Source: Nemertoderma westbladi (lineage: Eukaryota; Animalia; Xenacoelomorpha). Taken from it: a stretch of 64,000 nucleotides of DNA. Where the stretch lies: contig JAUCBJ010002409.1 of assembly GCA_032718475.1 (NCBI GenBank), positions 15,613-79,612 on the forward strand, given 5' to 3'. The translations under genes were made by a program, and so were the position numbers. The stretch's first letter is position 1, and each line of letters opens with the position of its first letter. Shown piece after piece: positions 1-64,000 of the stretch. The notes under the pieces were generated by a model. That model was not told the DNA's origin and made no database searches. It worked only from the letters and a program-made list of their open reading frames with translations.

Positions 1-587
1 AAAAGTGAAGTAGAAAAGTAACGTAGAAAAGTAAAGTAGAAAAGTAAAGTGGAAAAGTAAAGTAGAAAAGTAAAGTGGAAAAGTAAAGTAGAAAAGTAAA
101 GTAGAAAAGTAAAGTAGAAAAGTAAAGTGGAAAAGTAAAGTAGAAAAGTAAAGTAGAAAAGTAAAGTAGAAAAGTAAAGTAGAAAAGAAAAGTAGAAAGG
201 TAAAGTAGAAAAGTGAAGTAGAAAAGTAAAGTAGAAAGGTAAAGTAGAAAAGTAAAGGAGAAAAGAAAAGTAGAAAAGTAAAGTGGAAAAGTGAAGTAGA
301 AAAGTAACGTAGAAAAGTAAAGTAGAAAAGTAAAGTGGAAAAGTAAAGTAGAAAAGTAAAGTGGAAAAGTAAAGTAGAAAAGTAAAGTAGAAAAGTATAG
401 TAGAAAAGTAAAGTAGAAAAGTAAAGTAGAAAAGTATAGTAGAAAAGTAAAGTAGAAAGGTAAAGTAGAAAAGTAAAGTAGAAAAGTATAGTAGAAAAGT
501 AAAGTAGAAAGGTAAAGTAGAAAAGTAAAGTAGAAAAGAAAAGTAGAAAAGTAAAGTGGAAAAGTAAAGTAGAAAAGTAAAGTAGAA
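1..587. repeat. 13-bp purine-rich tandem repeat (AAAAGTAAAGTAG)n, intronic, runs off the window start
   Basis: About 45 visible copies with few substitutions; ends about 70 nt before the dynein acceptor at 659-660. Confidence 0.95.
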
Positions 588-660
588 ATTACTAACCAAT
601 TAAATAAAGATTTCATCCAAATAAAAATACTCATATACGAGTTTTCCTTTCCTTGTGTAG

Positions 661-851
661 GTGGTAGTTTCTGCGAACCAGTTCGTTACGGGGAACCTCG
701 GTAAATTCTTTGTTGAGAACCCTCCGGTAGACTTGGCCGTTCTCTACAACGATATCTCCCCCACCGTTCCTCTCGTATTCATTCTCAGTACCGGAAGTGA
801 CCCGATGGCAGCATTCCAACGATTCGCAAAGGAACGAGGATGTTTGGACAA
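661..851 (+). CDS. DNAH6: Axonemal dynein heavy chain exon (AAA6 region); the gene begins upstream of the window
   Basis: tgtag| ... |gttagt; encodes [13 protein letters not shown]...[12 protein letters not shown], typical of dynein AAA6; ends in phase 2. Confidence 0.9.
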
Positions 852-1042
852 GTTAGTTGTGTTTTTTTTAATATAAGAAAGATGGCAAACGCTATGAAAT
901 TGGGAAATAACGCGAATAGGTCAAATATTAAAAAAATAAGCCGGCGTGACACTACGGCTACTGTTGCGCTAATATATTATCCTGGTTTTACAGTTGAATT
1001 ATATTCCATTCTGTTTAAGATGCCTTTTTGCTTGTATTCTAG

Positions 1043-1187
1043 AATTCAAGCGATTTCCCTCGGTCAAGGCCAGGGTCCGGTAGCCGAGAGAATGATATCG
1101 AGTGCCGTAAAGTCGGGTCACTGGATATTCTTACAGAACTGCCATCTGGCCGCATCTTGGATGTTATCTTTAGAGAATATAGTGAAG
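1043..1187 (+). CDS. DNAH6: Dynein heavy chain exon
   Basis: ttctag| ... |gtagta; [14 protein letters not shown]...[16 protein letters not shown]; phase matches both neighbours. Confidence 0.92.
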
Positions 1188-1318
1188 GTAGTACCGCATC
1201 TAATATGTTTATTTATTAAATATACATATTTTTATTTGCTATACTTTTATTTTAATGTATTTCAGAAAGGCAAATAATTTTAGTTTATTTTATTTTTCAT
1301 TATAACATTCGCCCACAG

Positions 1319-1508
1319 AACCTCGTCGAGGATCCAACATCGACACACGAAGAGTTCCGATTATTCTTGAGTTCTATGCCGACTAAGGCGTTCCCGGTAT
1401 CGGTGCTGCAGAACGCTGTCAAAGTAACTAACGAACCTCCTAAGGGACTTCGAGCCAACATAAGGGGCGCCTTCTTCGGCTTAACTCAGCAATTCTTTGA
1501 AGAAAACA
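1319..1508 (+). CDS. DNAH6: Dynein heavy chain exon
   Basis: cacag| ... |gtaagt; [39 protein letters not shown]. Confidence 0.92.
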
Positions 1509-1596
1509 GTAAGTTGTAGTTTATAAATAAATAAATGTTAAGGAGAAACATTGAAGTCCCACCTCGGTGTAAAAAGTTGCATTGAATTCACATATC

Positions 1597-1815
1597 TCAG
1601 GAGGTCGTGAGTTCGATCCCTGGGTAGTTTTCGTTTCGGCACGAATGCTTTAAGGGGACTAGCCAGGTCGTATTTCTGCTTTTCATTCTTAAATGGTAGC
1701 TAAATGAGTAGCAGTTTCCTCTGGGGAGTATAGTTCTGGGGGGACCGCCTTGGAAATTAGTTGTCAGACGTGCGTAATCCATAAACGTTAAGTCGAAACT
1801 TTCAGTTTAAAAATA
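1597..1815 (+). mobile_element. Possible tRNA-derived SINE remnant
   Basis: B-box-like GAGTTCGATCCC at about 1608-1620, GC-richer body and A-rich tail within an AT-rich intron. Confidence 0.3.
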
Positions 1816-2330
1816 AATCAAAATAGTTAAGGAGAAACCTCCAGTTTAAATATATAAAAAGTTAATAAAAGTTATGGAGAAGGGCCCTATCCAGTTTTGT
1901 TCACGCTGGGGAGATAATTATGTCAAAGCCAATCAAAGGTTAACTACACAACGATTAAATATTTAGTAAATGATGACAATCAATATTCATTAGTAGTTAT
2001 CGTTAGGAAATACTTGACTGCGATTGGATAACATTAGTAGCTATTATGTAAAATCAGCCCGTAATTATTAATAAAATGAATGATATTACACCGGTAATTT
2101 ACAAAGAGTGATCTACAAAAGCGTATCATGCATGATACATGAAATATGTTTCATGATGAAATGTTTTAGGTGCGGGGTGGATTGAATGTAATATAATCTT
2201 ATTATTTCATTAGTTCTATCACGCCATATGGTATTCGATTCCATTGTATTTTATGTAAATATAATGTGTTGAGAGTTTTCTTTCGGTTGATTTTGAAATC
2301 TGAATTTATTATTATTTTAATTGTCTCTAG

Positions 2331-2431
2331 TTTTGGGTATTCAATGGAGGAAGATGGTATTTGGCGTCTGCACATTCCACGCAATCATTCAAGAAAGAAA
2401 GAAGTTTGGACCTCTAGGTTGGAATATTAAG
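2331..2431 (+). CDS. DNAH6: Dynein heavy chain exon
   Basis: ctctag| ... |gtgagt; [29 protein letters not shown]. Confidence 0.92.
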
Positions 2432-2604
2432 GTGAGTGCCTAATTAACAAGTCTTCCACTAGGGGGCGCATAGTATGCCTGTAAGACCTGAAGCCCCTTA
2501 AGGGTAGGAACTAAAAACGCTCCCCCAATCAAGACATTAAAATTAAATAAGCATGGAATATTCATAAATATTCGTATTCACTGCGGAACACTGCTACTAA
2601 TAAG

Positions 2605-3090
2605 AGATGCTATGCCGGCTTAACAAAACTATTTTTGCCACCACCATGCAATCCACAATTGGCATGATCCAATTTTAAGAATGCTATGCGGGCTTATCAA
2701 CAACATTAGTCTGGTTGGAGATGTGTGCAACGTGCATTGTACTTGACACAGTGAACCCGACTTAGAATTCTTGTGAATGTGCCATCCAGAGATTTGGTGT
2801 CTTCCGAAGTTAGAGCCCAGCATGTACACTCATTAGGAGGAGTACTGGAACTACTGCTGCTCTAAATAATCTAAATAAACCTTTCAGCTTTCGATTAATT
2901 CTTTGTGAATTTCGAGATCAGTAATGTACTTGGCTGGATTTCCTCCCCGGCAGAGGTTCTCGGGGTAAAGTTTCTCTAATCTCATATGCCCAAACGGGAC
3001 TACCGCTGTTTGGACATAGAGATAACCGAGTGTTTTTGCAAAGAGCTAAGTTGCAATAGTGTGGAAGCCGCATCAAGTATTTTACGACTG
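2605..3090 (-). mobile_element. Decayed RTE-type LINE fragment
   Basis: 2740-2925 is clearly similar to 31015-31190; the region near 2925-2945 matches the 54.6-55.4 kb copy. Confidence 0.75.
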
Positions 3091-3437
3091 AGGTGATTGT
3101 GTCCGTCTACTTTGTTAGATTGACTAAGACGTTATCGTTGACTAATTTCAAGATTGTTGGTAAATTACGAGGGCCACTTTGTCTTCTAACGGATCCAAAG
3201 TCCCCCTCACCCGGTTTCTCATTTTCCTCTTCCCAGAGGTTATTCCTTCACAGTAGCTTACATCCCAACACACTTATTGATAATGATACTATTATTAATT
3301 GTAGCTTACATCAATACACTAACTGTTGGTAATGATACCCGTTAAGGCATATTAAAAATAAGTTTTATGTAACTGAAATATGTTGATGTTATTGTTGGAT
3401 AACAATATTAATTATCACTTTTATTTTATATACGCAG

Positions 3438-3542
3438 TATGAATTCTCCGAAAGCGATCGTGAATGCGCCATGGATAACCTGAATATTTATGTTTCTGAA
3501 GGCAGCATTCCTTGGACTGCGTTAGAGTTTATTACAGCTGAG
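3438..3542 (+). CDS. DNAH6: Dynein heavy chain exon
   Basis: cgcag| ... |gtgagt; YEFSESDRECAMDNL...IPWTALEFITAE. Confidence 0.92.
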
Positions 3543-3781
3543 GTGAGTGTGAGCATCACGTGATCTCTATATTTATGTTATTACCATAACGACTGTTATT
3601 ACAAAATATAAACAGGTAAAACCTCTAGTGTTACATCCCACAAACTAACAAAAAACATAGAATCAGGACGTTAACGCCCAAAATATTGTTCAGCCACTGG
3701 GAGTCGAGGTTTTACTTGTTTATTTTATATAATATATACAATATGCCCCCCTGTTAGTCAGTATGTCGCATGCAACCTTTA

Positions 3782-3976
3782 TTTATGTTATAACCATAAC
3801 TACTTTTATGTTATTCCCATAGCGACTTTATGTTATTCCCATAACGACTTTATGTTATTCCCATACCGACTTTATGTTATTTCCATACCGACTTTATGTT
3901 ATTCCCATAACGACTTTATGTTATTCCCATAACGACTTTATGTTATTCCCATAGCGACTTTATGTTATTCCCATAG
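3782..3976 (+). repeat. 22-bp minisatellite (CGACTTTATGTTATTCCCATA[G/A/C]) whose last unit forms the 3' splice site
   Basis: About 9 copies; the final unit supplies the AG at 3975-3976. Confidence 0.92.
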
Positions 3977-4213
3977 ATAACGTACGGCGGCCGTGTTACC
4001 GACGCTTGGGACCAACGGTGTTTGCGAACAGTTCTCAAGAGGTTTTTCGGTCGCAGGATTATGGAGCCGGACTATAAATACTCGGAATCCGGTACTTATT
4101 ACTGTCCGGAGGCGGATACTCTTACAGAATTCCGGTCCTACATAGACCAACTACCAATACTCGATCAGCCTGAAATATTTGGGATGCACGAGAATGCTAA
4201 CATTACCTTCCAG
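3977..4213 (+). CDS. DNAH6: Dynein heavy chain exon
   Basis: cccatag| ... |gttgat; [20 protein letters not shown]...[15 protein letters not shown]. Confidence 0.93.
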
Positions 4214-4884
4214 GTTGATAATAATTATTATTGTTAACAAGAGTGGACGATTTTCTATGAATTTTAAATCTCTTCTTTCATAGGGTATTTAAAAAAGGCA
4301 GTCATTTATCTATCTACTAAAAATAACTAAATATTATGATATTAATATGACAATAATTAATAATATTAATAATTTTTTTTTTAATATACGCCCCCACTCG
4401 GGGCAATTCGGGTACTTTATTTATATAGTCCAGCTATTAAAAGGTATTTATACTGGATACAGAACAATAAAATAAAACAATATAGAAATAAAACTTTGTA
4501 GAAAACTGTTAATAGACAGTTTTAAAAGGACTGGTTAGCATTACAGTTAGTGAAGTGATGGTGTTTTGAGAGACCTATTCTTAATATTCTATAATAATAA
4601 TATCACCAAATTTTAACAGGAAAATCACTAAAATATTTAGTGTCCACTATAATTATATTAATTATCACTAAAATCTATTGATTGTCATTAAAAGGGAAAG
4701 GAGCAGGTTACAGCGACACGTTGTTCTAACCATAACATTCAACTAAATTCAATAGAACACCTTACAGTTATAGTTTTAGTGATAAAAAAAATAGTAAATA
4801 TTTGTACGTTATATATGTACTGAATATTAGACAACACTTTTAATTATCCTTAAAGCAATTTTTTAACTTTTTTTTTGAGTTTAG

Positions 4885-5055
4885 ATGCAAGAAACGTCTG
4901 CGTTGATTGGAGTTATACTCGGTGTTCAACCCCGTTCGGAGGCGGGGGGAACGGGTAAATCGAACGATGAAATTGTCTACGAACTGGCCGAGAACATCCT
5001 CGATAAACTCATGGATAAACTCGATATGGAAGACGCCAAGAGAGATATGTTTGAG
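4885..5055 (+). CDS. DNAH6: Dynein heavy chain exon
   Basis: tttag| ... |gtgaat; MQETSALIGVILGVQPR...GKSNDEIVYELAENIL. Confidence 0.9.
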
Positions 5056-5246
5056 GTGAATAAATTGTTTGTTTTGTTTTTCCATAACAACATTTAGGAA
5101 TTTGTGTGATTTCCATTAAGGAGGATATATAAGTTTTACTACATTGTACGGAAACTGAAATAATAATTAATAAATAATTAATAATTAATAGATTTTTGCC
5201 GAAAATTGGTGCAATAAATTATTATAAAGGCCATTATTTTTTTTAG

Positions 5247-5333
5247 TTGGACAAGAAAGGAAGGATGAACTCCCTAACAACGGTTCTCCTGCAGGAGGTC
5301 GATCGATTCAATAAACTGCTGGGCGTTATTAAG
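5247..5333 (+). CDS. DNAH6: Dynein heavy chain exon
   Basis: ttttag| ... |gtaagt; [29 protein letters not shown]. Confidence 0.92.
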
Positions 5334-5401
5334 GTAAGTAAAGTATCTGTGTTCATTAATGGATATTAATTATCATTTTATACGGGTATACCACCGTGTC
5401 G

Positions 5402-8400
5402 ACCACACGATCATCGGATGGTTTTACTTTCATTTCCGTTAGTGCCAAGCACACGATCGGAGGGTTTTACTTTCATTTCCGTTAGTGCCAACCACACGAT
5501 CGGAGGGTTTTACTTTCATTTCCTTTAGTGCCAACCACACGATCGGAGGGTTTTACTTTCATTTCCGTTAGTGCCAACCACACGATCGGAGGGTTTTACT
5601 TTCATTTCCGTTAGTGCCAACCACACGATCGGGGGGTTTTACTTTCATTTCCTTTAGTGCCAACCACACGATCGGAGGGTTTTACTTTCATTTCCGTTAG
5701 TGCCAACCACACGATCGGGGGGTTTTACTTTCATTTCCGTTAGTGTCAACCACACGATCGGGGGGTTTTACTTTCATTTCCTTTAGTACCAACCACACGA
5801 TCGGAGGGTTTTACTTTCATTTCCTTTAGTGCCAACCACACGATCGGAGGGTTTTACTTTCATTTCCTTTAGTACCAACCACACGATCGGAGGGTTTTAC
5901 TTTCATTTCCGTTAGTGCCAACCACACGATCGGAGGGTTTTACTTTCATTTCCTTTAGTGCCAACCACACGATCGGAGGGTTTTACTTTCATTTCCGTTA
6001 GTGCCAACCACACGATCGGAGGGTTTTACTTTCATTTCCGTTAGTGCCAACCACACGATCGGAGGGTTTTACTTTCATTTCCGTTAGTGCCAACCACACG
6101 ATCGGGGGGTTTTACTTTCATTTCCTTTAGTGCCAACCACACGATCGGAGGGTTTTACTTTCATTTCCGTTAGTGCCAACCACACGATCGGGGGGTTTTA
6201 CTTTCATTTCCGTTAGTGCCAACCACACGATCGGGGGGTTTTACTTTCATTTCCTTTAGTACCAACCACACGATCGGAGGGTTTTACTTTCATTTCCTTT
6301 AGTGCCAACCACACGATCGGGGGGTTTTACTTTCATTTCCGTTAGTGCCAATCACACGATCGGAGGGTTTTACTTTCATTTCCTTTAGTGCCAACCACAC
6401 GATCGGAGGGTTTTACTTTCATTTCCTTTAGTGCCAACCACACGATCGGAGGGTTTTACTTTCATTTCCGTTAGTGCCAATCACACGATCGGAGGGTTTT
6501 ACTTTCATTTCCTTTAGTGCCAACCACACGATCGGAGGGTTTTACTTTCATTTCCGTTAGTGCCAATCACACGATCGGAGGGTTTTACTTTCATTTCCTT
6601 TAGTGCCAACCACACGATCGGAGGGTTTTACTTTCATTTCCTTTAGTGCCAACCACACGATCGGAGGGTTTTACTTTCATTTCCTTTAGTGCCAACCACA
6701 CGATCGGAGGGTTTTACTTTCATTTCCTTTAGTGCCAACCACACGATCGGAGGGTTTTACTTTCATTTCCGTTAGTGCCAATCACACGATCGGAGGGTTT
6801 TACTTTCATTTCCTTTAGTGCCAACCACACGATCGGAGGGTTTTACTTTCATTTCCTTTAGTGCCAACCACACGATCGGAGGGTTTTACTTTCATTTCCT
6901 TTAGTGCCAACCACACGATCGGAGGGTTTTACTTTCATTTCATTTAGTGCCAACCACACGATCGGAGGGTTTTACTTTCATTTCATTTAGTGCCAACCAC
7001 ACGATCGGAGGGTTTTACTTTCATTTCCTTTAGTGCCAACCACACGATCGGAGGGTTTTACTTTCATTTCCTTTAGTGCCAACCACACGATCGGAGGGTT
7101 TTACTTTCATTTCCTTTAGTGCCAACCACACGATCGGAGGGTTTTACTTTCATTTCATTTAGTGCCAACCACACGATCGGAGGGTTTTACTTTCATTTCC
7201 TTTAGTGCCAACCACACGATCGGAGGGTTTTACTTTCATTTCCTTTAGTGCCAATCAGACGATCGGAGGGTTTTACTTTCATTTCCTTTAGTGCCAACCA
7301 CACGATCGGAGGGTTTTACTTTCATTTCCTTTAGTGCCAACCACACGATCGGAGGGTTTTACTTTCATTTCCGTTAGTGCCAATCACACGATCGGAGGGT
7401 TTTACTTTCATTTCCTTTAGTGCCAACCACACGATCGGAGGGTTTTACTTTCATTTCCGTTAGTGCCAATCACACGATCGGAGGGTTTTACTTTCATTTC
7501 CTTTAGTGCCAACCACACGATCGGAGGGTTTTACTTTCATTTCCTTTAGTGCCAACCACACGATCGGAGGGTTTTACTTTCATTTCCGTTAGTACCAACC
7601 ACACGATCGGAGGGTTTTACTTTCATTTCCTTTAGTGCCAACCACACGATCGGAGGGTTTTACTTTCATTTCCGTTAGTACCAACCACACGATCGGAGGG
7701 TTTTACTTTCATTTCCTTTAGTACCAACCACACGATCGGAGGGTTTTACTTTCATTTCCTTTAGTGCCAACCACACGATCGGAGGGTTTTACTTTCATTT
7801 CCTTTAGTGCCAACCACACGATCGGAGGGTTTTACTTTCATTTCCTTTAGTGCCAACCACACGATCGGAGGGTTTTACTTTCATTTCATTTAGTGCCAAC
7901 CACACGATCGGAGGGTTTTACTTTCATTTCCTTTAGTGCCAACCACACGATCGGAGGGTTTTACTTTCATTTCATTTAGTGCCAACCACACGATCGGAGG
8001 GTTTTACTTTCATTTCCTTTAGTGCCAACCACACGATCGGAGGGTTTTACTTTCATTTCCTTTAGTACCAATCACACGATCGGAGGGTTTTACTTTCATT
8101 TCCTTTAGTGCCAATCACACGATCGGAGGGTTTTACTTTCATTTCCTTTAGTGCCAACCACACGATCGGAGGGTTTTACTTTCATTTCCTTTAGTGCCAA
8201 CCACACGATCGGAGGGTTTTACTTTCATTTCCTTTAGTGCCAACCACACGATCGGAGGGTTTTACTTTCATTTCCTTTAGTGCCAACCACACGATCGGAG
8301 GGTTTTACTTTCATTTCCTTTAGTGCCAACCACACGATCGGAGGGTTTTACTTTCATTTCCTTTAGTGCCAACCACACGATCGGAGGGTTTTACTTTCAT

Positions 8401-11400
8401 TTCATTTAGTACCAACCACACGATCGGAGGGTTTTACTTTCATTTCCTTTAGTGCCAACCACACGATCGGAGGGTTTTACTTTCATTTCCTTTAGTGCCA
8501 ACCACACGATCGGAGGGTTTTACTTTCATTTCCTTTAGTGCCAACCACACGATCGGAGGGTTTTACTTTCATTTCCTTTAGTGCCAAGCACACGATCGGA
8601 GGGTTTTACTTTCATTTCCTTTAGTACCAACCACACGATCGGAGGGTTTTACTTTCATTTCCTTTAGTACCAACCACACGATCGGAGGGTTTTACTTTCA
8701 TTTCCTTTAGTACCAACCACACGATCGGAGGGTTTTAGTTTCATTTCCTTTAGTACCAACCACACGATCGGAGGGTTTTACTTTCATTTCCGTTAGTGCC
8801 AATCACACGATCGGAGGGTTTTACTTTCATTTCCTTTAGTGCCAACCACACGATCGGAGGGTTTTACTTTCATTTCCTTTAGTGCCAACCACACGATCGG
8901 AGGGTTTTACTTTCATTTCATTTAGTGCCAACCACACGATCGGAGGGTTTTACTTTCATTTCCTTTAGTGCCAACCACACGATCGGAGGGTTTTACTTTC
9001 ATTTCCGTTAGTGCCAATCACACGATCGGAGGGTTTTACTTTCATTTCCTTTAGTGCCAACCACACGATCGGAGGGTTTTACTTTCATTTCCTTTAGTAC
9101 CAACCACACGATCGGAGGGTTTTACTTTCATTTCCTTTAGTACCAACCACACGATCGGAGGGTTTTACTTTCATTTCCTTTAGTGCCAACCACACGATCG
9201 GAGGGTTTTACTTTCATTTCCTTTAGTACCAATCACACGATCGGAGGGTTTTACTTTCATTTCCTTTAGTGCCAACCACACGATCGGAGGGTTTTACTTT
9301 CATTTCCTTTAGTGCCAACCACACGATCGGAGGGTTTTACTTTCATTTCCTTTAGTGCCAACCACACGATCGGAGGGTTTTACTTTCATTTCCTTTAGTA
9401 CCAACCACACGATCGGAGGGTTTTACTTTCATTTCCTTTAGTGCCAACCACACGATCGGAGGGTTTTACTTTCATTTCCTTTAGTACCAACCACACGATC
9501 GGAGGGTTTTACTTTCATTTCCTTTAGTACCAACCACACGATCGGAGGGTTTTACTTTCATTTCCTTTAGTACCAACCACACGATCGGAGGGTTTTACTT
9601 TCATTTCCTTTAGTGCCAACCACACGATCGGAGGGTTTTACTTTCATTTCCTTTAGTACCAACCACACGATCGGAGGGTTTTACTTTCATTTCCTTTAGT
9701 ACCAACCACACGATCGGAGGGTTTTACTTTCATTTCCTTTAGTGCCAACCACACGATCGGAGGGTTTTACTTTCATTTCCTTTAGTACCAACCACACGAT
9801 CGGAGGGTTTTACTTTCATATCCTTTAGTGCCAACCACACGATCGGAGGGTTTTACTTTCATTTCCTTTAGTACCAACCACACGATCGGAGGGTTTTACT
9901 TTCATTTCCTTTAGTACCAACCACACGATCGGAGGGTTTTACTTTCATTTCCTTTAGTGCCAACCACACGATCGGAGGGTTTTACTTTCATTTCATTTAG
10001 TACCAACCACACGATCGGAGGGTTTTACTTTCATTTCCTTTAGTGCCAACCACACGATCGGAGGGTTTTACTTTCATTTCCTTTAGTACCAATCACACGA
10101 TCGGAGGGTTTTACTTTCATTTCATTTAGTACCAACCACACGATCGGAGGGTTTTACTTTCATTTCCTTTAGTGCCAACCACACGATCGGAGGGTTTTAC
10201 TTTCATTTCCTTTAGTACCAATCACACGATCGGAGGGTTTTACTTTCATTTCATTTAGTACCAACCACACGATCGGAGGGTTTTACTTTCATTTCCTTTA
10301 GTGCCAACCACACGATCGGAGGGTTTTACTTTCATTTCCTTTAGTACCAATCACACGATCGGAGGGTTTTACTTTCATTTCCTTTAGTGCCAATCACACG
10401 ATCGGAGGGTTTTACTTTCATTTCATTTAGTACCAACCACACGATCGGAGGGTTTTACTTTCATTTCCTTTAGTGCCAACCACACGATCGGAGGGTTTTA
10501 CTTTCATTTCCTTTAGTACCAATCACACGATCGGAGGGTTTTACTTTCATTTCCTTTAGTGCCAACCACACGATCGGAGGGTTTTACTTTCATTTCCTTT
10601 AGTGCCAACCACACGATCGGAGGGTTTTACTTTCATATCCTTTAGTGCCAACCACACGATCGGAGGGTTTTACTTTCATTTCCTTTAGTGCCAACCACAC
10701 GATCGGAGGGTTTTACTTTCATTTCCTTTAGTACCAACCACACGATCGGAGGGTTTTACTTTCATTTCCTTTAGTGCCAACCACACGATCGGAGGGTTTT
10801 ACTTTCATTTCCTTTAGTACCAACCACACGATCGGAGGGTTTTACTTTCATATCCTTTAGTGCCAACCACACGATCGGAGGGTTTTACTTTCATTTCCTT
10901 TAGTACCAACCACACGATCGGAGGGTTTTACTTTCATTTCCTTTAGTACCAACCACACGATCGGAGGGTTTTACTTTCATTTCCTTTAGTGCCAACCACA
11001 CGATCGGAGGGTTTTACTTTCATTTCATTTAGTACCAACCACACGATCGGAGGGTTTTACTTTCATTTCCTTTAGTGCCAACCACACGATCGGAGGGTTT
11101 TACTTTCATTTCCTTTAGTACCAATCACACGATCGGAGGGTTTTACTTTCATTTCATTTAGTACCAACCACACGATCGGAGGGTTTTACTTTCATTTCCT
11201 TTAGTGCCAACCACACGATCGGAGGGTTTTACTTTCATTTCCTTTAGTACCAATCACACGATCGGAGGGTTTTACTTTCATTTCCTTTAGTGCCAATCAC
11301 ACGATCGGAGGGTTTTACTTTCATTTCCTTTAGTGCCAACCACACGATCGGAGGGTTTTACTTTCATTTCCTTTAGTGCCAACCACACGATCGGAGGGTT

Positions 11401-14256
11401 TTACTTTCATTTCATTTAGTACCAACCACACGATCGGAGGGTTTTACTTTCATTTCCTTTAGTGCCAACCACACGATCGGAGGGTTTTACTTTCATTTCC
11501 TTTAGTACCAATCACACGATCGGAGGGTTTTACTTTCATTTCCTTTAGTGCCAACCACACGATCGGAGGGTTTTACTTTCATTTCATTTAGTACCAACCA
11601 CACGATCGGAGGGTTTTACTTTCATTTCCTTTAGTGCCAACCACACGATCGGAGGGTTTTACTTTCATATCCTTTAGTGCCAACCACACGATCGGAGGGT
11701 TTTACTTTCATTTCCTTTAGTGCCAACCACACGATCGGAGGGTTTTACTTTCATTTCCTTTAGTACCAACCACACGATCGGAGGGTTTTACTTTCATTTC
11801 CTTTAGTGCCAACCACACGATCGGAGGGTTTTACTTTCATTTCCTTTAGTACCAACCACACGATCGGAGGGTTTTACTTTCATATCCTTTAGTGCCAACC
11901 ACACGATCGGAGGGTTTTACTTTCATTTCCTTTAGTACCAACCACACGATCGGAGGGTTTTACTTTCATTTCCTTTAGTACCAACCACACGATCGGAGGG
12001 TTTTACTTTCATTTCCTTTAGTGCCAACCACACGATCGGAGGGTTTTACTTTCATATCCTTTAGTGCCAACCACACGATCGGAGGGTTTTACTTTCATTT
12101 CCTTTAGTACCAACCACACGATCGGAGGGTTTTACTTTCATTTCCTTTAGTGCCAACCACACGATCGGAGGGTTTTACTTTCATTTCCTTTAGTGCCAAC
12201 CACACGATCGGAGGGTTTTACTTTCATTTCCTTTAGTGCCAACCACACGATCGGAGGGTTTTACTTTCATTTCCTTTAGTACCAACCACACGATCGGAGG
12301 GTTTTACTTTCATTTCCTTTAGTGCCAACCACACGATCGGAGGGTTTTACTTTCATTTCCTTTAGTGCCAACCACACGATCGGAGGGTTTTACTTTCATT
12401 TCCTTTAGTACCAACCACACGATCGGAGGGTTTTACTTTCATTTCCTTTAGTACCAACCACACGATCGGAGGGTTTTACTTTCATTTCCGTTAGTACCAA
12501 CCACACGATCGGAGGGTTTTACTTTCATTTCCTTTAGTGCCAACCACACGATCGGAGGGTTTTACTTTCATTTCCTTTAGTGCCAACCACACGATCGGGG
12601 GGTTTTACTTTCATTTCCTTTAGTGCCAACCACACGATCGGAGGGTTTTACTTTCATTTCCGTTAGTGCCAACCACACGATCGGGGGGTTTTACTTTCAT
12701 TTCCTTTAGTGCCAACCACACGATCGGAGGGTTTTACTTTCATTTCCTTTAGTGCCAACCACACGATCGGAGGGTTTTACTTTCATTTCCTTTAGTACCA
12801 ACCACACGATCGGAGGGTTTTACTTTCATTTCCTTTAGTGCCAACCACACGATCGGAGGGTTTTACTTTCATTTCCTTTAGTGCCAACCACACGATCGGA
12901 GGGTTTTACTTTCATTTCCGTTAGTGCCAACCACACGATCGGAGGGTTTTACTTTCATTTCCTTTAGTGCCAACCACACGATCGGAGGGTTTTACTTTCA
13001 TTTCCTTTAGTACCAATCACACGATCGGAGGGTTTTACTTTCATTTCCGTTAGTGCCAATCACACGATCGGAGGGTTTTACTTTCATTTCCTTTAGTGCC
13101 AACCACACGATCGGAGGGTTTTACTTTCATTTCCGTTAGTGCCAACCACACGATCGGAGGGTTTTACTTTCATTTCCTTTAGTGCCAACCACACGATCGG
13201 AGGGTTTTACTTTCATTTCCTTTAGTGCCAACCACACGATCGGAGGGTTTTACTTTCATATCCTTTAGTGCCAACCACACGATCGGAGGGTTTTACTTTC
13301 ATTTCCTTTAGTACCAACCACACGATCGGAGGGTTTTACTTTCATTTCATTTAGTACCAACCACACGATCGGAGGGTTTTACTTTCATTTCCTTTAGTGC
13401 CAACCACACGATCGGAGGGTTTTACTTTCATTTCCTTTAGTGCCAACCACACGATCGGAGGGTTTTACTTTCATTTCCTTTAGTGCCAACCACACGATCG
13501 GGGGGTTTTACTTTCATTTCCGTTAGTGCCAATCACACGATCGGAGGGTTTTACTTTCATTTCCTTTAGTGCCAACCACACGATCGGGGGGTTTTACTTT
13601 CATTTCCGTTAGTGCCAACCACACGATCGGAGGGTTTTACTTACATTTCCTTTAGTGCCAACCACACGATCGGAGGGTTTTACTTTCATTTCCTTTAGTA
13701 CCAACCACACGATCGGAGGGTTTTACTTTCATTTCCTTTAGTACCAACCACACGATCGGAGGGTTTTACTTTCATTTCCTTTAGTACCAACCACACGATC
13801 GGAGGGTTTTACTTTCATTTCCGTTAGTGCCAACCACACGATCGGAGGGTTTTACTTTCATTTCCTTTAGTGCCAACCACACGATCGGAGGGTTTTACTT
13901 TCATTTCCTTTAGTACCAACCACACGATCGGAGGGTTTTACTTTCATTTCCTTTAGTGCCAACCACACGATCGGAGGGTTTTACTTTCATTTCCGTTAGT
14001 GCCAATCACACGATCGGAGGGTTTTACTTTCATTTCCTTTAGTGCCAACCACACGATCGGAGGGTTTTACTTTCATTTCCGTTAGTGCCAATCACACGAT
14101 CGGAGGGTTTTACTTTCATTTCCTTTAGTGCCAACCACACGATCGGAGGGTTTTACTTTCATTTCCGTTAGTGCCAATCACACGATCGGAGGGTTTTACT
14201 TTCATTTCCTTTAGTGCCAACCACACGATCGGAGGGTTTTACTTTCATTTCCGTTA
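5402..14256 (+). repeat. 43-bp intronic satellite (CCACACGATCGGAGGGTTTTACTTTCATTTCCTTTAGTGCCAA)n, about 206 copies
   Basis: Head-to-tail near-identical units that fill almost all of intron 5334-14264. Confidence 0.98.
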
Positions 14257-14264
14257 TATTTTAG

Positions 14265-14450
14265 ATTTCTTTAATAAATCTGCAAAAGGCAATTAAAGGT
14301 TTGGTTGTTATGGACGACAAACTGGAACTGATTTATGGTTGTTTCCTTAACAACCAAGTACCTGGCCAATGGGAGGACGTCGCCTATCCGTCATTGAAAC
14401 CGCTCGGTAGTTGGGTCAATGACCTTAGACTGCGAACACATTTTATTGAT
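14265..14450 (+). CDS. DNAH6: Dynein heavy chain exon
   Basis: ttttag| ... |gtgagt; [16 protein letters not shown]...LNNQVPGQW...[15 protein letters not shown]. Confidence 0.93.
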
Positions 14451-14779
14451 GTGAGTATTGGTTGAAATTATTATTATTGCTATTATATTATGGTGAGCGC
14501 ATATGGCTGCGTTGGACTGTTATGAGGTGATTGACGTCGTTGATGCGGTACCGGTAGCTTCTATACTAAATTAAGTATTTAACTTTCAGTTTTATGTTAT
14601 TATCAAGTTATTACCGATAGACTGCTGTCTACATGTCCAGACAGTGTACTGACGATTCCGACAAACATGTTCTTATGTTTGTTATCATGTTGCTTAGAAA
14701 CACTCGTGCAATAAATAAATATTTCCTCCCCAAAGTTATTTATCTATTCCTAATATTTATTCGGATTGTATTCTTGCAG

Positions 14780-15004
14780 CATTGGGTTCGCAATGGGGCC
14801 CCGAGGTCCTTCTGGCTGTCCGGTTTCTTCTTCCCTCAAGGGTTCCTTACCGGTACTCTTCAGAACTACGCCCGTTCCTATGACTACCCTATAGACCAAC
14901 TGAGTTTCATGTTCCGAGTTCTACCCCACTACAGAGACCAGAATGAGGTTGCTAAGCAACTATCAGAACTAAAGTTTGGCGAAGAAATGGAAATGGATAA
15001 AGAG
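14780..15004 (+). CDS. DNAH6: Dynein heavy chain exon
   Basis: ttgcag| ... |gttggt; [36 protein letters not shown]. Confidence 0.93.
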
Positions 15005-15473
15005 GTTGGTAGACGCCATCTAGCGTCAGTTTAGTGTAGGAAATAAATACTGGCACTATAATATTTCGCGCCGTAAAATATAACAATCACTTAAATATAA
15101 ACCAATACTAATTACTTATCTTGCCCATCTCAGAGTCCATGAACAGAATAAGTGGCCATGTATTAATTGCACACTTTTTATATATGTTTATTTTTACCAT
15201 AATTAATAATGTGCATTTTGTGACTTATTCGTGTATTTATTGTATGGTGTGCCCTACTGTCGGATAAAAAACTCCTAGATTAGTATTGAGTTACGTTATT
15301 TAACGTTGTATTTCAAGGCGACTTGAAAATAATGTTGTGTTTTATCTGTAAGATGGGTGGGTGCACTGGCTTCGTTTTAATTACTATAGGTAAGGCGAGC
15401 CTAGTGAGGGTTTAAAATAAATATAAGTAAATTGCCCAAAAAGACCGAGCGATACATTCCGATATCGTTTCAG

Positions 15474-15696
15474 ATTCCAAAGATTAAGGACGGAGTTTTA
15501 GTCCATGGTCTGTTTCTGGACGCGGCCCGATGGAATGACGTCACCAACCAGCTGAGTGACCCCCTGCCAGGCGAGATGAACCCAACCTTCCCGATGATGC
15601 ATATGGAACCCCAGATGAGTTTCCAGGTTCCAGAACGCGATTATATCTGTCCGTTGTATAAAACATCAGCACGAGCCGGGGTTCTATCTACTACCG
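15474..15696 (+). CDS. DNAH6: Dynein heavy chain penultimate coding exon
   Basis: tttcag| ... ACT ACC G|gtaagt; DGVLVHGLFLDAARW...YICPLYKTSARAGVLSTT. Confidence 0.93.
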
Positions 15697-18600
15697 GTAA
15701 GTTTATTTAACACGAGCCGGGGTTCTATCTACCGGTAAGTTTATTTAACACGAGCCGGGGTTCTATCTACCGGTAAGTTTATTTAACACGAGCCGGGGTT
15801 CTATCTACCGGTAAGTTTATTTAACACGAGCCGGGGTTCTATCTACTACCGGTAAGTTTATTTAACACGAGTCGGGGTTCTATCTACTACCGGTAAGTTT
15901 ATTTAACACGAGCCGGGGTTCTATCTACTACCGGTAAGTTTATTTAACACGAGCCGGGGTTCTATCTACCGGTAAGTTAATTTAACACGAGTCGGGGTTC
16001 TATCTACCGGTAAGTTTATTTAACACGAGTCGGGGTTCTATCTACTACCGGTAAGTTTATTTAACACGAGTCGGGGTTCTATCTACTACCGGTAAGTTTA
16101 TTTAACACGAGCCGGGGTTCTATCTACCGGTAAGTTTATTTAACACGAGCCGGGGTTCTATCTACCGGTAAGTTTATTTAACACGAGCCGGGGTTCTATC
16201 TACCGGTAAGTTTATTTAACACGAGCCGGGGTTCTATCTACCGGTAAGTTTATTTAACACGAGCCGGGGTTCTATCTACTACCGGTAAGTTTATTTAACA
16301 CGAGCCGGGGTTCTATCTACCGGTAAGTTTATTTAACACGAGCCGGGGTTCTATCTACCGGTAAGTTTATTTAACACGAGCCGGGGTTCTATCTACCGGT
16401 AAGTTTATTTAACACGAGCCGGGGTTCTATCTACCGGTAAGTTTATTTAACACGAGCCGGGGTTCTATCTACCGGTAAGTTTATTTAACACGAGCCGGGG
16501 TTCTATCTACTACCGGTAAGTTTATTTAACACGAGCCGGGGTTCTATCTACTACCGGTAAGTTTATTTAACACGAGTCGGGGTTCTATCTACCGGTAAGT
16601 TTATTTAACACGAGCCGGGGTTCTATCTACTACCGGTAAGTTTATTTAACACGAGCCGGGGTTCTATCTACTACCGGTAAGTTTATTTAACACGAGTCGG
16701 GGTTCTATCTACTACCGGTAAGTTTATTTAACACGAGTCGGGGTTCTATCTACTACCGGTAAGTTTATTTAACACGAGCCGGGGTTCTATCTACCGGTAA
16801 GTTTATTTAACACGAGCCGGGGTTCTATCTACCGGTAAGTTTATTTAACACGAGTCGGGGTTCTATCTACCGGTAAGTTTATTTAACACGAGCCGGGGTT
16901 CTATCTACTACCGGTAAGTTTATTTAACACGAGCCGGGGTTCTATCTACTACCGGTAAGTTTATTTAACACGAGTCGGGGTTCTATCTACTACCGGTAAG
17001 TTTATTTAACACGAGTCGGGGTTCTATCTACTACCGGTAAGTTTATTTAACACGAGTCGGGGTTCTATCTACTACCGGTAAGTTTATTTAACACGAGCCG
17101 GGGTTCTATCTACTACCGGTAAGTTTATTTAACACGAGTCGGGGTTCTATCTACTACCGGTAAGTTTATTTAACACGAGTCGGGGTTCTATCTACTACCG
17201 GTAAGTTTATTTAACACGAGTCGGGGTTCTATCTACTACCGGTAAGTTTATTTAACACGAGTCGGGGTTCTATCTACTACCGGTAAGTTTATTTAACACG
17301 AGCCGGGGTTCTATCTACTACCGGTAAGTTTATTTAACACGAGCCGGGGTTCTATCTACCGGTAAGTTTATTTAACACGAGTCGGGGTTCTATCTCTACC
17401 GGTAAGTTTATTTAACACGAGCCGGGGTTCTATCTACCGGTAAGTTTATTTAACACGAGCCGGGGTTCTATCTACTACCGGTAAGTTTATTTAACACGAG
17501 CCGGGGTTCTATCTACTACCGGTAAGTTTATTTAACACGAGTCGGGGTTCTATCTACCGGTAAGTTTATTTAACACGAGCCGGGGTTCTATCTACCGGTA
17601 AGTTTATTTAACACGAGCCGGGGTTCTATCTACTACCGGTAAGTTTATTTAACACGAGCCGGGGTTCTATCTACTACCGGTAAGTTTATTTAACACGAGT
17701 CGGGGTTCTATCTACTACCGGTAAGTTTATTTAACACGAGCCGGGGTTCTATCTACCGGTAAGTTTATTTAACACGAGCCGGGGTTCTATCTACTACCGG
17801 TAAGTTTATTTAACACGAGCCGGGGTTCTATCTACTACCGGTAAGTTTATTTAACACGAGCCGGGGTTCTATCTACTACCGGTAAGTTTATTTAACACGA
17901 GCCGGGGTTCTATCTACTACCGGTAAGTTTATTTAACACGAGCCGGGGTTCTATCTACTACCGGTAAGTTTATTTAACACGAGCCGGGGTTCTATCTACT
18001 ACCGGTAAGTTTATTTAACACGAGCCGGGGTTCTATCTACTACCGGTAAGTTTATTTAACACGAGTCGGGGTTCTATCTACTACCGGTAAGTTTATTTAA
18101 CACGAGCCGGGGTTCTATCTACTACCGGTAAGTTTATTTAACACGAGCCGGGGTTCTATCTACTACCGGTAAGTTTATTTAACACGAGCCGGGGTTCTAT
18201 CTACTACCGGTAAGTTTATTTAACACGAGCCGGGGTTCTATCTACCGGTAAGTTTATTTAACACGAGCCGGGGTTCTATCTACCGGTAAGTTTATTTAAC
18301 ACGAGTCGGGGTTCTATCTACCGGTAAGTTTATTTAACACGAGCCGGGGTTCTATCTACTACCGGTAAGTTTATTTAACACGAGCCGGGGTTCTATCTAC
18401 CGGTAAGTTTATTTAACACGAGCCGGGGTTCTATCTACCGGTAAGTTTATTTAACACGAGCCGGGGTTCTATCTACTACCGGTAAGTTTATTTAACACGA
18501 GCCGGGGTTCTATCTACTACCGGTAAGTTTATTTAACACGAGCCGGGGTTCTATCTACTACCGGTAAGTTTATTTAACACGAGTCGGGGTTCTATCTACC

Positions 18601-21600
18601 GGTAAGTTTATTTAACACGAGCCGGGGTTCTATCTACTACCGGTAAGTTTATTTAACACGAGCCGGGGTTCTATCTACCGGTAAGTTTATTTAACACGAG
18701 CCGGGGTTCTATCTACTACCGGTAAGTTTATTTAACACGAGTCGGGGTTCTATCTACCGGTAAGTTTATTTAACACGAGCCGGGGTTCTATCTACTACCG
18801 GTAAGTTTATTTAACACGAGCCGGGGTTCTATCTACTACCGGTAAGTTTATTTAACACGAGTCGGGGTTCTATCTACCGGTAAGTTTATTTAACACGAGC
18901 CGGGGTTCTATCTACCGGTAAGTTTATTTAACACGAGCCGGGGTTCTATCTACTACCGGTAAGTTTATTTAACACGAGCCGGGGTTCTATCTACCGGTAA
19001 GTTTATTTAACACGAGTCGGGGTTCTATCTACTACCGGTAAGTTTATTTAACACGAGCCGGGGTTCTATCTACTACCGGTAAGTTTATTTAACACGAGTC
19101 GGGGTTCTATCTACCGGTAAGTTTATTTAACACGAGCCGGGGTTCTATCTACCGGTAAGTTTATTTAACACGAGTCGGGGTTCTATCTACTACCGGTAAG
19201 TTTATTTAACACGAGCCGGGGTTCTATCTACTACCGGTAAGTTTATTTAACACGAGCCGGGGTTCTATCTACTACCGGTAAGTTTATTTAACACGAGCCG
19301 GGGTTCTATCTACTACCGGTAAGTTTATTTAACACGAGCCGGGGTTCTATCTACTACCGGTAAGTTTATTTAACACGAGTCGGGGTTCTATCTACTACCG
19401 GTAAGTTTATTTAACACGAGCCGGGGTTCTATCTACTACCGGTAAGTTTATTTAACACGAGTCGGGGTTCTATCTACCGGTAAGTTTATTTAACACGAGC
19501 CGGGGTTCTATCTACTACCGGTAAGTTTATTTAACACGAGCCGGGGTTCTATCTACTACCGGTAAGTTTATTTAACACGAGCCGGGGTTCTATCTACTAC
19601 CGGTAAGTTTATTTAACACGAGCCGGGGTTCTATCTACTACCGGTAAGTTTATTTAACACGAGCCGGGGTTCTATCTACTACCGGTAAGTTTATTTAACA
19701 CGAGCCGGGGTTCTATCTACTACCGGTAAGTTTATTTAACACGAGCCGGGGTTCTATCTACTACCGGTAAGTTTATTTAACACGAGTCGGGGTTCTATCT
19801 ACTACCGGTAAGTTTATTTAACACGAGCCGGGGTTCTATCTACTACCGGTAAGTTTATTTAACACGAGTCGGGGTTCTATCTACCGGTAAGTTTATTTAA
19901 CACGAGCCGGGGTTCTATCTACCGGTAAGTTTATTTAACACGAGCCGGGGTTCTATCTACCGGTAAGTTTATTTAACACGAGTCGGGGTTCTATCTACTA
20001 CCGGTAAGTTTATTTAACACGAGCCGGGGTTCTATCTACTACCGGTAAGTTTATTTAACACGAGCCGGGGTTCTATCTACTACCGGTAAGTTTATTTAAC
20101 ACGAGCCGGGGTTCTATCTACTACCGGTAAGTTTATTTAACACGAGCCGGGGTTCTATCTACTACCGGTAAGTTTATTTAACACGAGCCGGGGTTCTATC
20201 TACTACCGGTAAGTTTATTTAACACGAGCCGGGGTTCTATCTACTACCGGTAAGTTTATTTAACACGAGCCGGGGTTCTATCTACTACCGGTAAGTTTAT
20301 TTAACACGAGCCGGGGTTCTATCTACTACCGGTAAGTTTATTTAACACGAGCCGGGGTTCTATCTACTACCGGTAAGTTTATTTAACACGAGCCGGGGTT
20401 CTATCTACTACCGGTAAGTTTATTTAACACGAGCCGGGGTTCTATCTACTACCGGTAAGTTTATTTAACACGAGCCGGGGTTCTATCTACTACCGGTAAG
20501 TTTATTTAACACGAGCCGGGGTTCTATCTACTACCGGTAAGTTTATTTAACACGAGTCGGGGTTCTATCTACTACCGGTAAGTTTATTTAACACGAGCCG
20601 GGGTTCTATCTACTACCGGTAAGTTTATTTAACACGAGCCGGGGTTCTATCTACCGGTAAGTTTATTTAACACGAGCCGGGGTTCTATCTACCGGTAAGT
20701 TTATTTAACACGAGCCGGGGTTCTATCTACTACCGGTAAGTTTATTTAACACGAGCCGGGGTTCTATCTACTACCGGTAAGTTTATTTAACACGAGCCGG
20801 GGTTCTATCTACTACCGGTAAGTTTATTTAACACGAGCCGGGGTTCTATCTACCGGTAAGTTTATTTAACACGAGCCGGGGTTCTATCTACTACCGGTAA
20901 GTTTATTTAACACGAGCCGGGGTTCTATCTACTACCGGTAAGTTTATTTAACACGAGCCGGGGTTCTATCTACTACCGGTAAGTTTATTTAACACGAGCC
21001 GGGGTTCTATCTACTACCGGTAAGTTTATTTAACACGAGCCGGGGTTCTATCTCTACCGGTAAGTTTATTTAACACGAGCCGGGGTTCTATCTACTACCG
21101 GTAAGTTTATTTAACACGAGCCGGGGTTCTATCTACTACCGGTAAGTTTATTTAACACGAGCCGGGGTTCTATCTACTACCGGTAAGTTTATTTAACACG
21201 AGCCGGGGTTCTATCTACTACCGGTAAGTTTATTTAACACGAGCCGGGGTTCTATCTACTACCGGTAAGTTTATTTAACACGAGCCGGGGTTCTATCTAC
21301 TACCGGTAAGTTTATTTAACACGAGCCGGGGTTCTATCTACTACCGGTAAGTTTATTTAACACGAGCCGGGGTTCTATCTACTACCGGTAAGTTTATTTA
21401 ACACGAGCCGGGGTTCTATCTACTACCGGTAAGTTTATTTAACACGAGCCGGGGTTCTATCTACCGGTAAGTTTATTTAACACGAGCCGGGGTTCTATCT
21501 ACTACCGGTAAGTTTATTTAACACGAGCCGGGGTTCTATCTACTACCGGTAAGTTTATTTAACACGAGCCGGGGTTCTATCTACTACCGGTAAGTTTATT

Positions 21601-24600
21601 TAACACGAGCCGGGGTTCTATCTACCGGTAAGTTTATTTAACACGAGCCGGGGTTCTATCTACTACCGGTAAGTTTATTTAACACGAGCCGGGGTTCTAT
21701 CTACTACCGGTAAGTTTATTTAACACGAGCCGGGGTTCTATCTACTACCGGTAAGTTTATTTAACACGAGCCGGGGTTCTATCTACTACCGGTAAGTTTA
21801 TTTAACACGAGCCGGGGTTCTATCTACTACCGGTAAGTTTATTTAACACGAGCCGGGGTTCTATCTACTACCGGTAAGTTTATTTAACACGAGCCGGGGT
21901 TCTATCTACTACCGGTAAGTTTATTTAACACGAGCCGGGGTTCTATCTACTACCGGTAAGTTTATTTAACACGAGCCGGGGTTCTATCTACTACCGGTAA
22001 GTTTATTTAACACGAGCCGGGGTTCTATCTACTACCGGTAAGTTTATTTAACACGAGCCGGGGTTCTATCTACTACCGGTAAGTTTATTTAACACGAGCC
22101 GGGGTTCTATCTACTACCGGTAAGTTTATTTAACACGAGCCGGGGTTCTATCTACTACCGGTAAGTTTATTTAACACGAGCCGGGGTTCTATCTACTACC
22201 GGTAAGTTTATTTAACACGAGCCGGGGTTCTATCTACTACCGGTAAGTTTATTTAACACGAGCCGGGGTTCTATCTACTACCGGTAAGTTTATTTAACAC
22301 GAGCCGGGGTTCTATCTACTACCGGTAAGTTTATTTAACACGAGCCGGGGTTCTATCTACTACCGGTAAGTTTATTTAACACGAGCCGGGGTTCTATCTA
22401 CTACCGGTAAGTTTATTTAACACGAGCCGGGGTTCTATCTACTACCGGTAAGTTTATTTAACACGAGCCGGGGTTCTATCTACTACCGGTAAGTTTATTT
22501 AACACGAGCCGGGGTTCTATCTACTACCGGTAAGTTTATTTAACACGAGCCGGGGTTCTATCTACTACCGGTAAGTTTATTTAACACGAGCCGGGGTTCT
22601 ATCTACTACCGGTAAGTTTATTTAACACGAGCCGGGGTTCTATCTACTACCGGTAAGTTTATTTAACACGAGCCGGGGTTCTATCTACTACCGGTAAGTT
22701 TATTTAACACGAGCCGGGGTTCTATCTACTACCGGTAAGTTTATTTAACACGAGCCGGGGTTCTATCTACTACCGGTAAGTTTATTTAACACGAGCCGGG
22801 GTTCTATCTACTACCGGTAAGTTTATTTAACACGAGCCGGGGTTCTATCTACTACCGGTAAGTTTATTTAACACGAGCCGGGGTTCTATCTACTACCGGT
22901 AAGTTTATTTAACACGAGCCGGGGTTCTATCTACCGGTAAGTTTATTTAACACGAGCCGGGGTTCTATCTACCGGTAAGTTTATTTAACACGAGCCGGGG
23001 TTCTATCTACCGGTAAGTTTATTTAACACGAGCCGGGGTTCTATCTACTACCGGTAAGTTTATTTAACACGAGCCGGGGTTCTATCTACTACCGGTAAGT
23101 TTATTTAACACGAGCCGGGGTTCTATCTACTACCGGTAAGTTTATTTAACACGAGCCGGGGTTCTATCTACTACCGGTAAGTTTATTTAACACGAGCCGG
23201 GGTTCTATCTACTACCGGTAAGTTTATTTAACACGAGCCGGGGTTCTATCTACTACCGGTAAGTTTATTTAACACGAGCCGGGGTTCTATCTACTACCGG
23301 TAAGTTTATTTAACACGAGCCGGGGTTCTATCTACTACCGGTAAGTTTATTTAACACGAGCCGGGGTTCTATCTACTACCGGTAAGTTTATTTAACACGA
23401 GCCGGGGTTCTATCTACTACCGGTAAGTTTATTTAACACGAGCCGGGGTTCTATCTACTACCGGTAAGTTTATTTAACACGAGCCGGGGTTCTATCTACT
23501 ACCGGTAAGTTTATTTAACACGAGCCGGGGTTCTATCTACTACCGGTAAGTTTATTTAACACGAGCCGGGGTTCTATCTACTACCGGTAAGTTTATTTAA
23601 CACGAGCCGGGGTTCTATCTACTACCGGTAAGTTTATTTAACACGAGCCGGGGTTCTATCTACTACCGGTAAGTTTATTTAACACGAGCCGGGGTTCTAT
23701 CTACCGGTAAGTTTATTTAACACGAGCCGGGGTTCTATCTACCGGTAAGTTTATTTAACACGAGCCGGGGTTCTATCTACTACCGGTAAGTTTATTTAAC
23801 ACGAGCCGGGGTTCTATCTACCGGTAAGTTTATTTAACACGAGCCGGGGTTCTATCTACTACCGGTAAGTTTATTTAACACGAGCCGGGGTTCTATCTAC
23901 TACCGGTAAGTTTATTTAACACGAGCCGGGGTTCTATCTACTACCGGTAAGTTTATTTAACACGAGCCGGGGTTCTATCTACCGGTAAGTTTATTTAACA
24001 CGAGCCGGGGTTCTATCTACTACCGGTAAGTTTATTTAACACGAGCCGGGGTTCTATCTACTACCGGTAAGTTTATTTAACACGAGCCGGGGTTCTATCT
24101 ACTACCGGTAAGTTTATTTAACACGAGCCGGGGTTCTATCTACTACCGGTAAGTTTATTTAACACGAGCCGGGGTTCTATCTACTACCGGTAAGTTTATT
24201 TAACACGAGCCGGGGTTCTATCTACCGGTAAGTTTATTTAACACGAGCCGGGGTTCTATCTACTACCGGTAAGTTTATTTAACACGAGCCGGGGTTCTAT
24301 CTACTACCGGTAAGTTTATTTAACACGAGCCGGGGTTCTATCTACTACCGGTAAGTTTATTTAACACGAGCCGGGGTTCTATCTACCGGTAAGTTTATTT
24401 AACACGAGCCGGGGTTCTATCTACTACCGGTAAGTTTATTTAACACGAGCCGGGGTTCTATCTACCGGTAAGTTTATTTAACACGAGCCGGGGTTCTATC
24501 TACTACCGGTAAGTTTATTTAACACGAGCCGGGGTTCTATCTACTACCGGTAAGTTTATTTAACACGAGCCGGGGTTCTATCTACCGGTAAGTTTATTTA

Positions 24601-27600
24601 ACACGAGCCGGGGTTCTATCTACTACCGGTAAGTTTATTTAACACGAGCCGGGGTTCTATCTACTACCGGTAAGTTTATTTAACACGAGCCGGGGTTCTA
24701 TCTACTACCGGTAAGTTTATTTAACACGAGCCGGGGTTCTATCTACTACCGGTAAGTTTATTTAACACGAGCCGGGGTTCTATCTACTACCGGTAAGTTT
24801 ATTTAACACGAGCCGGGGTTCTATCTACCGGTAAGTTTATTTAACACGAGCCGGGGTTCTATCTACTACCGGTAAGTTTATTTAACACGAGCCGGGGTTC
24901 TATCTACTACCGGTAAGTTTATTTAACACGAGCCGGGGTTCTATCTACTACCGGTAAGTTTATTTAACACGAGCCGGGGTTCTATCTACTACCGGTAAGT
25001 TTATTTAACACGAGCCGGGGTTCTATCTACTACCGGTAAGTTTATTTAACACGAGCCGGGGTTCTATCTACCGGTAAGTTTATTTAACACGAGCCGGGGT
25101 TCTATCTACTACCGGTAAGTTTATTTAACACGAGCCGGGGTTCTATCTACTACCGGTAAGTTTATTTAACACGAGCCGGGGTTCTATCTACTACCGGTAA
25201 GTTTATTTAACACGAGCCGGGGTTCTATCTACCGGTAAGTTTATTTAACACGAGCCGGGGTTCTATCTACTACCGGTAAGTTTATTTAACACGAGCCGGG
25301 GTTCTATCTACCGGTAAGTTTATTTAACACGAGCCGGGGTTCTATCTACTACCGGTAAGTTTATTTAACACGAGTCGGGGTTCTATCTACCGGTAAGTTT
25401 ATTTAACACGAGCCGGGGTTCTATCTACTACCGGTAAGTTTATTTAACACGAGCCGGGGTTCTATCTACTACCGGTAAGTTTATTTAACACGAGCCGGGG
25501 TTCTATCTACCGGTAAGTTTATTTAACACGAGCCGGGGTTCTATCTACCGGTAAGTTTATTTAACACGAGCCGGGGTTCTATCTACTACCGGTAAGTTTA
25601 TTTAACACGAGCCGGGGTTCTATCTACCGGTAAGTTTATTTAACACGAGCCGGGGTTCTATCTACTACCGGTAAGTTTATTTAACACGAGCCGGGGTTCT
25701 ATCTACTACCGGTAAGTTTATTTAACACGAGCCGGGGTTCTATCTACTACCGGTAAGTTTATTTAACACGAGCCGGGGTTCTATCTACCGGTAAGTTTAT
25801 TTAACACGAGCCGGGGTTCTATCTACTACCGGTAAGTTTATTTAACACGAGCCGGGGTTCTATCTACTACCGGTAAGTTTATTTAACACGAGCCGGGGTT
25901 CTATCTACTACCGGTAAGTTTATTTAACACGAGCCGGGGTTCTATCTACTACCGGTAAGTTTATTTAACACGAGCCGGGGTTCTATCTACTACCGGTAAG
26001 TTTATTTAACACGAGCCGGGGTTCTATCTACTACCGGTAAGTTTATTTAACACGAGCCGGGGTTCTATCTACTACCGGTAAGTTTATTTAACACGAGTCG
26101 GGGTTCTATCTACCGGTAAGTTTATTTAACACGAGCCGGGGTTCTATCTACCGGTAAGTTTATTTAACACGAGCCGGGGTTCTATCTACCGGTAAGTTTA
26201 TTTAACACGAGCCGGGGTTCTATCTACTACCGGTAAGTTTATTTAACACGAGCCGGGGTTCTATCTACCGGTAAGTTTATTTAACACGAGCCGGGGTTCT
26301 ATCTACTACCGGTAAGTTTATTTAACACGAGCCGGGGTTCTATCTACTACCGGTAAGTTTATTTAACACGAGCCGGGGTTCTATCTACCGGTAAGTTTAT
26401 TTAACACGAGCCGGGGTTCTATCTACTACCGGTAAGTTTATTTAACACGAGCCGGGGTTCTATCTACTACCGGTAAGTTTATTTAACACGAGCCGGGGTT
26501 CTATCTACTACCGGTAAGTTTATTTAACACGAGCCGGGGTTCTATCTACCGGTAAGTTTATTTAACACGAGCCGGGGTTCTATCTACTACCGGTAAGTTT
26601 ATTTAACACGAGCCGGGGTTCTATCTACTACCGGTAAGTTTATTTAACACGAGCCGGGGTTCTATCTACTACCGGTAAGTTTATTTAACACGAGCCGGGG
26701 TTCTATCTACTACCGGTAAGTTTATTTAACACGAGCCGGGGTTCTATCTACTACCGGTAAGTTTATTTAACACGAGCCGGGGTTCTATCTACCGGTAAGT
26801 TTATTTAACACGAGCCGGGGTTCTATCTACTACCGGTAAGTTTATTTAACACGAGCCGGGGTTCTATCTACTACCGGTAAGTTTATTTAACACGAGCCGG
26901 GGTTCTATCTACTACCGGTAAGTTTATTTAACACGAGCCGGGGTTCTATCTACCGGTAAGTTTATTTAACACGAGCCGGGGTTCTATCTACTACCGGTAA
27001 GTTTATTTAACACGAGCCGGGGTTCTATCTACTACCGGTAAGTTTATTTAACACGAGCCGGGGTTCTATCTACTACCGGTAAGTTTATTTAACACGAGCC
27101 GGGGTTCTATCTACTACCGGTAAGTTTATTTAACACGAGCCGGGGTTCTATCTACTACCGGTAAGTTTATTTAACACGAGCCGGGGTTCTATCTACCGGT
27201 AAGTTTATTTAACACGAGCCGGGGTTCTATCTACTACCGGTAAGTTTATTTAACACGAGTCGGGGTTCTATCTACTACCGGTAAGTTTATTTAACACGAG
27301 CCGGGGTTCTATCTACTACCGGTAAGTTTATTTAACACGAGCCGGGGTTCTATCTACCGGTAAGTTTATTTAACACGAGCCGGGGTTCTATCTACTACCG
27401 GTAAGTTTATTTAACACGAGCCGGGGTTCTATCTACCGGTAAGTTTATTTAACACGAGCCGGGGTTCTATCTACTACCGGTAAGTTTATTTAACACGAGC
27501 CGGGGTTCTATCTACCGGTAAGTTTATTTAACACGAGCCGGGGTTCTATCTACTACCGGTAAGTTTATTTAACACGAGCCGGGGTTCTATCTACTACCGA

Positions 27601-28724
27601 TAAGTTTATTTAACACGAGCCGGGGTTCTATCTACCGGTAAGTTTATTTAACACGAGCCGGGGTTCTATCTACTACCGGTAAGTTTATTTAACACGAGCC
27701 GGGGTTCTATCTACTACCGGTAAGTTTATTTAACACGAGCCGGGGTTCTATCTACTACCGGTAAGTTTATTTAACACGAGCCGGGGTTCTATCTACTACC
27801 GGTAAGTTTATTTAACACGAGCCGGGGTTCTATCTACTACCGGTAAGTTTATTTAACACGAGCCGGGGTTCTATCTACTACCGGTAAGTTTATTTAACAC
27901 GAGCCGGGGTTCTATCTACCGGTAAGTTTATTTAACACGAGCCGGGGTTCTATCTACTACCGGTAAGTTTATTTAACACGAGCCGGGGTTCTATCTACTA
28001 CCGGTAAGTTTATTTAACACGAGCCGGGGTTCTATCTACTACCGGTAAGTTTATTTAACACGAGCCGGGGTTCTATCTACTACCGGTAAGTTTATTTAAC
28101 ACGAGCCGGGGTTCTATCTACTACCGGTAAGTTTATTTAACACGAGCCGGGTTCTATCTACTACCGGTAAGTTTATTTAACACGAGCCGGGGTTCTATCT
28201 ACCGGTAAGTTTATTTAACACGAGCCGGGGTTCTATCTACTACCGGTAAGTTTATTTAACACGAGCCGGGGTTATATCTACTACCGGTAAGTTTATTTAA
28301 CACGAGTCGGGGTTCTATCTACCGGTAAGTTTATTTAACACGAGCCGGGGTTCTATCTACTACCGGTAAGTTTATTTAACACGAGTCGGGGTTCTATCTA
28401 CTACCGGTAAGTTTATTTAACACGAGTCGGGGTTCTATCTACTACCGGTAAGTTTATTTAACACGAGTCGGGGTTCTATCTACCGGTAAGTTTATTTAAC
28501 ACGAGCCGGGGTTCTATCTACTACCGGTAAGTTTATTTAACACGAGTCGGGGTTCTATCTACTACCGGTAAGTTAATTTAACACGAGTCGGGGTTCTATC
28601 TACTACCGGTAAGTTTATTTAACATGAGTCGGGGTTCTATCTACCGGTAAGTTTATTTAACACGAGCCGGGGTTCTATCTACTACCGGTAAGTTTATTTA
28701 ACACGAGCCGGGGTTCTATCTACT
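15670..28724 (+). repeat. 41/38-bp satellite (CACGAGCCGGGGTTCTATCTAC[TAC]CGGTAAGTTTATTTAA)n, roughly 325 copies, starting inside the exon
   Basis: The first unit is the last 27 nt of exon 15474-15696 plus 14 nt of intron; the array ends 20 nt before the next exon. Confidence 0.98.
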
Positions 28725-28744
28725 TCCCATTTGGTATTTTGTAG

Positions 28745-28848
28745 GTCATTCAACTAATTTCGTTGTGGCTTCACACTTGCCGACAGATACCCCTAGTGAC
28801 TATTGGATATCCATGGGAACTGCGTTGCTATGTCAACTTAATGAGTAG
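28745..28848 (+). CDS. DNAH6: Dynein heavy chain terminal coding exon
   Basis: ttttgtag|GT CAT... completes [34 protein letters not shown], the dynein C-terminus with a DNAH6-like ending; AATAAA at 28963. Confidence 0.93.
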
Positions 28849-30183
28849 CCAATTAGACGCCAACACAAGTCGTGAAGAATTTTGAATTGAATGACATCAT
28901 AGGTTAACCCCCCATCCAATCCAGTATTTGTGCCAGTAAAACTGTAACGAATTCGAAGTTTAAATAAAATATTAATAACTTTACTATAAAACAATCACCC
29001 ATTGTAAATAGACCCCCCCCCCCCCCCCCCCCACCCCCTTGCTAACATCAATTGTTGTACAGTTTTTATTATCGAATTTATTGTGTATATATATTTTGTA
29101 TATATAAAACATCTAGGTGTACAGATATTATCGTATTGTATATACATTTTGTATGTAGAGCCTTCCTTGTACGTATAGTTTTTTCAGTATTTAATACTTA
29201 TATACATAACAATCATATTGTACAGTTTTTTTTAATTATCTTGTTAAATATACTTTTTAAATTTTTTAACTTTTTAAGTATACTTTAGTAAATGCATTAA
29301 TTATATGATTATTAAAACTGAACCGTCCAATCTATCGATTGTTGTAACTTTAATTCATATTATACCGGGTAAATGTTGAAAAACAAATTATTAAACATTT
29401 GAGTTTTCAACCTATCTAGGCCTATTACATTTAATACATCCCTTAAAAATAGATAAATTGACTATCAGGTCTTTATTTTTCAATAATTTGTTAGAACCCT
29501 CCTAAACTTCCAGCTACATTTTATTTTTATAAAATTCTGCACACAATTTACAGAAAAATACTTAGTGTTTACCTTGAAATCCGTCACATCTGCGTTCTCT
29601 ATCCTGACAGACAAACAAAGGACAGTTATATGAAGCTTATAAACGATATGCAGACTACCACGACTGCCTACTGTTATTACGAACAAAAACTAAAAGTAAC
29701 ATGTTGGTTAATGCCAACCATATTTATTGCCCAAGTCACGTACCGGACTAAAAATATACAAAAATGTAAATCATTAAAGAATGAATGGTGGGATGGCTTT
29801 GATTATTTGATTGCCGAATACACAATAATCGGTCCCCTCCCGCTGCGATACACTCCAACCACAGTTTGTTATAGAAAAAGCTACAACGAATTTTGAAAAA
29901 AAACGTCACATACTCACATATGGGATAAATTTCAAATTTTCTTATTGTAATTAAGGGCTCATTTTGGCCATTTAAATTACAATAGGGTTGGTGCGCGAAA
30001 AAATTGTTGGGCTAGAAACAATCGAATAAGGGGTAACAAGGTGCCCTGAATCGGAGTGGCGGGGTGTGTTTTTTTGTAAAAACACGAGGAAAGGGTCGAA
30101 ATGACGGGTTTAAGTAAGCCCAGGAAGCTAATTTTGAAAATCGGCTGTGATTGGCTGCTACATATTAATGTCACTACGCTGTG

Positions 30184-31936
30184 CGGCAGCTCCAAACCAA
30201 AACCCAGTATGTCAATTTTTTCGAAATCGATTTTTTTCGATTTTTGGGGTTATTGGGGGCGTAGAATTCATCTGACTCAGTTTCGAAACCATAGCACTAA
30301 CCGATTTCGCAGTATTAACAATTAATTAATTAACTAATTAGCTAATTATGAGCAAACACCACGTCGAAACACAGTAATGCTAGTTACTGGGTTTCGTTTA
30401 CCTTTCTGGTGCTATTTTGAAAAAGTTACTCCATCAAAACCCAGTATGTGCTCAAAAATCCCGAAATCCTATGCCAAAACCCAGTAACTGCACTTACTGG
30501 GTTTCGAGCAAAATTCTTTACTGGGTTTTCACCTGGTATTTTCTGAACAAAATCAAGTATCGTTTCCGAAAGACAAAACCTAGTATGTCAATGTCAATGT
30601 CAGATTTACCACGTCAAAACCCAGTAAACATAGTTACTGGGTTTCCAGCAGTTTGAGATACTACTACTACTACTAGGATCGGCATGCTGCATTGAAGCTG
30701 CATTTTTAAAAATGCTGTGCCGGCTTGTCGACAAAATTGCACCGCCACAACTCCCTATCACCCATGACATTTGCTAGATCATCCGCATCTTCAAGGCCAG
30801 TGTCCTTTAAGATGCGTCTCAAGAAAGTCATGGGCTGTCCACCATGCTTATTCACTCCATGAGGCTGCCAAAGTACAAGATTATGCACTGGCTGGTCCTC
30901 ACGGCGAAAGCAATGTCCTGCAAAGCGGAGGCGATTTTGTTCTAGTGTCAAGCTTGGGGGAACCAATGAGACACCTCTAATGTTATATAGTGTCTGGTTG
31001 GAGATGTGTGTATTGTACTTGACACAATGAACCCGGCGTAGCATTCTTGTGAATGTTCCATCCAGAGATTTGGTGTCCTCAGCAGTTAGAGCCCAGCATG
31101 GGCTCCCATAGAGGAGTACTGGAACTACTGCTGCTCTAAATAATCGGACCTTGTGTTTCTGATTAATGCTCGGTGACTTCCAAATCTTGGAAAGCCTATT
31201 CAAGGCTGCCCATGCCTTTCCCTTACGTATTCGAAGGTCCTCACCTGACTTCCGGATCCATGATCCCAGGTAACAGAAATCGTCCACATGCTCAAGCATC
31301 CATCCTTTGAGGTTATGCTCATCCGATCAGAGACTTGCTGAGGACATTCAAAGTTAAGATGAGATACTAGGTTTTGACGTGGGATTTCCCTATGCAGATA
31401 CTATGCCAAACCAAAACCCAGTAACTCCGGCAACGCAACAGACGTAGACAAATAATTAAGTGTTCTAGAATATTATATTCTACAATGTTGCCTCTTTGTT
31501 TTCGCTAACCGTTGGCGAAGGAAGTCAGAGTTACTGGGTTTTGGCGAAGGGACTTGTCAGTTACTTGGTTTTGGCATGGGAAAGGTAACTGATTGGAAAA
31601 GTTAAATGTTAGTTTACTGGGTTTTGGTGTGGGCAAATTAGTTACTGTGTTTTGAAAAGGGAACAATGACGTTACTGGGTATTGATGCATCAAAAATCAC
31701 AATTGTTTTCTTTTCAGCCATACCAAAACCGTGTAAGTCGATTTATAAGAAAAGTAAAGAATAAATTAAAAAAACAGTTTTGGCACTAATAATATATATG
31801 TACAATTTGTAAAGGTACACAAAATTATAACTCATCAAATTAAATTTCAACCAAATGCCAGCTGTTTAAAGTCCAAAACTTTAATATCTCGAAAAGTCAA
31901 AAAATGTACTTACTGGGTTTTGGTTTGGAGCCGCCG
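30184..31936. mobile_element. Non-autonomous TIR DNA transposon with a 4-bp TSD (TGTG) and many internal AAAACCCAGTA motifs
   Basis: 26-bp TIR CGGC(A/G)GCTCCAAACCAAAACCCAGTA at both ends; TGTG at 30180-30183 and 31937-31940. Confidence 0.8.
30664..31359 (-). mobile_element. 5'-truncated RTE-clade LINE (RT thumb and C-terminal region) with a (TAG)n tail
   Basis: ORF 30706-31299 VDDFCYLGSWI...VLLYGSPCWAL...RLRFAGHCFR; short-repeat tail at 30661-30675; TGAGATACTA flanks both sides (30654, 31360). Confidence 0.88.
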
Positions 31937-32699
31937 TGTGCTTGGATAATTTCTTATATTGTTTTCTACGGAGGTGATTTTCGATCGATTTAAATACACA
32001 TTTAATCTCAATAATTTCACATGTGGCTTATATTAATTGAAAGCGGGGAGTATTGCGCGTCTTTCACAGTATAATTAATTAAATTCATGGTGATGAATAT
32101 TGATAAAATTAATAAATTCACAATTATAAACTCGCATATTGCCTGACCAGGTGTGCAAGCACTGAACCACTCAGCCCTATCCGGCTTCCCGGGCTAAACA
32201 CGCAATTTCGACCGTTCCCACGCGTTTTTACAAAAAAAAAACACACCCCGCCACCCCGAATAAGGGGCTTGTTACCCCTTATTATTCGATTGTTTCTAGC
32301 CCAACAATTTTTTCGCGCACAAACCCTATTGTAATTTTAATGGCCAAAATGAGCCCTTAATTACAATAAGACAATTTGAAATTTATCCCATATGTGAGTA
32401 TGTGACGTTTTTTTCAAAATTCGTTGTAGCTTTTTCTATAACAAACTGTGGTTGGAGTGTATAGCAACTAACAGGAGGGGACCGATTATTGTGTATCTGG
32501 CGATCAAATTATCAAAGCCAACCGACCATTCATCATTGTCTGATTTACATTTTTGTTTATTTTTATTTTTAGTCCCGTACGTGACTTGGTCAATATGGTT
32601 CGCATTGACCAACATGTTTCTTTTCGTTTTTGTTGATATAAAAATAACGTTTTTTTCAGGTCCATAGACAACAGTTTTGTTCATCACATTGTTAAACAG

Positions 32700-33032
32700 G
32701 AAAACATATTATTTAGCCGAAAACATATATATTATTTAGCCGGAAACATATATATTATTTAGCCGAAAACATACATATTATTTAGCTGAAAACATATATA
32801 TTATTTAGCCGAAAACATATATATTATTTAGCCGAAAACATATATATTATTTAGCCGAAAACATATATATTATTTAGCTGAAAACATATATATTATTTAG
32901 CCGAAAACATATATATTATTTAGCTGAAAACATATATATTATTTAGCCGAAAAAATATATATTATTTAGCTGAAAACATACATATTATTTAGCCGAAAAC
33001 ATATCACTGAGTCAAAAACATATTATTTAGCC
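32700..33032. repeat. 23-bp minisatellite (GAAAACATATATATTATTTAGCC)n, about 13-14 copies
   Basis: Directly visible tandem units. Confidence 0.93.
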
Positions 33033-33887
33033 CAACTTTTCACGGCAAAGTTTGCCAGAAAGTGAAACTTTATATTCTAACTGCATTTGAAAAAATGTCC
33101 TAAAGGTGACCGAATTTTTATATTTTTTCTGATTCTCAAGAGAAATAACACGGAAAAAACATTGATCTGTACTACATTTTTACATATCGGAATGTTTCTT
33201 CTCTCAATAACGGCCGATAAATTTTTGGGGCACTTAATGGTTTCATGTGCAGAAATTATCGTTCTTTCTATCCATCGATATCGCGGGTTCCCGCACGTAT
33301 GGTGGTACATCGGTCAATATGGTTGGCAGCGACCCATGTGCACGTGACACTTGTTTATTGTTTTGATTAGAAATTGCCTACCACTGTTAGTTGTAGCCTT
33401 GTAGTAGAGTTGATAATAGACTTGATAAATAAGACCTGATAATAAATAATAAATTAAATTATCGATGTTTGAGGATCGGTGTTAAATAACATAACAAAGG
33501 TGATAAAACACTGAATGATTCAACTTTAACATAATTATTAATAATGAAGTATTTATTGTTTAATATATTTTTTAATTTACATTGAGTAATAAATACTGTT
33601 ACTGACTAGAAGTAATCTGTAGTACAGGACTCCCTCTTCTACGTCGACAAGCAAAAACTACCAGAATAACGATAATTACTACACGAAATTAGCTACGTCT
33701 CAACAATTAGATCACAAACAAACATGTAAAACCAGTCGTCTATCACATAAACAATATAATTTATAATAAATAAAAAAACACGAAATGACAATAATATACC
33801 AGAATTAATTAATATTAATTAATATGTTAGTAATAATAAATATAAAATGAAACCAACGAAACAGTTTCATTAAAAGCATCAAATGGA

Positions 33888-34105
33888 GTAATAACTATTT
33901 ACATAAATACGTGTATGTAAAGTAGCACTTTACAGTGTCCTGATCCGAGTAGTTTGTTACACGAACGAACATAGAGAGTGGAAATAAAGCCACGAGGTAC
34001 AGGATACTGCAAACTACTTTGTAGTAAGTATGTATGTAGTTTTCATGACCTACTATTAGTAGGTCATATATACATATATTCCAAAATTGCAACACTACAA
34101 AACGA
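33888..34105. repeat. Dispersed repeat with an inverted copy at about 63765-63955 and a partial copy at about 63270-63340
   Basis: For example, TGTAAAGTAGCACTTTA (about 33917) is the reverse complement of TAAAGTGCTACTTTACA (about 63913). Confidence 0.7.
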
Positions 34106-36036
34106 CTGCCGATGAAAAGTTTCTTATAAAACAATTCTTTTTTAAAAATTGTGATATGGTAACGGTTGTAACGGTAACCTGGTAACAAGTTGTTCAGGCA
34201 TACAAATGACGCCGGCGAATAATGTTATACAAAGGCCTTGACAGTCAATAATCGTTAAGTAATGTTGATATTTTGTAATAAATAATAATAAATGTAAAAG
34301 TTCACCGTTCATACGTACAATAATTAGCACCTTCAATCAATTAACGACTCCCTTCCTATTCGAAGACATTTCATTGGACAGTTATCCTTGATTACGTAAC
34401 ACATTATATAAACCAATCGACTGTAACACATATATTATAGTAGTAATATAAAGGAATTAGGGTTACTTTACGGGGGAGTTAGTAAAGTTTAGTTCAACTG
34501 CCAGGACAGGACGCAGGGGTACGGAATCGTTCACTTTGCGGAAATTTTTTTAATCAAAAGTAACGCCGTTTTCTTGTGAAATTTATTAAAAACAAATACG
34601 AGTACAAAATCGTAGTTTCCATATAATTTTACACAAATAATGTGAGATGAAAATAATGGTAATATGAATAATAATAATATAAATAATGGCAAAAATTTCC
34701 AAATATAGGAATTTAGAAATCCGGATCCGGATTGTTACGATGTAACAATAGATGTAATAATTCCGAAATAGATTGTAACACTGAATTAGCAGGATGTTTC
34801 CACAGTTTGTTCGGTAGTCACGAAACCCTCAAACACAGTTAATTTATAAGTTTAATGTGTTAAATATGAAGTTTGAAATTATCCAAGTATATCATATCAG
34901 TGTGTTTGTGTTACAAACTATATCGGAATAAATATTAAAAACCTAATTATATTGACAATATAACAAACAATAACAATACGGAATTAAACAGCATTAGGGG
35001 AACTGCCAATCAATCTATAAAATATATTTAAAAAACATTTAGGCCCTCCTTAAAGCGCTGACCATTATTTACTACCGACTAAATAATAACGCAGTAATTA
35101 TAAAGTTTGTAAAATTCATTCAGGAAAAAGTAGCACATTAATCTTATTCATAATAAATTTGTATCCTATTGCGTTTGGGTATATTTGTATGTACAATGGT
35201 ACTGTTAGCGGTTTATATCACAAACAATATCATCATAGACATAACAATAATCAGAAGCATTGAGTTTCTGCCCTTTTCTATACGATAGGTAGGAAAACTA
35301 GTGTATATTTTTGGAAATTTGCGAATATTATACATTAATATGACATTTTTATAGTTTCTGAGATATAATTTAATATATTATATAAAATAAATGAATCACT
35401 TGTGTAATTCAATGGTATTAAAGTCGATTCTATAATTTTTGGTGGAGTTAATGTTATATGATTGTTAAGTGAGATACGACGGGGTGCAGCCATACAGTGA
35501 TAGAAAGATGATTGAATGCCAGGTTACATCGTCACTAGAGACTAATATAGTATATATTTTCCCTGAAATACCCTTCGCGTAGCACGTGAGAGGTTGAGTT
35601 TCCAGAATTAATTATATAAAATAGGGAAGTTACACCTTCGCAAAGCTAATAGGAGACAGAGCTAAGATGTTAATGCTAATAATGACCTGCACTGACGTCT
35701 GCGATTAAATTTGCTACTCCAACCAAATTTCTGAACTCCATTCACAATAATTACTATATGTTCTAGCTAATTAAATGTTAATGGCACGCCACATAGAAGG
35801 GATGGAAGGGAGGTACTGGGTTACAGAGAGGTGTGCCCCCACCACAGGGGGCACCTGGTCACAGGGAGAGGGGATGATTATACCTCAGCACAAGGGGGCA
35901 GCGGTTTCACCGCTGAAGGGGACTCTGATGCCCCCACCGCAAGGGGGAACTATAATGCCCCTACACCATAAATTACTGCTAAATATAGTTAATAATATAA
36001 AATATAGGACAACTAAAAATTGCCATAATAAAGTGT

Positions 36037-38461
36037 TTATTGTGGAAGGGCGGGGAAGTTTGAACCTAAAGGTCGTTGTAGCGAAGGTTTATTCAGAGTC
36101 AATATGTAGATATGGGAGGAGCCGTTACGGAGACTGTTACTGAAGAAGACCTTGTCGTTACGACAACACAGATAGGTAAGTTTACTGCGACTCTTGTGCA
36201 TAAAGACCCCGTCGAGATGACCGGTGTGCACATCGCGGATCTCGATGGCTCGGTCCCCCCACCCGAGGACGTGGCCCGTATCGATGTAGGTCACCGAACT
36301 GGGCAGCTCCCCCCATTGGAGCACAACGTCCTTGTAGACCCCGCTGGACGTGTCCACGTAGGCGCCCTCGTTATCGTAACACACCAGCAGTTTCTTACCC
36401 TCGGATTGGGGCAGAACGACGATGCATTGTGGCTCGATGTCCTTGGAGTCGTTGGTACGCGGTAGGAAGATGTCCCTATCCACTCCCGATTGCAGGTCGA
36501 TCGTGTGGAACCCACGGTTACTCCCGTAGACAACCTTATACTTGGAGTCGTCCTCGATGGCGAGATCAACAATGAGCGGTTCTTTACCGAAGACAGGGAC
36601 GCTCTTGAACGCCATGAACTTATTATAGGGTTTCTGAGCCCAGGCGTAGACTTCGATACGGTGCTTGAGAGCGATGGGTAGGAACTTAATGAGGTCGAGG
36701 TTGATGAACTTGTAGTGGAGACAGCCTTCGAGATCCCCGATGGTCATATAGGGCGGAGCACCTCGACCCAGACGTGTATCCTCACTGCCGCTAGCGGCTG
36801 ATATCGGCTCCTTACTGATCTTGGCCTTCAACCAGGCCAGGTTGTAGACCCTAATCTTGTTGTTCTTCCCGGATATAGTGATCAGCACCTGAAGCTCTCC
36901 CTCCACGACGTCCATCTGCTTGAATCGACGGCCCTTGACCAGGGAGTAGGTCTTCCCTTGCCCGCTCCTGTCCAGTAGACTCAGCCCGTCCTCTGTACCC
37001 ACCAACAGATTGACTCCCCACAACGCCGCGCTCAGAACACCCGAACCGAATCGCTTCTTGTATTTGTGGATCTGTGGCATCTCGTCGACGCCCTCGTGCG
37101 ACGAGATGTTGACGCTGACGTCCTGGATCGAGGACTTCCGTTGCTGCGGGGTCGCGGGGGAAGGCGCCGCTCCGAAACCGAACGCGAGGAAACTCCGGTT
37201 GGGCGTGGCCGCGAGGGGGCGCTGGGTGCGGGGGGGCATCTCGGAGGAGGTGCGTCGACGGGCGCTAGGGGGCGTCACCTGGTGCGGCAGGACGTCCGGT
37301 AGGACATTGGATTGACTGCGGCCGCGCATGTCGGGAGTGGAGGAGGCGGACGATGTATCGCTGAGTCGACGTCGTCGACCGGGGGGCGTAGATGAACCGG
37401 TCGAGGTATCGCCTCCCCCCATCGAGGAGGAGCCCCCTTCCCCCCCGCTGACCCCCAACTCGGCGAAGCTCTCAGGCAGCGGTTTGGGGGGCCCGCTCGC
37501 CAACATTGTGCCGTCGTTGTTTATCCGACCAGCCGGCTCGCTTCCCTCCTCCTCACTATCTTCTTCATCGGATGAGGGCGCAGTGTGGGCGTTGTTCGGC
37601 GCGGCGTGGGCGCTAGGGGGCGAGGGCGTGGACAGCTGTAGCGCGGACGGCCGACAGATGGCGTCTAGCACCTCGCTGGGCTGGAGGTTCCGGTACTCCG
37701 GGGTGCTATGCTGCCTGACCGGCGGTACCGGGGGCGGCCCGTCCGGCTCCGACGGCTTCGGACCCGGACTCGCGTCGGAATCCGAGGATACCAGCGGCCC
37801 GTCCAGGAATATCGCGTTGCTCCAGGGCTGCGCGGCCTCGCCCCCAGGTCGTTGACCCTCGCCGTCCTCAGGGTGTTGACCTTGACCGCCCTGAGGTCGC
37901 TGACCTTTCATACTCTCCTGCAGTTCCCGCCAGTCCTGCTCCAACTGCGACCGATTGTGTTCGAGACTTTTCTGCTGATTTCTGCGTCGCCGGTCTTCAG
38001 AAGTTTCCCCCTCGTTGCGGCATATGTCGCCGGATGGTTGTCTAGCAACACTATGGTCGTTGGATTGTTGCTTAGCAACAATGTGGTCACCGGATGGTCT
38101 AGCAACAATGTGGTCACCGGATGGTCTAGCAACAATGTGGTCGCTGGAGGGTTGCCTAACAACTGCGTGGTCACTAGATGCTTGCTTAGCAACAATGTGG
38201 TCACTGGATGGTTGCCTAACAACAATGTGATCGCTCGATTGTTGTCTAGCAACAATGTGGTCGACGGATGGTTGTCTAGGATTCCCACGCCGTGGACTAC
38301 CAATGACACTAGACTCAGACCGGGATTCATTCCGTCTGTCCAACAACTCGTGGACTCTGGAGCCGGCTATCTCGTCTAACTTCTCAGCCGGTACGGTAGC
38401 CGCTCGGGCCCGTCGAGCCTCGGCCAACTCCACAGCTCGCGAAGAGGCAATCTCCTTCAAT
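36037..38461 (-). CDS. MAP4K4: MAP4K4/MINK1/TNIK/misshapen-family kinase, terminal exon (low-complexity linker plus CNH domain)
   Basis: ttttctag| phase-2 acceptor; MPQIHKYKKRF...AALWGVNLLVGTEDGLSLLDRSGQGK...EVYAWAQKPYNKFMAFKS...GHLDGVFMHK is the msn-type CNH domain. Confidence 0.93.
38020..38280 (-). repeat. Coding tandem repeat of 27/33-bp units (SxDHIVARQP-like)
   Basis: About 8 in-frame units in the MAP4K linker. Confidence 0.85.
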
Positions 38462-38711
38462 CTAGAAAAATACCGGTAATAAAAGTTTACATAAACCTAG
38501 AGATTTAAGAGAGTTTAACTGAATTAAGTGAATTAACGTTTGTGGAAGTCTTGGGAGAGATCAACTAAAGAGCACAGCGCGGGCAAGTAGGTAAACTTAG
38601 ATCGGGCTTAACGATACATCATATCAACCAAATCTACTGTAATAAGTTAATGTAATAAGGTGCGGAGGTGAGATAGGAACAAATCAGAAGGAAGACAGAC
38701 AAACTGAGGAG

Positions 38712-38930
38712 ACCGTAGCGGCCAAACACTCGGAGACATGGGGGGAAACTGGACGCATTTATACGTTATTTTAACCAAAACAATAAACTAAACACAATAG
38801 AACAGGTTAACCGGTACGGTTTTATTTTTGAGAATAATCAGCTGTTATTTGCGTCGAATTTCCCCTAGAGAGGGATTAATTTTTATTGCGTCCAGTTTCC
38901 CCCCCTATCTGAACACTCATATACGGCTAT
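38712..38930. mobile_element. Small MITE-like element
   Basis: GGGGGGAAACTGGACGCA (38740) and TGCGTCCAGTTTCCCCCC (38888) form an inverted pair; CCGTA...TACGG lies near the ends. Confidence 0.5.
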
Positions 38931-39251
38931 GTATGTATATTGTAAACTCTCCCTGATTAAGTACGAATGTTCCATCTCTTTGGATGTGGAGCATCTCGCT
39001 CTATATGGATGATGGGAAAATAATCCTTATACCTCTGGGATTCACGACAATGAAACATAATTCTTTAGCACAAACCCTAATCTAACAAACACAGGGAAAG
39101 GCGATATGAAACAAACTATATTCCATGACATAACAACCCGTGGAACGAGGATATATTAATTATATATAATCCATTTGTATACCGGTACTTTATTATACAA
39201 AAATATACTTGGGAACGATACAATTCACTTGAATGTAATATATTGTGTTAC

Positions 39252-40645
39252 CTGTTTGAATTGTCTGGAGGCGAGTTGTAGGGATCCTGTTTGGTGCGGT
39301 TGAGGTCACTGACCCGGACCCATGGTTCGTTACTGGGACACAATTCGGTGGAGTCGGAATGAACGAGACCCGGTTGGGTCTTGGTGAGAGTGGACGAGTC
39401 GTTGCTAGACAACCCCCGCCCGTTGCCGGGGGGACCCCCGCGATGGATGCGCTCGTCTCGCGGGGCGGGTTGGTCGATGCGAGCGCTGATAGCGTGGGGA
39501 TCGATTAGCGACACGGGTCTCGCGGAACCCGGGAGCGCGTTGCTAGCGTGGGGATCCACCAAGGATACCGGTCTACCGGAAACCGGGGAAACCAGCTGGC
39601 CCGAAGTGAATCCGATGGGGGGCGACTCTCTGGTGGGCGTGATGACGTCATCAGCTGTGTACCGACGCTCGGGTATCGGCGGGCCGGTAGGAGACACGTC
39701 AACCTGCGACGGCTGGGGCTGGCGAGCAGTGATGTCAGCCCGAGGGGCGGCATGGGGTTCCTGGAGTTGTTTGGGAGCCCCTCTGGGGTGATCGGCAACA
39801 CCTCTCGATGACTCACCAATCCCTCTTTGTGGCGCACCCATCCCCCTTGGTGACTCACCCACCCCCCTTGGTGACTCACCCATCCTTCTTTGAAACTCTG
39901 GAATCCCTCTCGGTGACTCACCAATCCCTCTCTGTGACTCACCAATCCCTCTATGTGACTCACCAATCCCTCTCTGTGACTCACCAATCCCTCTCTGTGA
40001 CTCACCAATCCCTCTATGTGACTCACCAATCCCTCTCTGTGACTCACCAACCCCTCTATGTTGCTCAGCAACCCCTCTATGTGACTCACCCATCCCCCTT
40101 TTCGGTTCTTGTACGACCTTATTCTCATTAAACCGCCTATGTTGCTCTGCGGCGCGCGCTATTGGGCCACCACCATCGCTGCGCTGGCTGAGCGCAGCCC
40201 CACCACTGTGTCTCCTATTAGCCGGTACCGCATGCCCCCCACCATGCCCCCCACCGCCACCAGCCCCACCTACACTCGCGCGATGACCTACAGGTATCTG
40301 ACTCCGGGGTATACCCGCTTGGAACCGCGACAAACCGGCCTGCGGCATGGCTGGCTTCACTATGGGAGGCTGACTCTGATTGTGCTGACTCTGTCTGCCC
40401 TGGCGCCCCAACTGCCGGCCTTGCTGCGGCTGCTGTGGCGCCGCTTTGGGCTCCATTATATCCGCGAACCGCTGCCGTATCTCTCTCTCCTTTGGGGCCT
40501 GCAGCACCGACGGCAGTTCGTTCCCTACATCCTCTTCACTGTCACTTCCGTTCCGCCCTTCTCCCTCTCGAGCTGCCAGCTCCTCTCGATCCTGGCGTCT
40601 CCGCGTTTTATGACGATCTATGTGCTCCTTCAGTTGGAGTTTTAC
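39252..40645 (-). CDS. MAP4K4: MAP4K4/msn-family kinase, middle exon (post-kinase helix plus disordered linker)
   Basis: tttag|VKLQLKEHIDR continues the kinase exon end QPKERE (compare family QPNERQVRIQLKDHIDR); open for 1394 nt to AG|gtaac; phases fit. Confidence 0.9.
39800..40097 (-). repeat. Coding tandem repeat of 21-bp units (G[IVM]GES[QHP]R)
   Basis: About 14 in-frame heptapeptide units. Confidence 0.9.
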
Positions 40646-42704
40646 CTAAAAATTAATTGAGTAATATAATAATTTAACACCGAACGTTCAGATATTAAAC
40701 AGTTGTAGAGTACCGTAATTATTTATCGGGATATTTCACGTGCCAATATTACTGGCACTTTTCATATGCTAATAATATGATACCAACACTCACCACTTAC
40801 AGCATCGTATAAAAAATTGGTTTATTCCAACCTCAATGTCCGATTTAATTGGGTTGACAGATCAGTATAGAGTGATTAGATATTGAGATAGTTAACATTC
40901 CGGCTTCAATTATTAATAATTAATTTATTAATTGTGGCGTTCAATACATTTTGTGGCATATCTCGATAACTAATCACTATCTACACCTATTATGAAGGTT
41001 TCGAGGTCGACTCCCACTAAATGAAGACAAACAGTTGCTTGTCATCGAATCTAGTTGATCGAGTTACAAAATCTCAAAATGTTGTACATAAAAATCAATA
41101 TATAAAAATCGCTACAAATGTGAAAATAAGGCCTAGGAGTGAAAATAAGTCAATTTTAATAACCGTTTTACGCAGATGAAGATATATTATAGCGATTTTT
41201 TTCTCATTAGGCCTAATAAAAACCCAAGTACTGCGAACAATGTACAACAACAAATACCCAAGTAGGGCCTATATTGTGTTCGTGTGAAGTTCAGTGGCTA
41301 AACATATTCTCTCAAACTCAAAGTTAATTATTTCAAAAATAGTGAGAAAAATTTGTGTAGTTTTTGGCTGATTTTGGGTAAAAAAATCACAACTGATATT
41401 TGTCACATGGCGAAAATCAACCAAGTGTAAGCAGAATAATGTACAATACGGGTTTGCTCTGAATAAGCAAACCCTTTTTATGAACATCGCTAGTTTGGCA
41501 ATTCATTAAGTAATTGTTGGTACAGTTTGAATTGGTTTGCGTTATTTTACATTTTTACTATAAAACACTATAGGCCTATATAATACGTGACATGTGCTGC
41601 ACCCAGGGTTGTTTCTGGCATTATCAATGGAAAATGGGGTATAGTTTTTTGTATTTTCCATTATTTTTTGGCCCAATGAAAATGGACTGTATGCTAAATC
41701 ACTTGGTACTTGGAATCAGTTTAAATTAATATATAAGATAATAATAATATATTTTAACTAATGATATTATTATTAAGACTACTACTAATAATAATATAGA
41801 TTCCAAAATAAACCATGAAATTTATACAACAAACATCTAATCTAATCTGGAATCTACAACATGCTACAGCAGAACAGCCTGCTACGGCCGTTCGATTAAA
41901 GGCCCCTCCTATTTTGTTTCACCACCAAACTTAAGATTGCGAACAGTTCATGTTAGTTATTGCGCGGAGCACTGCTAGTGGGGTCGCTTAAGGTGAAAAT
42001 CGTTAATTGCCGGACAAAAGCATGAAAATATGACTATATATGTAAAAAAATGTGTAGATTAATCTGAGCCTGTGTACCAAAAAAATTGACTACTTCCCTA
42101 GCAACAGGGTGACTTTTACATAGCAACCGGGTAAAATTGGTCATTTCTGTTATTGAAACTCACCATATACAAAAATTACGATTATATAACTGGTTTAGTT
42201 TATAATATAAGTCTGTAGACGTTTCCATAGCAACAAGGAGACCTTTACCTAGCAACCTATCTATATTTAATGGAATTATGATTGAAACTTGGGATAATCA
42301 ACCTGACTAGCAATAGAAGATGGTTAGTGATGACATAGGCGCTGATACACGTTTCCTTAGTAACCGGGGACCTTTCCCTAGCAACCGTTGTATATTTAAT
42401 GAAATTATGATTGAAACTTGGGATAATCAACCTGTCTAGCAATATAAGATTGTTAGTAATAACATTGGCGCTGATACACGTGTCCATAGCAACAAGGTGA
42501 CCTTTCCCTAGGAACTGCCTGAAATTTAGTGTAATTAATATTGGAACTGGAGATAAACAGATAAAGATTTGATCTGGAGATAAAGATTTTGGCTTTATGA
42601 GGATAATGTGTTTATACATCAAATACACAGCCACAAAACTGTAAATTAAAATTATTTAGTATTATAGTTATACCAATTCTTTTAATTATACGAATCATAT
42701 GTAA

Positions 42705-45700
42705 TCAATAACAAGAGCAAGTGCATGTGCATAATTCTGTGCATTTAAACCCAGCCTTCCCACACTTGCAGTTTGTGCAATTGCGCTTTTTGCATGCACA
42801 TTTAATGAGTTCGTGGCACATCGTTGCAGCGTCTGGCAGTGAGCTCCAGACGGGATTCCATTGAGTAGTAAATACCCAACCGAAATCTGCTGGTGAAGGA
42901 AGTATCGGTTTGTCCTGTGTGCAGACTGCCCAAACGCTGGCTTGATATGTAGCCCGCATCACATGTTGGTAAAGGGCGTGTTGAGTTGGTGGCAAGCGAT
43001 CAATCACGCAGTTGCGTTTGGTGAATAGATCCCGTCTTGTATTATTTATACTCGTTCTGTTTGATTTTTTGTCATACATACGTATAACAAATTTTTCCAA
43101 CGCTTTGAATTCTACACTTTCGATTCCATTTGGGAAGGGATTAAATGGCTGATCGTATACTGCCTTGAAAGTTGATGTGATTTCTGGCATGGCCAACCAA
43201 GTTTCCAAGCAGTTATTTTGCCAATATTTCTGAAGTGGGACACGGTGTCACAGCCACTAAGGGCATGGAACATCAATAAACCCTTTGATTTGTCCTCACC
43301 TAACTTTTGGGATATATTATTCACATTAAAATATTTAAAATGTTTTCCAGAACCGAATGCTAACCATATGTTCAGACTGGGATGATTGGATATTAAATAG
43401 AAGTGAACTCCGATCAGTATTACTAAAACGTCTGTATCACCTGTGCGCACAATGATATTTGTAGCCCCCATTGACAATGCATGCTGTATGTGTACTATAA
43501 TGCGGGTGTCAGCTTCTTCGTGTGAGCAATTTCCCATAATGGTGCCTCGACTATCCTGACAGAGCACATCTTCTTCCAATGTTGAGTAAATATATTTCCC
43601 TTCTGGGTATTTTTCTAGAATAATTGATTTGGATAAGTAGTTGAACAACTCGTTTTTATTATTAGAGTTCCTTAAGAAATCCATCCAATTTGCTGGAATT
43701 TTGGTTTTATCCTTAATGTTAATTTGGTTTCCACTACCACGTAAGTTTCTGATACCCATTTTCAAGCTTTCATGGCAGTATCTGTCAAAAACAAAGTCAA
43801 CCCTGTCAGAATTGTTCAATTCGTGCTTTATATGAGGTATTATTTTATTAGTTAAATAGTCTTGTATGGTGGAACATCCTATAGGTCGAAGGCAATGAAC
43901 TATGAAAGGTGCATCAAAGACTTTAGCATGAAAATACTCAGGGACATCAACACTATATGTTGTATCAAAAACCTTTAATATGTCAGATTTAGTCCCATAA
44001 TTGATGTCACCATACTGTGAAAGTGAAGGTGGATAAGGGTGATTCTCATGAGCAAAGAAGACAGACGGATCTCCTTTTCGGGTTTGATTCGCAATAAAGA
44101 GTTTTCCAAACAATGATGCGTCGGATCGAACCTCAGACATGCGTTTGTTCTTTACATTAGAGAGTCTAGGCGATTTAAAAGTTGGAAACGAGTTGGATTT
44201 AATGACATCTTTGAACGGCCTTACATTATTAACTAAAACATCAGTTACAAAATTAGTATATTGTATCTTGCCACATTCTTCAATTTTACTTATGGTATTA
44301 ACTACAGAGTCAGGAGCATATGCTTGACTTGGTATCAATATGAGTTTGTCAGATTTTGAAATAAATGGGTTACCGTGTTCCTTAATGGTAATTACCAGAT
44401 TATTGACATCATTTTGAAATGACTTTTGGAAAGCTATTGTTTCTTCATGGTGTTTTTTATCTGTGAGTGACAGATTTGTTCTTGAGTCTATTGTTGTCTC
44501 GAATTTGCCAATCAATCTAGCAAGTTCCGGTCCGGCTAAGAGCCACCTTCGAAATCCTGCTTCATTCTCAGTAAGACCAATCACACCACCACTACCTTTA
44601 ACTTTTTCATTTTCCTGTTCATGAGCTTGGTCGAGAGGTATAGCTGAGAAACGTCGACTTGACTTCGATGCAACCCAATTTCCTTTATTAAACACTTCGA
44701 ATATGGTTTGTGGGAGAGACTTCATATCTAACAGAAATACACTTACCCATCGACTGTAGTGGTAATGGTCTAAACTAAAAAAGTAAACAACTAGAGTCTC
44801 TAAACAACTTATGAATAGTTGGAAATTTTTCTCTCTGTGAGCTCGAATAAATACTAGAATTAGCCTCTGAATTCTCAAAATGAAGTCGTAGAACTGAAAG
44901 GTTGGATGCTCTGTTGCCATTAAGTCTCTCCAGTCTGAAAATGAATAACTATCAATGTGATTTGTATTCTCGAATTCTGAAAAGGCTTCAATCTGCATAT
45001 GCTTGACTTGGTATCAATATGAGTTTGTCAGATTTTGAAATAAATGGGTTACCGTGTTCCTTAATGGTAATTACCAGATTATTGACATCATTTTGAAATG
45101 ACTTTTGGAAAGCTATTGTTTCTTCATGGTGTTTTTTATCTGTGAGTGACAGATTTGTTCTTGAGTCTATTGTTGTCTCGAATTTGCCAATCAATCTAGC
45201 AAGTTCCGGTCCGGCTAAGAGCCACCTTCGAAATCCTGCTTCATTCTCAGTAAGACCAATCACACCACCACTACCTTTAACTTTTTCATTTTCCTGTTCA
45301 TGAGCTTGGTCGAGAGGTATAGCTGAGAAACGTCGACTTGACTTCGATGCAACCCAATTTCCTTTATTAAACACTTCGAATATGGTTTGTGGGAGAGACT
45401 TCATATCTAACAGAAATACACTTACCCATCGACTGTAGTGGTAATGGTCTAAACTAAAAAAGTAAACAACTAGAGTCTCTAAACAACTTATGAATAGTTG
45501 GAAATTTTTCTCTCTGTGAGCTCGAATAAATACTAGAATTAGCCTCTGAATTCTCAAAATGAAGTCGTAGAACTGAAAGGTTGGATGCTCTGTTGCCATT
45601 AAGTCTCTCCAGTCTGAAAATGAATAACTATCAATGTGATTTGTATTCTCGAATTCTGAAAAGGCTTCAATCTGCAATAATGTCAATGCAGCACATGTAG

Positions 45701-47897
45701 TTTGATGAGCTTTTCGTGTCCTTGTAATATGTGCTACTTTAAGGAAAGAATCAGCCACACCATGAGTAGCAATATTTGCTTCTGTAAGCAACTCAACCCA
45801 TCCAGAGCAATCCAAAATATCCCCAAGACACCCCCACAAAGCCTTCTCAATATGTAAGCCTCCAAGCATACATACTAGCTTACTTTCTCCAAATTCGTCA
45901 GGGAAGTTCCATTGTATATACTTCGATATTGCATATAATGGCTGGTCACATGTTATGACAGGTACTTGACCCGGATTCAAGTACCCCGTAATTTTCTGAA
46001 TAATCCTTATAGAATGCATTACCATAGCTGGGTTGTCCGACTTCTCGGGAAACATTGGAAGCATGGATACTATTGCGGGATTGGAAACATGGCCCCTGTT
46101 CATGGATGCATGATGTGCAGCCCATGAAACTGCTTGCTCTTTTGAGGTAATTTCACTTTCTAGAAGATTCTTAACCTCATGTATCCAAGTTTCTTCGTCT
46201 TCTATTGCATTTGTTAACAGATCGGGTGGAAAAATATGATTTGTTAGCATGTTTCTACATCTATTTACAGAAGTATTCAAATTCAATGCAGGGACAACTG
46301 TAAATGAAGTGGGAAGTTCTGGTTTTGTGCTTCTAGTTATACGTACTTCATCAACATGACGTGCCGCTCCTGCATTATTTTCATTTGGAAATTGAGTGAT
46401 GGAGAGGCCAGTTCCATGAAATGATGACTTTGCTGTGGTTGATGATAGATTCACATCAATATTGTCAAATGCTCCAGTTGTAAATAATCCATTACGTAAA
46501 TTGATAGGGCAAACAATATCATCAATTTGTGCTCGTTCAGCAACAGTACATGCAACAGAGTTTTCTATTTGCAATATCCGATCATATGATGAACATATCC
46601 CAAGTGAATGCATTTGGTCTATCAATACTTTGCTCCAGGTGGTGCTATGAATTTTTAATCCAATATATTGGGGTAATGCTGGTTCCCTCTTTGTACAATG
46701 CCGAACATGGAGACCTCCAACTGACTGTGTCCTAGATTGTTTATAATTATAAGTGATTAACTGAGAAATTGTGAGTCCTTCCTGTGAAATCTCAGCGTCA
46801 GTGTTAATACCAGAACCATACAAGAGCATTGATATTAGAAGTTGGAGATAATGAGGAGATCCATCTATTTGGCATGAATCGGAAAAGGTGCCAGAAAATG
46901 ATGGAACTTCATGTTGCAATAAATGATATCGACATAGATTTGCAGCTTTTGACAATATGGATAGATCAGCATCAACATCACGTACTGAAAATGCCGCCAT
47001 GGTCATTTCTTTCATCGATTCTGGAAACACCAAAATTACATTTTTCCCATCAGAAACAACCTGAACATTATATTGTTTGAAATGTTGAATAATGTCATCC
47101 TTTAGGTGAGTTTTATTCACTGAGACATAGTATCCCAGTTCTTCTAATCGATCTGACAATATTTTATGTAGCTCTGCTAGCTTAAACACACTTGTTCCAC
47201 TCCCCACTGACTCTTCAATATGATTAACAAGATCATTGAATGCTCTAGATCGTGCTATTATTGATTCCTCAACAATTATTGATTTGCCATTGTTTGTCCT
47301 GTCGCGAAGAAATGATCTATGCGTATTTCTGTATTTTGTAAGGCATTCTATATGATATTTTGCACCACTCGCTACAAAGTCGCCACCACCCTTACGTAAC
47401 ATTTGAAAATCATTCATATCATTTGCCATGTTTGTCAAATTTTGCTGTGCATTTAGCGTGGAATAGTCATGTAAGTCGCCAGAGTCACCTTCACAAAAGA
47501 TACAAGCTTTATTATTATGTAACTGGGTTCTTTTCTGCCGCTTAACATCATCATATATATTATTATCGTTTGAACTCGCTATACTTCGTGAAGGAGGCTG
47601 CAAGGACAGCTTTCGTTTGTTTAATTTACGTTCCAGTTTGTTATTGCAAAAAACCAACCGACAAGAATGGTGCCACTTGGCAACATTTCTCAGCAGATAA
47701 AATGCCTTGGTTTCTGCACTGAAACTTAATTCGATTGGTAACATTCCAATGTCTCTAAATTGATTAACATTGTCAAGAAAACGCTCATATATTCCGATGA
47801 TTTCTTCAGAAGCTGGTGTATTGCACGGGTTATTAAGTTTTTCCGCGGAAGTTTTCTGACATATAATACATTTACTAAAGTCTAGATGGGTCTCCAT
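42705..47897 (-). pseudogene. Academ transposase/XPG-like nuclease/Cys8 polyprotein (about 1500 aa reconstructed), broken into three ORFs
   Basis: Motifs DNID...FHGTG, DQPLY...LGGLHIE, HEEADTR/DTDV/GCDT (XPG-like), LPPT...HVMRATYQA and a terminal CxCKK...CxC Cys cluster; disrupted by a 679-bp duplication and a 1-bp deletion near 43203. Confidence 0.85.
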
Positions 47898-48423
47898 TGA
47901 TTTACAAACTCGAGGTTTTAGGTTCAACTACTAGTAAACTATTCTCACCAAATTTATAGTATCATGTTTGTAGGTAAATGGTAATGAATGTTAAGACATC
48001 ACATTGGTAGTAGTGTAGCTCGTTTCAATATTATTCTGCTATTTTTAAAAGCTGTTTTAAAGCTAATACCTTTTGGAGGTATTACATGGCCTTTTTTGAA
48101 ATTATAAAAAATTTTATTTTGTTTTATAGATTATTATAATAATAGGCTATATAACAATAATTTTATAGCTATAATGAAAAACAGACTAGCGACAATCGAA
48201 AACATTAGCTACCACAAAAATTAAACGTGTAATGAGTTCACACTATGTTCCAGAACATAAATCAATTAGCAAAAACAGCTATTGAAAAACATAACCCATA
48301 ATGGTGACACGGGCTACACCAGTACCTACCTGAATAATAGTCAACTACAGATGAAAAATAAAAGTCAAATGTGTGAATAAATTTTGTACAGGTTAATTAA
48401 CTCCCATTAATAAATTGGAACTA

Positions 48424-49012
48424 CATACTTCGCCCTCTCGACACCCCCTGCCATTTTTTCACCAGTCCTTTTTAGAGGTTTTTAATGCTTTTTTGGTATT
48501 GGTGAAAAAAGAATTTCTAGAACATTTAGTAGATATAAATATTCATGATATTATAACAGTTTATAGTGTATATTAAACATCATTTGAGATTATTTGAACA
48601 TCGTGTGGCGGTACAATTTTCTGAGTCTAAATTCAGCAAAGTGTCGCTGGAAAGAATAATAAAATAAAACCCATAAAAAATATAGGCTTGTTTACCAACC
48701 AACCACACCTATAAATAGCGTAACATTAAAAAAATCCGTTTGAAAGATTTTAAATACTTACTATTACCAGCTACTGTAGTAAAAAACCCACTAACTTCAT
48801 AAAAACGCAAGCTAATTAATAATGTTAACAACAATTTTTTTTTATTTTCAAAAAATGCTAGCTAGTAAAAAAAACGCTAGCTGCTATTAAAAAAAATATC
48901 TACTTAAGGTTCTAGAACATTCACACCATTACCAAAAAAAAAAAACATTGAAAAACACAAAAAAATTAATGGTTAAAAAATTGACAGAGACTGTCGACAG
49001 GGCGAAGTAGTG
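48424..49012. mobile_element. MITE-like inverted repeat nested in the Academ 5' region
   Basis: TACTTCGCCCTCTCGACA (48427) pairs with TGTCGACAGGGCGAAGTAGTG (ending 49012); imperfect arms of about 100 bp; no clear TSD. Confidence 0.5.
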
Positions 49013-51107
49013 CCAATAAATAATAAACCAAAACAAAAGTTACATAATGTGAATTTCGAGGGAATAAGCAATAACCAGCTCACTAGTACCATGATGTACT
49101 ATTCTGTATCATAATTATAATTCTAGAATCGCAAAACGACTGTGACTATTATATTACACTCTGATTATTGACCATTTTCCTACACGAATAAAATATAACA
49201 GCAGCTACCGGTAGTATTGGTATTATATTTATCTGTGTTTGTTTTCATTATATGCGAAACATTCTAGAACGATTTAAGTTATTGCCAAGGATATCTTGTT
49301 CCTCTGGCCTCCTTTCAGTGCATGACGATGTTCTAAAACCGTATTACATCTGGGCCTGGCAAGTGAAATAGTAAAAAAATTGTTGAAGTTGGAAGTACAG
49401 TAGTTCTTACAGATTTTTTAGAGAAATATATCCATATTGTATTATTATATTATTATTATTATTATGGGGTCAGCTCCGCGCGTGGCTATATTTTTGGATT
49501 TTTAACTGTACCTTTACACTGTAGTTTTATAAACACACATTATTCCCATAAAGTTAAATATTTTTATGGAAACGTGTATCAATCAGCTCTAATATAACTA
49601 GAAATAATCTTATATTCGCCCATGCCGCACGTGAAGAATACCAGGATTTCACTTTTCGGTCGACTTTTTATTGGAATTTTATATATGACTATTTTTTATT
49701 TTTTTAAATTTATCTTTTTTAAGTGTTTTATAGCGCTTATTTCTGTCTTATAACCTGTACATATACTAATTCGTTTATTGTTTTGGTTTGATTCAGCCCT
49801 TCTGTAACCTGTGGTTTTGGTGAAAACCTGGTATACTTCACAAGGGAGTAACTGCAAAGTGAAATATAACAGCAGAAAGTATTGCTATATATTATATATA
49901 TGCTATATATATGCATATATTGCTATACAGGTTGGTTATCCCAACATGATCCCAAGATTCAATCAGAATTGCAGGCAGTTGCTAGGGAAAGGTCACCTTG
50001 TTGCTAAGGAAACGTGTATCAGCGCAAATGTCACTATTAACCATCTTCTATTGCTAGACATGTTGTTTATCCCAAGTTTCAATCAAAATTTCAATAAATA
50101 TACAGCGGTTGCTAGGGAAAGGTCACCCTGTTGCCAAGGAAAAGTGTATCAGCGCAAATGTCACTATTAACCATATTCTATTGCTAGACAGGTTGTTTAT
50201 CCCAAGTTTCAATCATAATTACATTAAATATACAACGGTTGCTATGAAAAAGTCACCCTGTTGCTAGGGAAGTAGTCAATTTTTTTGGTACACAGGCTCA
50301 GATTAATCTACACATTTTTTTACATATATAGTCACATTTTCATGCTTTTGTCCGGCAATTAACGATTTTGCTATATTTCAGCCTTAAGCGACCCCACTAT
50401 GCCTGGGCCTGCTCACATCACATCACTTCACATGTTTCTTGTTTGTGCCACTCTGGCAGACTGGTTTATCAACCCGGCATGTTAAATAAATATTAAATAT
50501 ATGTTCTGGAATGAATACGATATGCACTTCCTCTCATTGACTACCATTACGGACCCAAGTCCGGTTCTCAAGTGATATTAAGGCGCTGTATATTGTACAA
50601 TATTTTATAGGAGGGAGGGGGCGGGGGGGGGCTGCCTGTGGATATTCTATTGGATTTCTCAGTTTGAATTTCCCTTAATTTATTCTCTTTCGAAACAAAA
50701 TTAATAATGGCCGGATTTATAATTAATTTTTTTAAAACTTCCATTGCCATTGGTATGGGTATGCCAGTACATCAGTAGGCCAATACGAAGGCGAAATTAA
50801 TAAAATCATATAAACATATTGGAAAAGTGGCATCTGGCATCTATTTTTGAGGCCGAAAGATGAACTAGTATATACACAACACACCCGGCACCATGGTGTC
50901 AACCAAGAATTACAGATCGTCCGACATGAATTAAGTTATACGTAAAACAACACAGGTTTGTTGTAAAACGTAAGGTTTTCTGGAAAATGCAAGGTTTCCC
51001 AGTGAATTTGAAAATTTTCCATTATTTTTCGGGCCAATGGAAAACATTTTGCATGCGGAAATTTTAAAAAATACCCTGATAGCTGATCCTGATACAATGC
51101 ATTGAAA

Positions 51108-51245
51108 GCTGATACCATACCGGTAGCTCAATTGATGTCTGATACCATACCGGTAGCTCAATTGATGTCTGATACCATACCGGTAGCTCAATTGACTGAT
51201 GATTGTTAAACCAAAGTTTACAAGTTCGATCCCACTCGCCGCATA
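51108..51245 (+). repeat. 30-bp tandem repeat (about 3 copies) leading into a tRNA-like (SINE head) remnant
   Basis: CTGATACCATACCGGTAGCTCAATTGATGT about 3 times, then A-box-like GGTAGCTCAATTG and B-box-like AAGTTCGATCCC. Confidence 0.5.
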
Positions 51246-52329
51246 AAATAATTGAAAAAACAAACCAAAAAAATTACAATTTTAACAGTAAATTTTGTAT
51301 AACACAAATAAATTATACTCATAATATCCAATTAGTTCGGTATAGAGCACTTCCATAGGATCACTGTTGTGTGTTTTAAGCTTTGTCTTCCAAAATCCAC
51401 TCCAATCCAATCCAGTCTATATAATACATTTTGTAAATATGGCACGTAACAAAATAAAAAAGTGGTCAAAACATACAGTTTTCCAAAGCATGACATATTA
51501 TACATACATATTTCGAAAGCTCAGAATTTTCTCTTATTTTAGTGTTATTCAGAGATAAAGCTTATTAAAGAAAGGAGAAATTAAAAAATAAAATGCGGTA
51601 AAATTTTACAAATCAGTCTCCCAGACTACAAATCGCAGACAAGTCTACGCTTGACAAGACTACATTTTGTAGTTTTGTACAACTTCCAAGACTACATTGT
51701 AACCTTGGAAACTTGCTTATTAGTACAGAGTATTTCATCTTTAAGCCTATTACACTATTATTGATTAGCCTAAATCAATCAATTACCGCTAACGGAACAA
51801 ACTCTACATAAATTATACGACATTATCCAATTTGCCTTCAGTATAGAATCTTTCAATATCCAAACATTCTAAATATATACATTACAGAATTTCGTTTACA
51901 CTTATATAAAATTGATTTACAATCAAACTGAATTACATAATTTCGATTAGGCCGTCAACCGCAGGACAATTAATAGTGCAAACAGGCACTTGCTAACCTC
52001 CCTAGCTAACCTCTAGAACGAGAATGCACTGTGATATCCGTACTCCACGGTCACAAAGTATGTAAATCATGCCCATACATTATACAACCATGTAATTAAT
52101 ATTAATTATCGGTGGACAAGGCTTCCTACGGGACTATTCATAAGCGTATGGGAACCATTTCCACTGGGAAGCGGCGGGTGGGGGCAAAATTTAAATTTTT
52201 TAAACATTGTGGGATTTTACACATTTAAATGAAACTTTTTAAACAATGTAATACTTTGATAAAACTACCCTCGCTTCCCGCCGCGTTGTGGTTCTTGTTA
52301 CCTTTAACCGCGGAGGTAATCACGGGCTG

Positions 52330-53480
52330 CTCCGGCAAATCAGGTAGTTGGAAGTCAACGTTTTGGTTGAGAAGTTGATTAAAGTGTCTTGACCAGTCCT
52401 TAGCTGATACTTGTTGGGGGGCCGTATGCTGTCGTTTACCTTTGGTAATGTTCCAGAACTCTGATAGGTCGGTCTCGCAGTTCGCAGTGATCTATTAGTT
52501 TCTGTTCTTGCTGAACTCATATATCTTCTACTTAGCCCGGATAAGAGTTTTATATGTACGCTTCAGCTGTGAATAGTCAAGTCGAGTTTTATCACTTGGT
52601 TGCGAGCGCATTGCATGGTGGCTAGCAATTACAGCCTGTTGTAAATCATAGCATTGTTTCGTAAACTATGGTTTAGATAATCTCTTAAGACGGGGAGTAG
52701 ATGCTGTTTGTAAAGCGTATATGTAATGTGTTCGCAGGTGCTGCTTATTTCGGTCCATCCTAGAGTGAAACTCATCAATATCTGGAGGGAGATTGGTGGT
52801 GAGAATGTCCAAGTTAACATCGTTAATTTTCGAGGTACGCTTGTTCCTGGTTGAAGGTGGGGAAGTTAGCGTTAAATTAATAAGAACACGCTGGTGTTTG
52901 CTGTTTATGGTTGGTAAAACAGAGATATCAACAAGATTAAGTAGGGGCCTGTCAATAAACACGAGATCTATAACACTCTGCCCATTCCAGCAAAAGTAAG
53001 TGGGGACTGTGGGGTCAGTAACACAGACGAGGCCTGTACCAAGTAAACCATCGCACAAAAGGTCGCCACGAGTACTGTCTCCATCGAGGCGACAGTTAAA
53101 ATCCCTGGCAAGCAACAGCGGGACTGGGCTGTGCATGGGTAGAATTAATGACATCGGTGAGGTCCAGCAGTATATCTGTTACATCTGGTTCTGGTATATA
53201 ATAAGCGGATATGATTCCGAGACCCGTTAGGGATACCGCAAAGATATTCTCAGTCTTATAGTGGACGTTGGTATACCGGTACCAGCAATTTTTGCATTCG
53301 TCGCCATTGTTAAATCCCCATGTGGTCTTCCTACATCACCCCTCACGCAGGGGACATTGGTACAATTAAATGTAGGTAAGTCCAGGTCCCTTTCGAGGGT
53401 CTCGGTTAGTATAAGGATATCTGTGGTAGTAAAATTGTCATCAAAAGTTGTTTCAATTGTACTTCTGGCGCCTTCCAAAT
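52330..53480 (-). mobile_element. Decayed non-LTR retrotransposon, APE endonuclease region
   Basis: Fragmented ORFs with DILILTET, DFNCRLD, PTYF...SVIDLVF and SKHQ (SDH-like) motifs. Confidence 0.75.
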
Positions 53481-54288
53481 AATAATTGAAGTCTTATTGC
53501 TCTCGTCGTTGGGTATTGTGGGTGTTCCGGCAATAATTAAAAGGCAGTTCCTCTAGCAATATTAATGCCCGGACTGTTCGGAAGTGGTTACAGATCGTTC
53601 GATTGAGGTTTTGGGAAATCTTTATTTGGTCTACCTATAGGTACTGTAGCAGTGGTGGAGATGGGATTGGAGTTTGAGAGGTTCGGGTCGTTTATCGTAT
53701 AGGCCTATTAGCTATATGGAAGGCTTTATTACCTTAAATTACAGCCCTTAGAGATGCGTCGTATCGTATTTGATTTAAAAATGGTATAGGCCTACCGGTA
53801 CAATATATAACGTAATCTGGTAGATTTAGATTTTCATGATTTTTTTCACTTACGCAACTGTGTACAGAAGTAGTTACAGAGAATACAGAAGTAAACTCTA
53901 TATGTCTTCATATAGAGTTATGTATTTAAACATTCGTTCACCAACAGAGTAATACCAATATGGAACCAGTGATGTAGTCGAATCAGTAAGTAAGTGAAGT
54001 TCTTTTGTGACAAACTTAAAACTTGTGATATATTAGAACATTGTCATTTCAACAGATTCAATTGATTAGTACGTATGTTTAAACATTCGTCCTTTTTATG
54101 AACATAATCATCGTATTAAACTTTTTTATTTCATTGCGTAATAATATGTTTTGCATTATAATAACTTTACTACTACCATTACCAGGCAGAGCACGGGAAT
54201 AATGCTGTACTTTCCTTTGAGTGATTAGCTAAATATATACCAAAATATGATATCCCATCCATTCCATAGCGAATAAAATTCTTCATCC

Positions 54289-54380
54289 GTCCTGGTAGCT
54301 CAGTTGTCTTAGGACAAACACCCGGCTGCTGATAACCGGAAGTTTGAAACCTAGGTACCGGGTTCCAGCCCCATTAGGGT
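54289..54380 (+). pseudogene. tRNA-derived remnant (tRNA-Ile-like or SINE head)
   Basis: TGGTAGCTCAGTTG ... GCTGATAAC ... GGGTTCCAGCCCC, with insertions that prevent a clean cloverleaf. Confidence 0.3.
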
Positions 54381-54589
54381 CGTGGAGAATGGGCCATAGG
54401 CCATAATTTTTGCCATGGAGGGCATTATCATACTGTTCTATCACCGTCACTCCACCCCACAACAATTCATTTATTACTATTATGTTGTTTGACTACATTT
54501 GGACCTACTATAAGTGTAACTGTTAGCTAAAGGCTCACATAAACAATCCCGCCCGCACAAAAACATTCATGTACAATATAATGTTTCAA

Positions 54590-55409
54590 AAACAATGCCT
54601 ATTCCGCCACAAGACCCGTCACCCATGAGATTTGCTAGCTATGTATTTGACACAGTGAACCCGGACATAGCATTCTTGTGAATGTGCCATCCAGAGTTAG
54701 AGCTCAGCACGGACTCCCATAGAGGAGCACTGGCACTACTGCTGCTCTGGATAGGCCTAATCGGACCATAAGTTTCCAATGAATTTTATGTGACTTCCAA
54801 ATCATGGAAAGCCTATTCAAGGCTTTCCATGCCTTTCCCTTACGTATTCGAAGTGACTTCCGGATCCATGATTCCAGGTAACACAAGTCGTCCACATGCT
54901 CAAGCATACCATCCTTTGAGCTTATGCTCATCCGGTCAGAAACTTGCTGAGAACTTTCAAAGTTAACTGTGAAAATGTTGGTGTTTTTGGAGTTAATAAA
55001 AAGATCAACACTAGAAGCAGCCTGTTCTAATGAGCTGAGAAGCCATTGGGCTCCCTCTAGTGATTCTGAGAGTACTCCTAAGTCATCAGCAAAGTCTAGA
55101 TCAGTTAGGTACTTGGCAGGATTTCCTCGACTTCTGGAGCCAGTAGGTGGAGTTATCATCACCCCATCATCATTATGATGATCTAAGGACATGCGTAGAA
55201 CATAGTCAACCACAATTATGAACAAGAATGGTGCAAGTGTGTCTCCCTGGAGGACGCCCCATAACACTTCAAATGGTTCTGTGTCACCGTCAACAGTAGA
55301 CATAAATATTGTCGAACCATCGTATACTGATCTGATTGCTGCAATAATTTGATCAGGAGCCCTACTGCCCCCACACAATGAAAGTATGAAATTAAAGTCT
55401 ACACACCTA
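54590..55409 (-). mobile_element. RTE-type LINE fragment (reverse transcriptase core)
   Basis: GVLQGDTLAPFLF, DLDFADDL, VDDLCYLESWI; same family as the 30.7-kb copy. Confidence 0.88.
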
Positions 55410-55410
55410 G

Positions 55411-58768
<3,358 letters not shown>

Positions 58769-59245
58769 CTACCAGTAGTGGCAACTTTCAACAAATTAAA
58801 TAAAATGTTCAACAAAATAAAATAATTACCCTAATAAAAACTACCACAGCCTCTGCTTATCTTTGCAATTAACTTCCTTACTTTCGTACAGGTTGGCCTT
58901 TAGTCAGTCAGTGTAGCACAATGTTGCCATCATTCTGTCATTGTACCGGTAGCCCAGTAGTAGTCAAGTCAGCTCATTTGGGTCACTGATTCAGAAAACC
59001 TAATACCTACCGGTACCGATATCACCTCCACCTCCATGTACTGATGTAGCATAAAGGATGTGCCATGTGCCACCTATGCAGTGGCGGTGCCAGGAATTTA
59101 AAATAGGGAGGGGGAGGTTTAAAAGGGGGGCAAAAACAATTCTAGGGGGGGGGGGGGGTAAACCTTTTTTATGCCAAATACGAAATACAGATTATTTCCA
59201 CATTAGGCAGCCATGACTGCCATCAATTTATAATATCAATACCAT

Positions 59246-59410
59246 CGTCTCCCTGGAGAACTCCCCATAACACTTTGAATGGTACTGGGTCGCCGTCAAC
59301 AGTAGACACAAATATTGTCGAACCATCGTATACTGATATGATTGCTGCAATAATTTCATCAGGAATCCCACACAATGAAAGTATGAAATGAAAGTCTACC
59401 AACACACCTA
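59246..59410 (-). mobile_element. RTE-type LINE fragment, co-duplicated with the kinase exon
   Basis: Matches about 55240-55409 (PFKVLWGVLQGD). Confidence 0.8.
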
Positions 59411-59424
59411 GTCTAGGTCTCTCA

Positions 59425-60450
<1,026 letters not shown>

Positions 60451-62399
60451 TCAACAAAATAATAAAATTTTCAACAAAACAAAATAATTACCCTAATACT
60501 GTAATAAAAACTACCGCAGCATTTGCTTATCTTTGCACTTAACTTCCTCACTTTTCTGCTTTTGTACAGGTTGGCCTTTAGTCAGTCAGTCTGTCAGTGA
60601 CTTGTACCGCATGTACCGGTACGGTAGTCAGGTAGTAGTCAAGTCAGCTCATCTGGGTCATTCCTGCATTCATTCAGAAAACCCACTATCTGACTACAGG
60701 ACTATTGCTGTATTGTACTGCCTACCGGTTCCGGTATCACAAGGCCATCTACAGATCTAAATAACAGAATAAGGTTTTATAAGGTTTAGATGACCTTGCA
60801 GTATCACATTCACCTCCATGCGCCGCATGCGGCCATGTACCGTACGGTACTGATGTAGATGTAGCATAACAGAACAGCATAACTGCATAAAGGATGTGTC
60901 ACTGTGTCACGTGTCAGTGCCACCCGCGCAGTCGCAGTGGCGCCGTGGCGGCGCCAGGAATTTAAAACAGGGAGGGCAGAGGGTGGGGGGCAGGGGGTTA
61001 AAGGTAAAAGGCTGCCGAGCACCGACACCTTTCTCATACCAATACCACCGACAACAAAAGAAACAAACCAACAGGTAAAATAACAAACCGACAGTATACA
61101 GGTAGGCCTATAGGCTGATAGGCCTACCGAAGAAAAATTTTCCGAGAGAAAAATTTTCGAAGTGTTTTCCCACCAGACAAGTGTTTTAGACACATGCTGA
61201 CATGCGTTTTTTAGCGTTTCAGTGCCCCCCAAACAGCCAAACCGAAAATTCCCGCCATATGCCAGTATGCCGTATTGCGTATGCTATGCTAGTACTGCAC
61301 TGCTGCACTGTAGTATTACTAGTATGCAGTGCTGTCCAATAGGCAGATAGGTCCGTCTAATCTGTAATCACCCAAATCTGAAATCATGCAAATCACAAAT
61401 TGTACTGCTGTACTGTTGTACGTTGCTGTACTATACTGTTGTACCGGTACGTATTTCAGCAATAGCTGAATAGGCCAGTACTGCAGTACTGCAGTAGGCT
61501 GCCAGTCACCTTATCTGGGAGTTTTTATTATTTTCTTTGTATTATGACTGTTTCTCTATCAGCTGGCAGGAGGTACTAACTTCTAATAAGCCTACAACAG
61601 CTCAGGGGATTAATCTCGGTTTACAGTGTATGCCAATACAGCAATAAGGAGTATGGGGAAGAGACAAAGTGAGTGGGCGGGGGCGGGCAGTGGCATTGGT
61701 AGGATAGGAAGGATGTCGATGTACAGTAGGTATATTGAACTGAGATGGTTATAATAAAAAGTTATAAGTGTTTACTATTAACTGTTTAAATATAAATATA
61801 ATTATTACTACTCTAACTCTGTGTGAGTCATCCATCCCCATCCTACACCCACACTGCTACTGTATGTACAGTACCATGTAATACATATAGATAAATATAA
61901 ATATTACAGGCACTTTTTTATATTGAAATACAATATTGAATAATTGCATTAATAATTACTGTTCATATGTAATATTTGATGAGCATGAGGAACATATTAT
62001 TTAGAGTCATATAATTACGGGCGCCGGTTGTTGGTGCGCGAAAAATTGTTTGGCTTGCATGCATGTGTATGCCCTGCCCTTACTAACAAGAAATTAACAT
62101 AACTTCGACCTTATTTTTGATTTTTTTATTATTTTTTTATTTTTATTACAAATTTCAAATATACTATTGAAGCTTCCAGAACTTGCGTACACTACAGTTC
62201 TCCAGTCGGCAGTCGCACTGCAATTCTTCAACCTTAAGGTGGTTTGTTGGTATCATTGGAAAGGTGACGTTGCAGGAAATCCTAATATGTACAATTTGTA
62301 AAATTTGGATGAGAATTCGAAAGTTATTGAATGGCTTTGAATCCGCTGGGGGCCACTTATTAGATTTAATGAATAAATAAATTAAATTAAATAAATACA

Positions 62400-63193
62400 T
62401 TTTTCTACAAATCTTTATCATATTGTTTGAAATTTGCAACTCCCCACTAGTTCCACTAACCGTCGATGACCCCATGAAGCCGGAATTTTCGATTTTACCT
62501 TTGAATTTTTTTTATAAGCGTTTTAAAAAAAGTGTCTTTTTCGAAATCGCACCCTCTGTATCGTAGCCATTCTTCACATTAGTCGTAATTTTTTTAAATC
62601 ATTAAAAATCTTACGTTGCAAGGATTCGAAATATGTAACAATATCTGAATTTCGTTGAGAAACAGCTGAGATATAGGCGTTCAAATTGCAAGAATTATCT
62701 TTCGCTGCAGGCCATTTTATTCTATTTAATAAATACACAAAATTTTAGAATGTATTATTTATTTTATAAGTTGGTTAGCAACAGCGGTAATCCTATCCAA
62801 TATATCTATTGCGTAGCTACAGTAGTCATACATAAACAAAATATTCCAGAACATCGTGTATTTATTTAATATAATAAATGGCCTGCAGCGAACGATAATT
62901 CTTGCAATATTTGAACGCCTATATCTCAGCTGTTTCTCAAAGAAATTCAGATATTGTTACATATTTGGAATCCTTGCAACGCGAGCTTTTTAATGATATG
63001 TAAAGGTTACGACAAATGTTAAGAATGTCCACGATAAGGAGGGTACAATTTCGCAAAAGACACTTTTTTAAAACGCCTATAAAAAAAATTTTAAGGCAAA
63101 ATCGAAAATTCCGGCTTCAGAGGGGGTCATTGACCGTGAGTTGAACTAGTTATGTTTCAAATTTCAAGCAATATGATAAAGATTTGTAGAAAT
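62400..63193. mobile_element. About 800-bp palindromic MITE/foldback element
   Basis: TTTCTACAAATCTTTATCATATTG (62402) pairs with CAATATGATAAAGATTTGTAGAAA (63169); pairing continues almost to the centre at about 62800. Confidence 0.8.
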
Positions 63194-64000
63194 ATCTGGG
63201 GGGGGGGGGGGGGGGGGGGTCGGGTCATCAGAAAATGACACTATATTACCGGACATGGTGCAATATATACAATCATTTCGTAATGTTACAATTTTGGATT
63301 AAAACTACATACATACAGTACTTGTTGCAAAGTACTTTATTCAAATTGTAACATTACTCAACGACGTTAGTGTTCACAGCGAGAGCACTTTAGAGGACAT
63401 AACAGCATTGTATTGGCCTGTACATTTAGTATTGTATTTGGTGTTATTGTTTACCTGGTAACCCTTGACGCGTTAAGTAATGTCCACTAAGGGGACATTA
63501 CTTAACGCCGTCATTGGATACCACGTAAACAATAGGAGGAAATTTGCCTGACAGCCAGATAGGCCTACAGCATTACCTACCGGTAGGCGGGGTATAGATA
63601 TTAATAACCAGTAGTGCCTAGCTATATTATTATAACATGACTCCACACGCCACCATAAATATAAGCTAACTTATTTATAACATCATTTGTGTCATTTTTA
63701 CATTTATTTATACAGCAACTAATTTAATTTGTGCAGTTTCTATCACTTATAATATATATGTACATTCATTTCGTAATGTTAAAATTTTGGAATAAAACTA
63801 CATACATACATGTTGCAAAGTACTTTACAGGGTTCTGATCCTCGTGGCTTTATTTTCACGTCACTCACTAACGTTCGTTCGTGTAACAAAGCCACTCGGA
63901 TCATCACAACTTTAAAGTGCTACTTTACACACAAGTATGTATAAATAGTTATTACGGCCCTCGGCAAACAAAATCACTCGTGCCGTAACGCTATAATGTG

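Follow-up and report, generated by a model that had tools for sequence, protein, structure and literature searches.

The 64,000-nt stretch of Nemertoderma westbladi DNA analysed here (contig JAUCBJ010002409.1 of GenBank assembly GCA_032718475.1, positions 15,613 to 79,612; hereafter the window) carries, at 661..28848 on the forward strand, a gene for an axonemal dynein heavy chain of the DNAH6 type, represented by its 12 3'-terminal coding exons. The exon model comprises 11 GT-AG introns and a single frame that stays open through the dynein heavy chain C-terminus. The best solved-structure match of exon 10 is DNAH6 (E 9e-27; next paralog, 2e-16), and the Pfam domains AAA_lid_11 and Dynein_C fall on exons 6 and 11, respectively. 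Tandem arrays with units of 13-43 bp occupy 79% of the gene span inside the window (Table 1). The eight array-free introns measure 131-1006 nt (median 399), and the largest intron reaches 13,048 nt.

Table 1. Exons of the dynein gene model, tandem arrays and adjoining unique sequences (positions in the window)
Feature	Position	Strand	Remarks
13-bp array	1..588	+	TRF; truncated by window start; not splice-anchored
Exons 1-4	661-851, 1043-1187, 1319-1508, 2331-2431	+	Open frame, GT-AG introns
Exons 5-8	3438-3542, 3977-4213, 4885-5055, 5247-5333	+	Open frame, GT-AG introns
Lone 22-mer copy	3572..3594	+	blastn 22/23 nt, E 7e-6; 29 nt past intron 5 donor
22-bp array	3782..3976	+	TRF 3782-3975, 8.8 copies; terminates on exon 6 acceptor AG
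43-bp array (intron 8)	5396..14256	+	TRF 5413-14256, 205.7 copies; degenerate 5' edge back to about 5396
Unique 8-nt stretch	14257..14264	+	Holds real exon 9 acceptor AG; used in X4 spliced contig
Exons 9-12	14265-14450, 14780-15004, 15474-15696, 28745-28848	+	Open frame, GT-AG introns
41/38-bp array (intron 11)	15670..28724	+	TRF 41 bp, 324.6 copies; 324 full units + 23-nt partial
Unique intron 11 remainder, 20 nt	28725..28744	+	Carries last exon's acceptor

The largest array, of 13 kb, lies in intron 11, and its unit is composed of the final 27 nt of exon 11 followed by the initial 14 nt of the intron. A preliminary description of this DNA had held that the 41-mer includes the donor at 15697, which this composition bears out; the donor is intact in 323 of the 324 full units, the first being the copy at 15697. 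With the array collapsed, the intron would measure 34-57 nt as against 13.0 kb at present. Intron-derived DNA is reduced to 14 + 20 nt, and the branch-like yUnAy motifs found in the final 70 nt (-44, -49) all lie inside the array. At the 3' end of intron 5, the 22-bp periodicity extends up to the AG at 3975-3976, in keeping with the earlier statement that this array ends with the acceptor AG at 3976, and an AG is retained in two of the eight upstream units (3822 and 3954), both out of frame.

The array in intron 8 spans 8.9 kb, in place of a collapsed intron of ~113 nt. Each of its 205 full units combines a pyrimidine tract with an AG and therefore resembles an acceptor, with the AG kept in every one of them. 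The 43-mer contains no exon sequence, and the array stops 8 nt before the acceptor at 14264, leaving the real AG outside. Its last unit holds most of the real pyrimidine tract together with both branch-like motifs, so the proposal that the 43-mer provides the pyrimidine tract of this acceptor stands. Judging from the unit sequence, the decoy AG appears to have been created at the join between successive units. The commonest decoy type has 16 pyrimidines in 18 positions, compared with 11-15 in the 12 real acceptors, and the branch-like motif is placed at -24 from the real exon 9 acceptor versus -17 or -11 from the decoys.

The claim that three different units begin or end at an exon boundary holds in the strict sense for only two of them, the 22-mer and the 41-mer, because the 43-mer stops 8 nt short. 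In these two, the tandem unit spans or reaches an exon/intron boundary, as in the F7-type and 'mirage' minisatellites discussed below; the 43-mer and the 13-mer remain 8 and 72 nt away from one, respectively. The 13-mer array (earlier given as 1-587 and as halting about 70 nt before another acceptor) stops 72 nt upstream of the acceptor at position 660. Splice signals are repeated as intronic pseudo-sites in the other three arrays, comprising 322 surplus donors in the 41/38-mer, two AGs in the 22-mer and 205 acceptor-like sites in the 43-mer. These introns do not fit a Rogers-type gain of introns out of tandem arrays, in which GT and AG both derive from the unit: in introns 5, 8 and 11, one or both of the working splice signals lie in unique, non-array DNA.

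The four units are mutually unrelated, with longest common words of 4-8 nt and one of six pairs at an uncorrected P of 0.014. The earlier impression that they share no obvious sequence is upheld by this comparison, on which a common ancestor or motif of the four was also rejected. Separate local birth, likewise proposed earlier, agrees with what is present in the window: the units match the flanking DNA of the dynein gene itself, and the sole further copy outside the arrays is the lone 22-mer in the same intron. From the position of this copy, the 22-mer array may formerly have covered most of intron 5. Among the loose ends of the 43-mer listed for two additional sequencing runs (X1 and X2), all lead to the flank of this locus, and a dispersed satellite or transposon source of the units is unsupported within the window. 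The array edges were examined for microhomology, and none was clear.

It is extremely improbable that assembly or library preparation created the arrays or the bulk of their length. Array lengths do rest on the assembly, and a 682-bp segment tandemly duplicated without mismatch at another place in the window possibly reflects an assembly slip. However, both large arrays recur in short-read contigs from other samples at tens to more than 100 times the depth of the flank: the 43-mer cycle is present in runs X1, X2 and X3, representing two samples and two studies, and contigs of the 41-mer unit occur at high depth in the same three runs. The depth-to-flank ratio differs among runs, with two runs of one sample in disagreement, and contig depth does not equal copy number. 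Moreover, variants of the 43-mer recur as ordered blocks, including a repeated 13-unit block with nine minority units against a maximum of four in 60 shuffles, and an artefactual existence of the arrays is thus largely refuted. The block structure of the 41-mer does not exceed that of shuffled controls (four versus a shuffle maximum of six).

Splicing across both large arrays is documented by a contig from a further run (X4), which covers junctions 8/9, 9/10, 10/11 and 11/12. In this contig, two GT-AG introns are skipped, and exon 8 is joined to 14265 and the first donor of exon 11 to exon 12 with no extra letters; the authentic, exon-nearest sites were thus used across introns 8 and 11, and the decoy sites in both arrays were apparently passed over by the spliceosome. 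The RNA evidence consists of one contig, its source run being classified only by a guess ('DNA?'), and low-frequency variants are lost from contigs. When decoys were spliced in silico, premature stops resulted for all six 43-mer acceptors and both donors tested, and the open frame was obtained solely via the exon-nearest signals. In-frame micro-exons derived from decoys were rejected, as the tested copies all yielded stops or frameshifts.

The preliminary description further proposed that a splice-junction-seeded process inflates short introns. The inflation itself is evident from the collapsed and present lengths of introns 8 and 11, while the seeding remains hypothetical. According to that explanation, duplications start preferentially at exon/intron junctions, for example through co-transcriptional R-loops, spliceosome-linked pausing or chromatin edges, and inflate short introns genome-wide. 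Three of the four arrays touch a splice signal, with a donor inside one and the acceptor region in two, and this has a P of 0.001-0.03 if the ancestral introns resembled the eight array-free introns of today, which counts against chance and favours some bias. When each intron's own collapsed length is used, P is 0.02-0.6 and the null is not rejected; these collapsed lengths are reconstructions rather than observed ancestors, and are possibly themselves products of the arrays. Random origin within short introns, the outcome earlier named as fatal to seeding, is therefore compatible with the window on the collapsed lengths and disfavoured on the array-free ones. The comparison involves only four arrays in a window selected after the fact; in addition, the real AG lies outside the 43-mer, the 13-mer is 72 nt off, none of the four arrays in the 17-kb intron of the neighbouring gene is splice-anchored, and a search for young two-copy seeds across the eight array-free dynein introns gave 11 short local repeats, all of them away from splice signals, a comparison of low power. 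Preferential initiation at junctions is thus considered unlikely. A literature search that covered few subscription journals found no genome-wide test of array excess at splice sites; two articles on repeats and splicing in human do not include positional enrichment at splice sites among their subjects, as far as their accessible text goes (PMC2812944, PMC10078293).

The arrays are probably minisatellites of local birth in short introns, confined by selection on splice signals, with the exon-nearest site being the one used in the X4 contig. A slip of 22-43 nt would have duplicated local DNA, and in an intron of ~60-260 nt such a unit would frequently overlap the donor or the pyrimidine tract. 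Slippage and block exchange would then have enlarged the array, as the repeated 13-unit variant block of the 43-mer partly demonstrates. Growth may have been tolerated only intron-ward, so that splicing would continue to use the first copy of the donor or the last copy of the acceptor, and loss of unique intron DNA may have been tolerated up to the splice signal, so that array edges would come to reach the signals. The skipping of decoys, seen once, may be achieved through exon definition and a preference for the first donor, as in F7. Branch-point spacing would also disfavour the 43-mer decoys, their distances of -17 and -11 comparing with -24 for the real site and with a usual branch-to-acceptor distance given as 19-37 nt (PMC10078293), and decoy products bearing premature stops would presumably be removed by decay.

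Retention of the arrays for a function, such as tuning or slowing dynein expression by intron length or decoy-fed decay, as in the Drosophila genes kl-3 and kl-5, is very unlikely. The arrays sit in an axonemal dynein gene, most of whose span within the window they occupy, and donors and decoy AGs are almost all intact, but arrays that are young and homogenised (93-97% matches) are expected to have intact copies, no relationship joins the four units, and the single spliced contig gives no sign of decoy use. The introns of kl-3 and kl-5 are described as containing megabases of simple satellite, amounting to >99% of the locus, and as depending on a dedicated expression programme (Fingerhut et al. 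2019, PMC6508621). The parallel drawn earlier with these genes is apt insofar as introns of an axonemal dynein gene consist mostly of tandem repeat. It fails in scale and kind, since the Y-linked satellites are simple and ~100-fold larger, whereas the arrays here extend over 0.2-13 kb and are built of apparently locus-specific 13-43-bp units from the gene's own intron edges; no megabase simple-satellite intron was found in this gene.

Closer precedents exist, contrary to the earlier statement that arrays built from splice signals had not been described (PMC1557585, PMC3087553, PMC3902484). Human minisatellites at exon/intron boundaries include the 37-bp VNTR in F7 intron 7 and others in CBS intron 13, 6-16 intron 2, LMNB2 and PDGF intron 4; the first unit crosses the boundary and the donor is therefore repeated along the intron. 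The most upstream donor alone is used in F7, LMNB2 and PDGF, while the first pseudo-sites are used as well in CBS and 6-16 (Borensztajn et al. 2006, PMC1557585). The 41/38-mer array is similar in that its first unit spans the boundary, its donor is reiterated and, in one contig, the first donor is used. It differs in having 323 donors over 13 kb, compared with the 5-25 copies given for the human arrays, and in that its downstream donors would introduce an in-frame stop. Low-level use of its pseudo-sites, as in CBS and 6-16, is conceivable. In lancelets, 'mirage' minisatellites of BflGb6, BflGb9, Adh3, troponin C and PGBD5 consist of tandem copies of the 5' and 3' boundaries, with more than one unit length at a single locus (10-72 bp in Adh3; 60 and 108 bp in PGBD5), with AG or GT lost in some copies and with splicing reportedly unaffected (PMC3087553, PMC3902484). 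The 41-mer resembles these, as does the 22-mer, though without exonic bases, whereas the 43-mer contains neither exon sequence nor the real AG; furthermore, the arrays here hold 9-324 copies, compared with the 3-6 stated for globin and PGBD5 in the accessible text.

The splice-boundary arrays of this gene are therefore large new cases of an already described kind, and boundary minisatellites themselves are not new. What they add is one gene with three such arrays, in which spare donors number 322 in one intron and acceptor-like decoys 205 in another, providing a usable natural case of spliceosome choice among identical sites over 9-13 kb. If an excess of arrays at splice sites holds genome-wide, the anecdotal cases of F7, CBS and the mirages would add up to a bias in how introns grow, mutational or selective in origin, that can be measured. 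A bolder and rather doubtful extension is a lineage-wide, ~100-fold inflation of short introns by arrays that are born at splice signals, or ratchet towards them, and then assume the roles of pyrimidine tract and branch point. If this is correct, introns would lengthen genome-wide by a path other than transposon insertion, and the hundreds of identical decoys per intron would offer a natural test of splice-site choice.

The gene neighbouring the dynein gene in the window is a kinase gene for which homolog searches found matches in distant animals only, the kinase domain matching arthropods and lancelets at 78-82% and the CNH part matching vertebrates at 55-57%.

The dynein gene model, assembled by hand from 12 exons, has GT-AG borders at all 11 introns, and its joined exons read through in a single frame as far as a stop at 28848. 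Among solved structures, exon 10 matches DNAH6 best (E 9e-27; next paralog 2e-16), and domain matches assign exon 6 to AAA_lid_11 and exon 11 to Dynein_C. Four tandem arrays, named by unit length, were called with TRF within the first 29 kb of the window, and tandem arrays occupy 79% of the span 1-28848. Array-bearing introns measure 434, 8931 and 13048 nt, and the eight array-free introns 131-1006 nt. The latter have also been lengthened by insertions, given the dispersed-repeat piece in intron 4 and the sequence in introns 9 and 10 that matches contigs of other loci.

Positions of arrays, repeats and genes in the window
Feature	Position	Remarks
13-mer array	1-588	TRF; truncated at window start
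22-mer array	3782-3975	TRF
43-mer array	5413-14256	TRF
41-mer array	15670-28724	TRF
Dispersed repeat, dynein intron 4	2709-2871	other copies at 30992-31145 and 54642-54748
Inverted-repeat element 3' of dynein gene	29682-30128 and 32184-32634	86% over 463 nt
Intergenic 23-bp array	32706-33004	13 copies
MAP4K4/misshapen-type gene	36037-60387	- strand
MAP4K coding tandem repeats	38032-38279 and 39801-40096	30 bp and 21 bp
MAP4K 17-kb intron	40646-57862	
Element of 8.4 kb	41976-50399	inverted ends ~480 nt (79%)
Exact 682-bp tandem duplication	44316-44997 and 44995-45676	in the 8.4-kb element
Foldback-like element	55507-57652	inverted arms 527 nt (83%)
MAP4K kinase first-exon copies	57769-59008 and 59410-60691	- strand; 89.6% identity over 1287 nt

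The 41-mer unit joins the terminal 27 nt of exon 11 to the initial 14 nt of intron 11. Of the 324 full units in the array, 238 measure 41 nt, 83 measure 38 nt and three measure 40 nt; all but one have an intact donor. A 23-nt partial unit follows, with just 20 unique nt between it and the acceptor. Within the final 70 nt of intron 11, yUnAy branch-like motifs occur only at -44 and -49, both inside the array, and both downstream donors tested lead to an in-frame stop with loss of the last ~30 residues. The 43-mer array has 205 full units and a degenerate 5' edge reaching ~5396, 62 nt past the donor; its 3' end falls 8 nt short of the acceptor, whose AG lies outside the unit. Every full unit nevertheless holds a pyrimidine tract and an AG. 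In the commonest type of these acceptor-like decoys, 16 of 18 positions are pyrimidines, versus 11-15 at the 12 real acceptors; the decoy AG appears to have been created where a unit end meets the next unit start. Relative to the real exon 9 acceptor, branch-like motifs stand at -24 and -18; relative to the closest decoy, they stand at -17 and -11, the typical distance being given as 19-37 nt in an excerpt of PMC10078293. All six decoy acceptors tested yield a premature stop. A repeated 13-unit variant block exceeds 60/60 shuffles, the pattern expected under block exchange. In the 22-mer array, the terminal AG is the exon acceptor AG itself; of the eight units before it, two retain this AG, in neither case in frame, and a lone copy lies 29 nt 3' of the donor in the same intron.

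The observation in the preliminary description, of three unrelated arrays each anchored on a splice site, is confirmed, and its interpretation is supported in part. The arrays are real, the 43-mer and 41-mer recurring in other sequencing runs; the units bear no relation to one another; and the 13-mer, placed about 70 nt before its acceptor, ends 72 nt from it. The 22-mer and 41-mer strictly reach an exon boundary, and the 43-mer stops short. The claim that arrays built from a gene's own splice signals had no prior description does not survive, as the dynein arrays are large new cases of already described boundary minisatellites. In the consulted sections of PMC1557585, minisatellites of 5-25 copies have their first unit across an exon/intron boundary in F7, 6-16, CBS, LMNB2 and PDGF, and lancelet "mirages", as covered in parts of PMC3087553 and PMC3902484, affect both 5' and 3' boundaries with multiple unit lengths per locus and leave splicing unaffected, their origin being termed unclear in the former. 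The proposed parallel with kl-3 and kl-5 is loose, since their introns, according to a portion of PMC6508621, contain megabases of simple satellite and differ in scale and origin. What remains of interest is the array size, the occurrence of three in one gene, the 205 decoys and a possible genome-wide bias.

Chance contact was modeled with uniformly placed seeds matching each unit in length, counting those that overlapped the first 6 nt of an intron (donor) or its last 20 nt (acceptor region). With the lengths of the eight array-free introns, the probability of at least three contacts in four is 0.009-0.03 when seeds may span a boundary and 0.001-0.004 when they may not; the window had been selected for its striking look. 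Reconstructed collapsed lengths (262, 113 and 57-100 nt) raise the joint probability to 0.10-0.14 and 0.02-0.04, respectively, the former null being fairer because the 41-mer itself crosses a boundary, and it reaches 0.3-0.6 when the 22-mer array is taken to have once extended to its lone copy. Controls within the window point in the opposite direction to an anchoring bias: all four arrays in the MAP4K 17-kb intron lie over 1 kb from any splice site (two being transposon-like element ends), and the array-free dynein introns hold 11 short local repeats, none of which touches a splice signal. Excess anchoring at splice signals is a hint, short of demonstration, and a genome-wide bias of arrays towards splice sites seems rather unlikely. 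No genome-wide test of positional enrichment was found in the literature searched, which mostly excluded subscription journals.

Minisatellite birth would copy local DNA, which in a short intron would be largely splice signal. Growth into the exon would be lethal to the gene, and growth into the intron would leave the first donor or last acceptor in place. Loss of unique intron DNA would be tolerated up to the splice signal; the 14 + 20 nt left in intron 11, well under the 131 nt of the smallest array-free one, suggests that its body may have been eroded by deletion. The splicing machinery skips decoys, as seen once. First-donor preference and exon definition (both discussed for boundary minisatellites in part of PMC1557585) probably contribute, as do the spacing of branch motifs and the decay of products that carry stops.

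The locus was found, whole or in part, in four runs, whose contigs were compared over 14215-15745. In X1, X2 and X3, which come from two samples and two studies, the 43-mer loops back on itself and 41-mer contigs occur at high depth. The unique 8-nt acceptor of exon 9 is polymorphic (14262 T>C in X1 and X2; 14258 A>T in X2), so X1 and X2 probably differ from the assembled haplotype. In the fourth run, X4, a single contig, with no letter differing from the window, omits introns 9 and 10 at GT..AG and extends upstream to exon 8 and downstream to exon 12; its outer junctions thereby lie at the final acceptor in intron 8 and, in intron 11, at the first donor. It is read as cDNA, the run type being listed as a guess ("DNA?"), and is one contig from a data form that loses rare forms.

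The neighboring intron-poor MAP4K gene appears to have three coding exons only (kinase, middle and CNH), and coding tandem repeats. Its entire kinase-domain first exon is tandemly duplicated; both copies keep an open frame and a GT donor and could serve as alternative first exons that each encode a complete kinase domain. The 17-kb intron is packed with mobile-element pieces, and its inflation is mostly due to transposon-like elements. The 8.4-kb element, whose inverted ends are made of 129/130-bp subrepeats, looks like a DNA transposon; its long ORFs (969, 628 and 161 aa) have no Pfam match, and its 682-bp duplication reflects either a very recent event or a slip in the assembly. The element 3' of the dynein gene encloses a fragment labeled reverse-transcriptase-like by ORF inspection, and the 23-bp array lies just outside it, remote from mapped splice sites. 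The foldback-like element contains 180-bp repeats.

Follow-up and report, generated by a model that had tools for sequence, protein, structure and literature searches.

A 43-bp intronic array places 205 acceptor look-alikes ahead of the acceptor used in a DNAH6-like gene of Nemertoderma westbladi

An 8.9-kb intron in a DNAH6-like gene of Nemertoderma westbladi consists almost entirely of a 43-bp tandem repeat, and wherever two units meet, an AG resembling a 3' splice site is formed. The one spliced transcript found skips all 205 of these look-alikes ("decoys" below), and the array is therefore likely tolerated, as an unusually large example of a known repeat type. We think it reasonably probable that this 206-unit minisatellite grew from the intron's own branch and pyrimidine stretch and that the junction AGs are passed over through exon and branch-spacing context. 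Positions below refer to the window, the whole 64,000-nt stretch analysed (contig JAUCBJ010002409.1, positions 15,613 to 79,612), and count from its first letter.

The host gene and its array-bearing intron

The 3' part of the gene for axonemal dynein heavy chain 6 (DNAH6-like; 661..28848, + strand) comprises 12 exons and 654 codons, with no internal stop in the reading frame and a TAG stop ending at 28848. A homologue search returned animal DNAH6 proteins at 57–77% identity; a close relative was not found in it. Four public runs, all read as contigs, were compared with the window. X1, X2 and X3 are DNA, X2 and X3 being the same sample, and X4 is a third sample, whose joints identify it as spliced. 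One 1838-nt spliced X4 contig covers the last seven exons.

The exons flanking the array map without gaps onto DNAH6 (PDB 9d2f_T). The upstream exon (5247..5333, + strand; residues 3871–3899; contig positions 826–912) ends in phase 0 at the donor AAG|GTAAGT, and the downstream exon (14265..14450, + strand; 186 nt; contig positions 913–1098) continues from residue 3900 onward to the donor GAT|GTGAGT. In the contig, 5333 is joined directly to 14265 with all decoys skipped, an observation from one contig that speaks to presence only, as contigs drop rare isoforms and decay can conceal decoy use. At the downstream exon, the loose end of the X4 contig also matches the upstream exon. The intron proposed by the sequence-only reading is thus real, running from 5334 to 14264 (8931 nt, GTAAGT...AG). 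X4 depth is zero at 5376–5456 and 14195–14245 and no contig lies on the unit, in a run whose contigs cannot show absence.

The same reading had ended the intron in TAG. The window indeed has T at 14262, but X1 and X2, the two DNA runs that cover this base, both read C, and the real acceptor is therefore probably CAG; X3 has no cover over 14246–14551.

Architecture of the 43-bp array

The unique 5' part of the intron is 62 nt long (5334..5395, + strand) and not about 68 nt as first estimated, because a diverged first unit already begins at 5396. This unit (5396..5441, + strand; 46 nt, including a 3-nt duplication) is likely close to the single-copy ancestor. It is followed by 205 regular units of 43 nt (5442..14256, + strand; mean identity to the consensus 98.2%) and by a unique intron end of 8 nt, as had been claimed, which contains the real acceptor AG (14257..14264, + strand). 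A repeat call placed the array at 5413–14256, with 205.7 copies and 97% matches; when the unit is phased GTG...TTA, the count is exactly 206 (206.0). The last unit had been thought to break off. Instead, both ends of the array share one phase, and the AG therefore arises at the unit junctions.

Relative to the exon the unit corresponds to positions −51 to −9. It is wholly intronic, with exon sequence absent, and includes the pyrimidine tract of the real acceptor itself; the bases 3' of the decoy AG differ from the exon start. Unit variants are ordered and locally clustered along the array, and higher-order periodicity is weak (best lag 24 units).

Acceptor look-alikes at the unit junctions

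At all 205 junctions, the TTA that closes one unit and the G that opens the next make a YAG following a pyrimidine tract. This junction origin is a fact of the sequence that the earlier reading overlooked; its tally of about 206 sites held, as 205 junction TTAGs plus one produced by a point mutation. Its 21-nt motif, said to occur in every unit, is present at 147 of the 205 junctions, the others carrying CCGTTAG (33), CATTTAG (16) or another sequence (9). CCGTTAG, the weaker variant, clusters toward the array ends, where 23 of 60 junctions have it, compared with 10 of 145 in the middle. The better-looking acceptor variant, T, occupies that junction position in 172 of 205. A majority of this kind fits decoys that are nearly invisible to selection.

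The further statement that the unit has no strong GT donor holds only in part. CC|GTTAGT occurs in 33 units, and GTTAGT is also the hexamer with which the real donor at 852 opens its intron, although the full 9-mer, the best in the array, scores 2.3 against 1.4–11.7 for real donors (n = 11). On paper, 31 pairings of decoy AGs with GTTAGT donors could form in-frame, open pseudo-exons of 81 nt; none occurs in the X4 contigs, which cannot prove absence.

The decoys do resemble acceptors, as had been proposed. A YAG with as many upstream pyrimidines arose in 0.5% of 20,000 unit shuffles, so that the arrangement exceeds chance. Scores came from acceptor and donor matrices built on only 11 sites of this gene: 161 of 205 decoys outscore its median real acceptor by this 11-site matrix, and 47 of 205 outscore, by the same crude measure, the real acceptor at 14264. 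As most decoys score like real acceptors, sequence strength is not what silences them.

Two features of context were considered. With branch positions taken as motif guesses, branch-like adenosines lie at −17/−11 in the units and at −24/−18 at the real site, which agrees with the 16 and 23 nt given earlier. YTNAY is absent within 60 nt of 2 of 12 real acceptors, and for the real acceptor at 3977 it lies at −15, which weighs against a spacing model. As for exon definition, only 2 of 205 decoys lie less than 300 nt from the real downstream donor. The first four decoys would form introns of 109–238 nt with the donor at 5334, a normal size for this gene; they are expected to compete during transcription, and exon definition would be no obvious bar to them. 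The weaker variant accounts for three of these four.

Proposed origin of the array and probable silencing of the decoys

In the preferred explanation, the ancestral intron would have measured about 116 nt and its segment −51 to −9 would have been tandemly duplicated, A and G meeting at the duplication seam to give a new YAG. When 205 of the 206 units are taken out, an intron of 116 nt results that is free of internal AGs in the vicinity of its 3' end and is comparable with the introns of 131–191 nt elsewhere in the gene. Slippage or unequal exchange may then have expanded the array, with the G-to-T variant spreading through its middle. Exon-side definition together with the short branch-to-AG spacing would be the likely cause of decoy silencing. 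The spliceosome would commit across the exon of 186 nt and, of the AGs closest to it, would favour the one that lies 24/18 nt below branch-like adenosines over decoys at 17/11 nt; only the last AG would be adjoined by a real exon and its donor, with a normally spaced branch site. Any leak would be frameshifted or stopped, and selection against the array would be weak because the products would be cleared by nonsense-mediated decay. On this reading the 43-bp array is functionless.

Another possibility, which we consider somewhat unlikely, is that decoys are often used, that the clean mRNA is the survivor of nonsense-mediated decay and that a longer array lowers DNAH6 output, as for the human ABCA7 VNTR. 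All 206 TTAG decoys lead to a premature stop (204 inside the extension, 2 via a frameshift in the exon); leak could therefore be hidden, and mRNA alone cannot show silencing. The decoys that outscore the real acceptor and those at short-intron distance from the donor point the same way, as do unit to single-copy depth ratios of 128–207 in X1, 17–61 in X2 and 42–129 in X3, which hint at fewer copies in the second sample and are a rough guide, contig depth not being copy number. For ABCA7, one-unit retention and exon skipping are reported to vary with VNTR length (PMC5954066). Against frequent decoy use, a normal full junction was found, stronger variants have spread in the array with no sign of purging and, a weak point, array-containing contigs are absent from X4.

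It could also be speculated that structure in the repeat RNA masks the decoy branch sites and leaves the last, extended copy exposed. A five-unit fold is predicted to be better than shuffles (z −3.07), and the branch-like A is predicted to be unpaired with a probability of 0.13–0.45 at four decoys, as against 0.59 and 0.92 for the real acceptor. However, the AG is predicted to be paired at the real site also (0.07/0.04), access to the pyrimidine tract overlaps (0.55–0.81 vs 0.74), and the folds describe equilibrium at 37 C for a short cut-out; we regard masking as improbable.

That the array is mostly an artefact of assembly, or that a dispersed satellite or part of a transposon landed here, seems very unlikely. 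The mismatch between the window and X1/X2 at 14262 leans toward the repeat consensus, where a polishing error is possible, and X1 may be the source sample. On the other hand, a 31-mer of the unit reaches 160–207 times single-copy depth in X1 against 168 copies in the window, and in X2, the sample of a second study, the unit likewise reaches high depth and is seen connected to the exon (record 14227–14460). The ordered, locally clustered variants and the fit of the unit to the local intron anatomy, exact in phase, also argue against these readings. Among 7 of 7 records in X1, only two unique-flank contigs run into the unit, as fits a single-locus repeat.

Equally hard to credit is a functional array, which by analogy with Y-linked dyneins of Drosophila would act as a selected delay or a recursive-splicing ladder in a gene for cilia or sperm: the array sits in an axonemal dynein gene, and 78% of 589–28848 is array sequence, but the junction AGs continue with TG or TA and never GT, the introns reach 9–13 kb rather than megabases, and copy number appears variable. 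The ladder was rejected, since TG or TA after 205 of 205 junction AGs leaves no AG|GT and no recursive site is regenerated.

The Drosophila genes kl-3 and kl-5 encode axonemal dyneins. Their giant introns are reported to be filled with satellite (PMC6508621), and the DNAH6-like gene resembles them in having introns swollen by tandem repeats. Theirs reportedly hold simple satellites on the megabase scale and have an expression and processing programme of their own in the germline, whereas the arrays here consist of local splice-signal sequence in introns of 8.9 kb (43-bp array) and 13.0 kb (second array, below), short of the megabase range.

Relation to known splice-site repeats

The second array (15670..28724, + strand) is built of 41/38-bp units, copied from the final 27 nt of the exon and the opening 14 nt of the last intron. 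It holds 323 CG|GTAAGT donors, 321 of them identical over −6 to +14, and one X4 contig exits at the first donor (15697) and continues into the last exon. With units that span the boundary and use of the most upstream donor, it is a true donor-side "mirage".

Repeats of this kind are already known as the mirages of amphioxus and the splice-site VNTRs of human F7 and ABCA7. Amphioxus mirages are described in Adh3, the globins BflGb6 and BflGb9, troponin C and PGBD5, and splicing is reported to be left intact (PMC3087553, PMC3902484). Mirages share with the 43-bp array tandem copies of sequence from a local splice boundary, whether 5' or 3', splice signals in many units and end units that escape homogenisation. 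They are also unstable in length, something at which the depth ratios above may hint here. The 206 units are head-to-tail local gene sequence at an exon–intron boundary, and in a single contig, to which rare isoforms are invisible, splicing across them is normal despite the repeated signals. Mirage units span the exon–intron boundary, as does the second array; the 43-bp unit, in contrast, stops 8 nt short, includes neither the authentic AG nor any part of the exon, and acquires its AG where two units join. The BflGb6 mirage is given as 3–6 units, vs 206 here.

Human F7 intron 7 contains a 37-bp VNTR with authentic and identical pseudo-sites of which only the exon-adjacent one is used (PMC1557585). 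It is a direct match for the 323-donor array. It lies on the donor side with 5–9 sites, the first site met being used, whereas in the 43-bp array the acceptor used is the last of 206; plain 5'-to-3' scanning from the donor therefore cannot explain the choice.

Human ABCA7 intron 18 contains a 25-bp VNTR of 12 to ~427 units and up to 10.7 kb (PMC5954066). It is comparable to the 43-bp array in size, abuts an exon, carries a splice signal per unit and gives out-of-frame leak products. It differs in being donor-side, with leak and length effects measured there. No acceptor-side array of hundreds of units was found in the open-licence papers searched. Two features are new: the size that such an array reaches beside an acceptor, and an AG created where units meet.

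Two large arrays as a test system, and two smaller ones

Biologically, a known kind of neutral repeat growth is most likely, and the value of the array is therefore that of a test system and not of a new mechanism. It has long been asked how a spliceosome passes over sites that look good. In this gene, 205 near-identical acceptor look-alikes precede a real acceptor and, two introns away, 322 near-identical donors follow a real donor. As both kinds of decoy lie in one transcript, deep RNA-seq and lariat data could measure leak against position, with the neighbouring donor array (15670–28724) the cleaner natural experiment.

A bolder reading, to which we give little credence, is that the two arrays form a copy-number dial for DNAH6: decoy use would be measurable, its products would be destroyed, and several-fold length differences between individuals would set dynein dose. 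If so, 4 of 12 introns, swollen by repeats seeded at splice boundaries, would illustrate on a small scale an independent way of arriving at giant dynein introns like those of flies.

Three introns besides that of the 43-bp array carry arrays. The third array (3782..3975, + strand) consists of 22-bp units like the acceptor region at 3976 and abuts that acceptor; the AG is kept in 2 of its 7 regular units. The fourth (1..588, + strand), with a 13-bp purine-rich unit, continues beyond the window edge at one end and at the other stops about 70 nt 5' of the acceptor at 660, just before TACTAAC.

Host gene and the splice junction in use

Positions 661-28848 (+) of the window contain the 3' part of a gene for axonemal dynein heavy chain 6 (DNAH6), with 12 exons, 654 codons, no internal stop codon and GT-AG ends at 11 of 11 introns. 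Among 120 listed homologues identity was 57-77%, and all of those named to species were animal proteins. The exon at 14265 best matched DNAH6 (E = 4.6e-20; residues 3900-3961 of 9d2f_T) while the exon at 5247-5333 corresponds to residues 3871-3899, and the two exons therefore abut without a gap.

Four of six listed public sequencing runs (X1 to X4), none of them recorded as RNA, contained all or part of this stretch. Run X4, labeled "DNA?" by guess, yielded an exon-only contig of 1838 nt that leaves out four introns lying in the two stretches compared. Three of these have GT..AG ends and the fourth has the right length, with two differing letters at the joint. X4 was therefore taken to be RNA. 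(At 5054-5055, where exon 4885-5055 ends, two letters of the X4 contig differ from the window; the difference keeps the frame and may be an allele or a contig error.)

Positions 826-912 of the X4 contig match exon 5247-5333, and positions 911-1098 of a contig of equal length and depth lie on 14263-14450. Since its loose letters preceding 14263 correspond to the end of the upstream exon, the join runs from 5333 to 14265, which is the last of 206 candidate sites. The 43-bp repeat unit of this intron was matched by no X4 contig, but rare forms drop out of contigs. X4 is a third sample in which splicing was seen in one contig, its array itself being out of view.

Structure and origin of the 43-bp array

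Tandem Repeats Finder placed the array at 5413-14256 (period 43, 205.7 copies). Read in the phase GTG...TTA it comprises exactly 206.0 units ending at 14256: a diverged first unit of 46 nt (5396-5441, +) followed by 205 regular units (+) with 98.2% identity to the consensus. Each decoy AG straddles a seam between units, its A closing one unit and its G opening the following one. This gives 205 decoys; one further TTAG arose by point mutation. The sequence-only reading had placed one acceptor-like motif in every unit. This held at 147 junctions; the others read CCGTTAG (33), CATTTAG (16) or otherwise (9).

Without 205 of the units the intron is 116 nt long, with AGs only at its 5' end and its true end. 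The simplest history is duplication of the -51 to -9 segment of a short intron, in which case the unit is acceptor-like because it copies the signal that lies upstream of the acceptor itself. Of 20,000 shuffled units, only 0.5% were as acceptor-like as the real one. When duplications were simulated near the nine array-free acceptors, 145 of 6642 (2.2%) had a YAG at the junction, so a seam AG is uncommon, though in a case that was singled out it is no great surprise.

The CCGTTA form, present in both terminal units, was enriched at the array ends (23 of 60 end junctions versus 10 of 145 in the middle, p = 1.5e-7). Array ends are usually spared in this way, and the enrichment fits that pattern, which the available text on amphioxus "mirage" minisatellites likewise describes (PMC3087553). 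Alternatively, the excess may reflect selection for weak decoys near real donors.

Reality and length of the array

The data from all four runs are contigs, whose depth is not a copy number. In DNA run X1, maybe the source sample of the window, a 31-letter contig of the unit had a depth of 5500 against 26.6-34.3 for single-copy contigs (160- to 207-fold); the same 31-mer occurs 168 times in the window. Joins between unique sequence and the unit were found in two of seven X1 contigs compared, both being the known flanks. Contig depth of the unit was 17- to 61-fold in X2, a DNA run from another study, and 42- to 129-fold in X3, from the same sample as X2. One X2 contig runs continuously from the last unit into the exon. 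Given these depths and flanking contigs, the array exists in two samples; its length may differ between them.

Position 14262 is C in both X1 and X2 but T in the window, and X2 has T at 14258. The acceptor in use is therefore probably CAG, unlike every junction decoy. The window's T, which matches the repeat consensus, may be another allele or a consensus error.

Choice of the last acceptor

Site strength does not explain the choice, at least on a crude matrix built from the other 11 acceptors of the gene, because most decoys score like real acceptors or above them. The real acceptor at 14264 scored 7.6 (7.6 and 8.7 if the bases of X1 and X2 are used), while 47 of 205 decoys scored 8.1-8.2, and 161 of 205 exceeded the median real acceptor (4.1, leave-one-out).

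We somewhat favor exon-side definition, helped by spacing and with decay as a safety net. Exon definition would pick the acceptor beside the real exon and its downstream donor. Only two decoys lie within 300 nt of that donor, and the best donor inside the array (TCC/GTTAGT, 33 copies) scored 2.3 as compared to 1.4-11.7 for real donors. Branch-to-AG spacing would favor the real site as well: judged by motif, branch-like adenosines lie at -17/-11 at decoys and at -24/-18 at the real site. In the available text of the sources, 90% of human branch points lie 19-37 nt upstream (PMC4315302), and a competing AG is hindered when its distance is below 12-18 nt, the general minimum being near 8 nt (PMC5378181). 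GGAG stands at -25 of the decoys in 194 units. In the predicted structure the decoys' branch-like A is partly paired, but the real AG is paired too. Leaked products would be removed by decay; all 206 decoys tested led to a premature stop, so any leakage would likely be degraded and cheap. Two observations weaken this tidy account: the first four decoys and the donor would define introns of 109-238 nt, as is normal for this gene, and YTNAY is absent from the 60 nt next to 2 of 12 real acceptors.

Other arrays and known repeats

The last intron (15697-28744, 13,048 nt) consists of a second array (15670-28724, +; 13 kb), in which a 41/38-bp unit combines the last 27 nt of the exon with 14 nt of intron. 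The real donor and the exon end before it are present in 323 copies, 321 of them identical over -6 to +14. One X4 contig shows use of the first donor, and reading through it meets an in-frame TAA at once. As an experiment on decoys, this array is cleaner than the 43-bp one. Unique sequence at the 3' end of the intron amounts to only 20 nt, and the intron's best branch-like motif (-44) is formed where two units meet.

Two further dynein introns contain minisatellites: a 22-bp one (3782-3975) directly adjoins the acceptor at 3976, and a 13-bp one (1-588) stops some 70 nt short of the acceptor at 660. Of the 12 introns seen, one of them partial, 4 thus contain arrays, and arrays make up 78% of 589-28848. 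A 23-bp minisatellite lies at 32706-33004.

As far as the available text of the sources goes, mirages are repeats spanning exon-intron boundaries that reportedly leave splicing intact (PMC3087553, PMC3902484); the human F7 VNTR has 5-9 identical donors, and splicing uses the first alone (PMC1557585); and the human ABCA7 VNTR, of up to about 427 units, leaks out-of-frame isoforms (PMC5954066). The second array, on the donor side, matches the mirage and F7 definition. The 43-bp array behaves as a mirage does, yet lacks its defining feature because the unit holds neither exon sequence nor the authentic AG. An acceptor-side array of such size did not turn up in searches of the open-licence literature. 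The 43-bp array is real and well supported. It represents an acceptor-side variant, unusually large, of a repeat type already known, and is most likely neutral; it is well suited to testing how splice sites are chosen and offers no new mechanism.

Other features of the window

Intron stretch 4383-4737 had very high depth in the DNA runs. Positions 4521-4563 are tandemly repeated somewhere (with a joint 43 back and a depth of 1248 in X1). At about 4690-4737 the depth reached 40,000-89,000 and the flanks were many and varied, as at one end of a mobile element of very high abundance.

Long open frames on the minus strand at 36037-40645 and 57752-60450 appear to belong to a MAP4K4/TNIK/misshapen-type kinase gene. 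Its C-terminal domain lies within one long exon, and one kinase exon occurs twice, nearly identical (57752-58768 and 59422-60450, minus strand). A probable transposon at 42705-47927 (minus strand) has open frames of 979 and 633 aa, which share a duplication of about 260 codons, and is flanked by related 129-130-bp repeats (42219-42515 and 49978-50271). Fragments at 30706-31326 and 54704-55441 (minus) resemble, by their motifs, a non-LTR retrotransposon reverse transcriptase, and a related piece lies in an intron at about 2700-2870.

Follow-up and report, generated by a model that had tools for sequence, protein, structure and literature searches.

An exon–intron boundary minisatellite of unusual size in the last intron of a DNAH6-type dynein gene

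Introduction

Tandem arrays that reiterate a 5′ splice site directly behind the authentic one have been described in several human genes. In intron 7 (IVS7) of human F7, minigene experiments showed that a 37-bp VNTR carries functional pseudo-donors but that splicing proceeds solely from the working donor lying furthest upstream (PMC1557585, Borensztajn et al. 2006). The accessible text of the same report names further human cases, namely CBS IVS13 with 15-20 repeats, 6-16 with 25 pseudo-sites, lamin B2 with 10-15 and PDGF with 16-18, and describes use of nearby pseudo-donors as well in CBS and 6-16 (PMC1557585). In lancelets, copies of exon-intron boundaries at 5′ and 3′ borders have been named 'mirages'; as reported, they are unstable in length and spliced normally, and in amphioxus they occur in Adh3 and in the globin genes BflGb6 and BflGb9 (PMC3087553).

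Repeat-filled introns are also known from Drosophila. Its kl-3 and kl-5 genes encode axonemal dyneins. Giant introns filled with satellite DNA have been reported for both (PMC6508621, PMC11207136). A further report deals, in its accessible text, with motifs of up to 20 bp and is not directly relevant to the 41-nt unit considered here (PMC10078293). Our literature search, which reached few subscription journals, found no array with hundreds of donors.

Here we analyse a window of 64,000 nucleotides from Nemertoderma westbladi, in which the last intron of a DNAH6-type dynein gene houses an array of donor sites. A sequence-only reading had presented this locus as a new puzzle. That status does not hold up beside the experimental dissection of human F7 (PMC1557585) and the 'mirages' already named in lancelets (PMC3087553). 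We conclude that the donor array is an exon–intron-boundary minisatellite of the F7 or 'mirage' type, which is to say a known kind at an unusual size, with no new mechanism.

Results

The analysis drew on four of six sequencing runs. The DNA runs X1, X2 and X3 represent two samples, X2 and X3 being from one. Run X4 is labelled 'DNA?' and was treated here as RNA because its contig covers exons alone and has GT..AG joints. The elements of the donor-array intron and its neighbouring exons are as follows.

14265-14450 and 14780-15004, plus strand: two upstream exons, covered by the X4 contig and matching Pfam Dynein_C.
15474..15696, plus strand: second-to-last exon, 223 nt; Pfam Dynein_C, E 1.2e-19; covered by the spliced X4 contig; unit 1 takes its exonic part from the final 27 nt.
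15670..28724, plus strand: donor array; 324 full 41/38-nt units and a 23-nt partial unit, with 323 identical donors.
15697..15702, plus strand: donor 1, used; the X4 contig exits here and resumes with the sequence of 28747-28776.
28688..28744, plus strand: last decoy donor to acceptor, a possible 57-nt mini-intron unseen in RNA (no X4 contig on array units).
28697..28702, plus strand: best branch-point-like match (predicted), inside the repeat, its A 43 nt before the acceptor.
28725..28744, plus strand: non-repeat 3′ end of the intron, 20 nt, with the YAG acceptor; an X1 DNA contig covers 28695-29002.
28745..29002, plus strand: last exon (stop 28846-28848) and 3′ UTR up to the end of the X4 contig match; Pfam Dynein_C positions 281-309.

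Tandem Repeats Finder reports a period of 41, 324.6 copies and 96% matches over 15670-28724, in agreement with the earlier estimate of about 325 copies beginning at 15670 within a 13-kb intron. Each unit joins 27 nt of exon end to 14 nt of intron start. Unit 1 occupies 15670-15710 and the exon ends at 15696, so that the first unit straddles the exon-intron border. The majority 41-nt unit is present in identical form in 211 of the 324 full units, 83 are 38-nt units in which one CTA is absent, and a C>T change is carried by 42 (13%). GTAAGT occurs 323 times in the array, each time directly after CCG, from the first site at 15697 to the last at 28688; it is thus kept in 323 of 324 full units, and the GT is gone from one. 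Units with the C>T change number 18, 12, 2, 0, 2 and 8 in successive blocks of 54 units (33% in the first block), a clustering with p 0.003 to which an assembly effect may contribute. Their presence at both ends and absence from the centre is as expected from turnover that spares array ends, a pattern described for the lancelet arrays (PMC3087553).

The intron spans 15697-28744 and is 13,048 nt long, of which the array makes up 99.8%. As the sequence-only reading had stated, the 20 nt at 28725-28744 are its sole non-repeat part, and a motif scan likewise places the best predicted branch-point match inside the last units: the last 80 nt of the intron contain one match to yUnAy, TTAAC at 28698. 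Throughout the 13,048 nt there is a single YAG, the true acceptor, and no AGGT. Recursive splicing of a long intron was considered and rejected on these two counts. RNA folding that might mask the decoys gave z values of -1.33 at the border and -1.56 within the array, neither of them significant.

A 12-exon model over 661-28848 encodes 654 residues up to a single stop, with GT-AG at 11 of 11 introns. Pfam Dynein_C and AAA_lid_11 are matched by five of five exons tested (the four exons examined near the array match Dynein_C), the closest solved-structure match is DNAH6 (E 1.6e-22), and a protein search with one exon returned a top match that is 75% identical. In silico, splicing from donor 1 gives a protein continuing ...STTGHSTNF...LCQLNE to its stop. 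Donors 2, 3, 4, 101 and 323 all end it at ...STTGKFI, so the claim that any donor but the first brings in an in-frame stop was borne out for the five of five decoys tested in silico. The stop lies 24 nt before the junction in the donor 2 product and at least 62 nt before it from donor 3 onward. In mammals, decay follows a 50-nt rule; products of donor 3 onward are likely degraded, with donor 2 as the exception.

Splicing of this intron is documented by one X4 contig of 1,838 nt at depth 27, with GT..AG joints at 14450>14780 and 15002>15472 (+2). Past 15698 the contig runs on into the last exon, and before 14263 into exon 5247-5333. Contig position 1804 falls at window position 29002, the value predicted for a 15696>28745 junction with zero extra units; the contig is unbroken over this junction, and X4 depth on array-only bins is 0. 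The single spliced contig therefore bears out the joining of donor 1 to 28745, from which it also follows that the dynein gene is expressed. The possibility of a dead gene, which the sequence-only reading had entertained, falls with a transcript contig that reaches 28745. In stable RNA, both array-filled introns of the gene are removed at exon-adjacent sites, as observed in one contig from one sample; contigs lose rare forms, and this one does not give the array length of the X4 animal itself. RNA decay could conceal mis-splicing, which places donor choice at the splicing step beyond contig data.

The second array-filled intron lies upstream in the same gene, where further arrays are also found.

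5413..14256, plus strand: sister array, 43 nt x 206, 8.8 kb; fills the intron 5334-14264 (8,931 nt) and ends 8 nt before the intron end.
3782..3975, plus strand: 22-nt x 9 array that extends into the acceptor at 3976 (Tandem Repeats Finder).
1..588, plus strand: 13-nt x 45 array, clipped by the window start and lying in another dynein intron (Tandem Repeats Finder).

The sister array, two introns upstream of the donor array, consists of acceptor-like units, each a pyrimidine tract followed by TTAG, and contains 206 TTAG sites. It is spliced out in X4, a loose end of which matches exon 5247-5333. Use of its first TTAG would give a 109-nt intron; X4 uses the exon-adjacent acceptor instead. The distance from branch-like A to AG is 16 nt in the sister-array decoys versus 23 nt at the real acceptor, and this shorter spacing is a second possible reason for their silence. 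Because its units mimic an acceptor without exon sequence, the sister array is no mirage in the strict sense. Four introns of the dynein gene thus carry arrays, with units unrelated to each other. The arrays in three introns besides that of the donor array point to a local tendency to expand repeats. Three of the four touch a splice site, an unexplained feature of a small sample. A lone copy similar to the 22-nt array was noticed near 3571-3594.

Evidence from the DNA runs bears on whether the donor array exists and on how long it is. Depth on the array unit in X1, X2 and X3 is in the hundreds to thousands, compared with 4-34 on unique sequence, and X1 contigs both enter the array (14223-15699) and exit it (28695-29002). 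These run contigs were matched to the array flanks with one to two units, and no piece spans the array. No other flanks were found in X1 among six contigs per comparison, and a single entry and exit contig fits one locus. Since array depth is seen in three runs and both ends are recovered in X1, the array is real and no pure artefact. The objection that a short intron had been inflated by assembly is thereby answered as regards the existence of the array, while the exact length of 324 units is taken from the assembly.

As to that length, depth in X1 is 1657-2110 for contigs made of the majority 41-nt unit and 20-34 on the flanks. This would translate into about 48-106 copies, compared with 211-242 such words in the window, contig depth not being a copy number. 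With the same proviso, a word of the 43-nt sister array at depth 5500 would give 160-275 copies where the window has 168, in rough agreement with the assembled copy number. Contigs with a one-letter variant make up 34% in X2 (164/477) and in X3 (142/412), versus C>T units at 13% in the whole window array and 33% in its first 54 units; the variant letter is presumably the C>T change. X2 and X3 show near-equal array depth although their flank depths differ about fourfold or more within one sample, and neither covers the last exon, where they are uninformative. Depth and variant share hint at shorter alleles without a homogeneous centre, or at an over-long assembly.

The same intron position was compared in 56 related metagenome loci, with lengths taken by pattern match and orthology assumed. 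GT is present there in 14 loci, 38 read through without an intron, and the motif is missing in 4. The 13 measurable introns, representing about six distinct sequences, are 52-887 nt long with a median of 101, and no arrays were found in them. A GT at the same position in 14 of 56 loci, together with short introns, argues for an intron that is old and normally short and that did not arise from the repeat. With its array reduced to a single partial unit, the intron would measure 57 nt, within the 52-887 nt range. The array likely began when a short piece of the exon end was duplicated into the intron, and expanded afterwards. Birth of the intron itself by tandem duplication, as in the Rogers model, was rejected in view of the old position (14/56), the non-repeat acceptor and the lack of AGGT. 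The question of a dispersed satellite or mobile element, with its unit at several loci, is addressed by the single entry and exit contigs of X1 and by an exact search for the array unit in metagenome contigs, which gave 0 matches. An alignment of 15 sequences proved too variable to serve as a search query.

Discussion

The donor array agrees with the F7 and 'mirage' arrays in having a border-spanning unit, a reiterated splice signal, use of the upstream donor, and a homogenised centre with varied ends. As in F7, the first unit lies over the exon-intron border and the most upstream donor is used, with identical sites behind it. The differences are of degree and of evidence: there are 323 donors here against 5-25 in the human cases, the array makes up nearly the whole intron (99.8%) and supplies the predicted branch point, and the exonic part of the unit is 27 of 41 nt as opposed to 4 of 37 in F7. 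F7 is moreover backed by minigene work, whereas the present locus is known from sequence and one RNA contig. With the amphioxus mirages, as far as their report describes them, it shares tandem boundary copies with splice signals, normal splicing, effects at 5′ and 3′ boundaries, and less homogenised ends; BflGb6 has 3-6 units (PMC3087553) and the present array hundreds. The introns of kl-3 and kl-5 resemble those described here in being repeat-filled, transcribed and spliced out of dynein genes, but by published accounts they hold megabases of simple satellite, in contrast to the present 13 kb built from a splice-site unit of local origin. Intron gigantism of the Drosophila type, at hundreds of kb to Mb, was considered and set aside, the introns here being 13.0 and 8.9 kb.

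We propose that a 41-base stretch over the exon-intron border was repeated about 324 times, probably through replication slippage or unequal exchange. The second-to-last exon would then be defined by its upstream acceptor together with the closest donor, with the result that donor 1 is chosen, and the array would be tolerated, unstable repeat DNA with no function of its own, in effect a very large 'mirage' minisatellite. We put the probability of this reading as a whole, with a slippage origin, first-donor use and no function of the array, at roughly 0.8. The array is likely harmless; it is probably neutral and probably varies in length between animals. Use of the exon-nearest site on both sides of the three-exon block fits exon definition, and since the donor array contains no internal YAG, its decoys cannot delimit exons of their own. 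Exon definition or first-come selection, as suggested earlier, has the best support as the means by which the first donor is picked.

Several alternatives deserve weighing, of which one concerns scale. The array may be real yet shorter in the animal than assembled, or the window may hold an unusually long allele. The low copy estimate for the majority unit from X1 depth and the excess of variant contigs in X2 and X3 speak for this, but contig depth is no copy number, the X2 and X3 depths are inconsistent within one sample, X1 possibly comes from another animal than the assembly, and the variant units follow one another irregularly over 13 kb, which looks read and not padded. We regard a shorter array as a tentative possibility and lean against it; because it alters the scale and not the kind, it is compatible with a tolerated repeat. 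A different alternative assigns the array an effect, in that each decoy would turn a minor fraction of transcripts into truncated or degraded ones and a longer allele would yield less full-length dynein. The early stop from every decoy tested, the donor 2 stop placed just 24 nt before the junction, the depth hints of length differences between samples and the use of nearby pseudo-donors in CBS and 6-16 (PMC1557585) are all in keeping with such a dial. Against it, no X4 contig lies on array units and the spliced contig is unbroken at the junction, the reported F7 pseudo-donors did not compete (PMC1557585), the loss of GT from one unit gives no sign that decoys are protected, and any leak is more simply a cost than a device. 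We therefore consider a length-dependent dial unlikely. A broader version holds that axonemal dynein introns in this animal grow by amplifying their own splice signals and that the polymorphic arrays, with more than 300 decoy donors behind and about 200 decoy acceptors ahead of the three-exon block, set the amount of full-length dynein through such a leak. It appears to us quite improbable; array length would then be an inherited control on the dynein of cilia or sperm, and would mark the beginnings of intron gigantism of the fly type.

Two further proposals would give the bulk of the array a purpose. As a sink for U1 snRNP, the nascent array could draw on 323 sites, each agreeing with the U1-pairing consensus at 9 of 11 positions, which equals the best of 11 donors scored in the gene. 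Mammalian nuclei contain roughly a million U1 particles. One locus with few nascent transcripts would present at most thousands of sites, and set beside that figure this argues against a sink, as do the lack of any X4 contig containing the intron and a sense strand without AATAAA or ATTAAA that would need U1 protection; we find the idea scarcely credible. The arrays might instead lengthen the gene so as to time or pace transcription, as an early form of the giant introns of Drosophila Y dynein genes. All three arrays over 500 nt in the window do sit in dynein introns, two of them adding about 22 kb, and satellite-filled introns are on record for kl-3 and kl-5 (PMC6508621), but 13 kb is far under the megabase scale of the fly genes and related loci hold this intron at 52-887 nt, which makes pacing very unlikely. 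No evidence was found for either of the two roles that the sequence-only reading had raised, a U1 snRNP sink and a length-tunable control. The explanation as a tolerated minisatellite is thus the one we retain.

The array is larger than the published cases cited, which reach up to 25 copies. If its length holds, first-donor selection extends from 5-25 copies in mammals to more than 300 identical donors spread over 13 kb in another animal, the last of which would allow a mini-intron of 57 nt. The pairing of a donor array with an acceptor-like array in one gene amounts to a natural test of exon versus intron definition, and variable alleles would let the cost per decoy site be measured.

Other features of the window

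The minus strand of 15697-28744 contains 322 AATAAA hexamers and the plus strand none; a convergent gene lies downstream, and the hexamers are probably incidental. Among the related dynein loci, L010, L011, L021 and L048 have in-frame stops under the standard code and are possibly from ciliates with a changed code. On the minus strand, 36037-60450 holds a kinase gene with few very large exons, whose motifs suggest that it is MAP4K4/misshapen-like. Its kinase-domain exon is present twice in full and in near-identical form, at 57752-58768 and 59422-60450, and tandem repeats in the reading frames of the gene at 38032-38279 (30-nt unit) and 39801-40096 (21-nt unit) give 10- and 7-residue protein repeats. 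Large transposon-like open frames of 979 and 633 aa occupy 42705-47927 on the minus strand; about 700 nt are directly duplicated inside this region, near 44.3-45.7 kb. Fragments that by eye resemble LINE reverse transcriptase occur at 30706-31326 and 54704-55441, with related short pieces near 2700-2900.
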